Below are positions 1 through 60,605 of a DNA stretch of 60,605 bases, in pieces. Below the pieces are notes generated by a model. That model saw nothing but the letters and a program-made list of their open reading frames with translations, was not told the DNA's origin and did no database searches. The stretch lies in the NCBI GenBank assembly GCA_038884615.1, contig JAWABL010000006.1, forward strand, positions 1-60,605, given 5' to 3'. The translations under genes were made by a program, and so were the position numbers. The number at the start of each line of letters is the position of its first letter. The first letter of the stretch is position 1. The DNA comes from Candidatus Woesearchaeota archaeon (GTDB taxonomy: Archaea > Nanobdellota > Nanobdellia > Woesearchaeales > DSVV01).

Positions 1-329
1 TCCCTTATAAAAGAGATTACTTCAGTTATTTTCATAGGCTTCTGTTTTTTTGGGTTATAGCAAAAATCACAGTTCATATTGCAGTCAGAAGTTAGAGGGA
101 ACATAAAACTCTTATAGCTCTTTTTATTCTCTTTGTTTAGATTATATTTCGTTGTCATAAGCTTTTTGTAAAAGTCTGCGTTTTTTTCCAGCAATGAAAA
201 AAACACTCCATGAGAACTGCACCTCTTCTTAATATAAACTGCGTTGCTTTTCTCAACGACAACAGCATCAATCTCCTTAAAACATACAGGGCAGATGCTC
301 CGTGTTTCTTTTATTTTAGTGACCAGCAT
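1..329 (-). CDS. Radical SAM protein, Tes/MJ0619-like N-terminus (partial, runs off the left edge; not in the ORF track)
   Basis: Manual translation from ATG at 329: MLVTKIKETRSICPVCFKEIDAVVVEKSNAVYIKKRCSSHG...FPLTSDCNMNCDFC. It has CxxC..CxxH plus CxxxCxxC and is a paralog of 1825..3108. Confidence 0.85.
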   Translation of the reverse strand, partial: MLVTKIKETRSICPVCFKEIDAVVVEKSNAVYIKKRCSSHGVFFSLLEKNADFYKKLMTTKYNLNKENKKSYKSFMFPLTSDCNMNCDFCYNPKKQKPMKITEVISFIR

Positions 330-1825
330 TTTCTTAGATACTCTTCTTCATGTTTGCGACCATACACACTCTCAACTGCATTAAAAAATCGTTTTAATAA
401 GTAGGGGTTTTTTTGTAGCAGAGGCATTTTTGAAATAACAAGAAGAAACCATGAGGGTATTATCGGATAGTTGGCCATTTTAAACAAGCAACTCCAGTAT
501 ATCATGCAATCAGCATCTGCATGCAGCATATTAAGATGCCAGTTATAAAAAACCTTTTTCTTTGAGCTTTCAACATCGTCTTGTGAAATCAACCCGGCCT
601 TTAAAGCTGTTTCAGTAAGCTTGTATCTAGGGAAGTAAATAAGGGAGTAGAATATAAAATGTCGCGGCCTAATCTTCAAAATAAAGCTAAATCCTTCTCT
701 CCGGTCATTTTCATCTTCAAATGGATTATCAACAATGTAGTCGTATATAGGAAGAACATTCAATTGTTTTAGTATCTCTGATGCACGGAGAATCTCCTCA
801 TTTGTGGTGTTTCTATTAAAGAAGGCCTTCCTTATTTTTTCAGAGCCGCTCTCTATTCCCATCTTGGCAGCTTTAAGCCCTGCACTCTTCAACATCACCA
901 TAATCTCTCTATCAATAAGCTTTGGATGAGTCATGACAATAAAAGGTAGTCCGATCCTCTTTTGATAAGATTTACTAAAATGACTTATCCACTTCTTGTC
1001 GTATGTAAAAACATCATCGTGAAAAAAAACAGTATTAAGTCTGTGGCTTCTTTTTGCCAGAAGAAGCTCGTAAATTACATTATCCACTGAGCGCCGTCTT
1101 ACTTTTGTTCTTACTATATTATTTATGCAGTACGCGCATCTGAAGAAGCATCCTCTGTTACTCATAATACTATAACAGCCCATGACAAGCTTGTATGGAA
1201 GAGAGGACTTAACATCTTTATAAGAGCGAAAAATTAAATCATTTTGTATATAGAACTTATCAGCATCAGAGTAGTCAGGATAAGGAAGAGAATTAAGATC
1301 TGGCACTTGGTTTATAACATGGGCAATTTTTTTTCTTTTTCTAGAAAGTCTATATATAATACCGGGAACAACAACGCAAAATTCTCTGTTTGCTCTCTCC
1401 TGTTTTTGTGCCAGATTGTGCAGATGCTTACAGAGCTCGGCTATTGCGTATTCCCCTTCGCCTATGCATATCATATCAGCATAAGCCAACGATTCTTCAG
1501 GACAGATTGTAGGGTGTACACCACCCCAAAGTATTTTAGCATTTGAAGTGTATCTAATCTTCTCAGACAAGGTTTTTGCTATTTCAAAAAATGAAGATCT
1601 TACGCTCAAAGCTACTAGCTCAGGCTGAGTATCATTTATAATCTTTATAGCCAGTTCATACTCATTTTTAGACGGCAGTGATATATTGTTAATCATATGC
1701 TCCTTAAAGAAGAGTGAGGTAACCTCATTTCCATTCTTTTTCAGAACTGAATGCAGGAGTCTTATTGCCATACTGTCAACATCATATAGACTGATTAGAA
1801 TAACTTTTACCATTGGTATCGCCAT
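311..1825 (-). CDS. Cobalamin-binding radical SAM protein
   Basis: WGGVHPT...GEGE B12-domain signature; SNRGCFFRCAYC; FHDDVF; GIESGS. Confidence 0.92.
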   Translation of the reverse strand: MAIPMVKVILISLYDVDSMAIRLLHSVLKKNGNEVTSLFFKEHMINNISLPSKNEYELAIKIINDTQPELVALSVRSSFFEIAKTLSEKIRYTSNAKILWGGVHPTICPEESLAYADMICIGEGEYAIAELCKHLHNLAQKQERANREFCVVVPGIIYRLSRKRKKIAHVINQVPDLNSLPYPDYSDADKFYIQNDLIFRSYKDVKSSLPYKLVMGCYSIMSNRGCFFRCAYCINNIVRTKVRRRSVDNVIYELLLAKRSHRLNTVFFHDDVFTYDKKWISHFSKSYQKRIGLPFIVMTHPKLIDREIMVMLKSAGLKAAKMGIESGSEKIRKAFFNRNTTNEEILRASEILKQLNVLPIYDYIVDNPFEDENDRREGFSFILKIRPRHFIFYSLIYFPRYKLTETALKAGLISQDDVESSKKKVFYNWHLNMLHADADCMIYWSCLFKMANYPIIPSWFLLVISKMPLLQKNPYLLKRFFNAVESVYGRKHEEEYLRKCWSLK

Positions 1826-3108
1826 TAGTATGCTCTAGATTTATTATTAGATTTGTAATTTAATTCTCGTTTGTTTTTTTGTTTTTTTACAACTGCTTCA
1901 TTTCTAATCAACGAATAGCAAAATGGATGAATTGTTCCATCCTCACATAGGCCTGCACTCCTGCAGTATCCTAGCTCATCAAGGTCTATATCATACCGCA
2001 TAGGCCATCTGCGCAGTTTTATCTTATAAAGATTTACCTTGCAATCTCCATGAATTCTTTTCTTTATATAATAAAAAAAAGACCTTGCTCCGCCATTTGC
2101 AATAAGCCTGCGGCTAAATGCAATCTTTTCCTTTACTCCATTATCATAAGAAGGCTCGTTGAACTCTACAAAAAGAAGCTGTTTTGCGTCTTTCGTAGTT
2201 AGGTAATAAAGATAAAGGTCTAAGCAATCAAAAGGACGATGGGCTTCTTTTGTTTGTGCAAACTGGTGCAAAAGAAGCTTGGAGTCAAGACTAAGCATGT
2301 TACATATTAGATTGAACATCTCAGACAGAAAAAAAGGCTTTTTGCTTGTGTACCGACCTATTTTAACAGCCGCCCGTATCCGCCATTCTACAATAAAATC
2401 AGGGTTGTCTAGGTAATACGACCAGATTTTATTCAGCTCGTCTTCATTATCGCCTCGGACAAGCAGAGTTGAAAAAACAACAAAAATTCTATTTTTTTTC
2501 AAGTTTGAAAGCGCCCTTAGTAAAATGTCCGAAGAAATACTCTTCCTTTTATATGTTGTGTTATCCCTATAGTCACCACCTCTTAGAGAATTTATAGTAA
2601 AATTTACTGTTGTAAGCCCTGCGCGTTTTAATTTTTCTACTACCTGCTCGTCTGCCAATGCAACGCCATTTGTCAACAAAGAATGGGTTTTTCCCTGATT
2701 TTTTATGAACTTTAGTATCTCCGGTAGGTCTTTTCTTAGTGTCGGCTCGCCACCTGAAAGCCTTATGCACTCACCTTTAAACGATTTGATGATGTCAAAT
2801 ATCTCTTTAGTGTTCATGTCTTTCGTATGAAAAGGAAAAAAACAGGTGTTACAAGACATATTGCATTTATGAGTAAGAGGAATTGTTAGGCTTATCGGAC
2901 TTGAGAGCGCAGGCCATGTATATTTTCCCATGTATTTATGGAATTTTACTTTATAAAAATATGCGTCAGTTTCAATTATAGACTTTTGAGTTCCATGCTT
3001 GTCGCATCTTTTTTTCATATAGACTATGCCTTCCTGCTCATATATTTTCGCAGGCACTACTTCATAGCATTCATTGCATATACTCTCGGTTTTTTTCAGC
3101 AGATTCAT
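1825..3108 (-). CDS. Radical SAM protein, Tes/MJ0619 (HMPTM)-like family
   Basis: N-terminal TESICNEC...KRCDKHG; CNMSCNTC; SGGEPT; C-terminal DIDLDELGYC...DGTIHPFCY. Confidence 0.85.
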   Translation of the reverse strand: MNLLKKTESICNECYEVVPAKIYEQEGIVYMKKRCDKHGTQKSIIETDAYFYKVKFHKYMGKYTWPALSSPISLTIPLTHKCNMSCNTCFFPFHTKDMNTKEIFDIIKSFKGECIRLSGGEPTLRKDLPEILKFIKNQGKTHSLLTNGVALADEQVVEKLKRAGLTTVNFTINSLRGGDYRDNTTYKRKSISSDILLRALSNLKKNRIFVVFSTLLVRGDNEDELNKIWSYYLDNPDFIVEWRIRAAVKIGRYTSKKPFFLSEMFNLICNMLSLDSKLLLHQFAQTKEAHRPFDCLDLYLYYLTTKDAKQLLFVEFNEPSYDNGVKEKIAFSRRLIANGGARSFFYYIKKRIHGDCKVNLYKIKLRRWPMRYDIDLDELGYCRSAGLCEDGTIHPFCYSLIRNEAVVKKQKNKRELNYKSNNKSRAY

Positions 3109-3114
3109 TCTAAT

Positions 3115-4734
3115 TCATCTGGTTTTTGTTTTGCCTATAAGTGATGCTGTTCTGCTAAATGGCAAATAAATTCTGCTATATATAAATATGTAAGACCGTA
3201 TATACGCTGCCCTTAGCGGATAGGGAAAAGGTACAAAAATAAGGTTATAAGGGCAAACCCTAAGCCACAAATAAAAAATCTTCTGCGCAAAATTAGAGCC
3301 CCTTGAAGACTTAATTAATGGAAATAAAAAGCGCGGGACCTTCCCGTATCTTATGCTATTAAATTGTCCTTGAAGAAGCGACAAAACAAGGCAGTGCCCT
3401 GAACCGGTTTTAATCTTGAAATGTCCGATAGTGTCACCGTACTCAAGAGTAAAACTTTTTAGAGCGCATTCTTTAGTGTGCATATCTTCAAGTGCATTTT
3501 TGTAATAAGTACTACCTGGAAAATAGGTTAGGTTAAACACACGCAAAAAGAATGGTTTTGGCAAGGCCTCAATCAGCTTAAGAGTCTCCCCTATATCTTT
3601 GAGTGTTTCATTAGGATTTGTTCCAATGAGCTGGTATTCTGGAGGATACATTCTGGTTTTGAACTTGTTAAGAGTTCTTGCAGCCCTTAAAATTTCTCTA
3701 TTGGCCATCTTTCTGTTATAAAGAGAGCTACTTACCCTTCTACTGCCTGTTTGTATGCCAACCTCCACTCTGCAAAGTCCTGCAGAAACCAGCATAGAAA
3801 GTTTAGTTTTTTCTATGCTTTTCGGTCCAGCGTAGCACATGAAAGGAAGCGCCACATGTTTTTTATATTCGGCGATAAAAGCAGAAATTTCGTCCCTGCT
3901 CCTTACAAAAAAATCGTCGTCGGTAAACCAGACGAATGCAAGCGAAGGAATATTTTTTTTAAGCTGCCTTAACTGAGATATCACATGACCAAGGCTTCTT
4001 TTTCTTAATAAAGACGCATGGCTAGTTGTACCGCTTAATCTTATATGGTATATTTTTTTAAGGTCGTAGTTGCAGCAATATGTGCACGAAGAATGACAGC
4101 CGCGTATACAGTGTATTGTAACAAACGAACCTCTGACTTTATTGAAAAATTCATTTGAAAGATTGTGAAGCCCATATGTAAAATGCTTTTCTTGCATTGG
4201 CACAAAAGAGCCGTTTTCAAGAACCAAGTGTCCAGCAAGGCTATAGTCTTCAAATGGCAGAGAATCAAGATTCATTACTAAGGGCCTAATTTTACATACC
4301 CTGCTATGCCTTCCTCTGATGTTTTTTATTTTTCGGCCACCTGTTTTTCTAGTGTGGAGCGCATAAGCCAACTCGGCAAACGCAAACTCTCCCTCTCCCA
4401 CGCAGACATAGTCTGCATACATCAAGCACTCATCTGGGTTAAGGGTTGCATGAATTCCACCCCATATAATTACACCATCAAATTTCTTTTCGCGAATAGA
4501 TTTTATTATCTGTATAACCTTTTGACTGCTCAGCGCCATTGAAGAAAAACCAATCATGTCCATTCTGCAGATAAGAGCATATAATTTTTTAAGAACACTT
4601 CTTGGATATTTGTTGTTAAAATAGGGCATAAAAATAAGTGTTACACTATGGCCGTACTTTTTAAGCACCGAGGATAATAGCCTAAGGCCATTGCTAGAGA
4701 GGTCATATTCTGCTGAAATAAGCCCAATGTTGAT
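3115..4734 (-). CDS. Cobalamin-binding radical SAM protein (probably starts about 4734, upstream of the ORF-track GTG at 4668)
   Basis: WGGIHAT, GEGE, RGCHSSCTYC, GIQTGS. The upstream frame is open and reads INIGLISAEYDLSSNGLRLLSSVLKK, aligning with the N-terminus of 311..1825. Confidence 0.88.
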   Translation of the reverse strand: MNIGLISAEYDLSSNGLRLLSSVLKKYGHSVTLIFMPYFNNKYPRSVLKKLYALICRMDMIGFSSMALSSQKVIQIIKSIREKKFDGVIIWGGIHATLNPDECLMYADYVCVGEGEFAFAELAYALHTRKTGGRKIKNIRGRHSRVCKIRPLVMNLDSLPFEDYSLAGHLVLENGSFVPMQEKHFTYGLHNLSNEFFNKVRGSFVTIHCIRGCHSSCTYCCNYDLKKIYHIRLSGTTSHASLLRKRSLGHVISQLRQLKKNIPSLAFVWFTDDDFFVRSRDEISAFIAEYKKHVALPFMCYAGPKSIEKTKLSMLVSAGLCRVEVGIQTGSRRVSSSLYNRKMANREILRAARTLNKFKTRMYPPEYQLIGTNPNETLKDIGETLKLIEALPKPFFLRVFNLTYFPGSTYYKNALEDMHTKECALKSFTLEYGDTIGHFKIKTGSGHCLVLSLLQGQFNSIRYGKVPRFLFPLIKSSRGSNFAQKIFYLWLRVCPYNLIFVPFPYPLRAAYIRSYIFIYSRIYLPFSRTASLIGKTKTR

Positions 4735-4752
4735 TGTTACCCCCCCAAAACT

Positions 4753-6399
4753 TCAATTTTTCTTTCTTTTGCTAATTTCCGAATAATATCTGTATACCCT
4801 ATCGACATAACCCTTTAAATCGGAAAGCTCCCTTGACTGAAATGACTGCCACTTACGCCCACCCTCTAAAAAAGCTTTACGGCTTTTCCAATGCATATAG
4901 ACATCATAAAAGAAAGCATAGCAGAAGTTCTGCCTCCACTCAATAGCTGAAAGAACCGAAGGAACAAGATAGACACGTTTTCTATAAAAAGAGTGAGGGT
5001 GCCACATCAGCTTTAGGACAAAAGCAGCTTTGCTGGGTTTGTAGGTATATATGCAATAGAGGCTCAGCCTTATCTTATCAAAAAATGGCTTAAACCCACG
5101 CTGCTCTTTAGGGTTGAATCTGCTTCGTCCATATTTCTTTGTAAATTTAACTACCCTCCTGAAAAAACCATCATAGCTGTACAGATTTTGATAAAGGCGC
5201 ATTATATTAAGAATCATATCAAGTGTGTTAAGGCTTTTTGAGTCCCATTGCGCAAAGGCGTACAAAGAGTTTTTATAGTATTGCGTATTGATTCTCCCTT
5301 CCTTTTTTAGTCTTTTGTAGTGAGGCGTTCCGTAATACGCTGCGGCAACAAATATGTCTGTAAATAGTATGCTATGTGTTGTGAGAAATTCTTCGACCCT
5401 TCCAAATGCATTAAGGTAATCATGATCAAAACCCATTATAAATAAAGGTTTGGCCATTATTCCATGCTTATGAAAATTGACTATTACCTTTCCATACTTA
5501 TTTATTTCATTTAGTCTGTGCTTGCCGATTAATTCAAGATTTTTCCTGTTTAGCGTTTCAAATCCTATAGAAACTTCCTGGCATCCGCTCTTTGACATGA
5601 TATCAAGAAGCTCGTCGTCCTCTGCAATATAGGCATTGCCAAAACAAACATAATTTATTTTTTCAGGGATTAGAGCGGCAAGAAGTTTTTTTGCATAATC
5701 CACATCAAAGAAAAGATTGTAGTCAACTATCCAAAAAAAATTGTACCATTTTTTAAGATATTTTATCTGGGACACAAAATCCTCAACATGCATTTTTCTG
5801 ATCTTATTTCCAAAATGCATGCTACTTACACAGAACTCGCAACCATGCGGACATCCACGCGTTGCAATTACTGTCGCAAGCATATACCTGTCATTTTTTA
5901 AAAGGTCCCATCTGGGCATTGGAAGGTTTTCTAGTCTAATCCTTTCTCCTCTGTAAACTTTTTTAAGTTTCCCTGAACAAAAGTCTTGAAAAAGCCTTGG
6001 CCATACCCCTTCCGCCTCGCCTATGACTATTGAATCTGCATGCTTCTTTGACTCATTCGGCATTAATGTAACATGCAAACCACCCAGCACAACAGGCACG
6101 CCAAACGACCTAAACATATCAGCTATCTTAAACCCACGAACTGCTGTGATTGAAGTTATTGTAATACCAACAAGGTCAGGTTTTAATGAGAGGTCTATAT
6201 CCTCTATGTTTTCGTCTATTATATACACCTTATTTTCTTTTGGCGTAAGAGACGCGATGATTGCAAGAGAGAGTGGCGGAACGATAAATTTTGATTTTCC
6301 TATAAGCGGGTTATAAAAATACCTATCAAGAAGGTGCGTATTTCTTTCAACCTTAGGCCTAACCAACAATATCTTCATTCTGCTTTTTGAATTAACCAT
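4753..6399 (-). CDS. Cobalamin-binding radical SAM protein
   Basis: PPLSLAIIASLTP, GGLHVT, GEAE, TRGCPHGCEFC, GFET, GFDHD. Confidence 0.92.
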   Translation of the reverse strand: MVNSKSRMKILLVRPKVERNTHLLDRYFYNPLIGKSKFIVPPLSLAIIASLTPKENKVYIIDENIEDIDLSLKPDLVGITITSITAVRGFKIADMFRSFGVPVVLGGLHVTLMPNESKKHADSIVIGEAEGVWPRLFQDFCSGKLKKVYRGERIRLENLPMPRWDLLKNDRYMLATVIATRGCPHGCEFCVSSMHFGNKIRKMHVEDFVSQIKYLKKWYNFFWIVDYNLFFDVDYAKKLLAALIPEKINYVCFGNAYIAEDDELLDIMSKSGCQEVSIGFETLNRKNLELIGKHRLNEINKYGKVIVNFHKHGIMAKPLFIMGFDHDYLNAFGRVEEFLTTHSILFTDIFVAAAYYGTPHYKRLKKEGRINTQYYKNSLYAFAQWDSKSLNTLDMILNIMRLYQNLYSYDGFFRRVVKFTKKYGRSRFNPKEQRGFKPFFDKIRLSLYCIYTYKPSKAAFVLKLMWHPHSFYRKRVYLVPSVLSAIEWRQNFCYAFFYDVYMHWKSRKAFLEGGRKWQSFQSRELSDLKGYVDRVYRYYSEISKRKKN

Positions 6400-6400
6400 C

Positions 6401-7555
6401 TTAATTATGTCTTTTAACTATTGGAAAAAGCTTATGTGGCGCAAAAATCATATTTAATGGAATAATGCATTCCCATGTGCACATACACTGCTTCTTTGAA
6501 ATATCACGAATAATTTTTTTTGCCCTTTCTTTTTCAAGCAGTTTTTTCAGCGAGTAGTCTGCTGCACGAAGATTCCCAAGCCTTTTAACCTTATTGAATA
6601 GTTCGCACGGATACACATCTCCGTTGTCCATTATGACCGCAACCTTCCTCCCCGCTTGACAAGGTAGCAATGGTTTTTTGTTTATATGATTATCTTTGTA
6701 ATGATTGTCTTTACAATTATTTTCTTTGCACTTGCTACCCCCACCTCGTTTGTCATTTGAAATAGTAAAAAGGGTCTCTTCTACGATTCTTGCTTTGTAA
6801 TGTTCCATACCAAAAAGTTTGCCAAAAAAACCACAAGACGGGAGTGCGGATTTTATACCTTTAAGCTCACGACGAAGCACTGCGTACTCATCTGCAGTTA
6901 TAGATAAACCTCTTCTGCGCACATCACCCCTCAACATCGCATAGCCAAAAGGTATGCTAAGCTCATTTACCGCATATTTATAAGTCTCTTTTATGGAATC
7001 ATAATTCAGTTTTGTCACGCAGGCAACGCCCAAAATGCCAAGATTATTATGAGTTCTCTGCAGTTTTTTTAGCGACGCAATAGTTAGCAAAACTTTTTTG
7101 AATAATCCATGGAAATTCCTTATTTTATCATGCCTTCTTCCTTTTGCATCAATAGATACGCAAATATTACAGAAAAGACCAGGACAACTCTCAAGAATTT
7201 TTTTTGTTACGCTGACAACTTTTTTAGGCATCGAGCAGTTTGTATGTATAGCAACGCTTTTTGTTCCGGCATTTCTATAAAAAAGTTCAGTTATCTCAGC
7301 TAAATCCTCCCTAAGGAAAGGCTCACCTCCCGTGATGGTAAGATACTTAACATGACCCATATTTTTAGTCATCATATCTATCTCTTCCAAAGTGAGTTCT
7401 TTTCTTCCTTTTTTATTAAGGTTTTTCCAGTTGAAGCAGAAATCGCATCTAAGGTTGCATCTTGATGTAGGAGAGAACACAATATAAAGCGGCGTTTTTT
7501 TGAAATAGTACCTAATGTCAGAGAGGTTTATCCCAAGGTATTGTATGCGGGTCAT
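6401..7555 (-). CDS. Radical SAM protein with SPASM/twitch C-terminal domain
   Basis: CNLRCDFC, TGGEPFLR, CQAG...GDVYPCE...GNLR...CMCTWEC. Confidence 0.9.
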   Translation of the reverse strand: MTRIQYLGINLSDIRYYFKKTPLYIVFSPTSRCNLRCDFCFNWKNLNKKGRKELTLEEIDMMTKNMGHVKYLTITGGEPFLREDLAEITELFYRNAGTKSVAIHTNCSMPKKVVSVTKKILESCPGLFCNICVSIDAKGRRHDKIRNFHGLFKKVLLTIASLKKLQRTHNNLGILGVACVTKLNYDSIKETYKYAVNELSIPFGYAMLRGDVRRRGLSITADEYAVLRRELKGIKSALPSCGFFGKLFGMEHYKARIVEETLFTISNDKRGGGSKCKENNCKDNHYKDNHINKKPLLPCQAGRKVAVIMDNGDVYPCELFNKVKRLGNLRAADYSLKKLLEKERAKKIIRDISKKQCMCTWECIIPLNMIFAPHKLFPIVKRHN

Positions 7556-9000
7556 GGCTTAAAACCTTGAAGCATTTTTCTTACATAGTAATAAACCAGC
7601 CATTTTACCGGCGGCTTTGCGGGCTTTTTGATTTTGAGAAAAATTTCTTGCATTTTACCTGGATTTTCAAGTGAGGTATACGGATTATATTTCAAAGAAT
7701 AAGGAAGAAAGAAATTATAAAGCTTTAATAAATAGAAGTTTTCAATTGAGAATGAATATTTAGCAGAGCCACTATTAAGATTGCCTTTACGCACAAACCA
7801 TCCTAGCATGAACTCGGACATTTTTTTGTAAACCTCAGCATCATCAAGCGAGGTTTGGTTGTTATAGAGCTTAACATTACTAATGAACTGCTTAGTTTTT
7901 GGATGCAAATTTGCAAGTTTTTCACGCTCATCTGTCCCTGAAAGGACGCTAAAAAATTTTTGATGATGCTCTTTGTAGACGCTTATATTTGTAGGTTTGA
8001 GTTGCTGGAAACCAATTATTTTTTCAATGAACCTATCAAAGTCCACATCACCCCAATTGTATGGATTTGCGCTGTCCAGCTGGAGAAGCCCCTTTCTAAA
8101 GTTTATATCAACAAGATTCTGAGAAGGCAAAATTTCAGGGGCCGCACCATAAAATGCGGCAACAACAGGAACACCGCTCCACCCTGCTTCAATTATCACT
8201 CTTCCAAGCGACTCGTTCAGTGAGGTTGACGGAAATAAAAGCACATCCATTCGCTTATAGACCTCCCAGATGCTAGTATAAGGGGTAAAGTGCCCCCCAT
8301 TAAAATGAAGAAAGCTTGATAGTGGAATGTCGTTTTTTCTGAGTTTGGCGTATATCTTTTTTTTGTAGTGGGGAAATGCATAGCCTGCAGCAAGAAGCCT
8401 TATAGAACTATCCATTTTATACAGATTTATAAATGCATCAAGCACAATATCAAAACCCTTTTCAGGATTAATCCTGCCTACCCAACCAAGCGTCCTAAGA
8501 CGCGTCTTCTTCTTCACAATATGCCTCTTTTCTGGGAAAAAATGCATGAACGGCGCACATACTGTGGTATTTTCTTTGTTCAATTGCGGAAACAACTTTA
8601 TATACAACTGACGAGCAAACTCAGATAGAAACATGACCTTGTCGCCATCACGAAGGTACTTTGTACACATAAGCTCCTGAAAAAGATAACCTGGCCAAAA
8701 GCCGGTCTGAACATCTCTTATAATCCTAAATTTAAAACCGTGCTTTTCTCTTAAGTAATGATATATAAATGCGTAAGGCCCTGTATTTGCAAGAACAGCA
8801 TCCTCACTTTTTAGTTTTGACAGAATGGCTGGCTTTTTTATTACATCTGCTATGTTATGCGATTCGCAGCTATACGCAAAAACACTTGCATTTCTTTTTG
8901 AGCTAACTAACCTCGAATTCTCAATATAGTAGTAATTGGCACCATCTATAAAGAACTCATTGCTTAAACGATAGTTATGATATGCTATAATCATGGCCAA
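7552..9000 (-). CDS. Glycosyltransferase, GT4/GT-B fold
   Basis: GRINPEKG, FPSTSLNESLGRVIIEA..SGVPVV. Confidence 0.88.
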   Translation of the reverse strand: MAMIIAYHNYRLSNEFFIDGANYYYIENSRLVSSKRNASVFAYSCESHNIADVIKKPAILSKLKSEDAVLANTGPYAFIYHYLREKHGFKFRIIRDVQTGFWPGYLFQELMCTKYLRDGDKVMFLSEFARQLYIKLFPQLNKENTTVCAPFMHFFPEKRHIVKKKTRLRTLGWVGRINPEKGFDIVLDAFINLYKMDSSIRLLAAGYAFPHYKKKIYAKLRKNDIPLSSFLHFNGGHFTPYTSIWEVYKRMDVLLFPSTSLNESLGRVIIEAGWSGVPVVAAFYGAAPEILPSQNLVDINFRKGLLQLDSANPYNWGDVDFDRFIEKIIGFQQLKPTNISVYKEHHQKFFSVLSGTDEREKLANLHPKTKQFISNVKLYNNQTSLDDAEVYKKMSEFMLGWFVRKGNLNSGSAKYSFSIENFYLLKLYNFFLPYSLKYNPYTSLENPGKMQEIFLKIKKPAKPPVKWLVYYYVRKMLQGFKP

Positions 9001-9047
9001 AAAATTTCATAAATATTTAAATAATTTTTCGAAATTTCATCGTCCTT

Positions 9048-10811
9048 ATGAATATATTCTACAGAAACAAGGTTTTTTATGACTTTTTAAAGCTTGTTGA
9101 AGACAGAAAGATTCTCCCGCTTATTTTAAAATACTACACAAAAAAGCATGTAGCAAAGTATGCTATACGCATTTCCTCAAAAATCAGCCGAAAACAAACG
9201 AATAAGAAGATAGACCTACTGCTTATTAATCCTCCACAAAGATACTTCTTATTTTCTGGAAGGAACTTTTCAGAAACATATATACCAAATGAAGAGCCGC
9301 TTGGTCTTTTTTCAATTGCATCTTTTCTTGCAAAGAGAGGGGTCTGCTGCCAAGTAGTAGACTGGAATGTCAGCGATACTAGTCTAAGCTGTGTTGACTT
9401 GTTGATTAAGCAAACAAAACCGAGAATTGTAGGGATAAGCGCAATAACCCGCCAGACTGAGAAAGCGTACATCATCGGCAGGCATATAAAGCAAAGCCAC
9501 CCTTCTGTGGCGGTTGTTTATGGAGGAGTACATCCAACCCTGTTTCCGAAAGAGCCGTTTGCCAAAGGATGCGCCGATTATGTTGTCTGTGGGGAAGGGG
9601 AGGAAACTCTCTATGAGTTATGGCAGAATCTTGACGCAGATAAAAAAGGCATTGCCGGACTGTGTTACAAACATAACGGAAGAGTGATAATAAATCCGCC
9701 AAGAAAGCATCTTAAACCTAATCTCATGCCTATCTGCAAACATAAGAGAATGTATAATACAAACATTCATGTTAGAGAGCTCGCAAAAAAAAGAACATTC
9801 CCAATAATGACCTCAAGAGGGTGTGTATACAACTGCAGCTATTGCGCAATTCCTTCTATTTGGAAGAGAACATTCAGGCAGCGAACCGTTGAGTCGGTCA
9901 TCAGCGAAATAAAATCCGCGACCGCAATGGGTTTTGAGTGCGCACATTTTTATGATGACGATTTTCTCCTGCGACCATCGTTTGTTGAGCATCTGTGCAG
10001 AAAACTTATTTCCGAGAATATCAGATTAAGATGGCTATGCCAGGCATCAAGCAGGAATGTGGTAAAAAACAGAAGGCTACTTCCTCTTATGAAGAAAGCA
10101 GGGTGCGATGTTGTGGAGATCGGCGTTGAAAGTGCAGATAAAAATGTCCTTAAAAAAATCTGCAAGTTGCAAACCAAAACGGATATATCTAAGGCTTTAA
10201 ACCTCCTAAAAAAGAATGATATTGAACCGATATTATTAATGATGGCATTTAATATGGGAGAAACGCTTGACTCTGTATATAAAACTGCAAGATTCCTTGA
10301 AAAAATAGGTGCGTGGAGCACCGACATGCTTAAGGACCATAGAAAGTATTTCAACAGGTTTTCTCCGCCTGAATGCAATTCAACACCATACTATCATGGT
10401 TTCTTTGCGACTCCTATTCCTGGCTCTAGGTTTTATGAGATTGCACGAAAAGAGGGTATGGTTTTCTGTAGCTCACCAAACGAATACTATTTTGGACTCA
10501 TTAATTTTGTGCCAAATGAATTTTTGACTGACACACCAAGAAAAGCAGTCATACTAAATAAGAGAGGTTTCACTGCCTTTCTCAAACCATTCCACTCTGT
10601 CCTTGAGTACGAGAGGCTTATTATAAATAGTATGAGGTATCTCAATGAAAGCTATATAAGCAGAGGAACAATGACTGAATCGCTGTGGCGACTTTATGAG
10701 CAGTCAGATGGAAAACTGAAAGTATTGGAGCTCGCAAAAGACGACCTACAAACCAGCTGCTTTCTTTTAAGAATTCTCGCAACAGTAGGTCTAATTAGAG
10801 GAAGAAAATGA
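9048..10811 (+). CDS. Cobalamin-binding radical SAM protein with C-terminal wHTH/RRE-like tail
   Basis: LLINPP, EPLGL, YGGVHPT, GEGE, SRGCVYNCSYC, GVES. Confidence 0.92.
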   Translation: MNIFYRNKVFYDFLKLVEDRKILPLILKYYTKKHVAKYAIRISSKISRKQTNKKIDLLLINPPQRYFLFSGRNFSETYIPNEEPLGLFSIASFLAKRGVCCQVVDWNVSDTSLSCVDLLIKQTKPRIVGISAITRQTEKAYIIGRHIKQSHPSVAVVYGGVHPTLFPKEPFAKGCADYVVCGEGEETLYELWQNLDADKKGIAGLCYKHNGRVIINPPRKHLKPNLMPICKHKRMYNTNIHVRELAKKRTFPIMTSRGCVYNCSYCAIPSIWKRTFRQRTVESVISEIKSATAMGFECAHFYDDDFLLRPSFVEHLCRKLISENIRLRWLCQASSRNVVKNRRLLPLMKKAGCDVVEIGVESADKNVLKKICKLQTKTDISKALNLLKKNDIEPILLMMAFNMGETLDSVYKTARFLEKIGAWSTDMLKDHRKYFNRFSPPECNSTPYYHGFFATPIPGSRFYEIARKEGMVFCSSPNEYYFGLINFVPNEFLTDTPRKAVILNKRGFTAFLKPFHSVLEYERLIINSMRYLNESYISRGTMTESLWRLYEQSDGKLKVLELAKDDLQTSCFLLRILATVGLIRGRK

Positions 10812-12628
10812 AACTCGCTGTGCTTAGAAGGCTAAAAAGGACCTTGTTTTTTGTTCTCTCAACTAATATCTACAAGCAAAAGGTTAGAAACCCTTTTTAC
10901 ATCAAAAAAGCTCTGTCCGCACTAATAAGATGCAGAAACCTTTATGCTGATGCGCTCCGCAAAAAAACACTACTAGAGATAAAGGAATGTGAAATTCTTC
11001 TTATAAACCCCCCAAAGTACGAAATAGGAAAACATTTTCCAATAGGGATAGGATATCTTGCTGCATATCTTGAAAATCAAGGCATAAGTGTGCAGTGCTA
11101 TGATTCTCACCTAAATGAAGTTGACGAGTCTACAAAATCAAAAGAGATTGATTTTATAGTTAAGATTATCAGGAAAGCGCATCCAAAAATCGTCGGAATA
11201 AGCGCCATAACTGCACAAGCTAATTCTGCTTATCTTATAGGTAGGTCTATCAAAGCGAATTTTCCGGACATAATTGTAGTTTACGGAGGCGTGCATCCAT
11301 CCGCGTTGCCTGAAGACGCTTTTTTAAACGGAAACGCAGACTATGTCATTATAGGAGAAGCCGAGGCTACTCTTTCAGAGCTTGCAATTGCGATACAGCA
11401 GGGAAAACCCACTAAAAACATTCTTGGGATAGCATACAAAAAGGGCGACAAAATAATAGCGAACGCACAACGGCCATTGCTTCCTGGAGATGCTTTTCCT
11501 ACGCCAGCATACCATCTTTTTCAGATTTCAGAGTACAACACAGATATTCATATCCATCCATATAATAAAAAAATAGCAATGGAAGTCATGACTTCTCGTG
11601 GATGTCCTTATTCATGCGCATACTGCGCAAACCCTTTTCTTTATAGAAGAAAAACAAGATTCAGAAGCCTGCCACAGGTTATCCAGGAGCTAAAGCTACT
11701 CAAGGAAAGGTATGGTTTTGATACAATACATTTTCACGACGACGATTTTCTTATTGAACCTAAAAGAACAGAAAGGTTATGCAGGCTTATCATCAAAGAG
11801 CAACTTAAAATCAAATGGGTCTGCCTTACAAATATAAACAACCTTTATGCAAACCTAAATATTCTGCCTCTATTAAAAAAATCTGGCTGTGTAGGTGTTG
11901 AGCTAGGGATTGAAAGCTGCGATGAAGAAGTTCTGAAGAAGTCAGGAAAGCTGCAGAAAATTTCAAGGCTTGAGGCTGTAAACAATGCGCTAAAGAAAAA
12001 CAATATTGCTCATATGTACCTTATGATGTCTTTTTTGCCTGGCGAGAACCTTGACACCGCATACAATACAGCTAAGATGATATGCAGAATGAACAAGGTT
12101 CAGGATAACAGAAATTTGGTCCCTTACTTAAAACCGGTCCATGGGGATTATGTATTAGGTATGCTTACAACACCATATCCTGGAAGCGAGCTGTATAGAA
12201 CAGCAAGAGAGCATGGCATTGTTCTTGCACAAAACTGGGATGTTTACAGGCCAGAGTTTGTTAACTTTCTTCCTTACTCTTTCCTCTATGATATTCCTAT
12301 AAAAAAAAGACAGATTGATAGAGAGATGTTCAAAAAAATTGTAAATATCTATAAGGAAAATATCCTGTTACATCTTGTGGATGACTATCAAATACACCAC
12401 ACCCCTTGGTTTGACGCAAAAACAAGATACGACTATCTTATTCGTGGAACTCTTTTTGATTTTAAGAGATACTGCGATTTTCTTTACTCGCTTTATTCTG
12501 AGTGCGATGGCAAGTCTTCAGTTTTTGAGGTACACAAAAAAATGAAAGAGGAACTAAGCTATGTCGCCGTAGGTTATAGGTTTCTAGCAATGTTTGGACT
12601 CGTGCGCTCAAAACGCAAAAAGAGCTGA
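10808..12628 (+). CDS. Cobalamin-binding radical SAM protein, tandem paralog of 9048..10811
   Basis: LLINPP, YGGVHPS, GEAE, SRGCPYSCAYC, GIES; ATGA overlap with the upstream gene. Confidence 0.92.
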   Translation: MKLAVLRRLKRTLFFVLSTNIYKQKVRNPFYIKKALSALIRCRNLYADALRKKTLLEIKECEILLINPPKYEIGKHFPIGIGYLAAYLENQGISVQCYDSHLNEVDESTKSKEIDFIVKIIRKAHPKIVGISAITAQANSAYLIGRSIKANFPDIIVVYGGVHPSALPEDAFLNGNADYVIIGEAEATLSELAIAIQQGKPTKNILGIAYKKGDKIIANAQRPLLPGDAFPTPAYHLFQISEYNTDIHIHPYNKKIAMEVMTSRGCPYSCAYCANPFLYRRKTRFRSLPQVIQELKLLKERYGFDTIHFHDDDFLIEPKRTERLCRLIIKEQLKIKWVCLTNINNLYANLNILPLLKKSGCVGVELGIESCDEEVLKKSGKLQKISRLEAVNNALKKNNIAHMYLMMSFLPGENLDTAYNTAKMICRMNKVQDNRNLVPYLKPVHGDYVLGMLTTPYPGSELYRTAREHGIVLAQNWDVYRPEFVNFLPYSFLYDIPIKKRQIDREMFKKIVNIYKENILLHLVDDYQIHHTPWFDAKTRYDYLIRGTLFDFKRYCDFLYSLYSECDGKSSVFEVHKKMKEELSYVAVGYRFLAMFGLVRSKRKKS

Positions 12629-12635
12629 TTCAAGA

Positions 12636-13745
12636 CTAGAGTTTTTTAACCACATCTTCTACTTTTGGCGGGCAGCCTGGCACAAACAAGTCGTTCTTTT
12701 TTCTTTTTATTTTCTTTGTGCAGTTGCCTATGCAGATAAGCTTTCCTTTTAGCGCAAGCTTTTTATGCTCGCCGGTTATAAAATGAATTGGCTCAATTAA
12801 TGAGTGCACGCCCATACGCAAAAACGTGATAGGGCTACGAATCAAAGAGCCTTTCAGCTGACCTATTAGTACTGTACAGCCACTGCAGGCGCCTTGCGCA
12901 TAATGCAGGTAGAGATTAAATCTGCGTAGGGTCTGTGTTTCTCCATATTTAATAGGTGGGGGTATAATAAATGAATGAGCAATCTTTGGAAGAACAAGAC
13001 GCCTTGCATGTTGTGTTGTATGGTCGCTACAAAGTTTCAAATGCTCAATCTTTGAGCCTTTTAGTCCGAATATTCTGCAGCCAATCTCGTCAACATCACG
13101 CATATTGTCGCCAATGACAATCAAGTCAAGGTTTTTAACAAGACATCCCATCTGCCCTGGCCCATTTCCCTCTATAGCGGTTATCGCATCTATTATACAA
13201 AGGGAAGGCTTTATTGCGTTTGCTAGCGCCGCGATGTTTTTGTCCAGGTCCTTATGAAATGCGCGCTTTGTCTTTAGGTCAAGCAACCCCTTTTGGTTTT
13301 TGGTGCACAAAGAAACAGTGGTCTGAATATGCGTCTTAAGTTTCGCAATGTTTAAGTACTCCGACTCAAGTACTATTTTCGGTAACAAAACCCACCTATT
13401 CCTAAACTTTATCTTTTCTCGTTTTTCCTTGTGCAAATCAACAAGCACCACCCCTAATCGCCTACATAATTCTCTATAGCCAGTTTTTTTGTAAACATAG
13501 TCAACCTCCTCTATACACGGTCCATCCCCTATATAGATGTCATTGATTTGAATACTCTTAAGATATCTTATAACTCCCTCAACAACCTTAGGATGAGTTA
13601 CGACGCCGCTCTCGGGCTTTACAGGTCCAACAATATTTGGTTTTATGAAAACCCTGTGTTTCTTAGGCTTGTAATTGTGAGATTTAAGAAGCTCAAACAC
13701 CTCGGATTCTATACATGAGGGGTCAATTTTTTTTATAGCAAGCAT
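12636..13745 (-). CDS. DUF362 family Fe-S protein
   Basis: VFIKPN...THP...KLKTH..T.SL..KN.KG; EGNGP; C-terminal CSGC...CIGNCT...VPGCPP. Confidence 0.85.
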   Translation of the reverse strand: MLAIKKIDPSCIESEVFELLKSHNYKPKKHRVFIKPNIVGPVKPESGVVTHPKVVEGVIRYLKSIQINDIYIGDGPCIEEVDYVYKKTGYRELCRRLGVVLVDLHKEKREKIKFRNRWVLLPKIVLESEYLNIAKLKTHIQTTVSLCTKNQKGLLDLKTKRAFHKDLDKNIAALANAIKPSLCIIDAITAIEGNGPGQMGCLVKNLDLIVIGDNMRDVDEIGCRIFGLKGSKIEHLKLCSDHTTQHARRLVLPKIAHSFIIPPPIKYGETQTLRRFNLYLHYAQGACSGCTVLIGQLKGSLIRSPITFLRMGVHSLIEPIHFITGEHKKLALKGKLICIGNCTKKIKRKKNDLFVPGCPPKVEDVVKKL

Positions 13746-13796
13746 TAAAGCATAAAAAACATTATGTTTTTATAAATATATTTTTTTCTAATTGTT

Positions 13797-15166
13797 ATGA
13801 AAAAGGTTATTTTAATTAACCCAAAGATTAAGCATGATTTCTTCTTTCCATATGATTGTATATTTCCTCCACTAGATCTTCTTACTCTAGCAAGCCACAT
13901 AAGAGAAAGTTATATTGTTAAAATAATTGACATGGCCACCACTAATGATTGGAAAGATGAGCTTTCAAAGCTCCTTGATAAAGAGGTTATATGTGTTGGT
14001 GTTACTGTGCAAACTATAGATGTACTTAAGGCAGTGGAGGTATCAAAATTTGTCAAGGAAAAAGGTAATTATTATGTGGTATGTGGTGGCATTCATCCGA
14101 CTCTTTTCCCTTGGAACATACTAAAAAAAAGTTGGATATGTTGACTTCATTGTAAGATGAGAGGGCGAAATAACATTTCCAGAGCTGCTGTCTGCTTTAG
14201 AAACCGGAAAACCTCTCAAATATATCAAGGGTATAGGCTATAGGCATGAAGGAAGAACAGTGATTAATAAGAACCGCCCTTTTATTGATATCAATAAGGT
14301 CAAGCTTCCGTCGTATGACTTAATTGACATGAATAGATATAGAAGCCAAACCGGAAGAAAGTGGGCAGTTGTGATGTTCAGTAGGGGTTGCCCATATTCA
14401 TGCAAATTCTGCCTAAACCCAAAATACAGCAAAAGACAGTACAGATTAATGTCACCTAAAACGGCGGTTGCGCATCTTGACTTATTGGAAAAACTTGGTG
14501 TAGAAAAACTCATAGCCGGAGATAGCGTCTTTTTTCACGACATTAAAAAAAACAGAGAGCATACTAAAAGCAATCGCAAGGAGAAAATACAATTTCAAAT
14601 GGCTGAAGATAGATATAACAATAAAAGATGCCTTCAAGCTTAAAAGAAAACAATTTAAACTGATAAAAAAAGCAGGGGTCACCTGCCTTAAATTTGGTAT
14701 TGAATCTGGCTCACAACGCCTACTCAACATAATGAATAAGGGAATTAGAGTTAAGGACGCAATAGAACTTAACAAAAAACTAAGTGAGATTAACATCAAA
14801 GTGCTTTATAGCTTTATGGTGGGGCTTTCAACCGAAAGAAAAAAGGAAAGAAAAAAGACAATAGAGGTTGCGCTACAACTAGTAAAAGAAAATAAAAATG
14901 CAAAAATTGAAGCAATATATCCCTTCCTGGATTATTATAAATTAGTAAGGAGTGGGGGAATGAAGAGTTATCATCCTGAGCTAATGAACATTTGCAAATA
15001 TTCAATCGGAATATACAATTCTAGATTGACCCTACATAGTTTAAGGTCTATCGCTGCAAAAATATACTACTCGCTTGCAAAGGCAAGACTTAAAAAAGGA
15101 TTTTATTCCTTCCAAATAGACTATAAGATAAAAAGCATTTTGTGGCAGAAATCATATCGTGCCTGA
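13797..15166 (+). pseudogene. Disrupted cobalamin-binding radical SAM gene
   Basis: Three ORF fragments join into one protein (PPLDL, GGIHPT, VR*EGE, SRGCPYSCKFC, GIESGSQR). Frame changes lie at or near A8 runs 14123-14130 and 14545-14552, and there is an in-frame TGA at 14158-14160. Confidence 0.85.
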
Positions 15167-16093
15167 GTCCGCGCAGCGACTACATAGCATATCATCGTCA
15201 ACCTTACCTTTATAGAGAGCATCCCTCATTCGTTTATATTCTTCGCTCCTCCATATCTGCTCTATTGACATGGTCTTCACATTGCCAAGTATATGTTTCC
15301 TCCTCCAGTCAGAGCAGCAAAGCACAACATCACCATTGAATAGAATATGAATTGTATTAAGCGGCGCATCATATATCCAGCAGCGGTCTTTATAAGCAGA
15401 GTTTTCGTGCTCTCCTAAAATATTTCCGGCCCTATCATAGTAAAGCCTAAAATTGCATTTTAGCCCTTTGCTTAGCCAAAAATTCCTTATTTCTCTTAGT
15501 CTGCTGTTTGAGATACTATTTTTTTTTACAACGTTTACGACTCTCACCCTCACTTTTTTATGTCTCGCTATTTTAGCAAGGATTATAATATTTGACATCA
15601 CCCTCTCATAAGACAGCCCCCGCATAATTTTTTCATATTCTTCCTTGCCAAAACCAGAAACATGCAACTGAAGCTCGTCAACAACACCTATAAGCGAGCG
15701 CGACATTTTAGGGCTTAGCAAGCTCGCGTTTGTTGAAATGAAGATCTCGGTTTTCGGCAGCATTTCACGCACAAGTTTTGCCTTCTCAATTATTTTTTTG
15801 TCAAGCAATGGCTCATTCATAAGATACAAAAAAATGCGTTTTACTCTGTGGCCACCGCATTCTTTAAGTATCTTGCCGAAAACCTCGCGAGACATCTCAC
15901 CATGCTTGATTGTTTTGCTTATTTCTGGATATGGACAGATTGTGCATGAAGCATTGCAACTTGAGGTTGTCTGAACCATAATCTGCTCTGGAAACTGCAG
16001 TTTTTTTCTTAAATTGTAAAATCGCCTGGCTCTTGACTCAATCTTATAGGCAACGCGTTCCAATGCGCATGGCAGATATCTGTATCTTATCAT
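15152..16093 (-). CDS. Radical SAM/SPASM-domain protein
   Basis: CNASCTICP, NEPLLD, GDVVLCCSD, GNV...IW, CSRC. Confidence 0.9.
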   Translation of the reverse strand: MIRYRYLPCALERVAYKIESRARRFYNLRKKLQFPEQIMVQTTSSCNASCTICPYPEISKTIKHGEMSREVFGKILKECGGHRVKRIFLYLMNEPLLDKKIIEKAKLVREMLPKTEIFISTNASLLSPKMSRSLIGVVDELQLHVSGFGKEEYEKIMRGLSYERVMSNIIILAKIARHKKVRVRVVNVVKKNSISNSRLREIRNFWLSKGLKCNFRLYYDRAGNILGEHENSAYKDRCWIYDAPLNTIHILFNGDVVLCCSDWRRKHILGNVKTMSIEQIWRSEEYKRMRDALYKGKVDDDMLCSRCADSGTI

Positions 16094-17439
16094 AATCCCA
16101 CCTGCCTTTGACGGTCTTCTGCTTTTTCTTCGTCGCGCAAAAGTTTTAATTTTTTCCCAGCCACGCCTACTACTTTAGGCCTTGGCTTTGTAAACTGCTG
16201 AAAATAAGCGTCTTTGTACGCACCGACATTCATTATTGCAAGAATATCACCTTTTTTTATTGAGCTACCAAACAAATGTCTAAATGCTGGGCCTGCATCA
16301 ACAGGGGTAGAAGCATAACACTTAAAGTTCAGCATTTTTTTGCTAGGGTTGCTGAGATTTACAACTGGATGAACCTCATTTAATATATTTGGCATGCAGT
16401 TCTGACCAAAATCCATAATCGCAAAACCATCTTTTATGTATAGAACTTTTGCTAGCATGTGAATAGAGTCGTTTACAAGATACCGACCAGGCTCAATAAA
16501 GAGAGAAGGTTCATTTATACCTGGGATTGTGAGTATTTCCTGCCTAAAAGAATCAACAATCTGTCTGCAAAACATATTTATATCTGGAGTGGGCAGGGGT
16601 TTTCTGCTTATTGGAAGATTAAGGCGCATTTTCGCTTTTTCATAGAGGCTTATTTTTCTATACCCACCTGAGCCAAGCCCGCCCCCTATATCAACAAACC
16701 TGAGTTCTGTGCGGTCGGTGTATGAAAGCAAAAAAATAAATCTGCGCAGCTCTCGGAATGCATTTATGTAAGGTTTTGCAGAGGCAAATTCAGTTCCTAT
16801 ATGAAAGGATAGACCCAATAAAGATATTCTATTTTGCCTTCTAATAATACTTAGCGCGTGTTGCAGGTCATGTTCCCCTATACCAAAGATTCTGTACCTC
16901 TTTTCTGAGCATGAGAGCCTAAGCCTTAAGCCGACTTCTGCTTTTTTTCTTCCCAGTTTTGCAACCGACATAATAGTAGCGAGCTCATCAATGGAGTCAA
17001 TGTTTATTATAACAGAGCTGTCGTCCAACGCCTGCCTAATCTCGCTGTCAGATTTTCCATGGCCGTTGAAGATTATTTTCTCAGCCATGTTTTTCTGCGC
17101 CATAGAAAGCTCAACACCGCTCGCCACCTCTGCAAATATCCCTCTTTGATGCAGCAATTTGCAAATCCGCGAGAGAGAATTAGTTTTATATGGGTAATAT
17201 ATTTCACATCTCCTATATTCATGCTCAAGCAAATTTTTTAGCTGTTCTGCTTTTCTTGCAAGAACATCTTCAAGGAAGAGATACTGTGGTGTGCCAAACT
17301 TTTCAGCACTTTTAATTGCGATGTCTGTCATACTTAATTTCAGATTATTTATAGAATATTCAAATAGTTGATTATCTGGGCATTTTGAGAGACGAGTACA
17401 CTCATTTTTTTGTAAGAGGTTATTTATTGACTTGACCAT
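16090..17439 (-). CDS. PLP-dependent decarboxylase, diaminopimelate/ornithine decarboxylase family
   Basis: GTPQY, YPYKTN (PLP lysine), EVASGVE, FHIG, DIGGG, EPGRYLV, GAY. Confidence 0.85.
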   Translation of the reverse strand: MVKSINNLLQKNECTRLSKCPDNQLFEYSINNLKLSMTDIAIKSAEKFGTPQYLFLEDVLARKAEQLKNLLEHEYRRCEIYYPYKTNSLSRICKLLHQRGIFAEVASGVELSMAQKNMAEKIIFNGHGKSDSEIRQALDDSSVIINIDSIDELATIMSVAKLGRKKAEVGLRLRLSCSEKRYRIFGIGEHDLQHALSIIRRQNRISLLGLSFHIGTEFASAKPYINAFRELRRFIFLLSYTDRTELRFVDIGGGLGSGGYRKISLYEKAKMRLNLPISRKPLPTPDINMFCRQIVDSFRQEILTIPGINEPSLFIEPGRYLVNDSIHMLAKVLYIKDGFAIMDFGQNCMPNILNEVHPVVNLSNPSKKMLNFKCYASTPVDAGPAFRHLFGSSIKKGDILAIMNVGAYKDAYFQQFTKPRPKVVGVAGKKLKLLRDEEKAEDRQRQVGL

Positions 17440-17515
17440 TTTAACGGAATTAGAAACAAGAAAGTAGTATAAATTAGTTTTGAAGAAATTTTTATAAACC
17501 TAAGCTTCATCAATC

Positions 17516-18817
17516 ATGCAAATGTTCTTAAGAAAACTTATTTATCTTAGACAGGCATTGCGAAACCAATGGCTGAGTGAGGAAAGGCTTCAAAGGTTGC
17601 AGACTGCGCTTATTCGTAATATTGTAAAATTTCACTACGAGAATAACAGATTTTACAGACAATTACTAAAAAAACATGGGCTAAAATCCTATGAAGCAAA
17701 GCATCTTGATGACATAAGAAAGTTACCTATTATAACAAAAGAGGATTTAAGAAACAGCAGGATGGGTGTTCTATCAGATGGTTACAGCAAAAAAAACACC
17801 ATTAAACTATGGACCTCGGGCTCATCTGGAGCACCACTAGAAGTATTTCATGATAGAAACGAGTGGGATTATCTTGACGCAGTGTATGCAAGAACAGTGT
17901 TCAATGCAGGATATAAACCATGGATGAAGATGGCTTACTACTGGAGCTATGATGAGGTGCTCAATAAAAAGGCATTTTATGAGCGGATTGGGCTTATGAG
18001 AAAAGAGTATGTTGTAGCTACTCTTCCTATAATTGAGCAATACAAAAGAATAATGCGAATAAAGCCTCATGCTATAACTTGTTTTCCGTCATCACTCTCT
18101 CTTGTATGTAGACAGATGGTTGAAAAGAACCTTCCTGTACCAAAGATTAGGTTAATACTGTCACATGCTGAGTTTCTTCATGAAAATGCTCGCAGGTTTA
18201 TAGAACAGGTGCTCAATGCACCGGTATTCAATCTTTATGGGTCGCTTGAGTTCATGAAGCTTGCTGGCGAGTGCAATAAAAGAGAGGGGATGCACATAAA
18301 CGGAGACAGCGTTTATATAGAGTTGGTTGATAACGACAACCAGCCTGTTGCACCTGGCGAGCGTGGCGAGCTTGTTGTGACCGGAATGCACAATCGAGCA
18401 ATGCCATTTCTTAGGTATAAAGTTGGAGACACAGGAGTCTTCAGCACTGAAAGATGCTCATGCAAAAGGTCCTTACCTTTGCTTGAGTCTTTGGAGGGAA
18501 GAGATGACGAGTTTATAACCCTGCCTAACGGAAGCATAATTGGACCAAGGGCAATAACTGGTGTTCTTGATAATGAAATACTGTTCAATGATAAAGTAAG
18601 TAATTTCCGTGTTATTCAAACAGGCTTAAGAAGCATAGAAGTGCAGGTTATACCTGGCAGAAATTTTCAAAGCGACACTGAGGAGGTCATAAAACAGCAA
18701 CTAAAAAAACTTAGTGGCGAAGAAATGAATATAAGGATTAAAAATGTGAAAAAATTAGATGCAAACCGGCGCGGAAAATTTAGGTTTGTAATCAATAATT
18801 TTTTAAAAAAAAGGTGA
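17516..18817 (+). CDS. Phenylacetate-CoA ligase-like (PaaK/CapK) adenylate-forming enzyme
   Basis: TSGSSG P-loop, YGSLE, MPFLRYKVGD, CSC, EGRDD. Confidence 0.9.
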   Translation: MQMFLRKLIYLRQALRNQWLSEERLQRLQTALIRNIVKFHYENNRFYRQLLKKHGLKSYEAKHLDDIRKLPIITKEDLRNSRMGVLSDGYSKKNTIKLWTSGSSGAPLEVFHDRNEWDYLDAVYARTVFNAGYKPWMKMAYYWSYDEVLNKKAFYERIGLMRKEYVVATLPIIEQYKRIMRIKPHAITCFPSSLSLVCRQMVEKNLPVPKIRLILSHAEFLHENARRFIEQVLNAPVFNLYGSLEFMKLAGECNKREGMHINGDSVYIELVDNDNQPVAPGERGELVVTGMHNRAMPFLRYKVGDTGVFSTERCSCKRSLPLLESLEGRDDEFITLPNGSIIGPRAITGVLDNEILFNDKVSNFRVIQTGLRSIEVQVIPGRNFQSDTEEVIKQQLKKLSGEEMNIRIKNVKKLDANRRGKFRFVINNFLKKR

Positions 18818-18830
18818 TTCTTTTTGAGCA

Positions 18831-19682
18831 ATGAATGTCTCAGCAGGCGTGATTGCGCACAACGATGAAAAAAACATTGCAGAGCTTCTTTTAGAGATTT
18901 CCCGTGAAAAGCAGGTCCGCGAGATAATAGTAGTCAGCTCAGGAAGCACTGACAAAACCAACAGCATTATAGAAAGGCTAAATCTATCTAAAGTCAAGCT
19001 TATCAAAGAGAGTGTACGAAGGGGAAAGGCGCACGCGATCAATATTTTTTTGAAAAAATCAAAAGAGGATGTACTGCTTCTTGTAAGCGCTGATGTTCTG
19101 CCGAAAAGAGGTTCAATCAGGAAGATTATAGAGCCGCTGAAAAAACCAGATATAGGTATCTGCGCAAGCAGACCTGTCCCTGCGCATATTGAAGATAGCA
19201 TTATAGGACACACCATAAGATTACAATGGTACTTACATCATAGAATATCACTAGACAATCCAAAATTTGGAGAAATGATTGCATTCAAAAAAGTTTTTAC
19301 AAAGATAAACAAAACATCTGTTGATGAGGAATATATAGCGGCCGTTATAAAAAATCTTGGGTACAAACTCAAATACTGCCCTGATGCGATTGTGATAAAC
19401 CGTCCGCCTAAAACAATCCAGGATCTTGTAAAACAAAGAAGAAGAATATACTGCGGCCATCTTGAATTAAGAAATACGACTGGATACAAAACGCCAACAT
19501 TGAGCAACACAAGAGTGCTGGTATACCTCCTTAAGGAAGCAAGGTTAAGGCATATAAAAAGGCTGCACCTCACACTTATATCTGTTGTGATTGAGACTTA
19601 TTCGCGATTTCTTGGTTTTTTTGATTTCCTTACAAACAAAGAAAAACATTATAAATGGGAGATTGCCAAAAGCGCAAAATGA
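18831..19682 (+). CDS. Glycosyltransferase family 2
   Basis: AHNDEKNI, SGSTDKT, RGKAHAIN, SADV, QRRR motif. Confidence 0.9.
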   Translation: MNVSAGVIAHNDEKNIAELLLEISREKQVREIIVVSSGSTDKTNSIIERLNLSKVKLIKESVRRGKAHAINIFLKKSKEDVLLLVSADVLPKRGSIRKIIEPLKKPDIGICASRPVPAHIEDSIIGHTIRLQWYLHHRISLDNPKFGEMIAFKKVFTKINKTSVDEEYIAAVIKNLGYKLKYCPDAIVINRPPKTIQDLVKQRRRIYCGHLELRNTTGYKTPTLSNTRVLVYLLKEARLRHIKRLHLTLISVVIETYSRFLGFFDFLTNKEKHYKWEIAKSAK

Positions 19683-19724
19683 AAAAGTAGAATTGCAGTA
19701 GAATCACAGCATGAGCACATCAAA

Positions 19725-20795
19725 ATGAGATCATATATAAGCCTTATCACAACGGCGTTTCTTCAGAAGCATGGCTTACCAAATTTAATTTCTCATAAGT
19801 ATTTTTCAGAGGGTTCAAATAAAAGAGATGGAAATTTGCCTTTTTTTTTCCTTCCTTATAACATCTCAATAACTATTACATGGCGTTGCGATTCAAGATG
19901 CTATATGTGCAACATTTGGAAGAATAAAACACACGAACTCTCGTTTGACGAGTGGAAAAGAGTCTTTGCAAGTATGGGCAGAAGCCCCTTCTTTGCAACA
20001 TTCACAGGGGGGAACCAGTTTCTAAGAGACGATTTTTCTGATATAGTAAATGAGTTTATAAGGATATGCAAGCCAAGGATAATAACTATACCAATAAGCG
20101 GGACAATGCCTGCAAAGATATACAGCCAAGTTCTTAAGATTGCCAAAGCATGTGAAAAAAACAAGGTTTTGCTTTATCTAAACCTCTCGCTTGACGGTCT
20201 AAGAGATGTGCACAACAGCATAAGGGGTGTAAAGAGCTACCAAAAAACACTAATGGCATTTAGAATGCTAAAGAGAATAAGAAAAAAGGGCATTCATCTT
20301 GGTATAATTACAGTAGTGTCTAAAATGAACAAAGAACAACTTGAAATGCTTCAAAAAGAAGTTGCTAGACTGAAGCCCAAATCGCATTATATAGAGTTTG
20401 TCCAAGAGAGAAGAGAGCTGTGTAATATAGGAGAAGGCATTGAACTTAGCCAGCAGGATGTCGCAGATATTGCTTGTAAGCTACAAAGCTATAAAAGCCA
20501 GAAGCACATCGGGCTTAAAGGAACCATGAGAAAAAAATACTACAGCCTTGTAAATAAAGCAGTATCAAAAAAGATTACTCCAGTATGTTATGCTGGAATT
20601 TCAAGTATCCAGATTGCGCCAAATGGGGATGTTTGGCGATGCGGGCAGAAGGGAGAGGTTATTGGAAATTTGAGAGATACGCAATATAACATTAAAAGGA
20701 TTCTTTTTGCAGTGCCAAGAAAAAAAATAAAAGGATGCTTCTGCTATAATACAAATGTGCAGTACTCAAATATGCTAAACGGGCTGGTTCCATGA
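19725..20795 (+). CDS. Radical SAM protein with twitch/SPASM domain
   Basis: CDSRCYMC, TGGNQFLR, SLDG, CYAG...GDVWRC...GNLR; resembles 6401..7555. Confidence 0.88.
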   Translation: MRSYISLITTAFLQKHGLPNLISHKYFSEGSNKRDGNLPFFFLPYNISITITWRCDSRCYMCNIWKNKTHELSFDEWKRVFASMGRSPFFATFTGGNQFLRDDFSDIVNEFIRICKPRIITIPISGTMPAKIYSQVLKIAKACEKNKVLLYLNLSLDGLRDVHNSIRGVKSYQKTLMAFRMLKRIRKKGIHLGIITVVSKMNKEQLEMLQKEVARLKPKSHYIEFVQERRELCNIGEGIELSQQDVADIACKLQSYKSQKHIGLKGTMRKKYYSLVNKAVSKKITPVCYAGISSIQIAPNGDVWRCGQKGEVIGNLRDTQYNIKRILFAVPRKKIKGCFCYNTNVQYSNMLNGLVP

Positions 20796-21010
20796 GAGAG
20801 GTTATGTTTTTATTTATGCTTTTGAACCTTTTTGCAAGCTCTTCAACAATTGCATATTCTTATGTTGACCCTGGAACTGGTGGGATGGTTATAAAATCTA
20901 TATGGATGTATATTTTAGGTCTCTTTGGATTTGTCATCGGCCTATTTTTCATGCCAATAAAAAAGGGAGTCGTCTATTTATGGAAAAAAATAAAAGGAAA
21001 AGGAGATTGA
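20792..21010 (+). CDS. Small membrane protein with YxDPGTG motif
   Basis: Signal-like N-terminus, AYSYVDPGTGG, one hydrophobic helix, basic tail; overlaps both neighbours as in an operon. Confidence 0.7.
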   Translation: MREVMFLFMLLNLFASSSTIAYSYVDPGTGGMVIKSIWMYILGLFGFVIGLFFMPIKKGVVYLWKKIKGKGD

Positions 21011-22884
21011 CCGGCATTATGCTTATAGCTACTGCGACGCTCCTTCTGGCGCTGCCTATGATAACTCTACTATGGAAGGAAGCAAAAAAAAATGAGGATG
21101 CGCATTATAAAAGAGTTCTTGTTATAGGGATTGACGGGATGGACTACAGAATAGCAAAGACCATGATAGAACAAGGCAAACTTCCAAACTTTAAGAGGCT
21201 TTCCGAGCAGGGGGGATTCAGGATGCTTACTCCTGAAAATCCTGCACAAAGCCCTGTTGTGTGGACAAGCATTGCTACCGGAAAAAACCCTGGCAAGCAC
21301 GGTGTTTTTGACTATGTAATTCGTGAGCCCGAAACATACATACTTAAAGTCGGACTCTTCAGTACGGATTATGGCCTGTTTGGAACAACCTACAAAAGTG
21401 CTGTAAAAAGCGATGCTTTCTGGAAACAGTGCGACTGCAGAGCAACAATAATAAGATGGCCACTCACTTTTCCACCTGAAAAAATAAAAGGAAGTATGCT
21501 ATCTGGGCTAGGCGTTCCCGATATAAAAGGATATCTATCTGGCTATACTTTTTATACCGAAAAAAATACGAAAAAACCAGAGAAAACAACAAATAAGATA
21601 GTCATTGTCAAGCCTGAAGACGGAAAAATTTCAACCCATATAGCTGGGCCGGTTTTTAATGGGCTCACAGAAACAAGCCAATTGTCCGCGCCAATGAGTA
21701 TCACGATTAATGAAAAAAGCATTGTTCTTGATATTGATGGCAAAGAGTACAGCATTAAAGAAAAGAGATGGAGCGACTGGATTGAAGTTAGCTTTGGGAA
21801 GGCGGATAGTAAAATAAAAGGAATGTTTAAGGTGTATCTTATAAGAACAACGCCTTTTGAAATGTATGTCACAGCTGTGCAAATTAACCCAAAAAGACCT
21901 TTACTCCCTATATCCTATCCAAATGAATACTCAACATACCTTGCAGAGAAGGTTGGACTTTTTTATACCCTCGGTCAGTCTGAGGAAACTGACGGGTTTG
22001 ACGACGGATTTTTGCCAGAAGAAGCACTGGCTGAACAGATTAAGGAGATTGAAAATGAGAGAGAGAAAATATTTTGGAGTGAGTTTGAAAAGTTTGAAGA
22101 AGGTATCTTTGCAATTGTATTTGACAGCTCAGACAGACTACAGCATGTCTTAAGCCAAAAATCTGTTGAGGAGTACTATATGGAAAAAGATATTTTCTTG
22201 GGGAAAGTTCTTGATAGCATAAAGTCCGACACGCTTATACTTGTCTTTTCGGATCATGGTATAAGCAACTATAACAAATCTGTAAATCTTAACGCATGGC
22301 TTGTCAAAAATGGCTATATGAGCCTACGAGAGAGCTCACAAGATGAGTCTAGCATTGCTATGTATTCAAAAAATAAGAAAGCACCATACTACAATGTGAA
22401 CTGGAATGAAACAATCGCCTATTCTGTAGGGTTTACAGGCATATATATAAACCAAAAGGGAAGAGAAAAAAACGGAATTGTTGAACCTTCAGGTAAGGAC
22501 GACATTCTTAATGAAATTTCCGCAAAACTAACTAGCCTAAAAGATCCTGTAACAGGTGAGCAAGTGGTCGCAAAAGTCTATAAAAGTAAAGATATATACT
22601 TCGGCGACCAAGTCTTATATTCACCTGACCTTGTAGTAGGGTTTATGCCAGGCTATAGGACAAGCACAGAAAGCGCAATAGGGCTAACAAGCGAAGAAGT
22701 GATATCTAACAACAGAAGAGAATGGAGAAGGGACCATATAATTGACCCCTCATTTGTACCTGGCGTTCTCTTCTCAAATGCAAGGGTAGAAGATGCTACA
22801 GCACGGGATATCGCGCCTACAATACTTTATGCTCTTGGAAAGAAAATACCTAAGGATATTGATGGGAGAGTGTTGATAAAGTGA
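20980..22884 (+). CDS. Alkaline phosphatase superfamily (type I phosphodiesterase/nucleotide pyrophosphatase-like) membrane-anchored protein
   Basis: IGIDG, SPVVWTSIATGKNPGKHGVFD, SDHG, DIAPT. The start is probably ATG 20980, after GGGAG (ORF track starts at 20902). Confidence 0.88.
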   Translation: MEKNKRKRRLTGIMLIATATLLLALPMITLLWKEAKKNEDAHYKRVLVIGIDGMDYRIAKTMIEQGKLPNFKRLSEQGGFRMLTPENPAQSPVVWTSIATGKNPGKHGVFDYVIREPETYILKVGLFSTDYGLFGTTYKSAVKSDAFWKQCDCRATIIRWPLTFPPEKIKGSMLSGLGVPDIKGYLSGYTFYTEKNTKKPEKTTNKIVIVKPEDGKISTHIAGPVFNGLTETSQLSAPMSITINEKSIVLDIDGKEYSIKEKRWSDWIEVSFGKADSKIKGMFKVYLIRTTPFEMYVTAVQINPKRPLLPISYPNEYSTYLAEKVGLFYTLGQSEETDGFDDGFLPEEALAEQIKEIENEREKIFWSEFEKFEEGIFAIVFDSSDRLQHVLSQKSVEEYYMEKDIFLGKVLDSIKSDTLILVFSDHGISNYNKSVNLNAWLVKNGYMSLRESSQDESSIAMYSKNKKAPYYNVNWNETIAYSVGFTGIYINQKGREKNGIVEPSGKDDILNEISAKLTSLKDPVTGEQVVAKVYKSKDIYFGDQVLYSPDLVVGFMPGYRTSTESAIGLTSEEVISNNRREWRRDHIIDPSFVPGVLFSNARVEDATARDIAPTILYALGKKIPKDIDGRVLIK

Positions 22885-24161
22885 GGTCGATTTTCGCAGC
22901 TGCTATAATAGGTTTTTTGCTTCTTTCTGCATGCAACAAAGAAGAGGAGTTTTTGCCAGATAGCCTCTCATGCAAAGGGTGCAACATCGTTGTTATAACG
23001 ATGGACTCGCTTAGGGCTGATAGGCTTGGCTGCTACGGTTATCCACTTAGCACAAGCCCAAATATAGACAAGTTTGCAGAAAAGTCAATAATATTTAGTG
23101 ATGCTACGAGCATATGCGGCTCGACATTCTGCGCAATCCCAGCGCTGATGACATCTAAGTATCCTTATACAGACAATCTTATGGAAGGATTAAGGCTTAA
23201 GCAAGAGGCGGTCACAATATCTGAAATATTAAGAAAAGAGGGATATGATACAAGAGGTGTGGTAACTGTATCGCTTGTTAATTCAGAGAGCGGCAACATG
23301 CAGGGTTTTGATTACTATGATGACATCTTTATTGAGTATGAGCCTGCCAAAATAACAAGAAGGAGGGCTGAAAAAAGTTTAGAAAATGCAGTTGAGCCTT
23401 TTTTTATTTGGGTCCATTTCTGGCAGCCGCACGAGCCTTATACTCCGTCGTCTTATTCAAGAACAATTATTGAAGCGCAGTCGCGGTTATTCGGAAATAT
23501 TGACGAAAATAAAAACAAAGAGCCGTCTACATTCAGAATATATGGGCTAGACACAAGCAAAGAAATTGTAGAGAAGCAAAATCGCAGAAAAGAGAATCTA
23601 AAAAACCTTAGCATTATGTATGACGCAAGCATCTATGATGTTGACAACGAAGTAGGAAAATTCCTAAAAAAACTTGAGCCTTTCAAAAACAGAACAATTA
23701 TTATAATAACCTCAGACCATGGCGAGCTGCTTGGAGAGTATGAAGCAGTAAGCCACAACAACCTCTATTATGAAGGGCTTCATGTGCCATTGATAATTCA
23801 CCATCCTAACAACGCTCATCTAGTTATCAACAAGCCTATTATGTCTGTGGACATAGTTCCCACCATTCTTGACATGCTTGAAATTAAAATAGACTATTCT
23901 TTTAGAGGAGAAAACCTTTTTGAAACAAATAGAGAGTTTCAGTACGCAGAATATTCATATGGATATGCAGTGAAAAAAGGGGATGTTCAGCTAATTAAAT
24001 TTCCTGAACCCATAATAATAAATATCTCCGACCCGACAAAAAGAGTTCAGAATCAAAAAGAGCTGATTGAGGAGCTAGGGTCTCTTGCACCAAAAAGAAA
24101 TTTTACCTACAATGGCGTTGATGAGTTTGAACTTTTAAGGTCAATTGGATATATAGGATAG
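22881..24161 (+). CDS. Sulfatase-like hydrolase/transferase, possible lipoprotein
   Basis: LLLSAC lipobox-like; MDSLRAD.LG.YG, PH.PY, TSDHGE, HVPLII, DIVPT, LRSIGY. Confidence 0.85.
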   Translation: MRSIFAAAIIGFLLLSACNKEEEFLPDSLSCKGCNIVVITMDSLRADRLGCYGYPLSTSPNIDKFAEKSIIFSDATSICGSTFCAIPALMTSKYPYTDNLMEGLRLKQEAVTISEILRKEGYDTRGVVTVSLVNSESGNMQGFDYYDDIFIEYEPAKITRRRAEKSLENAVEPFFIWVHFWQPHEPYTPSSYSRTIIEAQSRLFGNIDENKNKEPSTFRIYGLDTSKEIVEKQNRRKENLKNLSIMYDASIYDVDNEVGKFLKKLEPFKNRTIIIITSDHGELLGEYEAVSHNNLYYEGLHVPLIIHHPNNAHLVINKPIMSVDIVPTILDMLEIKIDYSFRGENLFETNREFQYAEYSYGYAVKKGDVQLIKFPEPIIINISDPTKRVQNQKELIEELGSLAPKRNFTYNGVDEFELLRSIGYIG

Positions 24162-24320
24162 GCTGAAGATATATAATTGGCGGAATAGATAGGGATATAA
24201 AGTATAGAAGGGATGTAAGGAGGGGAGGGTATACATATTATACATATATAATACTGAACATCCTTTATATAGATTTACTGCAAGCCAATAAGGAAGTTAT
24301 ATATACTAATTATATATTAA

Positions 24321-24430
24321 TTAATATTAATTAATATTAATTAATATTAATTAATATTAATTATATACTAATCATTATATACTAATCATTATATACTAAT
24401 CATTATATACTAATCATTATATACTAATCT
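24321..24430. repeat. AT-rich tandem repeats: (TTAATATTAA)x4 then (TTATATACTAATCA)x~5
   Basis: Read directly. The 10-mer is palindromic and there are no spacers. Confidence 0.9.
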
Positions 24431-24522
24431 ATTTTATATATCACTTCCTTTTGTTGTACAGAAAGTATTTACAGGTTACTAGCTGTATTGACTATAATGG
24501 CTAAAACTAAGGAAAAAAGGCG

Positions 24523-25239
24523 ATGACCAGAAAAATGAGCATAATAGATAATGCAATTGGAAAAGAGAAGAAAGGTAAAAAAGTTTACATGAAGATTTTT
24601 ATATCTGCGGTGGTATTTTTACTTGTTTTTTTCGGAGGAGCTATCGGCGTGTTCCTTTACAAGGAACACAAAAAGGAGCTTGCAGAGGAGAAGTTTATAG
24701 AGGGACTTGAGTATTTCAGACACTACCGTTACTTTGCTGCGCTGATGAGTCTTGAAAAATCAATCGAAATGTATCCAACAGACAAAGCCTACTTGCTAAG
24801 AGGCATCTGCTGGCTAAAAGTTGGCGACCAAAAATTGGCGCAACAAGACTTTAAAATGGCGTCAAGAACTGAAAACAAAACTATTCTTGCATCTAGCATG
24901 GCTTATCAAGGTTTTATTTATATGTTTTATGATAACGATCTTGAACTTGCACTGCAGAAAGTGAATCAAGCAGAGCAGATACTACCAACATATGAAGTGC
25001 TCTTAATAACCGGCGCAGTTTACCTAAGAGCAAATCAAACTGAAGTGGCGATGGATTATGCATCAAGAGCTCTTGAAATGAACCCACTAAGACCAGATGC
25101 ATACGCCCTGAAAGGCCGTGCTTACCAAAAGATGAATGACGAAGAAAATGCGTCATTTTATTTTCAAAAAGCACTTGATATAAACCCTGAAATGCACAAG
25201 GACCCTTTTTATAGGTATCTACAAGATTATAAAAAATGA
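24523..25239 (+). CDS. Membrane-anchored TPR protein
   Basis: One TM helix followed by TPR-type repeats (AY..RG, A..ALE.NP, F.KALDINP). Confidence 0.85.
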   Translation: MTRKMSIIDNAIGKEKKGKKVYMKIFISAVVFLLVFFGGAIGVFLYKEHKKELAEEKFIEGLEYFRHYRYFAALMSLEKSIEMYPTDKAYLLRGICWLKVGDQKLAQQDFKMASRTENKTILASSMAYQGFIYMFYDNDLELALQKVNQAEQILPTYEVLLITGAVYLRANQTEVAMDYASRALEMNPLRPDAYALKGRAYQKMNDEENASFYFQKALDINPEMHKDPFYRYLQDYKK

Positions 25240-26444
25240 GATTATATTATACGCCTTATTCTCAAACAGGAATGACTGGAGCAGGGCTTTATTATGAGCA
25301 GATATCAGAACTACTAAAAAAAACAGCTCAACCCTTTAACCCCTTGCAGACTCCTGAAGGGGATATTGTAAGTACAATCGGACCGTTTGCACAAATATTC
25401 TTTTATAACCGGCTGATTAAAAAACAAAACTTCAGAATAGTTCGTGATGTTCTTACAGCATTTTATGCAGGTTATATCCTCCAGGAAGGATTATGCCTAT
25501 ATGACACAAGAGAGCACGATAGGATTATTTTTCCAAGCGAGTACTGCAGACAGGTTTTTTTAAAACTTTTTCCTCATAGATACAATGAAATATTTGTCTG
25601 CCATCCTATTATTTCAAGCTTGCCTACCAAAATAGAAAGAAGAAAAAGAAGCAAAGAGCTAACAATAGGGTATCTTGGAAGATTGTGCATGGACAAGAAT
25701 TTCGACCAGTGCCTTGAAGTTTTTGTAGAAGTATATAAAAGGCTGAACGGCAAAGCGAGATTCATTGTCCACGGAAACAGTTCCCCTGAATTTACACCTC
25801 AAAAAGTAAGAAAGTTCCTTAAAGAAAAGGGAGTCGCTCCTCTAAAATATTTTCATGAAACAAGTACACTCCCATATCATAAAGCCCTAAGTATGCTGAA
25901 TAAAATTGATGTCCTACTTTTTCTTTCAACAAGCACGCATGAGTCTCTTGGAAGAGTTATTCTTGAAGCAAATCATTTTGGGGTTCCTGTTGTTGCCGCA
26001 ATGCACGGCGCTGCGCCAGAAGTTCTTCCAAAATCAAACCTAGTCGCGGTTAGATATTATAAAAAAGAATATCCGCTTGATAATGTATTCTCATTAGGAA
26101 GAGTTGATGTTGATACTGTTGTTGAGAAGTGTCTTGATTATGAAAATCTTAAGATTGGCTCTAATAAGGCATATGAAGGACACGAAGACAAGTTTAGAAG
26201 AATAGTTAATGGAGAATCTATAAAAGAGAAGCATGCTAAAATTTCAGAGCCAGTACGTAGGTTTCTTGCAAGAACAAGCGTGACTTTGAATTATGATTAT
26301 AGATTTAATTTTGAATCTGCATCAAGAGTAACCATAGATTATCTAAAAAAATTTTTCAAAAAAAATAGATTTGGAGATATACCAAAGATTTCAGCAGGGC
26401 TTACAAAACATCTTAATTATATACCTATACTAAGCATAAAATAA
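25236..26444 (+). CDS. Glycosyltransferase GT4, paralog of 7552..9000
   Basis: GRLCMDKN, STHESLGRVILEA..FGVPVV; shares the FRIxRDV...GYxxQE motif. Confidence 0.88.
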   Translation: MRLYYTPYSQTGMTGAGLYYEQISELLKKTAQPFNPLQTPEGDIVSTIGPFAQIFFYNRLIKKQNFRIVRDVLTAFYAGYILQEGLCLYDTREHDRIIFPSEYCRQVFLKLFPHRYNEIFVCHPIISSLPTKIERRKRSKELTIGYLGRLCMDKNFDQCLEVFVEVYKRLNGKARFIVHGNSSPEFTPQKVRKFLKEKGVAPLKYFHETSTLPYHKALSMLNKIDVLLFLSTSTHESLGRVILEANHFGVPVVAAMHGAAPEVLPKSNLVAVRYYKKEYPLDNVFSLGRVDVDTVVEKCLDYENLKIGSNKAYEGHEDKFRRIVNGESIKEKHAKISEPVRRFLARTSVTLNYDYRFNFESASRVTIDYLKKFFKKNRFGDIPKISAGLTKHLNYIPILSIK

Positions 26445-26529
26445 GTAAAAAACATGAAATAAAACGAAGCATGCATAAAAACTAAGCAAATTAAGCGTTA
26501 AAAAAATCGTATAAATCTTACCTGAAAAA

Positions 26530-27252
26530 TCATTCAAGCTCTGATGCAAATATAAATCTATAGGGCAAACCCCACAATGAAGATTCTTTGTCTGTAAGGA
26601 CATAAACTTCATACCTACCATAGGAAAGTACATCAACATCAATATCCTGCATGCCGAGAAGAGTCAAGTCAACATAAGAAGGAAAGAACTTTTTACGCTC
26701 TGCAATTGCATTTGCTAGAGTATGCACACTCTTGAACCTTACAGGGATGGTGACTGAAAAATCGTTGAACTGCCTCCGACCATTTGCAATTTTTGCAATG
26801 ACATCCATCTCAACATCTACAACCACACTCTTTTCAGTAAATTTTGTGTGTGCTATAGGTATGCCTATGCTTTCAAAGAAGGCGTCTTTGTTTGGAAATG
26901 AACCAAGACATATTAAGGTCTCACGCTCAACAAAGAGCTCATGCTCAGCCTGTATGCTCCTGAGGGGCGGAAGTGATATCGTTTTATTTGTATATGCATA
27001 GCTAATGTTTCCGTAACGCATATTTTCAAACGGCGCGTTGATTTTTATCCAGCCCCCTTGCCTACCGATGATGTAAAGGCCTCTTTCTGCCGACTTCCGT
27101 ACGCATTGTTCTACATAGTCGTGTATAGTTGAACCAGTGTTTGCACTATTAAGTCTGAACTCTTTTAGACCAATAAGGAAAAAGCCAAGTACCATAAGAA
27201 TCATCAGACCCAACACCAAAAAAAGCGAAACCTGACCAGATTTTACCTCCAT
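26530..27252 (-). CDS. Hypothetical protein with class III (prepilin-like) signal peptide
   Basis: KSG|QVSLFLVLGLMILMV; YVEQC...GRQGG. Confidence 0.75.
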   Translation of the reverse strand: MEVKSGQVSLFLVLGLMILMVLGFFLIGLKEFRLNSANTGSTIHDYVEQCVRKSAERGLYIIGRQGGWIKINAPFENMRYGNISYAYTNKTISLPPLRSIQAEHELFVERETLICLGSFPNKDAFFESIGIPIAHTKFTEKSVVVDVEMDVIAKIANGRRQFNDFSVTIPVRFKSVHTLANAIAERKKFFPSYVDLTLLGMQDIDVDVLSYGRYEVYVLTDKESSLWGLPYRFIFASELE

Positions 27253-28898
27253 ATCAACGCCTCCTCATATTCTTTCAGCTGCTGTGATCCTTGTGCATAA
27301 AGCCTTACAGTATTGCCACTTTGGCCTCTGTATTGTCTTAAAACCTCACCTATTTCTATTTTGGATAGAAAGTTTGAAGTCTGGTAATCTATAATTTTCA
27401 CTGGTTTCTTGTCTGCACTTATAACACCGAAGCGGTTGTCTGCCAATTCAAGGATGCTAAAGTAGGAGCTTGTAGTTATTGTTGACTCAGAGGGGTTAGT
27501 ATTTTCTATTCTTAGGGTTGCAAGGTCGTTTTTGTCAAGCATCTGCATCAATGCAAAGTTTTCTTTCTCTCTACTATCATAAGAATCAACAAAATGGGTA
27601 TTGTTCCAGCTGCGATAAATTATCCTTCCTTGAAAGCTTGCATTATGTTTAAGAAAATCAACTTGCCCATCAGATGGTTTATAGAGGGGCAAGCTTTTTC
27701 TCAAACAGATAGTATAATAGTCAGAATAAGCGTTAGAGACTTCAAACGAGGAAAGAAGAACTCTCCTGTCAATATAAGTGTAGTTTGAGCCATACGAAAG
27801 ATTGACGTACATAAAACCATCCCGATAGTTAAGCTCTGCAGACACCGTACTAGGAGTTGTCACAATCTCTTGGAAGCTTTCGCCTTCAAAGACCATCATT
27901 GCATGAAACACCTCATAAACAAGGAATCCTGCTTTTTTTGTGATTCGCACGACAGCATCGCTTCCATAAAGCCTTATAAAAGGAGGAGAAGGTACCGCAA
28001 ACCCAATGCTTATATTAAGCTGGTCTCCTGAAATAAGCAAAGATTCTCCTGCTCTTTCAAGTCTAACCTTATTGCTATCGCCAAAATCAATACGAATAAT
28101 AGAGTTGTCAATAAAGTTATATGCAAAAAGCGAGCTACTGTGCTCAGCGCTTTGAACAAGCATGTCTTGTTCGGATGTGCTGTTCAGCATAATTTTTGAA
28201 ACATTCCATAAAAGAAAACCATTGAAAGAAAAGTTTTCTGCTGTTATTACCTTGTTGTCAAGGGACATATTAAAGACATCTTTATATTTCCTGTCCCCTA
28301 TTTTAAAAGACTTTGCGATAATCCTCCCTGTTTTAGTAAATGAGAGATTTTCAACCTCTTTTAGAGTAGTTTCGCCTATGGTAACAAGGTCGGCATGGAT
28401 TATGTTACCGTTGTCATCAATATACACATTCTTTGAAGGACCAATCTTTCCCCCGTAATAATGCTCACACTGCCCATTCTTGCATAGAAACATCGGCGGA
28501 CAGTCTATCTTAGCAAAATAAGTCGCATCAACCATATAACCATTTACAAAGCCTTCCATAAGCGTCCCTGAATCAAGACAATAATCTACTGCAGGATTTT
28601 CACCAGCGCCGATACCTCCAACTTTTATTGCCTCCGACTTTATAAAGATGTCAAGGCAAGTATCATACGCAAACACGCTGCATAGACAGTTTTTCTCGTT
28701 TGCAGTTTCCTTTCCATTAAAATTAGTTCTTGCGCATATTCTCTCATCATTTGCGTCAAAGTAAATTGCCTTTCCAAACTGGATGAAAGCGTTTCCTGTG
28801 CCTATGACCTCAAGCTGAGTTATATCAAAATTAGTGGAGTAGACAGCAAGAACCGGCGTTGTTAAAAGTAGGAACAGAAAAAAAATATATAGTTTCAT
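27243..28898 (-). CDS. Hypothetical secreted protein, Cys-rich N-terminus and beta-rich body
   Basis: Sec-type signal ending VLA; DYCLD...IDCPPMFLCKNGQC module. Confidence 0.75.
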   Translation of the reverse strand: MKLYIFFLFLLLTTPVLAVYSTNFDITQLEVIGTGNAFIQFGKAIYFDANDERICARTNFNGKETANEKNCLCSVFAYDTCLDIFIKSEAIKVGGIGAGENPAVDYCLDSGTLMEGFVNGYMVDATYFAKIDCPPMFLCKNGQCEHYYGGKIGPSKNVYIDDNGNIIHADLVTIGETTLKEVENLSFTKTGRIIAKSFKIGDRKYKDVFNMSLDNKVITAENFSFNGFLLWNVSKIMLNSTSEQDMLVQSAEHSSSLFAYNFIDNSIIRIDFGDSNKVRLERAGESLLISGDQLNISIGFAVPSPPFIRLYGSDAVVRITKKAGFLVYEVFHAMMVFEGESFQEIVTTPSTVSAELNYRDGFMYVNLSYGSNYTYIDRRVLLSSFEVSNAYSDYYTICLRKSLPLYKPSDGQVDFLKHNASFQGRIIYRSWNNTHFVDSYDSREKENFALMQMLDKNDLATLRIENTNPSESTITTSSYFSILELADNRFGVISADKKPVKIIDYQTSNFLSKIEIGEVLRQYRGQSGNTVRLYAQGSQQLKEYEEALIWR

Positions 28899-29000
28899 TT
28901 ACGAACCCCTTTTTATCGTCCAACTCTATTTTTCCTTTGTATTTTTTATAACGCGCCTTTTAAAATTAAAAACTTTTTTAAAATTAAAAAGTAGGGCATT

Positions 29001-29963
29001 TTAAGATTGAGGGGATTTCTCTCTCTTGTCATGCAGCCAGTATGGTCTTTTTATGGAGTTAAAAGTGTTAATTGCTGCAAGTATACCCTCGGCGCATGAA
29101 AGCGAAATCAGCTTTACCTCCCCAACAAGGTCGCCTGCCGCAAACACTCCAGGTATTGATGTCTCCATATTTGAGTTAACCTTTACCATTCCCTTGGCAT
29201 CCTTTTCTACCCCTGCTTTCTCTAAAATACCAAGAGTGGTAACAAATCCGATTGAAATAACTACATCTTCAGCCTTAAGCGCTACTTTATTTCTTTTATC
29301 TCCATCTTTTTTTATAAGGTAAGCCATTTTATCATCAAAGCCAACTAGTTCTGTGTTATACATAACTTTTGCACCTGCTTTTTGTGAAAGTGCAACAAGA
29401 TCTGCCTTTGCTTTTGGGACGCCTTCCCTTATAAGTACTGTGACTGATTTTGCAAACCTACACAAAAGATGTGCGCGCTCAAACGCCGTGTCTCCGCCTC
29501 CAACCACGATAACATTTTTGTTTGAAAACTTCGCTGGATGCTTGATGAAATAATGTACATGCTTACCTTTATAATCTGCAAGCGATTCAAGCTTTCTCGG
29601 TATATTATGAAGACCTGTCGCAAGAATAATTCGTTTTCCGTAATACTTACATTTTGGAGTTTTTACGAGTTTTGGTTCTCTTCTAAGATTTAGCTCTATA
29701 GCAGGCTCATTTAAATGAATCTCAGCACCACTCTGCCTAGTTTGTTCATATAGCCTCATGCTTAATGCCTTGCCACTTATCCCATGCGGAAAACCTGGAT
29801 GATCAAGAATAATCTTCTTTGGATACAACTGCATCGGTTGACCACCGGGCTTTGAATCGCCTTCAAGAACAAGCGTCTTTAATCCCCTGTAAGCTGCATT
29901 TGCCCCTGCAGTAAGCCCTGCAGGACCACCACCTATTACTATTATATCATAAATCTTTGACAT
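29001..29963 (-). CDS. TrxR-like FAD/NAD(P) oxidoreductase, probably ferredoxin-NADP+ reductase (YumC-like)
   Basis: GGGPAG, LYP.K.I.D.PGF, GGGDTA, GVFAAGD; the thioredoxin-reductase CxxC is absent (HVHYF instead). Confidence 0.8.
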   Translation of the reverse strand: MSKIYDIIVIGGGPAGLTAGANAAYRGLKTLVLEGDSKPGGQPMQLYPKKIILDHPGFPHGISGKALSMRLYEQTRQSGAEIHLNEPAIELNLRREPKLVKTPKCKYYGKRIILATGLHNIPRKLESLADYKGKHVHYFIKHPAKFSNKNVIVVGGGDTAFERAHLLCRFAKSVTVLIREGVPKAKADLVALSQKAGAKVMYNTELVGFDDKMAYLIKKDGDKRNKVALKAEDVVISIGFVTTLGILEKAGVEKDAKGMVKVNSNMETSIPGVFAAGDLVGEVKLISLSCAEGILAAINTFNSIKRPYWLHDKREKSPQS

Positions 29964-30161
29964 AAAATAAATTTAAAATAATGGATTTATAAATATTTTG
30001 CACATTTTCCAAAAAAAAGCTTCATGAATAAATAGTGGCTGCTATCGTAAGGCAAAAGGTGGTAAATGAGATGAAATTTTGAGATTAATAATAGATTAAT
30101 AAATAATAGACAGGTAATTTTGGAAATGATAATTTTTGGAGATATAAAACTGGTTTTAAAA

Positions 30162-31979
30162 CTAATAATTTATTAGAATCTCAACATCCTTTCCAAAAAT
30201 GTTTTTTAAATCTTCAAATATCTTCTGCTTTATGAAAGTTTTAGGAGGTATTTTTGCGTTTGCAATGGAGTTTTCAAGCTCCTCTGGAGAACTCTCAACA
30301 ATGTCTGCTAAACCACCCTCCTCTGTAATTCTAGCTTTTGTTATATCCTTATCTTCATTATCAAGGTCATGTATTATATAAGCAATATTGTCTAATAGTA
30401 TAATCTCGCCAAACCTTTCTCCGTGTTTCACCCGTATCCTCGCCCGCTCTAACTCCTTCCCTCTTTTTCGCTGCACATACTCTATCATAAACTTGATAAG
30501 CTCGTTACTTTCCTTCTTTATTTTTTCTATATCCGCTTTTGTCAGTTTGCCTGCTTCATAGTCCTCATTCGCCTTTATTATATTATGAACAATCCGATGA
30601 TATTTTTCAGGTACAAGACCTCTATGAATAATCTCCTTTTCAAATATGTCCAGAAGCATATTGTCGCTTGCTTTTTCTACGCCTTCAACTCTAAGCACAT
30701 CCCTAATTACAGTTAGGCATGAATCATACAAATGAAGTACGCTCTCCTTCTCTTTCACCGATTCAATCTCCTTGAAAAGGTTGTTTATGCGTTTTAAGAA
30801 CATGTCGGCGTTTTTAAGAAGATCGTCTATTTCGCTACCTGAAAGCTCCTTTTTTGTTCCATGCTCAATCTCTTTTCTTATCTGAATATTTTTTTCAAGT
30901 ATATCAACATAGTTTTCTTCTAGCAGCTTTTCCTTCTTAACAAAAATCTCCCGCATAAGCTTTGCAGTCTCCCTTGGTGCAGGAGGAGCAACACCATAAA
31001 GCATAAGCGCCGCCTGACTTGGTGTAAGTATTGCATAATAAATATCCTCCATCCCCATCTCATTAAGCTTGAACTGCACTCGCTTTAGCATCTGCTCACC
31101 TGAGCTCATAAAAAGCTCTATTGCCTCCTGGCTTGGTTTTATCTTACCAAGCTTTAGCATTTGCTTCCATGGCGTAAAAAGTCCTCTATCATAGAAAGGG
31201 ACACCATCTCGCAAAAGCGTGAAAATAATAGGATTTGCCTCACGCAACGAGTCCCAGAAATCAGTTAGTATGTAAACCTGTATGTTTAGCTTATTTCTTA
31301 TTCCGGTAATCTCGCCTGCTTCAATGCCCATCCCAATGATGATGGCTCTTAACTTGTCCTTTAGCTCTGCCCGAGTCATCTTCTTGACATCTGTATCATC
31401 AATTATAATCATAACATCAATGTCGCTTGTTTCTGTTGCTTCACCTCTTACAAGGCTTCCTGAAAGAACATAGCTGACAATGTACCTCTCAAACTTTTTA
31501 AGAACCATGGACTTATGTATCTCTGCTATTTTTATTGCTGCAAGAAGCCCTTTGTCGTATACAGGCGCAGAAATGGCTATCATCTGCAGAATCTCATACT
31601 TTGCATCAAAACAGCTCTGCCAAAGCTCTGTAAGTATAACCACCTGTGGCACAAGGTTCTTGTCAATTTCCTGAGCCATCTTCAATACTACGGAGTCTAT
31701 CTTGTCTTTCAGTTCCTGCCTATTAAGGTTCTGACTATCAGAATCGTCAATGAGCACTAGAACATTTATTTTGTTTAGGTCAACAGGATCTTCTGGTTTC
31801 TCAGGCTTCTGCGGCGGAAGGAGCGCAACGCCGATAAGGTATTTATCAAACTTTTTTAGTAGATTATCCTTAAGTTTTTCTAGCAAATCCTTTATCTGTC
31901 TAAGTTTCTCCCTTGCCTCAGGAGGCAGTTTCATCTCTTCAGGAGAGAACTCTTCTTCCTTCTCAGATTGGTTTTCCAT
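30162..31979 (-). CDS. Nucleotidyltransferase-domain protein with helical (HEPN-like) C-terminal region
   Basis: GSLVRGEATETSDIDVMIIIDD Pol-beta NTase motif; degenerate N-terminal copy (INVLVLIDD). Confidence 0.8.
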   Translation of the reverse strand: MENQSEKEEEFSPEEMKLPPEAREKLRQIKDLLEKLKDNLLKKFDKYLIGVALLPPQKPEKPEDPVDLNKINVLVLIDDSDSQNLNRQELKDKIDSVVLKMAQEIDKNLVPQVVILTELWQSCFDAKYEILQMIAISAPVYDKGLLAAIKIAEIHKSMVLKKFERYIVSYVLSGSLVRGEATETSDIDVMIIIDDTDVKKMTRAELKDKLRAIIIGMGIEAGEITGIRNKLNIQVYILTDFWDSLREANPIIFTLLRDGVPFYDRGLFTPWKQMLKLGKIKPSQEAIELFMSSGEQMLKRVQFKLNEMGMEDIYYAILTPSQAALMLYGVAPPAPRETAKLMREIFVKKEKLLEENYVDILEKNIQIRKEIEHGTKKELSGSEIDDLLKNADMFLKRINNLFKEIESVKEKESVLHLYDSCLTVIRDVLRVEGVEKASDNMLLDIFEKEIIHRGLVPEKYHRIVHNIIKANEDYEAGKLTKADIEKIKKESNELIKFMIEYVQRKRGKELERARIRVKHGERFGEIILLDNIAYIIHDLDNEDKDITKARITEEGGLADIVESSPEELENSIANAKIPPKTFIKQKIFEDLKNIFGKDVEILINY

Positions 31980-32397
31980 ACTAACTACCTTTAATAGGAG
32001 TTTTTTCTAATTTTTAATTGTTCTATAACTAGCTTCTTAGCCTGTTTTATAAATATTTTGGTTGTTATACATAAATATAATAGAAAATAATTAAAAATAA
32101 AAATAATAAAAAAAAGATTATTAGGGAATAAAACGAAAGATTTATAACCTAAGAGTAGCACAAGATAAGAAAATAAGTATAAGATATATTTTTAATAGAT
32201 TTAAGTAATTAGATTTTAGTGTATTAGATGTTTTTAGTATATTAAATATATATTATTATATATATAATTAGATATATATGAGAAATGATAATGATGCATA
32301 TTAAGAAGATATTAAAAATATATCAAAAAGATAAATAACAAAAAAGAGTCACAAAACTATTTTAAATTAGCTAGAATTTTAGAAGACAGTTTAGGTT

Positions 32398-33159
32398 TTG
32401 GAGGTGTTTAATGTGCCACAAAAGGTGCTTGAAGAATTATTGAATGAAATTCCTACAGATGTAAAAGAAGAGTTTGATAAACATCTTGAGTACCATAATC
32501 CTGAAACTCAGAAAAAATGGAAATATGAAGACTGGCAGGGATTCAAAGGAGGAACAGAAGTTCTTTTTGAAAATGTCTACCAGTCCAGCACAAAGTTTGT
32601 AATTGAAAACCAGCTGAACGGAAAAAAAGATTCAGCATCTATTAGAAGAATTCTTGAAAATCTTATTATAGAGGCCTTAAAAAGCTCTAGACTTCAAAGT
32701 GCAGTCAGCGCTGCTAAAGTTCTCGAGGCTGCAATAAAAGCAGGAGAGTTCAAAACAGACGAGGAAGTCATAGGACACCTCGCTATGGTATCGTCACAAT
32801 ACCTTGGAATTGATGAGAAGCTTGTTGCGCAGTTGAAAGCACAGTTAGAAACAGGCGACAAATATCTTGCCCTTGCTGGGATAAAGAATTTTACAAACTC
32901 CCTTAAAGATGCAGTCATAAACCAGTATATATCACAGCATAGAAGCAAGATTGAGGCTGGAAGGGAGCATCATCTCACCGCCTATGTTATAGAATATGGC
33001 TTAAGAGGAAAATACAATCTCACTCCGGAAAATCTTGGTAAGGAATTAAGCCAGCCACCGCATATAGTGCTTCAAAAGTATGCTCAGTTGGGACATAACA
33101 AGGACCAGTTTGAACAGGTTGCACAGAGCTTAAAATACAAAAAGTATGAGAAAAAATAA
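32398..33159 (+). CDS. Hypothetical protein
   Basis: 253-aa ORF; GGAGGTG SD suggests a GTG start at 32413. Confidence 0.7.
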   Translation: MEVFNVPQKVLEELLNEIPTDVKEEFDKHLEYHNPETQKKWKYEDWQGFKGGTEVLFENVYQSSTKFVIENQLNGKKDSASIRRILENLIIEALKSSRLQSAVSAAKVLEAAIKAGEFKTDEEVIGHLAMVSSQYLGIDEKLVAQLKAQLETGDKYLALAGIKNFTNSLKDAVINQYISQHRSKIEAGREHHLTAYVIEYGLRGKYNLTPENLGKELSQPPHIVLQKYAQLGHNKDQFEQVAQSLKYKKYEKK

Positions 33160-33240
33160 AAAAGAGAGCTAAGATAAGATCTTGCCGGATAAAATTTTTT
33201 AATTTACATACTTTTTATTCAAAAAAAAGTAAAATGATTT

Positions 33241-34374
33241 TTAGACTTGGTAGAAAAGCTCCTTCTCATCATCACAATTAGCCCCTCTACTTTTTATAAC
33301 GATATTTGGACTTTTTGTAATCTCACCGATAACCTTGCTTTCAATCCCATGTTCCTCTGCTATTTTTATTACATCATCAGGGCTAGGGGTTATTATAGTC
33401 ATTCCTTGTCCCATGTTCCATATTTTGTAGGCTTCAAAATCTGAGATATTTCCCTTTTCCTGGCAGTGTTTCATTAGCGAGCACGGCTCAAAAGGATTAT
33501 TTATATATGCACCAAGTCCGCTTGGTTTAAGCGTTCTTCCAAGTTTCTCTGGGATTCCACCGCCTGTAATGTGAGCAATGCCATGAATTGGCGCCTTTGG
33601 CTCTTTGTCAAGCCCCCCAAACATGTCAACAACAGCACTAGAATAAATCCTTGAAGGATGCAACGCCAAATCTCCTATCCGTTTACTATCGTAGATATAT
33701 TCCTGCCATTCTTTTCCATACGCAGACTCCATAACCCTCCTTAGAAGAGTGATTCCATTTGACCTAAAACCCTGCTCACCTAAACCAACAAGCAAGTTGC
33801 CTTCTCTTATTTTATAGCCAGTAAGCATTCTATCTTTTTTTGCGAACGAAACAACGCCAGCACCCCAATTATAATTAAACGGCCCATAACCACTAACCCT
33901 CGCCCCAATCTCTGCAACCTCGCCATTTATAATCGCAACATTTGCTTCCTTTGCCGCATTTATATAGCCTACAGCCAATTGCCTTACAAAATCAATAAAA
34001 GAATTATCTTGACCTCCTAAACTTCTTACATCAAGAATTGAGCCTATAATAACAGGTTCTGCTCCCCTCACAATTGCATCATCGCAAACCATTGCAAACA
34101 GATCATAGGCAACAGTATCATGTCTACTAGTTCTCTCACATATTTCTATCTTCGTCCCTACGCCATCAAGGTTTATGTTCATATATGTATCAACAGGAAG
34201 CCCACCTACATTAACTGCCCTTAAACCAGAAAAGTCTTCAAAAAATTCTACAACCTCACCTAATTTCCCTTTTCTATTGCTCCATGTTTGTTTGGCTGCG
34301 TTATAAAGAATTTTTGACGCATAACCACCTAATTCAATATCAACACCAGAACTCTTATAATCTAATGCTGGCAT
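33241..34374 (-). CDS. purM: Phosphoribosylformylglycinamidine cyclo-ligase (AIR synthetase)-like
   Basis: YKSSGVDI, DGVGTK, AMVCDD..GAEP, GEVAE, RSNG, AHITGGG, NMGQG. Confidence 0.85.
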   Translation of the reverse strand: MPALDYKSSGVDIELGGYASKILYNAAKQTWSNRKGKLGEVVEFFEDFSGLRAVNVGGLPVDTYMNINLDGVGTKIEICERTSRHDTVAYDLFAMVCDDAIVRGAEPVIIGSILDVRSLGGQDNSFIDFVRQLAVGYINAAKEANVAIINGEVAEIGARVSGYGPFNYNWGAGVVSFAKKDRMLTGYKIREGNLLVGLGEQGFRSNGITLLRRVMESAYGKEWQEYIYDSKRIGDLALHPSRIYSSAVVDMFGGLDKEPKAPIHGIAHITGGGIPEKLGRTLKPSGLGAYINNPFEPCSLMKHCQEKGNISDFEAYKIWNMGQGMTIITPSPDDVIKIAEEHGIESKVIGEITKSPNIVIKSRGANCDDEKELFYQV

Positions 34375-34611
34375 AGAAGCAAGGGTTTTTTAAAATTTTA
34401 TAAATATATCTATCATTGATTGTATAAGTCTTCTGTACAAGCTTAGATATCTGTTTTATATTTTCGTTAACCTAAACTACACCTTAGAATACAAATGCAT
34501 CTAAATAGTTTTATCTGTAAACTAAAAATGAAAGGTTATATGATAGAAAAAATTAACATAACATTTATTCTTTAGTCTTTATATCTATAGCTGTGTTTAT
34601 TTTATAGTCAC

Positions 34612-37600
34612 TTATCCGCTTCTTGTTGAAGGTATTTCGCTCTGATTATATTTTGCAATTGACACTGTAGTAATCCGCGGTGAAATAAATGGACCTATAC
34701 ACTCTCCTCCCCCAAGACACACCGAAACGTCCGCCTGCCTAAGAATGTAGTCTCCTGTAGCTTGATTGAACTTGAACCTTCGGATGACTTCTTTTGAAAC
34801 AAGCTCCTTTGTGTCCGTATAAGTTGGTTCCATATAGGTCGTGTCTCTTTTTTCACCGCCCGGAATTACTGCTTTTACGCTTATATCATAAATCGCATCA
34901 TTAGCATTGGAAGGCAGGCTTTGAGTATCCATGTAAAACTCAAAAAAAGGTGGTGTTCCTAGGGCTCCTTTGCTGCTTCTTTCCTCGCTAAACTCTGCGC
35001 ATTGACTTACACCCTCCCAGTTAAGTATCCCTGCATTTGGCTTATAAGTAAATCCACAACGATACCCTGATGCAGAGCCCTGCCCTGTTACTGCCACTTG
35101 TAGCATAACATTTGAAAGGCTTGATGGATACCAAACATTAAACCCTAGCGGAACTTTGTTGCCGTCATTATTGAAATACATTCCAATGGGCTCAATGAAC
35201 TCAACAACAGGCAGCGTGTTTGGATTGGGTGTTGCTCCTATTGAATATGTAAGCGTTATGGTTTGGGGAGTACCACGATCATAAAGAATGGGTGTGTCGC
35301 CCACACCATCCCCATTTGTATCCTGGAGAACATCAATTTTTACGCTTCGCGAGCCGATTGTGGTTATGCCTTGCGTCAGCAACGGAAACGGAATTTGGGC
35401 CATCTTCTCATTTTGAGATGGATATTCCTTATAAGTGATATACGTGAGCGGCGCGGGGGAATTAATCTGTGAACCTGAGATTGTAGGAGTGATGTCTGTC
35501 TTTACATCAATAAGCTCAAATTTTTTCAATGTTACAACAGAATTGCTTAATGCAATCTCGGTGTCCTGCGAATTTATCATGACTTGTCTGTCTTCACTCT
35601 TTCCACCTACATCAAAAGTTATTTTTAATGTTCCGCTTTTTGCATTTGCTATCCTAAGCTTAATTTTTCCATCTGCAATAACAAGGTTTGTGCTGACTGG
35701 TCTGTATTGTAGAACACCAGCCCCTTGGGTTGCAATAGTGTTTATCGTAGCAGGAACATCATCAATCCACAAATTGTAGAGCATTTCCCTACCATACCCA
35801 GCACCTTTTCCTGCGCCAGGGATTCTGTACTCTTTTGCAGTCCCATCTGGATAGTCAATCCTAATGTAAAAATCCTCCTGGTAGCGGTTTTCAATTTTTA
35901 TAAGAGCGTTAACAACATTACCTGGAAAGTAAACATCAACATTAGGAGACTTACTTGAGCCCTTCCCAATTGGATATAGCTGGACAATTCCGCTAGGGAG
36001 CATAAACTCCGGCTGCTGACACTCAATACCATTCATCGGCGAGAAATAACATCCAACTGCAATATCGCCTTTTTTCCAGATTGGCGCCTGAAGCAGCTTC
36101 TGTCTTCTTTTTCCCGCAAGGCTGTATGTAATCTCCATTACTACCTTGTTGTACCAGTATTTTGCATTTCTGTCTGTTATGCCTATATTCTCGTTTAGAG
36201 GGGGGTCATTTTTTCTAAAAGAGTTTCTTGGCAGAGTGACATCCAGTTTTGTAGGCGTCTGTCCGCAAAACTGTCCGTTTGGTGCGCTTCTATCACACTC
36301 AAGCCATACGCGTATCTGGTTTTCCCCGCCTGGAACAAGTCCGACATAAACATTATATCCGATATTCATCCTTCCTGTAAACGGATCAAAGCTGTAAGGC
36401 CTTGACTCTGCAAAAATAGCTGAGGTAGGTTCTATTTCAACAGCCTCGACAAACTCGTCAAGAAGTCCGTCTAAAAGCGACCAGTCGCCGGTTACGGAGA
36501 ACATGCAGGCTTTGTTCATCAACTGGTCTGAAGACAAACCCCATTTGTTTTTGACAATATCGCCATATCTGTTTGCGAGACTTTTGGAAATCTGCTCTTG
36601 GCTAGTCTTGTAATTCTTTACATTTCCCCTTATGGTGCTCGCGGCACCGCCCTCATCTAAACCATCTCCTGTTGAAATGGAGTTAAGTACTATTCTGAGG
36701 GCTTGAATAAGTAAATCACAGACGAATTGAGCAAGCAAAAGCTTGCAGAAACCGCCTCTGACCTCGCCAATCATTGCCTGTTCAAGGCATTTTTTTGCAC
36801 CGACCATTATTTTTAGGTAATTGTTTATGTGCCCCATCATACCAGGAAGGCATTGGCACCTGATTGAACCATAGAGGTCCTGAGTAGGAATGATGTCACT
36901 ACCAGGCTCTGGCAGAGGACATTTTGTGTTGTCATACTTAGGGCAGTCAGCACTATAGCATCCTTTAAGCTTCTGAACATTCGGAGGACCAAGCTGGTCA
37001 GGAGGAACAGGCACACACTCCCATTCGGTGCTTGGCTGAGGCACTGCCTGACCGATTGAGAACATATTAAGCTGTCTGTCAGTTGAATCAGCCAGTGTGC
37101 TTTTAACGACAAGCGTGCCTCCTTTACATTTTGCAGCTGCGCTCTTCAAGTCAACAATCATCCTTGATGACCATCGCTTGTCTGGGGTATTATCCATAAG
37201 AATCAATGGACCAACCGCATTTTGTTCAAACCATTTTTCATCTCCACCCTTGTAATAATCTACCCTTATATATTCACTTTTGTCACCTGATTTTATAGTG
37301 GTGTGGTAGCTAGTTGAACCGCCAGAAATGCTTTGATATCCTCCGCCTAAAGCATCTACCCTGTCGTTGTATTTAGGATCCTTAAGAAAATCCTGAAATG
37401 TGCCCCTGTAACCTGCATCCTTCTCCTTTAGGTATTCTGCAACCCATCTCTGGTTTATCTCTGCGGCTTTGTTGAACTCTTCCTCTGTTACAGTTTTTCC
37501 TTCAACTTTCATGTCTTTTGATGTGGTAATTGGCTGAAAATTGTTGCAAACTGGTGGCACCGCAGGACAAAGAATTCTGTCGCATACATAATAAACCTTC

Positions 37601-40374
37601 TCCATACCTCTTTCCTTTTCAGTGCACACCTCCCCAGCTTCACGCTGAAGTGTATCTTCCTGCTGAAAAAATCCGCTTACATACTCATAGGCAATCATAG
37701 CACCACATGCAATAAGACCAGCCATTGAAGCAGTGCGAAGGGTGTTTACTATTTTTTGTGTGACATTAATTGCATGGTCAAGAGCCTTGATAGTGTTGTT
37801 TAGCATTGTGGGGCTTAACCAGCCTGTAATAAGTTCCGGAGTCTGAATATCAAACTGTGCAGAAGGATATACCGAACAGGATGCGGTATTTCCATCAACA
37901 GTATAAGTTATCTGCGCACCCATGAAAACATCAAGTGTGTTTGGAAGCTGCTTGTATGAGCCAGTATAACGCAGAATTCTTATGGGGACATAAACATAAA
38001 TCTGCCTTCCAGCTTCATCATATTTTGTGGCTTTTGGCCTTTCAATCCTAACGAGCCGATTGCTTAATTCCTGAGAGGGTATTTTGCCTCCTGCTGCTGT
38101 ACTTATCTGGCTCTGAAGATATCCCCTGTTTGTATCATCCTTATATACAAACACCTCTCTTACAACAGGAGAGCCTGAACCGACATAGTGAATAGGAAAG
38201 AAGGCAGACGCCACAATATCTCCACCCTCAAGGTCTCTTGTGTATATATTAAAAGGATAGGTGTCTATTTTACCAATAGACCAATCTGCACAGCCTGGCT
38301 CGTAAACTATAGAAACGTGGATGTTTCTGTTTTCATTGCCGGCAGAATCAATTATATTGAAATATAAATTGTTCGTACCCGCTTTGTTGCCTTCACCAGG
38401 AACAAGACTTACTGTAACATCAAATATCCCATCCTCTTGTGCTACAACCTCCTGCTCCATCCCAATGCTGTATGTAATAGGATCAAATATTCCTGTTAGC
38501 CTATTTTGAGGCTCAGAACCGGTTCTGCTTACAAAATGGTCGCAACCACCATAAAGGCTTTTAATCTCAGGGTCGTCACAACCAGAGTATTTGCCGAAAT
38601 TGACTACTCTAACTATCGCATTCGGCTCGGTCTTGCCTCTTATCCTAAAAAGCTTGAAATGTGTTTTTCCGCGCATGTCAGTTAGCCACTCTACTTGCGG
38701 CGCAGTCCTGTCAACAAATATCTTTTTTGAGTAATTGGCGATGTTGCCTGCTTTATCTGTAGCAAGTATTGTGAATGTAAAGTTTCCATCCCTTCCAAGC
38801 AAAAGCGCTCTTTCAAACCGGCCTGTTTCATTTACAATAGTCTTTCCCTGGCTTGTACTGTCTAGAAGAAATTCTATCTCAGAAAATGGCTCTGTTACAC
38901 CTGAGATGTTAAGCCTGTCCTTATTTGTAGATGCTGGAAACTTATCAACCTGAATCTGAGGGATACCAATGTCAAGCGTTATGTAAAAATACTTCATGTC
39001 CTTATTACCAGAAGGGTCCCAACTGTAAACCTGAACATAGTTTCTACCTACAATGTTCTGGATGTATGAAGAGGGATCTAGCATGATAGGAAAGCTGAAT
39101 GCGCTTGTGTTGACAACTTCTTTCACTTGTGCAATCTTGTTGTCGTTTACAAATATATATACCCTGCTGCCCGGAACGGTTTTGCCTGAAACATTAATTA
39201 TCTTCACAGATGTAAGATTTGGCTGGGAATCCAAGGATAGAAAATCAGATGTAGTTTCTGCTGTGGTGAATGTTTTTATTGCGCCCTCAACACCATTTGA
39301 AACAACCTTATAATAGTAGTTTGTTCCTGAAAGAAGACCTGTCAGCTGAATATCATGGCTTGTTGTGATGTTGTCTGAGCCGGTTCTTTGGTTAAAAGTG
39401 TCGTCGGTGCTATACCTTACTTCGCTGTTTGAGGGTATGTTAGTGAGCCATGTTATTCTTGCCGAGTTTTTTGTTACCTCTGTAGCTTGTACGTTTGTAA
39501 TTTCAATAGCTTCATTTCCTGAGAGAGTCTTGAGGTCATACCTGCTGCTTTCTTGGCCATTTGAAGCAACCTTGAAATAGTACCGCGTATTTTCTTCAAG
39601 CCCGTCTAAGATTATCTGATGCTCTCTTGTCTGTGTTTCATCTGATTTTATTAGGCCAAGCGTGGTTGTTTTTCCATAATAGACCATGCTGTCAGAGGGA
39701 TCGTCTGTGCGCCAGGTTATTTTTGCAGTTGCTTGGGTTACTTCACTCGCCTGGACAAAGCTGATATTAAGCGGTTTTGTGGTTGTCTCCACCTCAAGAG
39801 CATCACTTTTGTCTCCTTCTCTCCCAAGAAAGTCCACTGCTGCAACCTGAAAAAGGTAAGAGGTAGTCGGTGAAAGCCCAGATACAGTTGCTGTGGGTGT
39901 TGTAGAGTTAGCAACAAGCACCCCCCCTTTATATATATTATACTTTGTAGCCCCTGAAACAGATACCCATCTTATCTTTACGCTGTTATGAGTAACCTGT
40001 TCTGAAACAAGACCGTAGACTTTACCTAGAAGTGTCGTAAAGTCGTAATAGCTTGAGCTTGCAGGAGCAACACCATCTGAAGATTTTACCAGAAAATAGA
40101 ATTTTTGCCCGCTGGCGAGCCCTGACAGCAAAACTTCATGGTTAGTCCTAACGCCGCCAGTTTCAGGCACCTTAATCATTGAATTTATATTGGTGCCGTA
40201 CTCAACAAGCCCATCTGACTCAACATCGGTTTTCCATTGAATCATCGCACTTGTGCTTGTCACAGAAACCGCCTTTATCGATGAAGCATCAATCACAACT
40301 GCAAAGGTCACGGGCATCGTGGCTATAAGTACTGCAAGAAACAATGCAATCCATTCCTTTGCTCTGTCATTCAT
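34612..40374 (-). CDS. Giant surface protein with four FN3-like and several Ig-like repeats plus Cys-rich core
   Basis: Signal peptide; repeated VTxxSAxIxWxT...YYFxV; G.TEP...D.AGN Ig repeats; internal hydrophobic helices. Confidence 0.85.
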   Translation of the reverse strand: MNDRAKEWIALFLAVLIATMPVTFAVVIDASSIKAVSVTSTSAMIQWKTDVESDGLVEYGTNINSMIKVPETGGVRTNHEVLLSGLASGQKFYFLVKSSDGVAPASSSYYDFTTLLGKVYGLVSEQVTHNSVKIRWVSVSGATKYNIYKGGVLVANSTTPTATVSGLSPTTSYLFQVAAVDFLGREGDKSDALEVETTTKPLNISFVQASEVTQATAKITWRTDDPSDSMVYYGKTTTLGLIKSDETQTREHQIILDGLEENTRYYFKVASNGQESSRYDLKTLSGNEAIEITNVQATEVTKNSARITWLTNIPSNSEVRYSTDDTFNQRTGSDNITTSHDIQLTGLLSGTNYYYKVVSNGVEGAIKTFTTAETTSDFLSLDSQPNLTSVKIINVSGKTVPGSRVYIFVNDNKIAQVKEVVNTSAFSFPIMLDPSSYIQNIVGRNYVQVYSWDPSGNKDMKYFYITLDIGIPQIQVDKFPASTNKDRLNISGVTEPFSEIEFLLDSTSQGKTIVNETGRFERALLLGRDGNFTFTILATDKAGNIANYSKKIFVDRTAPQVEWLTDMRGKTHFKLFRIRGKTEPNAIVRVVNFGKYSGCDDPEIKSLYGGCDHFVSRTGSEPQNRLTGIFDPITYSIGMEQEVVAQEDGIFDVTVSLVPGEGNKAGTNNLYFNIIDSAGNENRNIHVSIVYEPGCADWSIGKIDTYPFNIYTRDLEGGDIVASAFFPIHYVGSGSPVVREVFVYKDDTNRGYLQSQISTAAGGKIPSQELSNRLVRIERPKATKYDEAGRQIYVYVPIRILRYTGSYKQLPNTLDVFMGAQITYTVDGNTASCSVYPSAQFDIQTPELITGWLSPTMLNNTIKALDHAINVTQKIVNTLRTASMAGLIACGAMIAYEYVSGFFQQEDTLQREAGEVCTEKERGMEKVYYVCDRILCPAVPPVCNNFQPITTSKDMKVEGKTVTEEEFNKAAEINQRWVAEYLKEKDAGYRGTFQDFLKDPKYNDRVDALGGGYQSISGGSTSYHTTIKSGDKSEYIRVDYYKGGDEKWFEQNAVGPLILMDNTPDKRWSSRMIVDLKSAAAKCKGGTLVVKSTLADSTDRQLNMFSIGQAVPQPSTEWECVPVPPDQLGPPNVQKLKGCYSADCPKYDNTKCPLPEPGSDIIPTQDLYGSIRCQCLPGMMGHINNYLKIMVGAKKCLEQAMIGEVRGGFCKLLLAQFVCDLLIQALRIVLNSISTGDGLDEGGAASTIRGNVKNYKTSQEQISKSLANRYGDIVKNKWGLSSDQLMNKACMFSVTGDWSLLDGLLDEFVEAVEIEPTSAIFAESRPYSFDPFTGRMNIGYNVYVGLVPGGENQIRVWLECDRSAPNGQFCGQTPTKLDVTLPRNSFRKNDPPLNENIGITDRNAKYWYNKVVMEITYSLAGKRRQKLLQAPIWKKGDIAVGCYFSPMNGIECQQPEFMLPSGIVQLYPIGKGSSKSPNVDVYFPGNVVNALIKIENRYQEDFYIRIDYPDGTAKEYRIPGAGKGAGYGREMLYNLWIDDVPATINTIATQGAGVLQYRPVSTNLVIADGKIKLRIANAKSGTLKITFDVGGKSEDRQVMINSQDTEIALSNSVVTLKKFELIDVKTDITPTISGSQINSPAPLTYITYKEYPSQNEKMAQIPFPLLTQGITTIGSRSVKIDVLQDTNGDGVGDTPILYDRGTPQTITLTYSIGATPNPNTLPVVEFIEPIGMYFNNDGNKVPLGFNVWYPSSLSNVMLQVAVTGQGSASGYRCGFTYKPNAGILNWEGVSQCAEFSEERSSKGALGTPPFFEFYMDTQSLPSNANDAIYDISVKAVIPGGEKRDTTYMEPTYTDTKELVSKEVIRRFKFNQATGDYILRQADVSVCLGGGECIGPFISPRITTVSIAKYNQSEIPSTRSG

Positions 40375-40503
40375 TTTTTCTGTTTTCTCCTATTGTTATT
40401 GTCCAATTTTAATTATTCATCCTAGTAATTTTTCTAGTATGTGTTATAGCAAATTGTTCTACTAGTGCTCATTATAATTTTTGGATTAATCATCTTAATA
40501 AAA

Positions 40504-42438
40504 TTATCTCAATACAGGAGGATATTTGTTTGAATTTACCTCAACAAACTCAAGCAGTGATGCAAGAGCAGTTGGTTCTGTGTAAATGACATTCTTGCTC
40601 AATGCATAAAACACAGCGTGTCTCCTGCCTTTAATCTCGCTTTTTGAAGGTGTCCAGTTAAGCGATGCTCCGCCAAGATAAAGCTCATCCTTGACAAGCT
40701 TTATATCAACTTGATATGTAAAGTCACCTACCATGATGCTAAAATTGTTATAGTAGTCAAAATCGCTTGGGTATATAAGGGACAGGTCATAGCCCATTTC
40801 TGGATTTTTAAGATTAATCAAGGCAGTTTCTCCAGGTGCAATGTCACGTTCCTGAATGAGTCCATTGTGGTCCTCAACAACCCTAACATCAAAATCTAGC
40901 TTCTTAAGAGGCACCATCTCTATGACCACCTGAGATCTGTCTGTCTCTTCGTCAACGCTGACCTGCTGCCGCGCCTTCATATAGCCGGACTTTTCAGCTA
41001 TCAAAATTCCGCCAGAACAGGTCGGAAACAAAGCGTCAAGAGATGCAAGGCTGCTTGCAATAAGTCCTTCTTCATATAAGTAGTTAGTATTGCCTATGTC
41101 ACATAAAAACTGAACGCACTGGTACTTTATCCTAACATCCGGAATTGTACCATCTGGATACCCAACCTCCTTATCTACAGCATACACTCTAAGAGAGTAC
41201 CTTCTCTTATTCTGCACGCCTTTGAGAGCAACTATCTGCCCATCTTTATCTGTCAAGTATGTTGTGGTTGATGAATTAAGAGCACAAAACTCTTTGCTGG
41301 CAATCCTGTCAATCTCCTCAGGCCATAGTGGAACCTCTCCATACCTATTTGGAAGGTTACGCTTAATTATTACGGGAGTTGCAAAATAGAACTGGTCAAG
41401 TGGATGTTCTCTGTCAATAAGCTGGAACAGAACAGGGTAGTTCAATGAATACTTATGATGATATACCTTGACGCATGTGCCTATAAGGTTTGCTATCTTA
41501 AACTCATTAGCCCTTACAACACCATCTTCAGACGGAGTAACCTCAAACTCCATCGGCCATTCAGGATTGTAAATTATATTCACCTTAATACCTTTATATT
41601 TTGAACCTGAAACCGCCTTTACAAGATACTGCTTGTCGTAGTAAGGAATTCCTGTTGGCTTTATGTCTGTATTTTCAAACATCAAAAAATGGAGGTTGTG
41701 CATTATAAGAGTCTGTACATATTTTTTCATTTCATCTTCAAACCACACCTTTGGTTGACAAGAGAATTCCATTCCTTCGTAAGGAAGCCAATCTGAACAT
41801 GCTATCATTTCATCAGTGTAGTTTTCAAGAAACGCATCTCTGTTCTCCTTTTCCATTATAATCCTTGCTAAAGAGTAAAGTTTTCCAAGATTGGATTTGA
41901 TTTCTGCAGAGTATTCATTTAAATTGTAGACGCGCTCCTCGCCAAGTATTTTAATCTGGAGAGGATAGTCCATCTTAACTACTATGTTGTTCTCGTTTAT
42001 TTTTGTTTTTATATTAGCGCCTCCGCGCGTTGAAAACGAATATTTTCCATGAAAAGCGCTGAAATTGTTAAGACATTCTGGAAGATTCTTAGCGATGTGA
42101 CTACTAAGCTCGTCCTCCATCATTTTAAGAGTAGGCATTCTATTTTGGCCTGAATAATACCACAAAGGCACAATGAATCCGTGGTTTAGATAGCTTGAAC
42201 TTTCAGACCTTATTGATTTTGGAATTTCTATATACCCACCTTGAACAGCCATTATGCTTATACCTTCTTTTGAAACCGCATCAAGACAGGACTCAGTGAA
42301 TTTCTTTATGTCCCTTATTTCGTTTGGGACACCTATTCCAGGAATATAACCCTGCGTTATTGTATATATAACCCCTAACGAGAATGCAACAATTATACCT
42401 ATAATAATAAAGGTAGTTATCTGCCCCTTTTTTTGCAT
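40504..42438 (-). CDS. Hypothetical protein with class III (prepilin-like) signal peptide
   Basis: Likely start MQKKG|QITTFIIIGIIV at 42438, with TATA-like TTTATATA upstream (ORF track starts at 42480); FTESCL...QGGY. Confidence 0.8.
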   Translation of the reverse strand: MQKKGQITTFIIIGIIVAFSLGVIYTITQGYIPGIGVPNEIRDIKKFTESCLDAVSKEGISIMAVQGGYIEIPKSIRSESSSYLNHGFIVPLWYYSGQNRMPTLKMMEDELSSHIAKNLPECLNNFSAFHGKYSFSTRGGANIKTKINENNIVVKMDYPLQIKILGEERVYNLNEYSAEIKSNLGKLYSLARIIMEKENRDAFLENYTDEMIACSDWLPYEGMEFSCQPKVWFEDEMKKYVQTLIMHNLHFLMFENTDIKPTGIPYYDKQYLVKAVSGSKYKGIKVNIIYNPEWPMEFEVTPSEDGVVRANEFKIANLIGTCVKVYHHKYSLNYPVLFQLIDREHPLDQFYFATPVIIKRNLPNRYGEVPLWPEEIDRIASKEFCALNSSTTTYLTDKDGQIVALKGVQNKRRYSLRVYAVDKEVGYPDGTIPDVRIKYQCVQFLCDIGNTNYLYEEGLIASSLASLDALFPTCSGGILIAEKSGYMKARQQVSVDEETDRSQVVIEMVPLKKLDFDVRVVEDHNGLIQERDIAPGETALINLKNPEMGYDLSLIYPSDFDYYNNFSIMVGDFTYQVDIKLVKDELYLGGASLNWTPSKSEIKGRRHAVFYALSKNVIYTEPTALASLLEFVEVNSNKYPPVLR

Positions 42439-42607
42439 ACAGATAGGTTCTATTAACAGGTGTATATAAATTTTACCCAATAACTTGTACCTAAATAGAT
42501 TTTAAACGGTTTTTACAATGCTTTGAAGTGTTTTGATAAATATTTATTTTTTATTGATAAAGTTTATTGATAAACTATTTAAACCATCTAAAAAATAGAA
42601 AAGCAAA

Positions 42608-43588
42608 ATGGCATTTTTTCTAATAGTATTGATGCTTATATTCGGTCTGTTTTTTATAATCAAGGGCTCAGACTGGGCTACAGAATCACTTGCTCATGTA
42701 TCAAAAAAGTTTGGAACCACATACATTTTTGTTGGAATTATTCTAGTAAGCTTTATGGTCAGCCTGCCTGAGATAGCTGTTGCCGGATACACAGCAATGA
42801 ACGGGCATGTTGAGATTGCATTTGGAGTTATAATAGGCTCAATTGTCTGCAATATTGGGCTTATGGTGGGACTTTCGGCAATGATTAGGCCACTTAGGGT
42901 TCCAACAAGCCTTATTGTAAGAGATGGCATCTTTGCCGTATGTGCTGCTGTGCTTGTCTATGTATTAAGCCTTGATAATAGCATCACGCGTGCAGAAGGG
43001 TTTGCCCTGTTTCTTATATTTGTACCCTATGTGATTAATGTTTGGCTACAGGAAAAACAGAAGTTGGCGCAGGAAAAAGAGAAAGAGCTCAAGGAGATAC
43101 AGTTTGAATTAAAAATAATGGGAATGCAGATAGGCGAATTAAATGCTGGCTTGAGCAGTTTTTTCATAGGATTCGCCCTACTTTTGCTGGGAAGCTATCT
43201 ATTTTCAGAAGGGCTCATAAGAACATCTGCAGGGCTTGGAATAAGCGACTTGCTTATAGGACTTACAATAGGAGCTGTAGGACCATCAATACCCAACATA
43301 GCCGCAGCGCTCCAGGCAACAAAAAAACATATGGAAGATGTAGCAGTCGCTGAAACTCTCGGCTCTGATATATTTACCCTTTTAATAAGCCTTGGAGTAT
43401 TGTCATTGGTAAAACCAATAACTCTCACAGACAAGATGCTTGCATTTGATATCCCTGCAATGGTACTTTTTAGTTTCCTCCTTCTTTTTTTCATGATAGG
43501 CGACAAGAATACAATAACAAAGGCAAAAGGCACTGCACTCTTTGTAGGATATCTTTTTATACTTTTCATAAATTTCTTTTTGCGATAA
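42608..43588 (+). CDS. Calcium/sodium antiporter (CaCA, YrbG-like)
   Basis: Two alpha repeats SLPE...GSIVCN and SIPN...GSDIF; about 10 TM helices. Confidence 0.9.
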   Translation: MAFFLIVLMLIFGLFFIIKGSDWATESLAHVSKKFGTTYIFVGIILVSFMVSLPEIAVAGYTAMNGHVEIAFGVIIGSIVCNIGLMVGLSAMIRPLRVPTSLIVRDGIFAVCAAVLVYVLSLDNSITRAEGFALFLIFVPYVINVWLQEKQKLAQEKEKELKEIQFELKIMGMQIGELNAGLSSFFIGFALLLLGSYLFSEGLIRTSAGLGISDLLIGLTIGAVGPSIPNIAAALQATKKHMEDVAVAETLGSDIFTLLISLGVLSLVKPITLTDKMLAFDIPAMVLFSFLLLFFMIGDKNTITKAKGTALFVGYLFILFINFFLR

Positions 43589-43765
43589 TTTTTCTATAGT
43601 CTTATACATTATTCTTCTTCATTAAATTTTAAAAGCGAGGTATTTATCGGCATATCATATATTAGAATAATTAGAATAAACATTGAAGTATATTAGAGAG
43701 ATTAATATCAAAAATATTAGAAATTTAAATAGTTCATTACAATATAATTACTATAATACAATTAC

Positions 43766-43824
43766 TATAATAAGATTAATTATAATAAGATTAATTATAA
43801 TAAGATTAATTATAATAAGATTAA
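43766..43824. repeat. 15-bp tandem repeat (TATAATAAGATTAAT)x~4
   Basis: Read directly. Confidence 0.9.
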
Positions 43825-44019
43825 AAGCCCGGTTAACACCAGGATATGATTAAATATCAAATAAATAGAGATAATTAAAGTAAGAGTATAATTAATGATA
43901 AGAAGTGATAAGAGGTATAATTATAAGATAGCAAAATTAATAGTAGGAGTATAATAGTAGGAGTAATGGAGAATTAATGATGAGATAATAAAAGAATTAA
44001 AATGAATTGAAACATTAAA

Positions 44020-45027
44020 ATGAGAGTAACTAATAGAATAAGGATAGATGATTATAGATATGAACTTCCTAAAGATATGATAGCGCAAAAACCTGCTGTG
44101 CCGAGAGATAGCTCAAAGCTTCTTGTCCTTTACAAAAAAACAGGAAAGATAGAGCATACACTTTTTAGAGATATAGTAAACTATCTTAAGCCCGAAGACA
44201 CGATTGTAATAAATTCAACAAAAGTTATACCAGCAAAAATTGAAGGCAAAAAGGAAACGGGCGGAAAAGTTACTTTTCTCATGACACGAAAAATAAGCGA
44301 AAAAGAGTATGAAGGATTCTTAAAAGGAAGAGTGAAGGACGGAACCAGAATTTATGTGAAAAGCAATGACTACTGCGTTGTTAAGAAGGGCGAATTCGCA
44401 AGAGTCAGATTTTCAAAGCCGCTTAGATTAGGTGTAAGCGGAACGACTCCACTTCCTCCATATATAAAAACGCCAGCAAAGTTAGCATTTTACCAAACTG
44501 TTTATGCGAAAAAGGAGGGTTCTGTTGCTGCACCTACTGCAGGACTGCATTTCACCAGAAAACTATTGAAAAAAATAAAGGCAATGGGAGTTGGAATAGC
44601 AAGCATTACACTTCATGTCGGACCCGGAACCTTTCTGCCTTTTAAAGATAGCAACATAGGAATGAACAGGCTTCATAAGGAGTATTATGAAATAGACCAG
44701 AAAAATGCTGCAATAATAAACAACACGAAGGGCCGGTTGTTTGTGGTCGGCACAACTTCGCTTAGGGCGCTTGAAAGCGCCGCTCACAAAAATGGAATTA
44801 TCCAACCAAAAAAGGGATGGACTGATCTATTTATTTACCCTGGGTATCGGTTCAAGATTAAACTTAGCGGAGGACTCATCACTAATTTTCATCTCCCATT
44901 TACAACGCTGCTTGTGCTTGTAAGTGCTATTGCAGGAAGAGAAAAAATTATTACTGCTTATGAAGAAGCAAAAAAGAGAGGTTATAGATTCTATTCTTTC
45001 GGAGACGCTATGCTAATACTATCTTGA
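44020..45027 (+). CDS. queA: S-adenosylmethionine:tRNA ribosyltransferase-isomerase
   Basis: LP..IAQ.P, PLPPYI, YQTVYA..GSVAAPTAGLHF, LHVGPGTF, VGTTS, TNFHLP, YRFYSFGDAMLI. Confidence 0.95.
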   Translation: MRVTNRIRIDDYRYELPKDMIAQKPAVPRDSSKLLVLYKKTGKIEHTLFRDIVNYLKPEDTIVINSTKVIPAKIEGKKETGGKVTFLMTRKISEKEYEGFLKGRVKDGTRIYVKSNDYCVVKKGEFARVRFSKPLRLGVSGTTPLPPYIKTPAKLAFYQTVYAKKEGSVAAPTAGLHFTRKLLKKIKAMGVGIASITLHVGPGTFLPFKDSNIGMNRLHKEYYEIDQKNAAIINNTKGRLFVVGTTSLRALESAAHKNGIIQPKKGWTDLFIYPGYRFKIKLSGGLITNFHLPFTTLLVLVSAIAGREKIITAYEEAKKRGYRFYSFGDAMLILS

Positions 45028-45663
45028 TATTTGGAGAGTATCCCAAACAACTCTTAAAAGTCAGGCAGTACCAAATAAAAATAGATTCTAGAAATCTCTT
45101 TTCAGTGCTCAATCATCCTTTTGTTATTCCATTAGTTTATGATTACCTCCTTGTTATGATTACCTATGTAACTTTGTTATTGTCTCATTACTAATAATTG
45201 TTGATTGCAATTCTGCCTAATGTTTTACAAAAAGGTATATAAACCAGAAGAATAAAAAGAGTAATCTGTTTAATAAAAAAATATTGATAAAAGGTACTTA
45301 TTCATGGATGACTTTAATATTAACATTCATCTTTTTTTGTAAATTCTTATTATCTAACATATACTTTTATGACACCTATTGTAGGATGTGCAGGTTGTAT
45401 ATCCGAGGGTAATGACGAAGTTAAAATGTATTAATCAGTGTGGTTATCTTCATACTATAATTTTTTTAATAATTAGTTATATGGTTTGATAAATAATTTC
45501 TATTACTTATATGAACAAAAAACATTATAGGCCGAGAACTTCTTCGTTGCTTCGCTCCTCTAACACGCTGCGCTCTGACTTCGTTTGAGACAATTAACAC
45601 GAATTTCTTATGTTAGTAGAATAGGTCAATAGATAGGTTTAAATAAACCATTCTTAAAAAAGC

Positions 45664-46008
45664 TTAAACGCTTTTTAAGCATTCACAGAGTTTTAGCCCT
45701 GCATTAAGCCCCCGTACTTTTGTTCCAAAAACAATCCTGCTCGAAGGCTTTATATTTTTTGCAAATGGACATTTGTCCATATGTAATGATTTCCCGGTTT
45801 TTGACGCAACAAAGAGCTGCTGCTCTTTCCTTTCTTTTATTTGTAACAGCCTTTGATAAAGCGACGCTTCTTTTTCGCGAGTATCATTCAAAAGCTCGAA
45901 CATACGCTGCTGGTTCTGAGCTATCTCAGCAAGAGATTTTTGAAGCGCCAGGACATCGTTTTTAACAAGCCTAAATGACTCTACTATGTTCTGCTCTAGT
46001 TGGTTCAT
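45664..46008 (-). CDS. Small coiled-coil protein with C-terminal Ada-like metal-binding motif
   Basis: VASKTGKSLH...CPFAKNI...CEC; GGAGG SD upstream. Confidence 0.7.
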   Translation of the reverse strand: MNQLEQNIVESFRLVKNDVLALQKSLAEIAQNQQRMFELLNDTREKEASLYQRLLQIKERKEQQLFVASKTGKSLHMDKCPFAKNIKPSSRIVFGTKVRGLNAGLKLCECLKSV

Positions 46009-46300
46009 TTTTTGCCTCCATTAATTTATATCTTAATTATATCCAAAATCTAAGGTTAATATTTCTCTGAATCTTTCTATAATTACCTGAAATTATTATT
46101 ATAAGATGATTAATAAGATGAACTACCATAAATTATAAAGAACAAGAAGGAAACACTTCTATTTAAATATTTCGTTTTTGTATTTTCTAATTGGTAGTAA
46201 CATTTTTAATATTGGAATATCTCTGCTAAGATTACTTGATATACTCAATACCATACTAGCATAGTAACATTTAAATAGAAGTTTACGCTGATGCATATCA

Positions 46301-46726
46301 ATGGTAATCTTGTTTGACCAGTTTAATCTTCCTGACGATGTGTATGAAGTAATCTTTGCCACTAAACAGCAGATAATAGTAGCAAAGCTGCTTATTGACA
46401 AGATGAAAGAAAACCAAGGCATAATGGGAAAAACAGAGATGAGCCTTTTTGCGACCAAACTTCATGAGGGGGAACTAGTGGCACAGATTGATGATCCATT
46501 ATACAGAGAGAAAAAAGTAAAGCTCAGCTACAACAAAAGGCAGTTTTATGACAGAATCCTCACTCCTATGAAAAGCATGGGGCTCATTGACTATGACCTT
46601 TATAAAAAGCAGTACAGACTGTCTGACAAATTCAACAAGGCAATGATAAAGATAGGCATAATGTGGATGCAGGAGCTAAGAAGACCACCGAGAAGCCTGC
46701 GATTAAAGGGCCGGACTGATTTCTAG
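46301..46726 (+). CDS. Conserved-looking hypothetical protein (possible winged helix)
   Basis: FYDRIL.PMKSMGLIDY...YRLS pattern; TTTAAATA about 25 bp upstream; 4 bp gap to nfi. Confidence 0.7.
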   Translation: MVILFDQFNLPDDVYEVIFATKQQIIVAKLLIDKMKENQGIMGKTEMSLFATKLHEGELVAQIDDPLYREKKVKLSYNKRQFYDRILTPMKSMGLIDYDLYKKQYRLSDKFNKAMIKIGIMWMQELRRPPRSLRLKGRTDF

Positions 46727-46730
46727 GAAG

Positions 46731-47375
46731 ATGGAAAACCTTGAAGTTGAAAGACTTAAAGAGGAACAAACTAAACTTGCCAAGAAGATTATACTAACTG
46801 ACTCTTTTGATAAGCTTGATACGGTTGCAGGATGCGATATTGCCTATACTGGAAACAAGATTATATCCGCCATTGTTGTGTGCGACTATAAGACCTTACA
46901 AATTAGAGAGAAAAAATACACTATTGGAAAAACAAGGTTTCCATACATACCAGGCTTTCTTAGCTATAGAGAGTCACCAATCACCATTGAAACATTTCAT
47001 AAGCTTGAAATTGATCCGGACATATTGATTGTAGATGGAAATGGAATTCTTCACCCCAGAATGCTGGGTATGGCAAGCCACCTAGGGTTGCTACTTGACA
47101 AGCCAACAATAGGCGTATCAAAAGGCCTTCTCTGTGGAGAAAAAAGAGGAGATAGTATATACCTCGGAAAGGAGGTCATTGGCAAAGTTATTGAAACCAA
47201 GGAAGGGGCAAAACCAATATTCGTTTCACCTGGGCACAAAATAGGGTTCAGCACAATGCTTGAAATTATAAAACATTGTCTTAAAGAGCACAAGCTTCCT
47301 GAGCCATTGCATGAAGCACATAAACTAGCAACAAAGATAAGAAATAAGATTAAGCAGGAAAAAAATCCTGAATAA
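46731..47375 (+). CDS. nfi: Endonuclease V
   Basis: AGCDIAY, FPYIPGFLSYRE, VDGNGILHPR..G.ASH, IGVSK, VSPGH, PEPL..AH. Confidence 0.95.
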   Translation: MENLEVERLKEEQTKLAKKIILTDSFDKLDTVAGCDIAYTGNKIISAIVVCDYKTLQIREKKYTIGKTRFPYIPGFLSYRESPITIETFHKLEIDPDILIVDGNGILHPRMLGMASHLGLLLDKPTIGVSKGLLCGEKRGDSIYLGKEVIGKVIETKEGAKPIFVSPGHKIGFSTMLEIIKHCLKEHKLPEPLHEAHKLATKIRNKIKQEKNPE

Positions 47376-47541
47376 AAGACAAACACTAAAACATAAAAAG
47401 TATTGTAGAGCATAAAAAGTGTAGTGGAGTTGCTTTTTTCTCTGGAAATACTAGAAAATAAGAGAGCATAAGTTACAAGTATGTAAGCTACAAGTAGGGG
47501 TTATAGATAGAGATTGTAGATAGAGGTTAATAGTTTAATGA

Positions 47542-47705
47542 TGGGCCCAGCCGGATTTGAACCGGCGACCTCCGCCGTATCCAGCATAACATTCGCTGGC
47601 AGACCAGCGATGCATGTGAAGGCGACGTCATACTAGCGCAAGAGATACAGCACTATACAAAAAGGCGCTGCATGTTACACTCCTATGCCGCTAGACTATG
47701 AGCCC
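47542..47705 (-). tRNA. tRNA-Val(CAC) with two introns (D-loop 47633-47686; 37/38 position 47578-47614)
   Basis: Splicing gives GGGCTCATAGTCTAGCGGCTATGACGTCGCCTTCACACGGCGGAGGTCGCCGGTTCAAATCCGGCTGGGCCCA; both junctions form BHB-type motifs. Confidence 0.9.
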
Positions 47706-47863
47706 ATATATGCGCTGCAAAAAATATTGCTAGTATTTAATATTTATTAGACAAAAAGTTTATTAAACTAGATTTATTAGAGATTGACTCACTTCTAGTA
47801 TTATCTTATCAATATTATTTTTAGTTATTAAGATTCCATATATCACATTTAATAGTTCTTGTA

Positions 47864-48460
47864 TCATTTAATAGCGTTTAATATCCCATGAGGTAATGGC
47901 CCTTTAGTGCATCTTAACAGTTTCCGTAAAGATGGGCCAGATCTCCTTAGGATATGCTCGCAAAAATTGTGGGTATAATTGCTTAAAGGCTCTGTTTTTA
48001 TGGTCAGCATACCGGACCTGTTACCCAGCACAACATCAAGAATGCTATCTCCTATCATCACAAGATATTTTCCTTCGCATTTGAAATGTCTTTCAATGTA
48101 TCCTGCACCACACGGTTTTAATATCCGGTGTCTTATTACAGGAACTTCAAGTCTTTTTTCAAGCAAATCTGCGCCCCCCGAGTCATATTTTGTACCAACG
48201 CCATCTGAAAAAATAGCGACCGCATCACCAAAAATATTTTTTGATTTCTCAAAGGCATTTTTTACGCGCGGATGCAATTCGTATGAATGAGGCAGTGTAA
48301 GGGTATTATCTTTATCATAAACAATACCACAGAAACCCTTTTTTTCCAGCTCAGAAAAGTTAATGTTATCTATTGTTTCAACCCTAAGATGAGGGACTGT
48401 CAATTCTTTTCTAAATAAAGCAACATAAGGAAGCATTACTAAAGCATAGCAATTAAGCAT
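47864..48460 (-). CDS. HAD phosphatase, YqeG/PGP-phosphatase (Gep4-like) family
   Basis: DKDNTLT motif I, KP, MIGD...DV..GN..G. Confidence 0.8.
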   Translation of the reverse strand: MLNCYALVMLPYVALFRKELTVPHLRVETIDNINFSELEKKGFCGIVYDKDNTLTLPHSYELHPRVKNAFEKSKNIFGDAVAIFSDGVGTKYDSGGADLLEKRLEVPVIRHRILKPCGAGYIERHFKCEGKYLVMIGDSILDVVLGNRSGMLTIKTEPLSNYTHNFCEHILRRSGPSLRKLLRCTKGPLPHGILNAIK

Positions 48461-48727
48461 ACCATTAGGAGGACTATAGATGTTTATTAAATTTTTGGAT
48501 TCTTTTTATGAACAGAAATAAAGCCAATATAAGGAAAGATGGCATATAATAATTTTTATGTCCTAGGGCAAAACAGACTAAATGGAGGCAAAATTAGATA
48601 AGAGTAGAATAAAGATAAAACAATATTTAAAAATTCAGAATAAATTTAGGGTTATAAAGTATAAATAAGAACAGAAAGAATACAATGAGATTGTAATTAA
48701 ATGTGAAGAAAGGGTGAAGAATTAAAG

Positions 48728-49321
48728 ATGAAAGGCAAAAAGGGCATGCGAACGGAAAAATCCGCTGGAGTTGTAATATTCTACGAGGGTGAAACTACCA
48801 ATAAGCCAACAAATGAAATAAACACAAAAATAAATCATGGAAAAAAAGAAAGAGTAGTGGAGAGTAATCAAAAAGCAGTTATGTGCGCTGAAAGAAAACA
48901 GGGCTGCACAAATAGGAAGTACCTTATACTGAACTATACTGCTGGCCACTGGGATTTTGCAAAGGGACATGTAGAGAAAGGGGAAAGCCTACTTAACTGC
49001 GCAAAAAGAGAGGCGTATGAAGAAACAGGATTGTCAGAGCTTTTTTTTGTTCCAAAATTCAAAAAGAAGGTAACATATTTCTTCAGAAAGAATGACATGC
49101 TTGTGAAAAAGAGTGTCGTATTTTTCCTTGCAAAAACCTGCAAAGTAAAAGTAAGGTTAAGCTTTGAGCATAAGAAATTTGAATGGCTTGAATATGAAGA
49201 AGCTATGAAAAAACTTACATACCAAACTGCAAAAGATGTTCTTTCTGCTGCCGAGAATGCACTCATAAAAATGCAACAATTAAAAACAACTAAAAATGAA
49301 AACGCAAAACGAGCATATTAA
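48728..49321 (+). CDS. Nudix hydrolase, bis(5'-nucleosyl)-tetraphosphatase-like
   Basis: SAGVV, HWDFAKGHVEKGES...AKREAYEETG, LSFEH. Confidence 0.88.
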   Translation: MKGKKGMRTEKSAGVVIFYEGETTNKPTNEINTKINHGKKERVVESNQKAVMCAERKQGCTNRKYLILNYTAGHWDFAKGHVEKGESLLNCAKREAYEETGLSELFFVPKFKKKVTYFFRKNDMLVKKSVVFFLAKTCKVKVRLSFEHKKFEWLEYEEAMKKLTYQTAKDVLSAAENALIKMQQLKTTKNENAKRAY

Positions 49322-49423
49322 AAATTTTAAAGAATATTTTATAAAAACAAAAAGTATATAAAGTAGTTTAATCTTGCAAATTCTTAATATGAAAATCATT
49401 TTTTCTGGCGGTGAACCTAGCCA

Positions 49424-50461
49424 ATGAATAGAATGAGAATTGCTGTTCTCTCAAACTTCTTTTCTGAACACAAGAACAAAGAAGTAGAGATAGATTTAAT
49501 GATGACTGCTTCTGCTGTGAAGAACGCGCTTGAAGACTTCGGCCATGCTGCCGAGATTATAGATATAGATGAATCCGCCTTTGAACGGCTCAGAAATTTG
49601 AATATAGACCTTGCTTTTAATGTATGTGAAAGGTATAAAGGTGCAAGCATTTATGAGCCGCATGTCGCCGCGATGCTTGAACTTTTTGGAATACCTTACA
49701 CAGGTTCTGGGCCATTCGCACTTTCCTTGTGCATGAACAAAATAAAAGTAAAAGAAATTCTGATGCAAAACGGCATTCCAACACCAAAATATCAAGTATT
49801 TTACTCGCCTAATCAAACAATAAGAAAAGATCTTAAGTTTCCACTGATTGTAAAGCCAAGCTGTAATGATAACAGCATAGGTATAGACAACGACTCTGTT
49901 GTTGAAGATGAAGCGTCCCTAAAAAGGCGCGTACGACTTGTACTTGCAAGGTTTAAGCAACCGGTCCTTGTTGAGGAATTCCTGCATGGCAGGGAGTTTG
50001 CAGTGGGGATTATGGGAAACTCAAGACCGGTCGCGCTTCCAATCTCAGAGTTTATATACTCTGTGCCAGACAATCTCTATCCTATACTAAGCTATGATGC
50101 AAAATGGCTTCCAAACACTGAGATATATAAGGGCTCTGTGGAAGTATGCCCCGCACAAATACCAAGATACCTTGAACAAAGAATGAAAAAGATTGCGATT
50201 GATGCATTCAGAATTCTGGAAGTTAGAGACTATGGGAGGATAGACGTAAGACTTGCTGATGATGGAACACCAATGGTGCTTGAAATGAATCCAAATCCTG
50301 GCATTAGCATAAACAACACCCTGCCAAAAGCAGCACTATCACTTGGGCTCAGCTACAATGATATTATACATGAGATACTTATAGCTGCTCTTGATAGGTA
50401 TAACTGGCAACACTCGCTAAAAAGCAGACTTGAATCCTATAAATTGGTAGCTAAAAACTGA
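49424..50461 (+). CDS. D-Ala-D-Ala ligase-like ATP-grasp enzyme
   Basis: GIPYTGS, FPLIVKP, S.GI, VEEFL.GREF, YDAKW, YGRID.R, LEMNPNPG. Confidence 0.88.
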   Translation: MNRMRIAVLSNFFSEHKNKEVEIDLMMTASAVKNALEDFGHAAEIIDIDESAFERLRNLNIDLAFNVCERYKGASIYEPHVAAMLELFGIPYTGSGPFALSLCMNKIKVKEILMQNGIPTPKYQVFYSPNQTIRKDLKFPLIVKPSCNDNSIGIDNDSVVEDEASLKRRVRLVLARFKQPVLVEEFLHGREFAVGIMGNSRPVALPISEFIYSVPDNLYPILSYDAKWLPNTEIYKGSVEVCPAQIPRYLEQRMKKIAIDAFRILEVRDYGRIDVRLADDGTPMVLEMNPNPGISINNTLPKAALSLGLSYNDIIHEILIAALDRYNWQHSLKSRLESYKLVAKN

Positions 50462-50472
50462 TTCTTTTCAAA

Positions 50473-51369
50473 ATGAGAGTCATTTATGATATTGAGAAGA
50501 ACGCAGGTGTAATAGAAAGGTGCATTTCAAAGCACGGCTTTCTGCCTGAACATAACTACCACCACTTTGCCTGTCTGAAAAGCCCGAACAAAAAAAGGGT
50601 CTTCTTTATGTTTGAGAAAGATACCGGAGTAATGGTAAGCATAAGTAAGAATCATGTATGGAAAGTTATTGCAGAACCACTTGCTCCTAAGGAGCTTCGT
50701 TGTATGATATTGCACAAAATTTTTGAGTATGCATTAAAAAGAGGAAGCAAAGTGGTGGTTGAAGTTAGTGAAGAGATGAAAAATGAACTAATAGCCTCCA
50801 TTTCCTATAGCAAAAAGTTTAAGAGCAGACCTATTAACTATATATTATACTGGCCTGTTTACAATCTCCAGGAGTTTGATGAAAGGCTTGAAGGAAAAAA
50901 CTGGAAAAAAATAAGAAATATAATAAACAAATTTAGAAAAAGCGGTGCATGTATAGTACCAGCCAAATGCTTGACAAAAGAAAGCCTGCACAATCTTGTA
51001 GAGATATGGGCAAGAACCAGAAAAATAAGAGATAGAATTAATTTAAGATATTATCACAATATTATTAATTCTAACTTTAATGGTTTTGATGATGCACATA
51101 GTGTTGTTATTAGAGATACGCCTGTAGCATTGACGGGCGGCTGGAAGATACCAAACAGCAAAGATTACTATTCTTGTCTTGGAATAAGCGACCATAGAAT
51201 TAATGGTGTGTCTGAGTTTGCTAATATAAGCGAACTTTTATTGGCAAAGAAAAAAGGATACAGTAAGGTTGATTTTGGAGGAAGCGACCAACAACTCCTT
51301 AATTTTAAAAAAAAGTTTAGACCTAAAGAGATATACAAGACATATGTTTTTAGCATAGTCAAAAAATAG
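50473..51369 (+). CDS. DUF2156 / aminoacyl-phosphatidylglycerol synthase C-terminal-like protein
   Basis: L.GK.WKKIRN.INKF, G.SEF, VDFGGS...L.NFKKKFRP; no TM flippase part. Confidence 0.7.
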   Translation: MRVIYDIEKNAGVIERCISKHGFLPEHNYHHFACLKSPNKKRVFFMFEKDTGVMVSISKNHVWKVIAEPLAPKELRCMILHKIFEYALKRGSKVVVEVSEEMKNELIASISYSKKFKSRPINYILYWPVYNLQEFDERLEGKNWKKIRNIINKFRKSGACIVPAKCLTKESLHNLVEIWARTRKIRDRINLRYYHNIINSNFNGFDDAHSVVIRDTPVALTGGWKIPNSKDYYSCLGISDHRINGVSEFANISELLLAKKKGYSKVDFGGSDQQLLNFKKKFRPKEIYKTYVFSIVKK

Positions 51370-51849
51370 ATGAGAAAAATGATTAGGCGACTAAAGCGAA
51401 GCGATATAGATTTGATAACAAACTTCGCAAAAAGGACCAAGAAATTCAGAAAAAAAGAGATTAAGGAGCTCAAAAATAGCCTAGAATATGCATTCAAAAA
51501 CGAAGGGGAGTACTATAAAGCAAAATGTTATGTTGAAAACGGCTCTGTAAAAGGTGTAGTTGTGTATGGTGAGACATACCTTACTACTGCAACTTATGAT
51601 ATATACTGGATTATTGTTGACCCATATGAGCAAGGAAGAGGGATAGGAAGCAGACTTCTTAAGCACGCTGAAAAAAAGATAATTGAAAGAGGTGCGAAAA
51701 TAATAATCCTGAATACATCATCAAAAAAAAGTTATAGGGCTGTTAGAAAATTTTATGAGCATAGAGGATATAAGATTGAAGCAAGAATAAAGAACTATTA
51801 TCGCAAAAGAGATGACCTTCTTATTTATGTTAAAAGGATAAAGAATTAG
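51370..51849 (+). CDS. GNAT acetyltransferase
   Basis: YWIIVDP..QGRGIGSRLL, FYEHRGY, NYY...DD. Confidence 0.9.
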   Translation: MRKMIRRLKRSDIDLITNFAKRTKKFRKKEIKELKNSLEYAFKNEGEYYKAKCYVENGSVKGVVVYGETYLTTATYDIYWIIVDPYEQGRGIGSRLLKHAEKKIIERGAKIIILNTSSKKSYRAVRKFYEHRGYKIEARIKNYYRKRDDLLIYVKRIKN

Positions 51850-52051
51850 AAAAAAGCAAATACAAAGAAGAATAGATACAAAACATATGATATATAACAT
51901 GAAATATATAAAATAATAAGATACTATAAAATAATAAGATACATGATATGCAGAGATAAGATAGGTAAAATAATAAAGATAGATAAAAACAATATAGATG
52001 CTTTTAATCAAGACCAATAGTTTTATATACCCTTTTGTTGCCTTCCTAGCT

Positions 52052-54541
52052 ATGCCAACAGACAAAGAAATTAAAAGAGAATTTAAACTGCTCGCAAGCA
52101 AAGAACCAGATAGATTTTATGCTACCTCGGTGCTAAAAGAAGAAGGATTTATGAGAAGGCAATGTAAATGCGGAACATTTTTCTGGACGGTAAATACCGA
52201 GCAGATGACCTGCGGGGATCCTGCTTGTTCAGGCGGATTTCGCTTTATAGGCAAAAGCCCTACAAAAAATGAGATGGACTATATACAAGTATGGCAAGAG
52301 TTTTCAAAATTGTTCACGAGACTTGGATATACTCCAATAAAAAGGTATCCTGTTGTTGCCAGATGGAGAGACGACACGGATTTTGTTCAGGCAAGCATTT
52401 ATGATTTTCAGCCATATGTTGTATCTGGCGAGGTAGAGCCTCCTGCAAATCCGCTTGTTGTGCCTCAAGTGTGCCTTAGGTTCAATGATATAGACAATAT
52501 AGGAATAACAGGAGCACATTATTGCGCGTTCGTAATGATAGGACAGCATGCTTTTATGCCTGAAGAAAAATGGAACCAAGCAAAAGTTTTCTTAGACATT
52601 TATACTTGGCTAAAAGAAGGACTCGGACTTCCGAACGAGGAAATAACCTTTCATGAAGATGCATGGGCTGGCGGAGGAAACTTTGGGCCGTGTATGGAGT
52701 ACTTTTCAAGAGGCCTTGAACTAGGAAACCAAGTTTATATGCTGTTTGAACAAACGCCAAATGGGCCAAAGCCACTAAAGTTAAAAGTGCTTGATATGGG
52801 CATGGGACATGAAAGAAACGCATGGTTCACAAAAGGAAAATCAACAAGCTATGAAACAACATTTCCCACTGTAGCAAAGAAGTTGTATAACATTACCGGA
52901 ATAAAGGTTGATAAAGAGCTCATGCAGAAATTTCTACCTTACTCAGGCTATTTGAATATAGACGAAGTGGAAGACATAAACAAGGCGTGGGCTAATGTTG
53001 CAAAAAATATCGGAGTTGATGCAAACGAACTAAAAAACAAAGTTCTTCCTCTAGCTGCATTATATTCTGTTGGTGAACACAGCAGAGCACTCTTATTTGC
53101 ACTCTCAGACGGTGCTCTGCCTTCCAATGTTGGCGGCGGATATAATCTTAGAATGATACTAAGAAGAGCGCTATCCTTCATAGAAAAATATGGATGGGAT
53201 ATTGATATGGGAGACCTTGCAGAGTGGCACGCCGAGTATCTAAAACCTTTATTCCCAGAGCTCTCGATGAACATGGAACAGGTAAGAAAGATACTTGATG
53301 TTGAAAAGAGGAAATACATGTCAACTAGGGCAAAGTCAATGCAGATTGTGAAGCAAATAATGAGCAAAGAAATTGACAGTAATCTGCTTGTCCAGCTTTA
53401 TGATTCACAAGGGATATCCCCAGAGGTTGTTAAAGAAGAGGCTGAACGGCTTGGAAAAAGAGTGGATGTGCCTCAAAACTTCTATACATTAGTTTCAGGG
53501 ATGCATGAGAAAAAGGAGCAGCTACATGCTACACAAAAAGCAGATAAGCTTGATGTTGAAGGCATACCTGATACAAAGGTTCTGTATTATGACGATTATA
53601 CGAATGTTAATTTTGAGGGTATTGTTTTAAAAATTATAGGAAACAAAGTTATTCTTAACCAGACTGCGTTTTACCCAACTTCAGGTGGACAGATGAGCGA
53701 CACAGGTATACTTGGAGGAGAAAGAGTTAATGAGGTCATTAAGCAAGGTGCTATAATAATACATGTTCTTGAAAAAGAACCGAGCTTTAGTGTAGGAGAT
53801 AGTGTAACTGGTAGGATTGATTTTGAAAGAAGAAAACAGCTTGCTCAGAATCATACTGCAACTCATATTGTGAACGCGGCCGTAAGAAAATTACTAGGAA
53901 AACATATCCACCAAGCTGGAGCAAAAAAGTCACCTGAAAAAGCACATCTAGATATAACACATTATGAAAGCCTCAGTAGTCAAGAGCTTAAGGAGATTGA
54001 AGAAGAGTCTAATAGGATAGTAAAGAGCAATGCGCCTGTGAAAAGCTTCTTTCTTCCAAGAACAAAAGCAGAACAAAGATATGGAATGGAGATATACCAA
54101 GGCGGAGCAGTTCCTGGAAAGATAATAAGAATTGTTGAAATTGAGGGTACAGATGCAGAGGCGTGTGGCGGCACACATCTCCACACCACATCTGAGGTTG
54201 GCGAAATAAAAATTCTAAAATCTACAAAGATACAAGATGGAATTGTAAGGATAACATTTACAACAGGAAGAACGGCATTGTCTGCAAAAAATTCTGAAGC
54301 AAACTTGATTTTAGAAGCCGCATCTCTATTAAATTGCAAACCAAGCCAAGTTCCTGCCAGAGCAAAAGAGCTGTTTGATAAATGGAAATCTGCTAAGAAA
54401 GGCAAGCTTGAAAAATTTGAACTTGTTTCAAGCGAAGAATTCAATGGAGATGCACTCACTGAAACCGCAAGAATTCTTAAAACTCAGCCCGAACATATTG
54501 TAAGAACGATAAAAAGGTTTTTAGAAGACATCAAAAATTAA
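52052..54541 (+). CDS. alaS: Alanine--tRNA ligase, archaeal type
   Basis: RWRDD...ASIYDFQP, WAGGGNFGP, GGGYNLR, FYPTSGGQ, HTATH, CGGTH editing motif. Start probably at ATG 52052 (TATA about 25 bp upstream; ORF track starts at 51998). Confidence 0.96.
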   Translation: MPTDKEIKREFKLLASKEPDRFYATSVLKEEGFMRRQCKCGTFFWTVNTEQMTCGDPACSGGFRFIGKSPTKNEMDYIQVWQEFSKLFTRLGYTPIKRYPVVARWRDDTDFVQASIYDFQPYVVSGEVEPPANPLVVPQVCLRFNDIDNIGITGAHYCAFVMIGQHAFMPEEKWNQAKVFLDIYTWLKEGLGLPNEEITFHEDAWAGGGNFGPCMEYFSRGLELGNQVYMLFEQTPNGPKPLKLKVLDMGMGHERNAWFTKGKSTSYETTFPTVAKKLYNITGIKVDKELMQKFLPYSGYLNIDEVEDINKAWANVAKNIGVDANELKNKVLPLAALYSVGEHSRALLFALSDGALPSNVGGGYNLRMILRRALSFIEKYGWDIDMGDLAEWHAEYLKPLFPELSMNMEQVRKILDVEKRKYMSTRAKSMQIVKQIMSKEIDSNLLVQLYDSQGISPEVVKEEAERLGKRVDVPQNFYTLVSGMHEKKEQLHATQKADKLDVEGIPDTKVLYYDDYTNVNFEGIVLKIIGNKVILNQTAFYPTSGGQMSDTGILGGERVNEVIKQGAIIIHVLEKEPSFSVGDSVTGRIDFERRKQLAQNHTATHIVNAAVRKLLGKHIHQAGAKKSPEKAHLDITHYESLSSQELKEIEEESNRIVKSNAPVKSFFLPRTKAEQRYGMEIYQGGAVPGKIIRIVEIEGTDAEACGGTHLHTTSEVGEIKILKSTKIQDGIVRITFTTGRTALSAKNSEANLILEAASLLNCKPSQVPARAKELFDKWKSAKKGKLEKFELVSSEEFNGDALTETARILKTQPEHIVRTIKRFLEDIKN

Positions 54542-54583
54542 ATTCTAAGAATAGAAAATTTTTATGCTACAATTGGCGGATAT

Positions 54584-54994
54584 TTAGGAAGAGGTTTTAA
54601 TCTCCTTTTTAAGCTTTTGAAAGTGACTAAAATTAGTGTCTTTTTCTACATTCCGCATTAAGAGGTAAAGTCCTGCTAAAACTTCATCCAGTTTAGTTGT
54701 GATATCTTTGGATTCCTCTGTCCTTATGTAACTAAGGTCATTAGGCAGATTCAGCAGACAGTCAATTTCCTTAAGAGAGCCATAACTGTAAGTAAGAAAA
54801 AAACAGAAATTCCTTGCTTTATGCTCTTGTGCTTCCTTATGCGATATTGCTCCCAAAGCTAATTGATGCACGCTTAATCTGTTCAAGCATCTTAGAAGTC
54901 TTATGGAAGGGTATTTCTCGGATAGACTATATAAATTCAAAACAAGACTATAAGATTTTGACCAGATTTTAAATTCTTTGTAATTACTTCACAT
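54584..54994 (-). pseudogene. Four-helix-bundle protein (23S rRNA IVP family) pseudogene
   Basis: Across frames: M*SNYKEFKIWSKSYSLVLNLY / EQIKRASISFGSNIA*GS..*SKEF / FLTYSYGSLKEID..L...DLSYI. Confidence 0.8.
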
Positions 54995-55189
54995 TAGGTG
55001 GGGTTTTCAGCCTTTAAATCTTAATAAAGCTATTGCTATTTCTTTAATTATTTTTTCCAACAGAATGTAAATTTTTTAGAGAATTTTTCTATATTGTTTG
55101 AAATTATAAAAATGATAATAAAGATTTAGAATTTAAAATGATAATGATAAAAAACTACAATAAATAAAATGAAAGACCGTGCATAAAGA

Positions 55190-58112
55190 GCGATTAAGGA
55201 CTATTGGTGGCCGCATGCTGAACGCCTTGTTACCTTGGCGCTTACACACCGGCTCCATCAAACTCATCTTCTTTGAGTGTCCCAGAATGTCTCTTTTCGA
55301 GGGGGGTTTCGTGCTTAGATGCTTTCAGCACTTATCCCTTAAGGCGTAGCTGCCCGGCATACCTTGTCAGATAACCGGTCGACCAGAGGCCTCGAAGCTT
55401 CGTTCCTCTCGTACTAGAAGCTCCTTCCTCTCAGACATCCCACATCTCCAGTAGATATCAAACAAACTGTCTCACAACGTTCTGAACCCAGCTCACGATC
55501 CCTTTTAATGGGTGAACACCCCCACCCTTGGACGCATACAGCAAGGCTATGAAATAACCCTTTTTCTGCACGCCCAGGATAGGAAGAGCCGACATCGATG
55601 TAGCAAACCGCGCCGTCGATACGAGCTCTCGGGCGCGACAACTCTGTTATCCCCGGAGTAACTTTTCCGTCATCCCAAACCCCCATCAAGGAGGTATTGA
55701 GGTTCGCTAGACCACGCTTTCGCGTTTGGATTTCATGTTAGTAGAAAACCAATCAGGCTGGCTTTTGCTCTTACACTCCACTCCGGATTTCCGACCCGGA
55801 TGAGCCAACCTTTGGGCACTGTTGATATGATTTCAACAGTGTGCCACCCCAGCCAAACTGTCTGCCAACTGTTGTCCTTGTTCTTCACAAGTAAGTGACA
55901 TAGATTCTGTAGGATGGTGTTTCATTGGCGTCTATTCACGAACTTGCGTCCGTAACATAACAACTACCATCTACGCTGCACAACAAAACCCACATCACAG
56001 CAGCAGGCTACAGTAAAGTTTCACGGGGTCTTCGCTTCCCACTGGAGATCCCTGGCCTTTGCACCAGGCAGAGAGTTCGGAGGCATCCGTCTGGGGACAG
56101 TGGGGATCTCGTTACGCCATTCATGCAGGCCGTCATTCAAACGGCAAGGCATTTCGCTACCTTAAGAGAGTTATAGTTACTCCCGCCGTTTACCAGCTCT
56201 TAGCTCCCTTGAAAAGGAGTTTAAAGTACTGGCACTGGGCAGACGTCGCCTTCTATACTAAGCCTTACGGCTTTGCAGAAAGCTAAGTTTTTGTTAAACA
56301 GTCGGACCCCCTTAGTCACTGCGCCTTGCATTTGCATCAATATGATACAAACGCAGGGACCCCTTATACCTAAGAGACGGGGCCAATTTGCCGAGTTCCC
56401 TCAAACGGATTACACCTTCACACCTTAGGCTTCTCACCTAGGGGCACCTGTGCTGGTTCTTGGTACGGTTGTAAGAGATCTTTTTAAGCTTTCTTTTCAC
56501 GGACTCCAGGCATCAGCTAAATACCCCCTACAGGGTACCATTCCCAATTTAATCAAGTTCTCATCATTACGATACTCCCTTGATTTATCTTGGTTAGCAC
56601 AAACGAAGATTTGTGTCAGCCTAGCCAGAAGTGTCAAAAGCTTATCTTAGCGTTACCGCACATACTCTTACAGTACAGGAATATTAACCTGTTTCCCTTT
56701 CCCAAGCTACATGTTATGTGCTCAGTTAGGACCAACTAACCCTTGACTGATCTACATTGTCAAGGAACCCTTGCCCTTACGGTGGCAGAGACTCTCACTC
56801 TGCTAAGATCCTACTTCCACCAGGATTTTCATTTCTGCAAGGTCCACACTTCCTCTCGGAAATGCTTCTACCCTAACAGAACGCCTGCCTACCACAAAGC
56901 TTTTGGCTTGTCTGCAGTATCGGTAGCCAACTTAGCCCCGTCCATCTTCAAGGCCTATATACTTGACAAGTAAGCTGTTACGCACTTATTATAGGATGGC
57001 TGCTTCTAAGCCAACCTCCTCGCTGTCTTGGTATATAGACACTCTTCACCCTTTCACACTTAGTTAGCATTTTGGGACCTTAACTGCAGTCTGGGTTGTT
57101 CCCCTCTTGAAGCGCAAGTTTACCCCGCACCTCCGTCCCCCGGCTTCTACGATGCTGAAATATTTGGAGTTGGACAAGAGACTGACTCCTTTCGAAGCCA
57201 AGAACCCTAATCCGTAGCTCTACCCTTTCAGCCATCTCCACCGAGATTTGACTGCGGCCAATTTTGGCAGGAACCAGCTATCACAGGTCTCGATTGGCTT
57301 TTCACCCCTAGCCCAAAGTTAGAAGACTACTTGCCCGTAAGTGCTCTTCAGGCCTCCACAAGGTTTTACCCTTGCTTCACCTTACCCTGGGCTAGATCGA
57401 CCCGCTTCGGGTCGTACCCCAGTGACTTATGGCACTTTCATACCATGCCCCTCGTGAACTGCGGGCAATTTCGCTTTCGCTCTGGGTGCTCCATTGAATG
57501 GATTACCCTTGCCACTGAGATACACTCCCTGGTACGTTATTCGAAACGCACGGCACAACTCCTAAGAGCCGTACCCCACTATAGCTACTAGGTTTGAGGC
57601 TCTTTTCACTTCCTGTTAAGGATTCTTTTCAGCGTTCCCTCACGGTACTATACGCTATCGGTCTCAAGACGTATTTAGGGTTGGAAGTTGATGCCTCCCA
57701 ATTTCTTGCCCCATATCCAAGAGGCAGTACTCAGGATACCACCACATCCATCAAACTTTTGCTACGGGACTATCACCCTCTACGGTGTTTCTTTCCAGAA
57801 AACTTCGCATCGTCTGACTAGGACTAAAAGATGGTCCTGCAACACCACATCTCCTTACGCATTTCTGCGAGGATTCAGTTTGCCCTATGCTGTTTTCAGT
57901 CGCTCTTACTAACAGTATCCCATTTGGTTTCTTTTCCTGCCGGTACTAAGACGTTTCAATTCCCGGCGTTCCCTGTCCTCACGGACCTAGTGTGAAGTCA
58001 CATTCGGAAATCCTCGGTTCAAAGACTACATGCGTCTCGCCAAGGCTTAATGCAGCTTGTCACATCCTTCTTCGGCGTCTTGAGCCAAGCCATCCACCTA
58101 GCAGCGGCTTCT
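55190..58112 (-). rRNA. rrl: 23S rRNA (ends approximate), with a 28-nt intron at 55536-55563
   Basis: Conserved 23S segments such as GGATAACAG, GATGTCGGCTC, GAGCTGGGTTCAGAAC, GTACGAGAGGAAC and GGTAGCGAAATGCCTTG. Confidence 0.97.
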
Positions 58113-58113
58113 C

Positions 58114-58132
58114 CGCTCTCTATGCACGGTCT
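58114..58132. other. 23S pre-rRNA processing-stem arm, inverted repeat with 55174-55192
   Basis: cgctctctatgcacggtct is the reverse complement of agaccgtgcataaagagcg at 18/19 positions. Confidence 0.75.
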
Positions 58133-58245
58133 CATCAAAAGGAGCATAAGTGTAAACTTCTAATGCATTTTTGATGCATTTTTATCTGCCTTTCTCAACC
58201 ATACTACCACTATAATACAATATAGCGATAGTTTACCGACGAGAA

Positions 58246-58364
<119 letters not shown>

Positions 58365-58442
58365 TGATAAATAGGGTGATTAAAAGCATTGTCTGTGAAT
58401 ACAAAACCAACAATAAAGGGCATTTACAAGCAATTCAAAAAT

Positions 58443-60108
<1,666 letters not shown>

Positions 60109-60153
60109 TAGATTTCAAGGCTGTTTAAACTAAATTAGCCATATTGTCGGTTT

Positions 60154-60187
60154 TTTATTGGGTTTTTTTCACCAGACAATGCTCTTT
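60154..60187. other. 16S pre-rRNA processing-stem arm, inverted repeat with 58382-58417
   Basis: tttattg..ggtttt..ttcac(c)agacaatgct matches the reverse complement of the spacer segment aaaagcattgtctgtgaa...caataaa. Confidence 0.7.
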
Positions 60188-60293
60188 TTCATACTTAATG
60201 AAAAACATTAAGTACACACCCTTAAATTTCTATTTACACATAGAAATTTGGAGATGATAGTGATTAAATAGTTAGTGAACAGATTAAAAGGTA

Positions 60294-60308
60294 GTTTAAA
60301 TATTTTGC
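60294..60308 (-). promoter_or_regulatory. Candidate BRE/TATA promoter of the rRNA operon
   Basis: Minus strand GCAAAATATTTAAAC upstream of the 16S leader; the same pattern precedes many CDSs here. Confidence 0.5.
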
Positions 60309-60438
60309 GCAATAACGGACATCAATTAAGGCTTCTTTTAATTTTTGTTAATTATCCATTGGTTAGTAAATATTAAAACATTTATAACTATTATTAAATT
60401 TTTATAATAAAAGATATAAAGATAAAAATCTATAAGAA

Positions 60439-60540
60439 CTAAACCTTAAGTCTGCGGCGTTTTTCCTTTTTCATCCTTTTCCGTTGCCACTTCCAGCGCA
60501 TCTGCCCTTTCTTCTTCCAGCGTCTTGAACTCCTTTTCAT
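60439..60540 (-). CDS. rpl41e: Ribosomal protein eL41 (eS32), 33 aa; below the ORF-track cutoff
   Basis: MKRSSRRWKKKGQMRWKWQRKRMKKEKRRRLKV*; MRWKW core with the archaeal WKKKG N-terminal extension. Confidence 0.85.
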   Translation of the reverse strand: MKRSSRRWKKKGQMRWKWQRKRMKKEKRRRLKV

Positions 60541-60605
60541 TTTTGGTTAACCAAAGTTTTTTAAAAAATACAACCTCTGAAGTTATTATATTTTCTACCT
60601 ATTTC

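What the first reader, a model, noticed from the sequence alone, without database searches (positions are those of the whole stretch)
1..26444. Radical-SAM mega-cluster (at least 11 rSAM loci, 6 cobalamin-binding) in a probable DPANN archaeon
Seen: eleven CxxxCxxC loci in about 21 kb, in tightly coupled operons with three compact divergent junctions (9000/9048, 13745/13797, 17439/17516). They are interleaved with GT4 and GT2 enzymes, a PaaK-like ligase, a PLP decarboxylase, DUF362, two exported AlkP-family enzymes and a TPR protein. Known: B12-rSAMs methylate or cyclise unactivated carbons in RiPPs, lipids (GrsA/B, calditol synthase) and sugars, and DPANN archaea generally have minimal biosynthesis. 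Inference: an undescribed pathway that builds a heavily modified glyco-peptide, glycolipid or surface polymer, probably using scavenged cobalamin. The substrate is not identifiable here and the cluster continues off the left edge.
Basis: partly seen in the sequence, partly recalled or inferred. Interest (0 to 1): 0.85.

Follow-up and report, generated by a model that had tools for sequence, protein, structure and literature searches.

The report
Radical-SAM island in Woesearchaeal glycan locus
A small symbiont-type (DPANN, Woesearchaeota) archaeon packs about fifteen radical-SAM enzyme genes into one stretch that also holds sugar-transferase and flippase genes, most likely to build an unusually modified cell-surface glycan or glycolipid whose chemistry is still unknown.

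Summary
Window 1-26444 has 11 CxxxCxxC radical-SAM (rSAM) loci. Six have a B12-binding domain, and one of those (13797-15166) is a pseudogene. The organism is an archaeon of the Woesearchaeota: the rRNA operon is on the same contig, and the nearest named AlaRS relatives are all Woesearchaeota/Nanoarchaeota.

The cluster does continue to the left. The gene cut at base 1 resumes at the end of contig C2 with about 3 residues missing. That adds a B12-rSAM, a GT-C glycosyltransferase, a Wzx-type flippase, a CysD-like gene and an Hxs-like rSAM module. The island then holds 15 rSAM genes, giving 16 of the genome's 41 PF04055 matches in 30.8 kb.

It is a composite, not one proven pathway. The core is a 10-gene operon: GT4, SPASM rSAM, four B12-rSAMs interleaved with two short Tes-like rSAMs, GT-C, flippase. 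The Tes-like/B12 cassette recurs in Omnitrophota, Elusimicrobiota and a few other Woesearchaeales, often with a PaaK-like ligase. No close orthologue was found in 40 relatives.

B12-rSAM arrays inside glycan loci are a trait of this lineage. No marker of cobalamin synthesis or BtuF-type uptake was found.

My best reading, at moderate confidence, is rSAM tailoring of a polyprenyl-linked envelope glycoconjugate. Lipid remodelling, protein maturation and a small-molecule product remain open.

The parts
3..329 (-). N-terminal 109 aa (Zn-ribbon plus CxxxCxxC) of short Tes-like rSAM 'TesL_A'. The rest of the gene is at the right end of contig C2 (C2:76309-77190, minus strand).
   Evidence: PF23545 59.9 bits. 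The C2 frame continues with GGGEPT. The two parts align to TesL_B residues 4-108 and 112-403.
311..1825 (-). B12-binding rSAM 'B12_1' (504 aa), TIGR04072-like subfamily
   Evidence: PF02310 54.9 and PF04055 63.7 bits. Best NCBIfam TIGR04072 104.7 against cut-off 360. 31% homologue next to a Tes-like gene in Omnitrophota locus L008.
1825..3108 (-). Short Tes-like rSAM 'TesL_B' (427 aa): Zn-ribbon, rSAM core and a C-terminal Cys motif
   Evidence: PF23545 62.3 and PF04055 78.3 bits. Tes model NF045702 114 against cut-off 450. Family profile against GDGT-MAS 7tol E 7e-52 over positions 5-251. Atlas structure TM 0.79 to a 'putative Tes' cluster.
3115..4668 (-). B12-binding rSAM 'B12_2' (517 aa from the first canonical start). 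The conserved domain start lies upstream, up to about base 4750.
   Evidence: Pfam. The PF02310 match extends to 4728. The upstream frame has no ATG/GTG/TTG, and there is a C7/G7 run at 4740. 37% identical to the B12-rSAM on C2.
4753..6399 (-). B12-binding rSAM 'B12_3' (548 aa) with a weak DUF4070 match
   Evidence: Pfam. 32-34% homologues beside Tes-like genes in L008 and L088.
6401..7555 (-). rSAM with SPASM domain 'SPASM_1' (384 aa)
   Evidence: PF04055 65.4 and PF13186 30.6 bits. Best NCBIfam WgkB 89.9 against 650.
7552..9000 (-). GT4-type glycosyltransferase, first gene of the 10-gene minus-strand operon
   Evidence: PF00534 58.1 bits. 4-nt overlap with the next gene.
9001..9047 (.). Divergent AT-rich promoter region (47 bp)
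   Evidence: Sequence read.
9048..10811 (+). B12-binding rSAM 'B12_4' (587 aa), BchE/PhpK-like subfamily
   Evidence: PF02310 67.8 and PF04055 85.3 bits. BchE 127.5 against 481. 36% identical to B12_5.
10808..12628 (+). B12-binding rSAM 'B12_5' (606 aa)
   Evidence: PF02310 74.5 and PF04055 78.4 bits. BchE 142.3 against 481. Best PDB match AprD4 E 3.6e-14.
12636..13745 (-). DUF362 protein (369 aa), Cys-rich C-terminus
   Evidence: PF04015 139.6 bits. No PDB relative. A DUF362 homologue sits beside Tes-like genes in L092.
13797..15166 (+). Decayed B12-binding rSAM (pseudogene), read across three frames
   Evidence: Pfam pieces. Frameshifts at A8 runs near 14123 and 14545, and a TGA at 14158-14160. 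68 of 76 long homopolymer runs in 1-26444 lie inside intact ORFs, so this is not a systematic assembly error.
15152..16093 (-). rSAM with SPASM domain 'SPASM_2' (313 aa)
   Evidence: PF04055 59 and PF13186 55.2 bits. Best NCBIfam TIGR04317 84.5 against 380.
16090..17439 (-). PLP-dependent decarboxylase of the Orn/DAP/Arg fold (449 aa)
   Evidence: PF02784 104.6 bits. lysA 160.3 against 297.9. PDB relatives include DAP decarboxylases, N-citrylornithine decarboxylase and BtrK. A homologue lies next to PaaK-like and Tes-like genes in L009.
17516..18817 (+). PaaK-like adenylate-forming ligase (433 aa)
   Evidence: DVU_1553 family 157.3 against 300, and PaaK models. PDB 4r1l E 4e-33. Homologues lie beside Tes-like genes in 6 of 15 distinct loci.
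18831..19682 (+). GT2 glycosyltransferase (283 aa)
   Evidence: PF00535 72 bits. 46% homologue in relative G024.
19725..20795 (+). rSAM 'rSAM_x' (356 aa), related to SPASM_1 (27% identity)
   Evidence: PF04055 50.1 bits. NirJ2 61.1 against 500. Paralogy. 33% homologue in G089.
20902..22884 (+). Membrane-anchored AlkP-superfamily phosphodiesterase-like protein (660 aa)
   Evidence: PF01663 103.5 bits. One N-terminal hydrophobic segment at residues 35-53.
22881..24161 (+). Exported sulfatase-fold protein (426 aa) without the C/S-x-P-x-R formylglycine motif
   Evidence: PF00884 144.3 bits. Signal with LLSAC, and no C/SxPxR.
24523..25239 (+). Membrane-anchored TPR protein
   Evidence: TPR families. 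Hydrophobic segment at residues 18-36.
25236..26444 (+). Second GT4-type glycosyltransferase (402 aa)
   Evidence: PF00534 51.9 bits.

Best explanation
This is a real, composite cell-envelope biosynthesis island of a Woesearchaeal (DPANN) archaeon. It spans roughly C2:64.7 kb to window base 26444, about 39 kb.

Its core is one 10-gene minus-strand operon: GT4, a SPASM rSAM, four B12-domain rSAMs interleaved with two short Tes-like rSAMs, a GT-C (PMT/ArnT-like) glycosyltransferase, and a Wzx/MOP-type flippase.

The most likely working model has four steps:
1. A sugar or short glycan is assembled on a polyprenyl or dolichyl phosphate carrier at the cytoplasmic face by the GT4 and GT2 enzymes.
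2. The rSAM enzymes modify it at unactivated carbons. The B12-type enzymes would C-methylate or rearrange it. The Tes-like and SPASM enzymes would form C-C bonds or carry out other radical chemistry.
3. The PaaK-like ligase and the LysA-like decarboxylase add an amide-linked, then decarboxylated, amino-acid side group.
4. The product is flipped outward and transferred by the GT-C enzyme. Exported AlkP-fold enzymes then act on phospho-ester groups outside the cell.

What is shown: gene content, operon structure, archaeal origin, the recurrence of the Tes-like/B12/PaaK cassette elsewhere, and the lineage-wide link between B12-rSAM arrays and glycan genes. What is inferred: the substrate, every chemical step, and cobalamin use.
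For: 1. The rSAM genes lie between GT4 and GT-C plus flippase on one strand, with 1-19 nt overlaps or gaps under 90 bp. The split gene joins C2 to the window with about 3 residues missing.
2. The genome has what a lipid-linked glycan pathway needs: two cis-prenyltransferase matches, one polyprenyl synthase and one STT3/AglB. The archaeol ether-forming enzymes PcrB/GGGPS and UbiA/DGGGPS were not found.
3. B12-domain proteins occur in 24 of 24 same-family genomes, and in 36 of the 40 relatives searched. In the three relatives whose arrays I annotated (G038, G020, G037), the arrays are interleaved with GT2, UDP-GlcNAc 2-epimerase, a PTPS_related polytopic membrane protein and class-I methyltransferases. 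A Nanoarchaeota locus (L010) combines Tes-like, three B12-rSAMs, a Wzx-like gene and a carbamoyltransferase.
4. The cassette co-occurs conservedly. Of 15 distinct loci carrying a Tes-like homologue, 10 also carry B12-type rSAMs, 6 a PaaK-like ligase, and at least 5 a second Tes-like copy.
5. The decarboxylase's solved relatives include enzymes that decarboxylate an already ligated amino acid (N-citrylornithine decarboxylase, BtrK).
6. I found no room for a precursor-peptide ORF in the window's intergenic gaps.
Against: - In the bacterial loci the Tes-like/B12/PaaK cassette stands without glycosyltransferases. L008 has an SDR and an ABC-2 exporter. L094 has a GDSL hydrolase and a class IV aminotransferase. 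L092 has a BpsA-like domain. The cassette's substrate therefore need not be a glycan.
- The closest solved relative of the Tes-like proteins acts on lipid tails, and three of the B12-rSAMs score best against a 'lipid biosynthesis' model.
- No initiating phosphoglycosyl transferase was identified in the island.
- No expression data exist.
- One B12-rSAM is dead, and another lacks a canonical start for its conserved N-terminus, so part of the island may be decaying.
- Adjacency across divergent promoters does not prove a single pathway.
Confidence: 0.45

Rival explanations
1. Lipid remodelling. The Tes-like, SPASM and B12-rSAM genes form a toolkit analogous to Tes/Gms/Gmm/Grs. It would couple, bridge, cyclise or methylate hydrocarbon tails of membrane lipids taken from a host, or of the cell's own polyprenols. 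The GT genes would then add head-group sugars, making a glycolipid.
For: - The family profile matches GDGT-MAS at E 7e-52, and the Atlas model aligns over residues 2-411 with a 'putative Tes' cluster at TM 0.79.
- B12_1, B12_2 and the C2 B12-rSAM score best against TIGR04072 'lipid biosynthesis B12-binding/radical SAM'.
- The same three enzyme classes make and modify GDGT/GMGT lipids and cluster together in Thermococcus guaymasensis (PMC11214058, passages read).
- Tes and Mss homologues in DPANN have been noted and proposed to modify host lipids (PMC8941075, PMC11868695, PMC13159169, passages read).
- GGGPS and DGGGPS were not found here, while CarS is present.
Against: - All lipid-model scores are far below cut-off: 114 against 450 for Tes, and 80-105 against 360 for TIGR04072.
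- The proteins are about 100 aa shorter than Tes, and the middle/C-terminal part aligns only weakly.
- No canonical Tes was found in the genome. Only the two short copies match profile A1.
- The operon's flippase and GT-C point to a carrier-linked glycan rather than core lipids.
- Bacterial cassette contexts include amino-acid enzymes.
Confidence: 0.22
2. Protein or peptide maturation (RiPP-like). The SPASM, Hxs-like and B12-rSAM enzymes would post-translationally modify exported proteins, for example pilin-like proteins or an effector as in the bacterial HXS anti-phage system. The GTs would glycosylate that protein.
For: - The C2 part holds an HxsB-like SPASM protein and three HxsC/HxsC4-like rSAMs, next to an archaeal A24 prepilin-peptidase-like gene and four pilin-like genes. 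This module is conserved in relatives G024, G003 and G005, with up to 66% identity.
- Bacterial HxsB/HxsC mature a secreted effector protein (PMC13128918, abstract and section 10 read).
- B12-rSAMs and SPASM rSAMs are common RiPP tailoring enzymes. RiPP models ApyD, TIGR03975 and WgkB are among the sub-threshold hits.
Against: - No precursor-like small ORF lies in the window's gaps.
- No His-Xaa-Ser repeats occur in neighbouring proteins.
- HxsC scores 197.7 against 267.9 and HxsB-like 115.5 against 370. The HxsB-like protein has no CxxxCxxC.
- No RRE/PqqD-type domain was reported by Pfam for the rSAM genes.
- This reading fits the C2 module better than the window's part.
Confidence: 0.15
3. 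A secreted or cell-bound small molecule. The product would derive from an amino acid, polyamine or acyl unit activated by the PaaK-like ligase, decarboxylated, and multiply C-methylated or cross-linked by the rSAMs. It would be a natural-product cluster that merely sits beside unrelated glycan genes.
For: The cassette's bacterial contexts lack GTs. They carry two PaaK-like ligases, an SDR and an ABC-2 exporter (L008); a decarboxylase (L009); a class IV aminotransferase and a GDSL hydrolase (L094); and a BpsA-like domain (L092).
Against: - In this genome the Tes-like/B12 genes are inside the GT4...GT-C-flippase operon. The ligase and decarboxylase are in separate, divergently transcribed units.
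- No exporter other than the flippase is present in the island.
Confidence: 0.13
4. A decaying accessory island of laterally acquired rSAM genes with no coherent present-day function.
For: - One pseudogene carries three lesions.
- B12_2 lacks a canonical start for its conserved N-terminus.
- No close orthologue of the Tes-like gene was found in 40 relatives.
- The nearest Atlas clusters are mostly bacterial.
Against: - Thirteen of the 15 rSAM genes show no lesion. The other two are the pseudogene and B12_2, whose first canonical start lies inside its conserved domain.
- All 15 rSAM loci keep CxxxCxxC; the 16th, SPASM-only gene has none.
- Tight operon coupling is preserved.
- Composition matches the genome.
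Confidence: 0.05

Closest known systems
Tetraether lipid synthase Tes / GDGT-MAS (PDB 7tol; NCBIfam NF045702; Pfam PF23545 + PF04055)
   Same: The N-terminal CxxC...CxxH zinc-ribbon, the rSAM core with CxxxCxxC and GGEPT, and a C-terminal W-P...C...PFC motif are shared. The profile of 10 family members matches 7tol at E 7e-52. The predicted fold aligns over residues 2-411.
   Different: The proteins are about 100 aa shorter (368-434 against about 526 aa). The score of 114 bits is far below the 450-bit cut-off. The middle and C-terminal region aligns only weakly. They occur as tandem copies with B12-rSAMs and PaaK-like ligases, mostly in bacteria. The host genome lacks detectable GGGPS and DGGGPS.
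Cobalamin-dependent (class B) radical SAM enzymes. Examples are the lipid methylase Gmm and ring synthases GrsA/B, P- and C-methyltransferases of the PhpK and TokK type, BchE, and the TIGR04072 'lipid biosynthesis' family.
   Same: They share the N-terminal PF02310 domain followed by a PF04055 core with CxxxCxxC, in six window genes and one C2 gene.
   Different: No characterised family cut-off is reached; the best is 142 against 481. The nearest solved structure is AprD4 at E 3.6e-14. Seven copies from three divergent subfamilies (22-37% identity) sit in one island. No cobalamin synthesis or BtuF-type uptake marker was found.
Archaeal and bacterial lipid-linked glycan loci (Wzx-type flippase, GT-C, GT2 and GT4 genes; the archaeal Agl N-glycosylation type). 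The comparison to Agl loci is recalled, not from a call.
   Same: The island holds a Polysacc_synt flippase, a PMT/ArnT-like GT-C, GT2 and two GT4. AglB and cis-prenyltransferases are encoded elsewhere in the genome.
   Different: Seven rSAM genes are embedded inside the glycan operon. I know of no described glycan locus with such a load, and my searches found none.
HXS (His-Xaa-Ser) rSAM system, an anti-phage defence of Pseudomonadota (HxsD-HxsB-HxsC-HxsA)
   Same: Paired HxsB-like and HxsC-like proteins are the best NCBIfam matches for four C2 genes.
   Different: Scores are below cut-off. HxsC-like genes are multiplied (3 here, 8 or more in a relative). The HxsB-like protein lacks CxxxCxxC. 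No HxS-repeat effector is present. The module is linked to an A24 peptidase-like gene and pilin-like genes, in an archaeon.
Ligase plus fold-III PLP decarboxylase pairs that act on a ligated amino acid (N-citrylornithine decarboxylase in rhizoferrin synthesis; BtrK in butirosin synthesis)
   Same: The decarboxylase is homologous to both (E 2e-23 and 5e-13). It is adjacent to a PaaK-like ligase here and in Elusimicrobiota locus L009.
   Different: The ligase here is PaaK-like, not an NIS synthetase or ATP-grasp enzyme. No carrier protein was found in the island. The substrates are unknown.

Membership tests
Tetraether lipid synthase Tes (NF045702) | Score at or above the curated equivalog cut-off (450 bits) | tested here: not met
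   114.3 bits for 1825-3108 and 57.4 bits for the fragment 3-329.
Tetraether lipid synthase Tes (NF045702) | N-terminal zinc-ribbon/rubredoxin-like domain plus rSAM core | tested here: met
   PF23545 62.3 and PF04055 78.3 bits. Invariant C11, C14, C35, H38, C82, C86 and C89 in the 10-sequence alignment.
Tetraether lipid synthase Tes (NF045702) | Full-length similarity, including the C-terminal half of GDGT-MAS | tested here: inconclusive
   The sequence profile aligns to positions 5-251, plus a weak 8.5-bit C-terminal stretch. The Atlas model aligns 390 residues at TM 0.79 by query but 0.65 by the longer target.
Tetraether lipid synthase Tes (NF045702) | Host makes archaeol-type diether substrates | tested here: not met
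   PcrB/GGGPS and UbiA families were not found in the 92.4%-complete genome. CarS was found. An incomplete genome does not prove absence.
Class B (cobalamin-dependent) radical SAM enzymes | N-terminal B12-binding domain followed by an rSAM core with CxxxCxxC | tested here: met
   Five intact window genes and one C2 gene are over both Pfam cut-offs. The pseudogene piece scores 30.8 against 32.1.
Class B (cobalamin-dependent) radical SAM enzymes | Actual cobalamin binding and methyl transfer or rearrangement | not testable with these tools
   The nearest solved relative is AprD4. Cobalamin use in this island rests on the Pfam domain alone.
HXS system (HxsA-D) | HxsB and HxsC over their equivalog cut-offs | tested here: not met
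   HxsC-like 197.7 against 267.9. HxsB-like 115.5 against 370. HxsC4-like 170 and 142 against 500.
HXS system (HxsA-D) | Effector or peptide with His-Xaa-Ser repeats nearby | tested here: not met
   The H.S count is 0-1 in all 11 ORFs of C2:61205-69949.
Anaerobic sulfatase-maturing enzyme plus sulfatase pair | The sulfatase carries a C/S-x-P-x-R motif and the rSAM matches the maturase family | tested here: not met
   No C/SxPxR in 22881-24161. No sulfatase-maturase model appears among the 25 NCBIfam hits of 19725-20795 at E<=1e-5.
Diaminopimelate decarboxylase LysA (TIGR01048) | Score at or above the curated cut-off (297.9) | tested here: not met
   160.3 bits.
Phenylacetate-CoA ligase PaaK | Score at or above the curated cut-offs (646-700) | tested here: not met
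   121.8 and 133.7 bits. The best model is the DVU_1553 family at 157.3 against 300.
DPANN / Woesearchaeota genome | Archaeal rRNA, a small genome, and housekeeping genes nearest to Woesearchaeota | tested here: met
   Archaeal rRNA on the contig. Genome of 1.33 Mb at 92.4% completeness. All named AlaRS relatives among the 120 listed hits are Woesearchaeota, Nanoarchaeota or Nanoarchaeia.

The most novel reading that the evidence does not exclude
Woesearchaeal DPANN archaea carry hypervariable 'radical-SAM islands'. In these, a horizontally mobile cassette of short Tes-like C-C-bond-forming enzymes and B12-type rSAMs is wired into a lipid-carrier glycan export operon. The product would be a new class of envelope glycolipid or glycan that is multiply C-alkylated or cross-linked, possibly built on lipids or cobalamin taken from the host. 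This diversity would shape host attachment or virus resistance.
Probability: 0.2. Interest if true: 0.85.

Novelty: new variant of a known kind. Interest (0 to 1): 0.6.

Why it matters
DPANN archaea are seen as metabolically minimal. Yet this 1.33-Mb genome puts 16 of its 41 radical-SAM domain matches and 7 of its 10 B12-domain matches into one envelope-related island. Relatives carry comparable arrays.

If the products are rSAM-tailored surface glycans or glycolipids, they would be a new chemistry at the symbiont-host or virus interface. They would also imply a hidden demand for scavenged cobalamin and iron-sulfur capacity.

The short Tes-like family, a close structural cousin of the enzyme that makes membrane-spanning archaeal lipids, has no known substrate. 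Its fixed partnership with B12-rSAMs and PaaK-like ligases across Omnitrophota, Elusimicrobiota and Woesearchaeota gives a defined, testable enzyme set.

This also bears on the use of 'Tes homologue' hits as markers of tetraether producers in metagenomes. Short homologues like these should not be counted as Tes.

Tried and rejected
- **Chimeric or bacterial contamination.** Rejected. The composition is uniform, archaeal rRNA and a Woesearchaeal AlaRS are on the same contig, and the left end joins C2 in frame.
- **Recoding of TGA as an explanation for the broken B12-rSAM.** Rejected. The other ORFs are open under table 11, and the locus also has two frameshifts.
- **Systematic homopolymer assembly error.** Unlikely. 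68 of 76 long runs sit inside intact ORFs. The one public run that holds the sequence does not cover the lesions (depth 0.07 in that bin), so this check failed.
- **Sulfatase plus maturase pair for 19725-24161.** Rejected. There is no formylglycine motif and no maturase model hit.
- **Canonical Tes, canonical HXS, LysA and PaaK memberships.** Not met.
- **RiPP precursor search in the window's gaps.** Nothing found. The 361-bp gap at 24162-24522 holds only AT-rich tandem repeats.
- **Orthologous synteny in close relatives.** Not found for the window's part. The Tes-like gene's best hit in 40 relatives is 34% identity over a partial core. B12-rSAMs in the fetched islands are 25-31% identical. 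Only the C2 Hxs-like module and the GT2 have closer relatives (62-66% and 46%).
- **Wider search of the order.** Of 301 genomes of the order (G000 included), 26 match profile A1 at E<=1e-25. Only 4 of the 300 others (G065, G089, G116, G038) have matches that start within the first 8 profile positions. The rest match only the rSAM core. The unpublished genomes G135 and G230 are among those core-only rows. Nothing else in this report rests on them.
- **Expression.** No RNA holder is listed for window 1-10000. One DNA run labelled as a hot-springs metagenome holds 0.22 of the sampled words, with 22 of 25 laid pieces at 99% or more. It may be the source sample and is not independent support.
- **Literature.** Searches with 'DPANN' + 'radical SAM' (+ 'B12-binding'), with 'radical SAM' + 'glycosyltransferase' + 'Woesearchaeota', and with cobalamin-dependent rSAM + polysaccharide terms found no description of such islands. 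PMC8204110 has no 'radical SAM' in its main text.
- **Not run.** I made no structure prediction, complex prediction or representative-library search. The Atlas already held a model of the Tes-like protein.

Full report
**What is in the window.** Between bases 3 and 20795 there are eleven loci with CxxxCxxC and a Radical_SAM match.

Six of them begin with a B12-binding domain. I label them B12_1 (311-1825), B12_2 (3115-4668), B12_3 (4753-6399), B12_4 (9048-10811), B12_5 (10808-12628) and the locus at 13797-15166.

Two have an N-terminal Zn_ribbon_HMPTM domain and are Tes-like: 3-329, which is cut by the contig end, and 1825-3108. Two carry SPASM domains: 6401-7555 and 15152-16093. One is a plain rSAM distantly related to the first SPASM enzyme: 19725-20795.

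Interleaved with these are:
- two GT4 genes and one GT2 gene;
- a PaaK-like ligase;
- a LysA-like PLP decarboxylase;
- a DUF362 protein;
- a membrane-anchored phosphodiesterase-like protein and a sulfatase-fold protein with a lipobox-like signal;
- an anchored TPR protein.

The three divergent junctions are 47, 51 and 76 bp long and AT-rich. Within the transcription units, genes overlap by 1-19 nt.

None of the proteins reaches the curated cut-off of any NCBIfam model. None can therefore be filed under a characterised housekeeping rSAM family.

**Corrections to the observation.** The locus 13797-15166 is not an intact gene. It reads through three frames, with shifts at two A8 runs, and has a TGA where relatives have the first Gly of a GEGE-type motif. 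Because 68 of 76 long homopolymer runs in 1-26444 lie inside unbroken ORFs, I read it as a pseudogene. The only public run that holds this DNA does not cover the lesions.

B12_2 has a smaller problem. The first roughly 20 residues of its B12 domain lie upstream of the first ATG/GTG/TTG, in the same frame as the stop codon of B12_3. A TTG overlapping that stop would need a one-base shift in a 7-base G/C run.

The 'sulfatase' lacks the C/S-x-P-x-R motif. It is better called an AlkP-superfamily hydrolase or transferase.

**Organism.** The window is a whole contig (C6) of a 1.33-Mb, 44-contig genome rated 92.4% complete and 0.45% contaminated. Archaeal LSU and SSU rRNA genes lie at 55184-60108. 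The alanyl-tRNA synthetase at 51998-54541 has its nearest relatives at 64-72% identity. Every named protein among the 120 listed is labelled Woesearchaeota, Nanoarchaeota or Nanoarchaeia.

GC is even across the contig and the genome. 'Probable DPANN archaeon' is confirmed. A bacterial chimera is not supported.

**The cluster continues on contig C2.** The minus-strand gene cut at base 1 resumes in frame at the right end of C2. The window part ends about 19 residues after CxxxCxxC, and the C2 frame starts '...GGGEPT'. The two parts align to the paralogue TesL_B at residues 4-108 and 112-403, so only about three codons are missing.

Going leftward, C2 adds the following (Pfam, NCBIfam, Pfam):
- the rest of TesL_A;
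- a seventh B12-rSAM (C2:74636-76270);
- a 734-aa polytopic PMT/ArnT-like GT-C protein;
- a Polysacc_synt (MOP/Wzx-type) flippase;
- a divergent CysD-like gene, the only island gene over a curated cut-off (273 against 195);
- three HxsC/HxsC4-like rSAMs;
- a 116-aa anchored Cys-rich protein;
- an HxsB-like SPASM protein without CxxxCxxC;
- a 151-aa protein;
- an archaeal A24 prepilin-peptidase-like membrane protein;
- four pilin-like genes.

The extended island therefore has 15 rSAM genes plus one SPASM-only gene. It holds 16 of the genome's 41 PF04055 matches in 30.8 kb (binomial P 4e-16) and 7 of its 10 B12-domain matches.

**Architecture.** The centre is one minus-strand operon of ten genes. 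It runs from window 9000 to C2:71126 in this order: GT4, SPASM_1, B12_3, B12_2, TesL_B, B12_1, TesL_A, B12(C2), GT-C, flippase.

The paralogues are old. B12(C2) and B12_2 are 37% identical, and B12_1 is 26-30% identical to them. B12_4 and B12_5 are 36% identical. B12_3 stands apart. The two Tes-like proteins are about 30% identical.

The other units are:
- B12_4 and B12_5;
- DUF362;
- the pseudogene;
- SPASM_2 and the decarboxylase;
- the PaaK-like ligase, GT2, rSAM_x and the two AlkP-fold genes;
- after a 361-bp repeat-rich gap, the TPR protein and GT4_2.

**The Tes-like family.** A search of 5.8 billion proteins gave only nine non-self proteins covering at least 93% of TesL_B, at 32-40% identity. 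One is labelled Nanoarchaeota. Their alignment (A1) keeps a CxxC...CxxH ribbon, the rSAM triad, GGEPTLR and a C-terminal W-P...C...PFC motif.

The profile matches the solved tetraether synthase GDGT-MAS (7tol) at E 7e-52 over its first 251 positions, and only weakly at the C-terminus. The ESM Atlas model aligns over residues 2-411 with a 'putative Tes' cluster (TM 0.79 by query). The nearest feature clusters, of 60-269 members, are mostly bacterial: Omnitrophota, Elusimicrobiota, Spirochaetota and Bacillota.

This is a shorter sister family of Tes, not Tes. It scores 114 bits against a 450-bit cut-off. Only the two short copies in the genome match A1 at E<=1e-25, so no canonical Tes was found.

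**Conserved co-occurrence.** Full-length homologues in species-representative genomes lie in an Omnitrophota MAG (L008, 36%), an Elusimicrobiota MAG (L009, 32%) and a Pseudomonadota MAG (L078, 24%). A partial match lies in a Nanoarchaeota MAG (L010). Metagenome contigs add more.

I examined 15 distinct loci by tblastn with all island proteins (L089 and L090 are duplicates). Of these:
- 10 carry B12-type rSAMs;
- 6 carry a PaaK-like ligase;
- at least 5 carry a second Tes-like copy;
- one carries the decarboxylase;
- one carries a DUF362.

Many of these loci are only 2-10 kb long, so a missing gene means little. L008 repeats the local order B12_1-like, Tes-like, B12_3-like.

The bacterial versions lack glycosyltransferases. 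They carry instead:
- an SDR and an ABC-2 exporter (L008);
- a GDSL hydrolase and a class IV aminotransferase (L094);
- a BpsA-like domain (L092).

The Nanoarchaeota locus L010 adds a Wzx-like gene, a carbamoyltransferase and a methyltransferase.

**Relatives.** Forty relatives of the same family or order have no close orthologue of TesL_B. The best hit is 34% identity over a partial core. In a sample of 300 further genomes of the order, only four (G065, G089, G116, G038) have matches that include the zinc ribbon. G065 and G089 carry Tes-like plus B12 arrays of their own. G089:C103 has 14 rSAM-family tblastn hits in about 34 kb.

B12-domain proteins, by contrast, are found in 24 of 24 same-family genomes and in 36 of the 40 relatives (1-10 matches each). 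They often occur as arrays: six in 16 kb in G038, and four in 12 kb in G020. These are only 25-31% identical to the window's copies.

In those arrays the intervening genes are GT2, UDP-GlcNAc 2-epimerase, a PTPS_related polytopic membrane protein, class-I methyltransferases, a DUF362-like gene and an amine oxidase.

The Hxs-like module (A24-like peptidase, 151-aa protein, HxsB-like, several HxsC-like) is conserved in G024 (twice), G003 and G005, with one HxsC4-like orthologue at 62-66% identity.

The island is thus a mosaic of three kinds of element:
- a lineage-conserved module;
- a lineage-typical but fast-diverging B12-rSAM and glycan repertoire;
- a rare, probably horizontally mobile, Tes-like cassette.

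**Genome background.** In the own genome I found:
- STT3/AglB;
- two cis-prenyltransferase matches and one polyprenyl synthase;
- CarS;
- SufB/D.

I did not find:
- PcrB/GGGPS or UbiA-family prenyltransferases;
- CobS, a PduO-type adenosyltransferase or a BtuF-type binding protein.

At 92% completeness these are 'not found', not 'absent'. They fit an organism that can make carrier polyprenols and N-glycosylate proteins. Such an organism probably cannot build archaeol cores or corrinoids.

**Interpretation.** I weigh operon position most heavily. Seven rSAM genes are co-oriented and tightly packed between a GT4 and a GT-C plus flippase pair. The carrier-lipid machinery exists in the genome. The lineage as a whole places B12-rSAM arrays in glycan loci.

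Hence the leading model, at confidence about 0.45, is radical tailoring of a polyprenyl-phosphate-linked sugar or glycan before it is flipped and transferred. The ligase and decarboxylase would install an amide-linked, decarboxylated amino-acid substituent. This is by analogy with the decarboxylase's solved relatives that act on ligated amino acids.

The strongest rival, at about 0.22, is lipid remodelling. Its basis is the homology to Tes. It also rests on the parallel with the Tes/Gms/Gmm/Grs enzyme classes described in PMC11214058 (passages). Published notes of Tes and Mss homologues in DPANN add to it (PMC8941075, PMC11868695, PMC13159169; passages).

Protein maturation fits the C2 Hxs-like module better than the window. 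Bacterial HXS matures a secreted anti-phage effector (PMC13128918, abstract and section 10). A stand-alone small-molecule product is suggested by the bacterial contexts of the cassette. No chemical step is demonstrated for any of these readings.

**Novelty.** rSAM-rich biosynthetic clusters, class B rSAM enzymes and Tes homologues in DPANN are all known. What I did not find in print, within the searches named under Tried and rejected, is threefold:
- an island of this density in a DPANN genome;
- the short Tes-like/B12-rSAM/PaaK cassette as a recurrent unit;
- the embedding of such enzymes in a flippase and GT-C operon.

I therefore rate it a new variant of a known kind, with interest 0.6. The finding is real, larger than reported, recurrent in the lineage and experimentally addressable. 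Its product and role remain unknown, and part of the island is decaying.

Noticed in passing
G000 contig C2:61205-69949 (locus L001 4013-12757), left of the window: A module of an archaeal A24 prepilin-peptidase-like protein (Arc_PepC 36 bits), a 151-aa protein, an HxsB-like SPASM protein without CxxxCxxC, a 116-aa anchored Cys-rich protein and three HxsC-like rSAMs lies beside four pilin-like genes. The module recurs in relatives G024 (twice), G003 (8 or more HxsC-like copies) and G005. Bacterial HXS is an anti-phage system, but no HxS repeats are present here.
   Followed up: partly
window 4669-4752: The conserved start of the B12 domain of B12_2 lies upstream of the first canonical start codon. 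It is in the same frame as the stop of B12_3, next to a 7-base G/C run. This could be a non-canonical start, a one-base indel, or a truncated gene.
   Followed up: partly
window 24162-24522: A 361-bp AT-rich intergenic region holds two short tandem repeat families (units of about 10 and 14 bases, four copies each). It separates the AlkP-fold genes from the TPR and GT4 pair.
   Followed up: no
window 58445-60108: The SSU rRNA match spans 1664 bases against a 1478-position archaeal model. This implies about 190 extra bases (insertion or intron). A 95-aa ORF (59524-59811) lies inside it.
   Followed up: no
window 44020-45027 and 49424-51849: Bacterial-type genes in an archaeal contig: a QueA-like protein (PF02547, 366 bits), a D-Ala-D-Ala ligase-like ATP-grasp protein, an LPG_synthase_C-like protein and a GNAT acetyltransferase.
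   Followed up: no
window 34612-40374: A 1920-aa protein with fn3, bacterial Ig-like and purple-acid-phosphatase N-terminal domains, probably a large surface protein. The 658-aa (40504-42480) and 551-aa (27243-28898) neighbours have no Pfam match.
   Followed up: no
G089:C103:54000-88000 (loci L193, L194): Another genome of the same order (GC 0.52) has 14 rSAM-family tblastn hits in about 34 kb: 2 Tes-like, 5 B12-type, 6 HxsC-like and 1 rSAM_x-like. There is also a phosphodiesterase-like gene. This is a second 'mega-island' made from the same enzyme families.
   Followed up: partly
G000 contig C2:70157-70957: A CysD-like sulfate adenylyltransferase small subunit (273 bits, over its cut-off) stands alone between the Hxs-like rSAMs and the flippase. 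No CysN partner was seen in the stretch examined.
   Followed up: no
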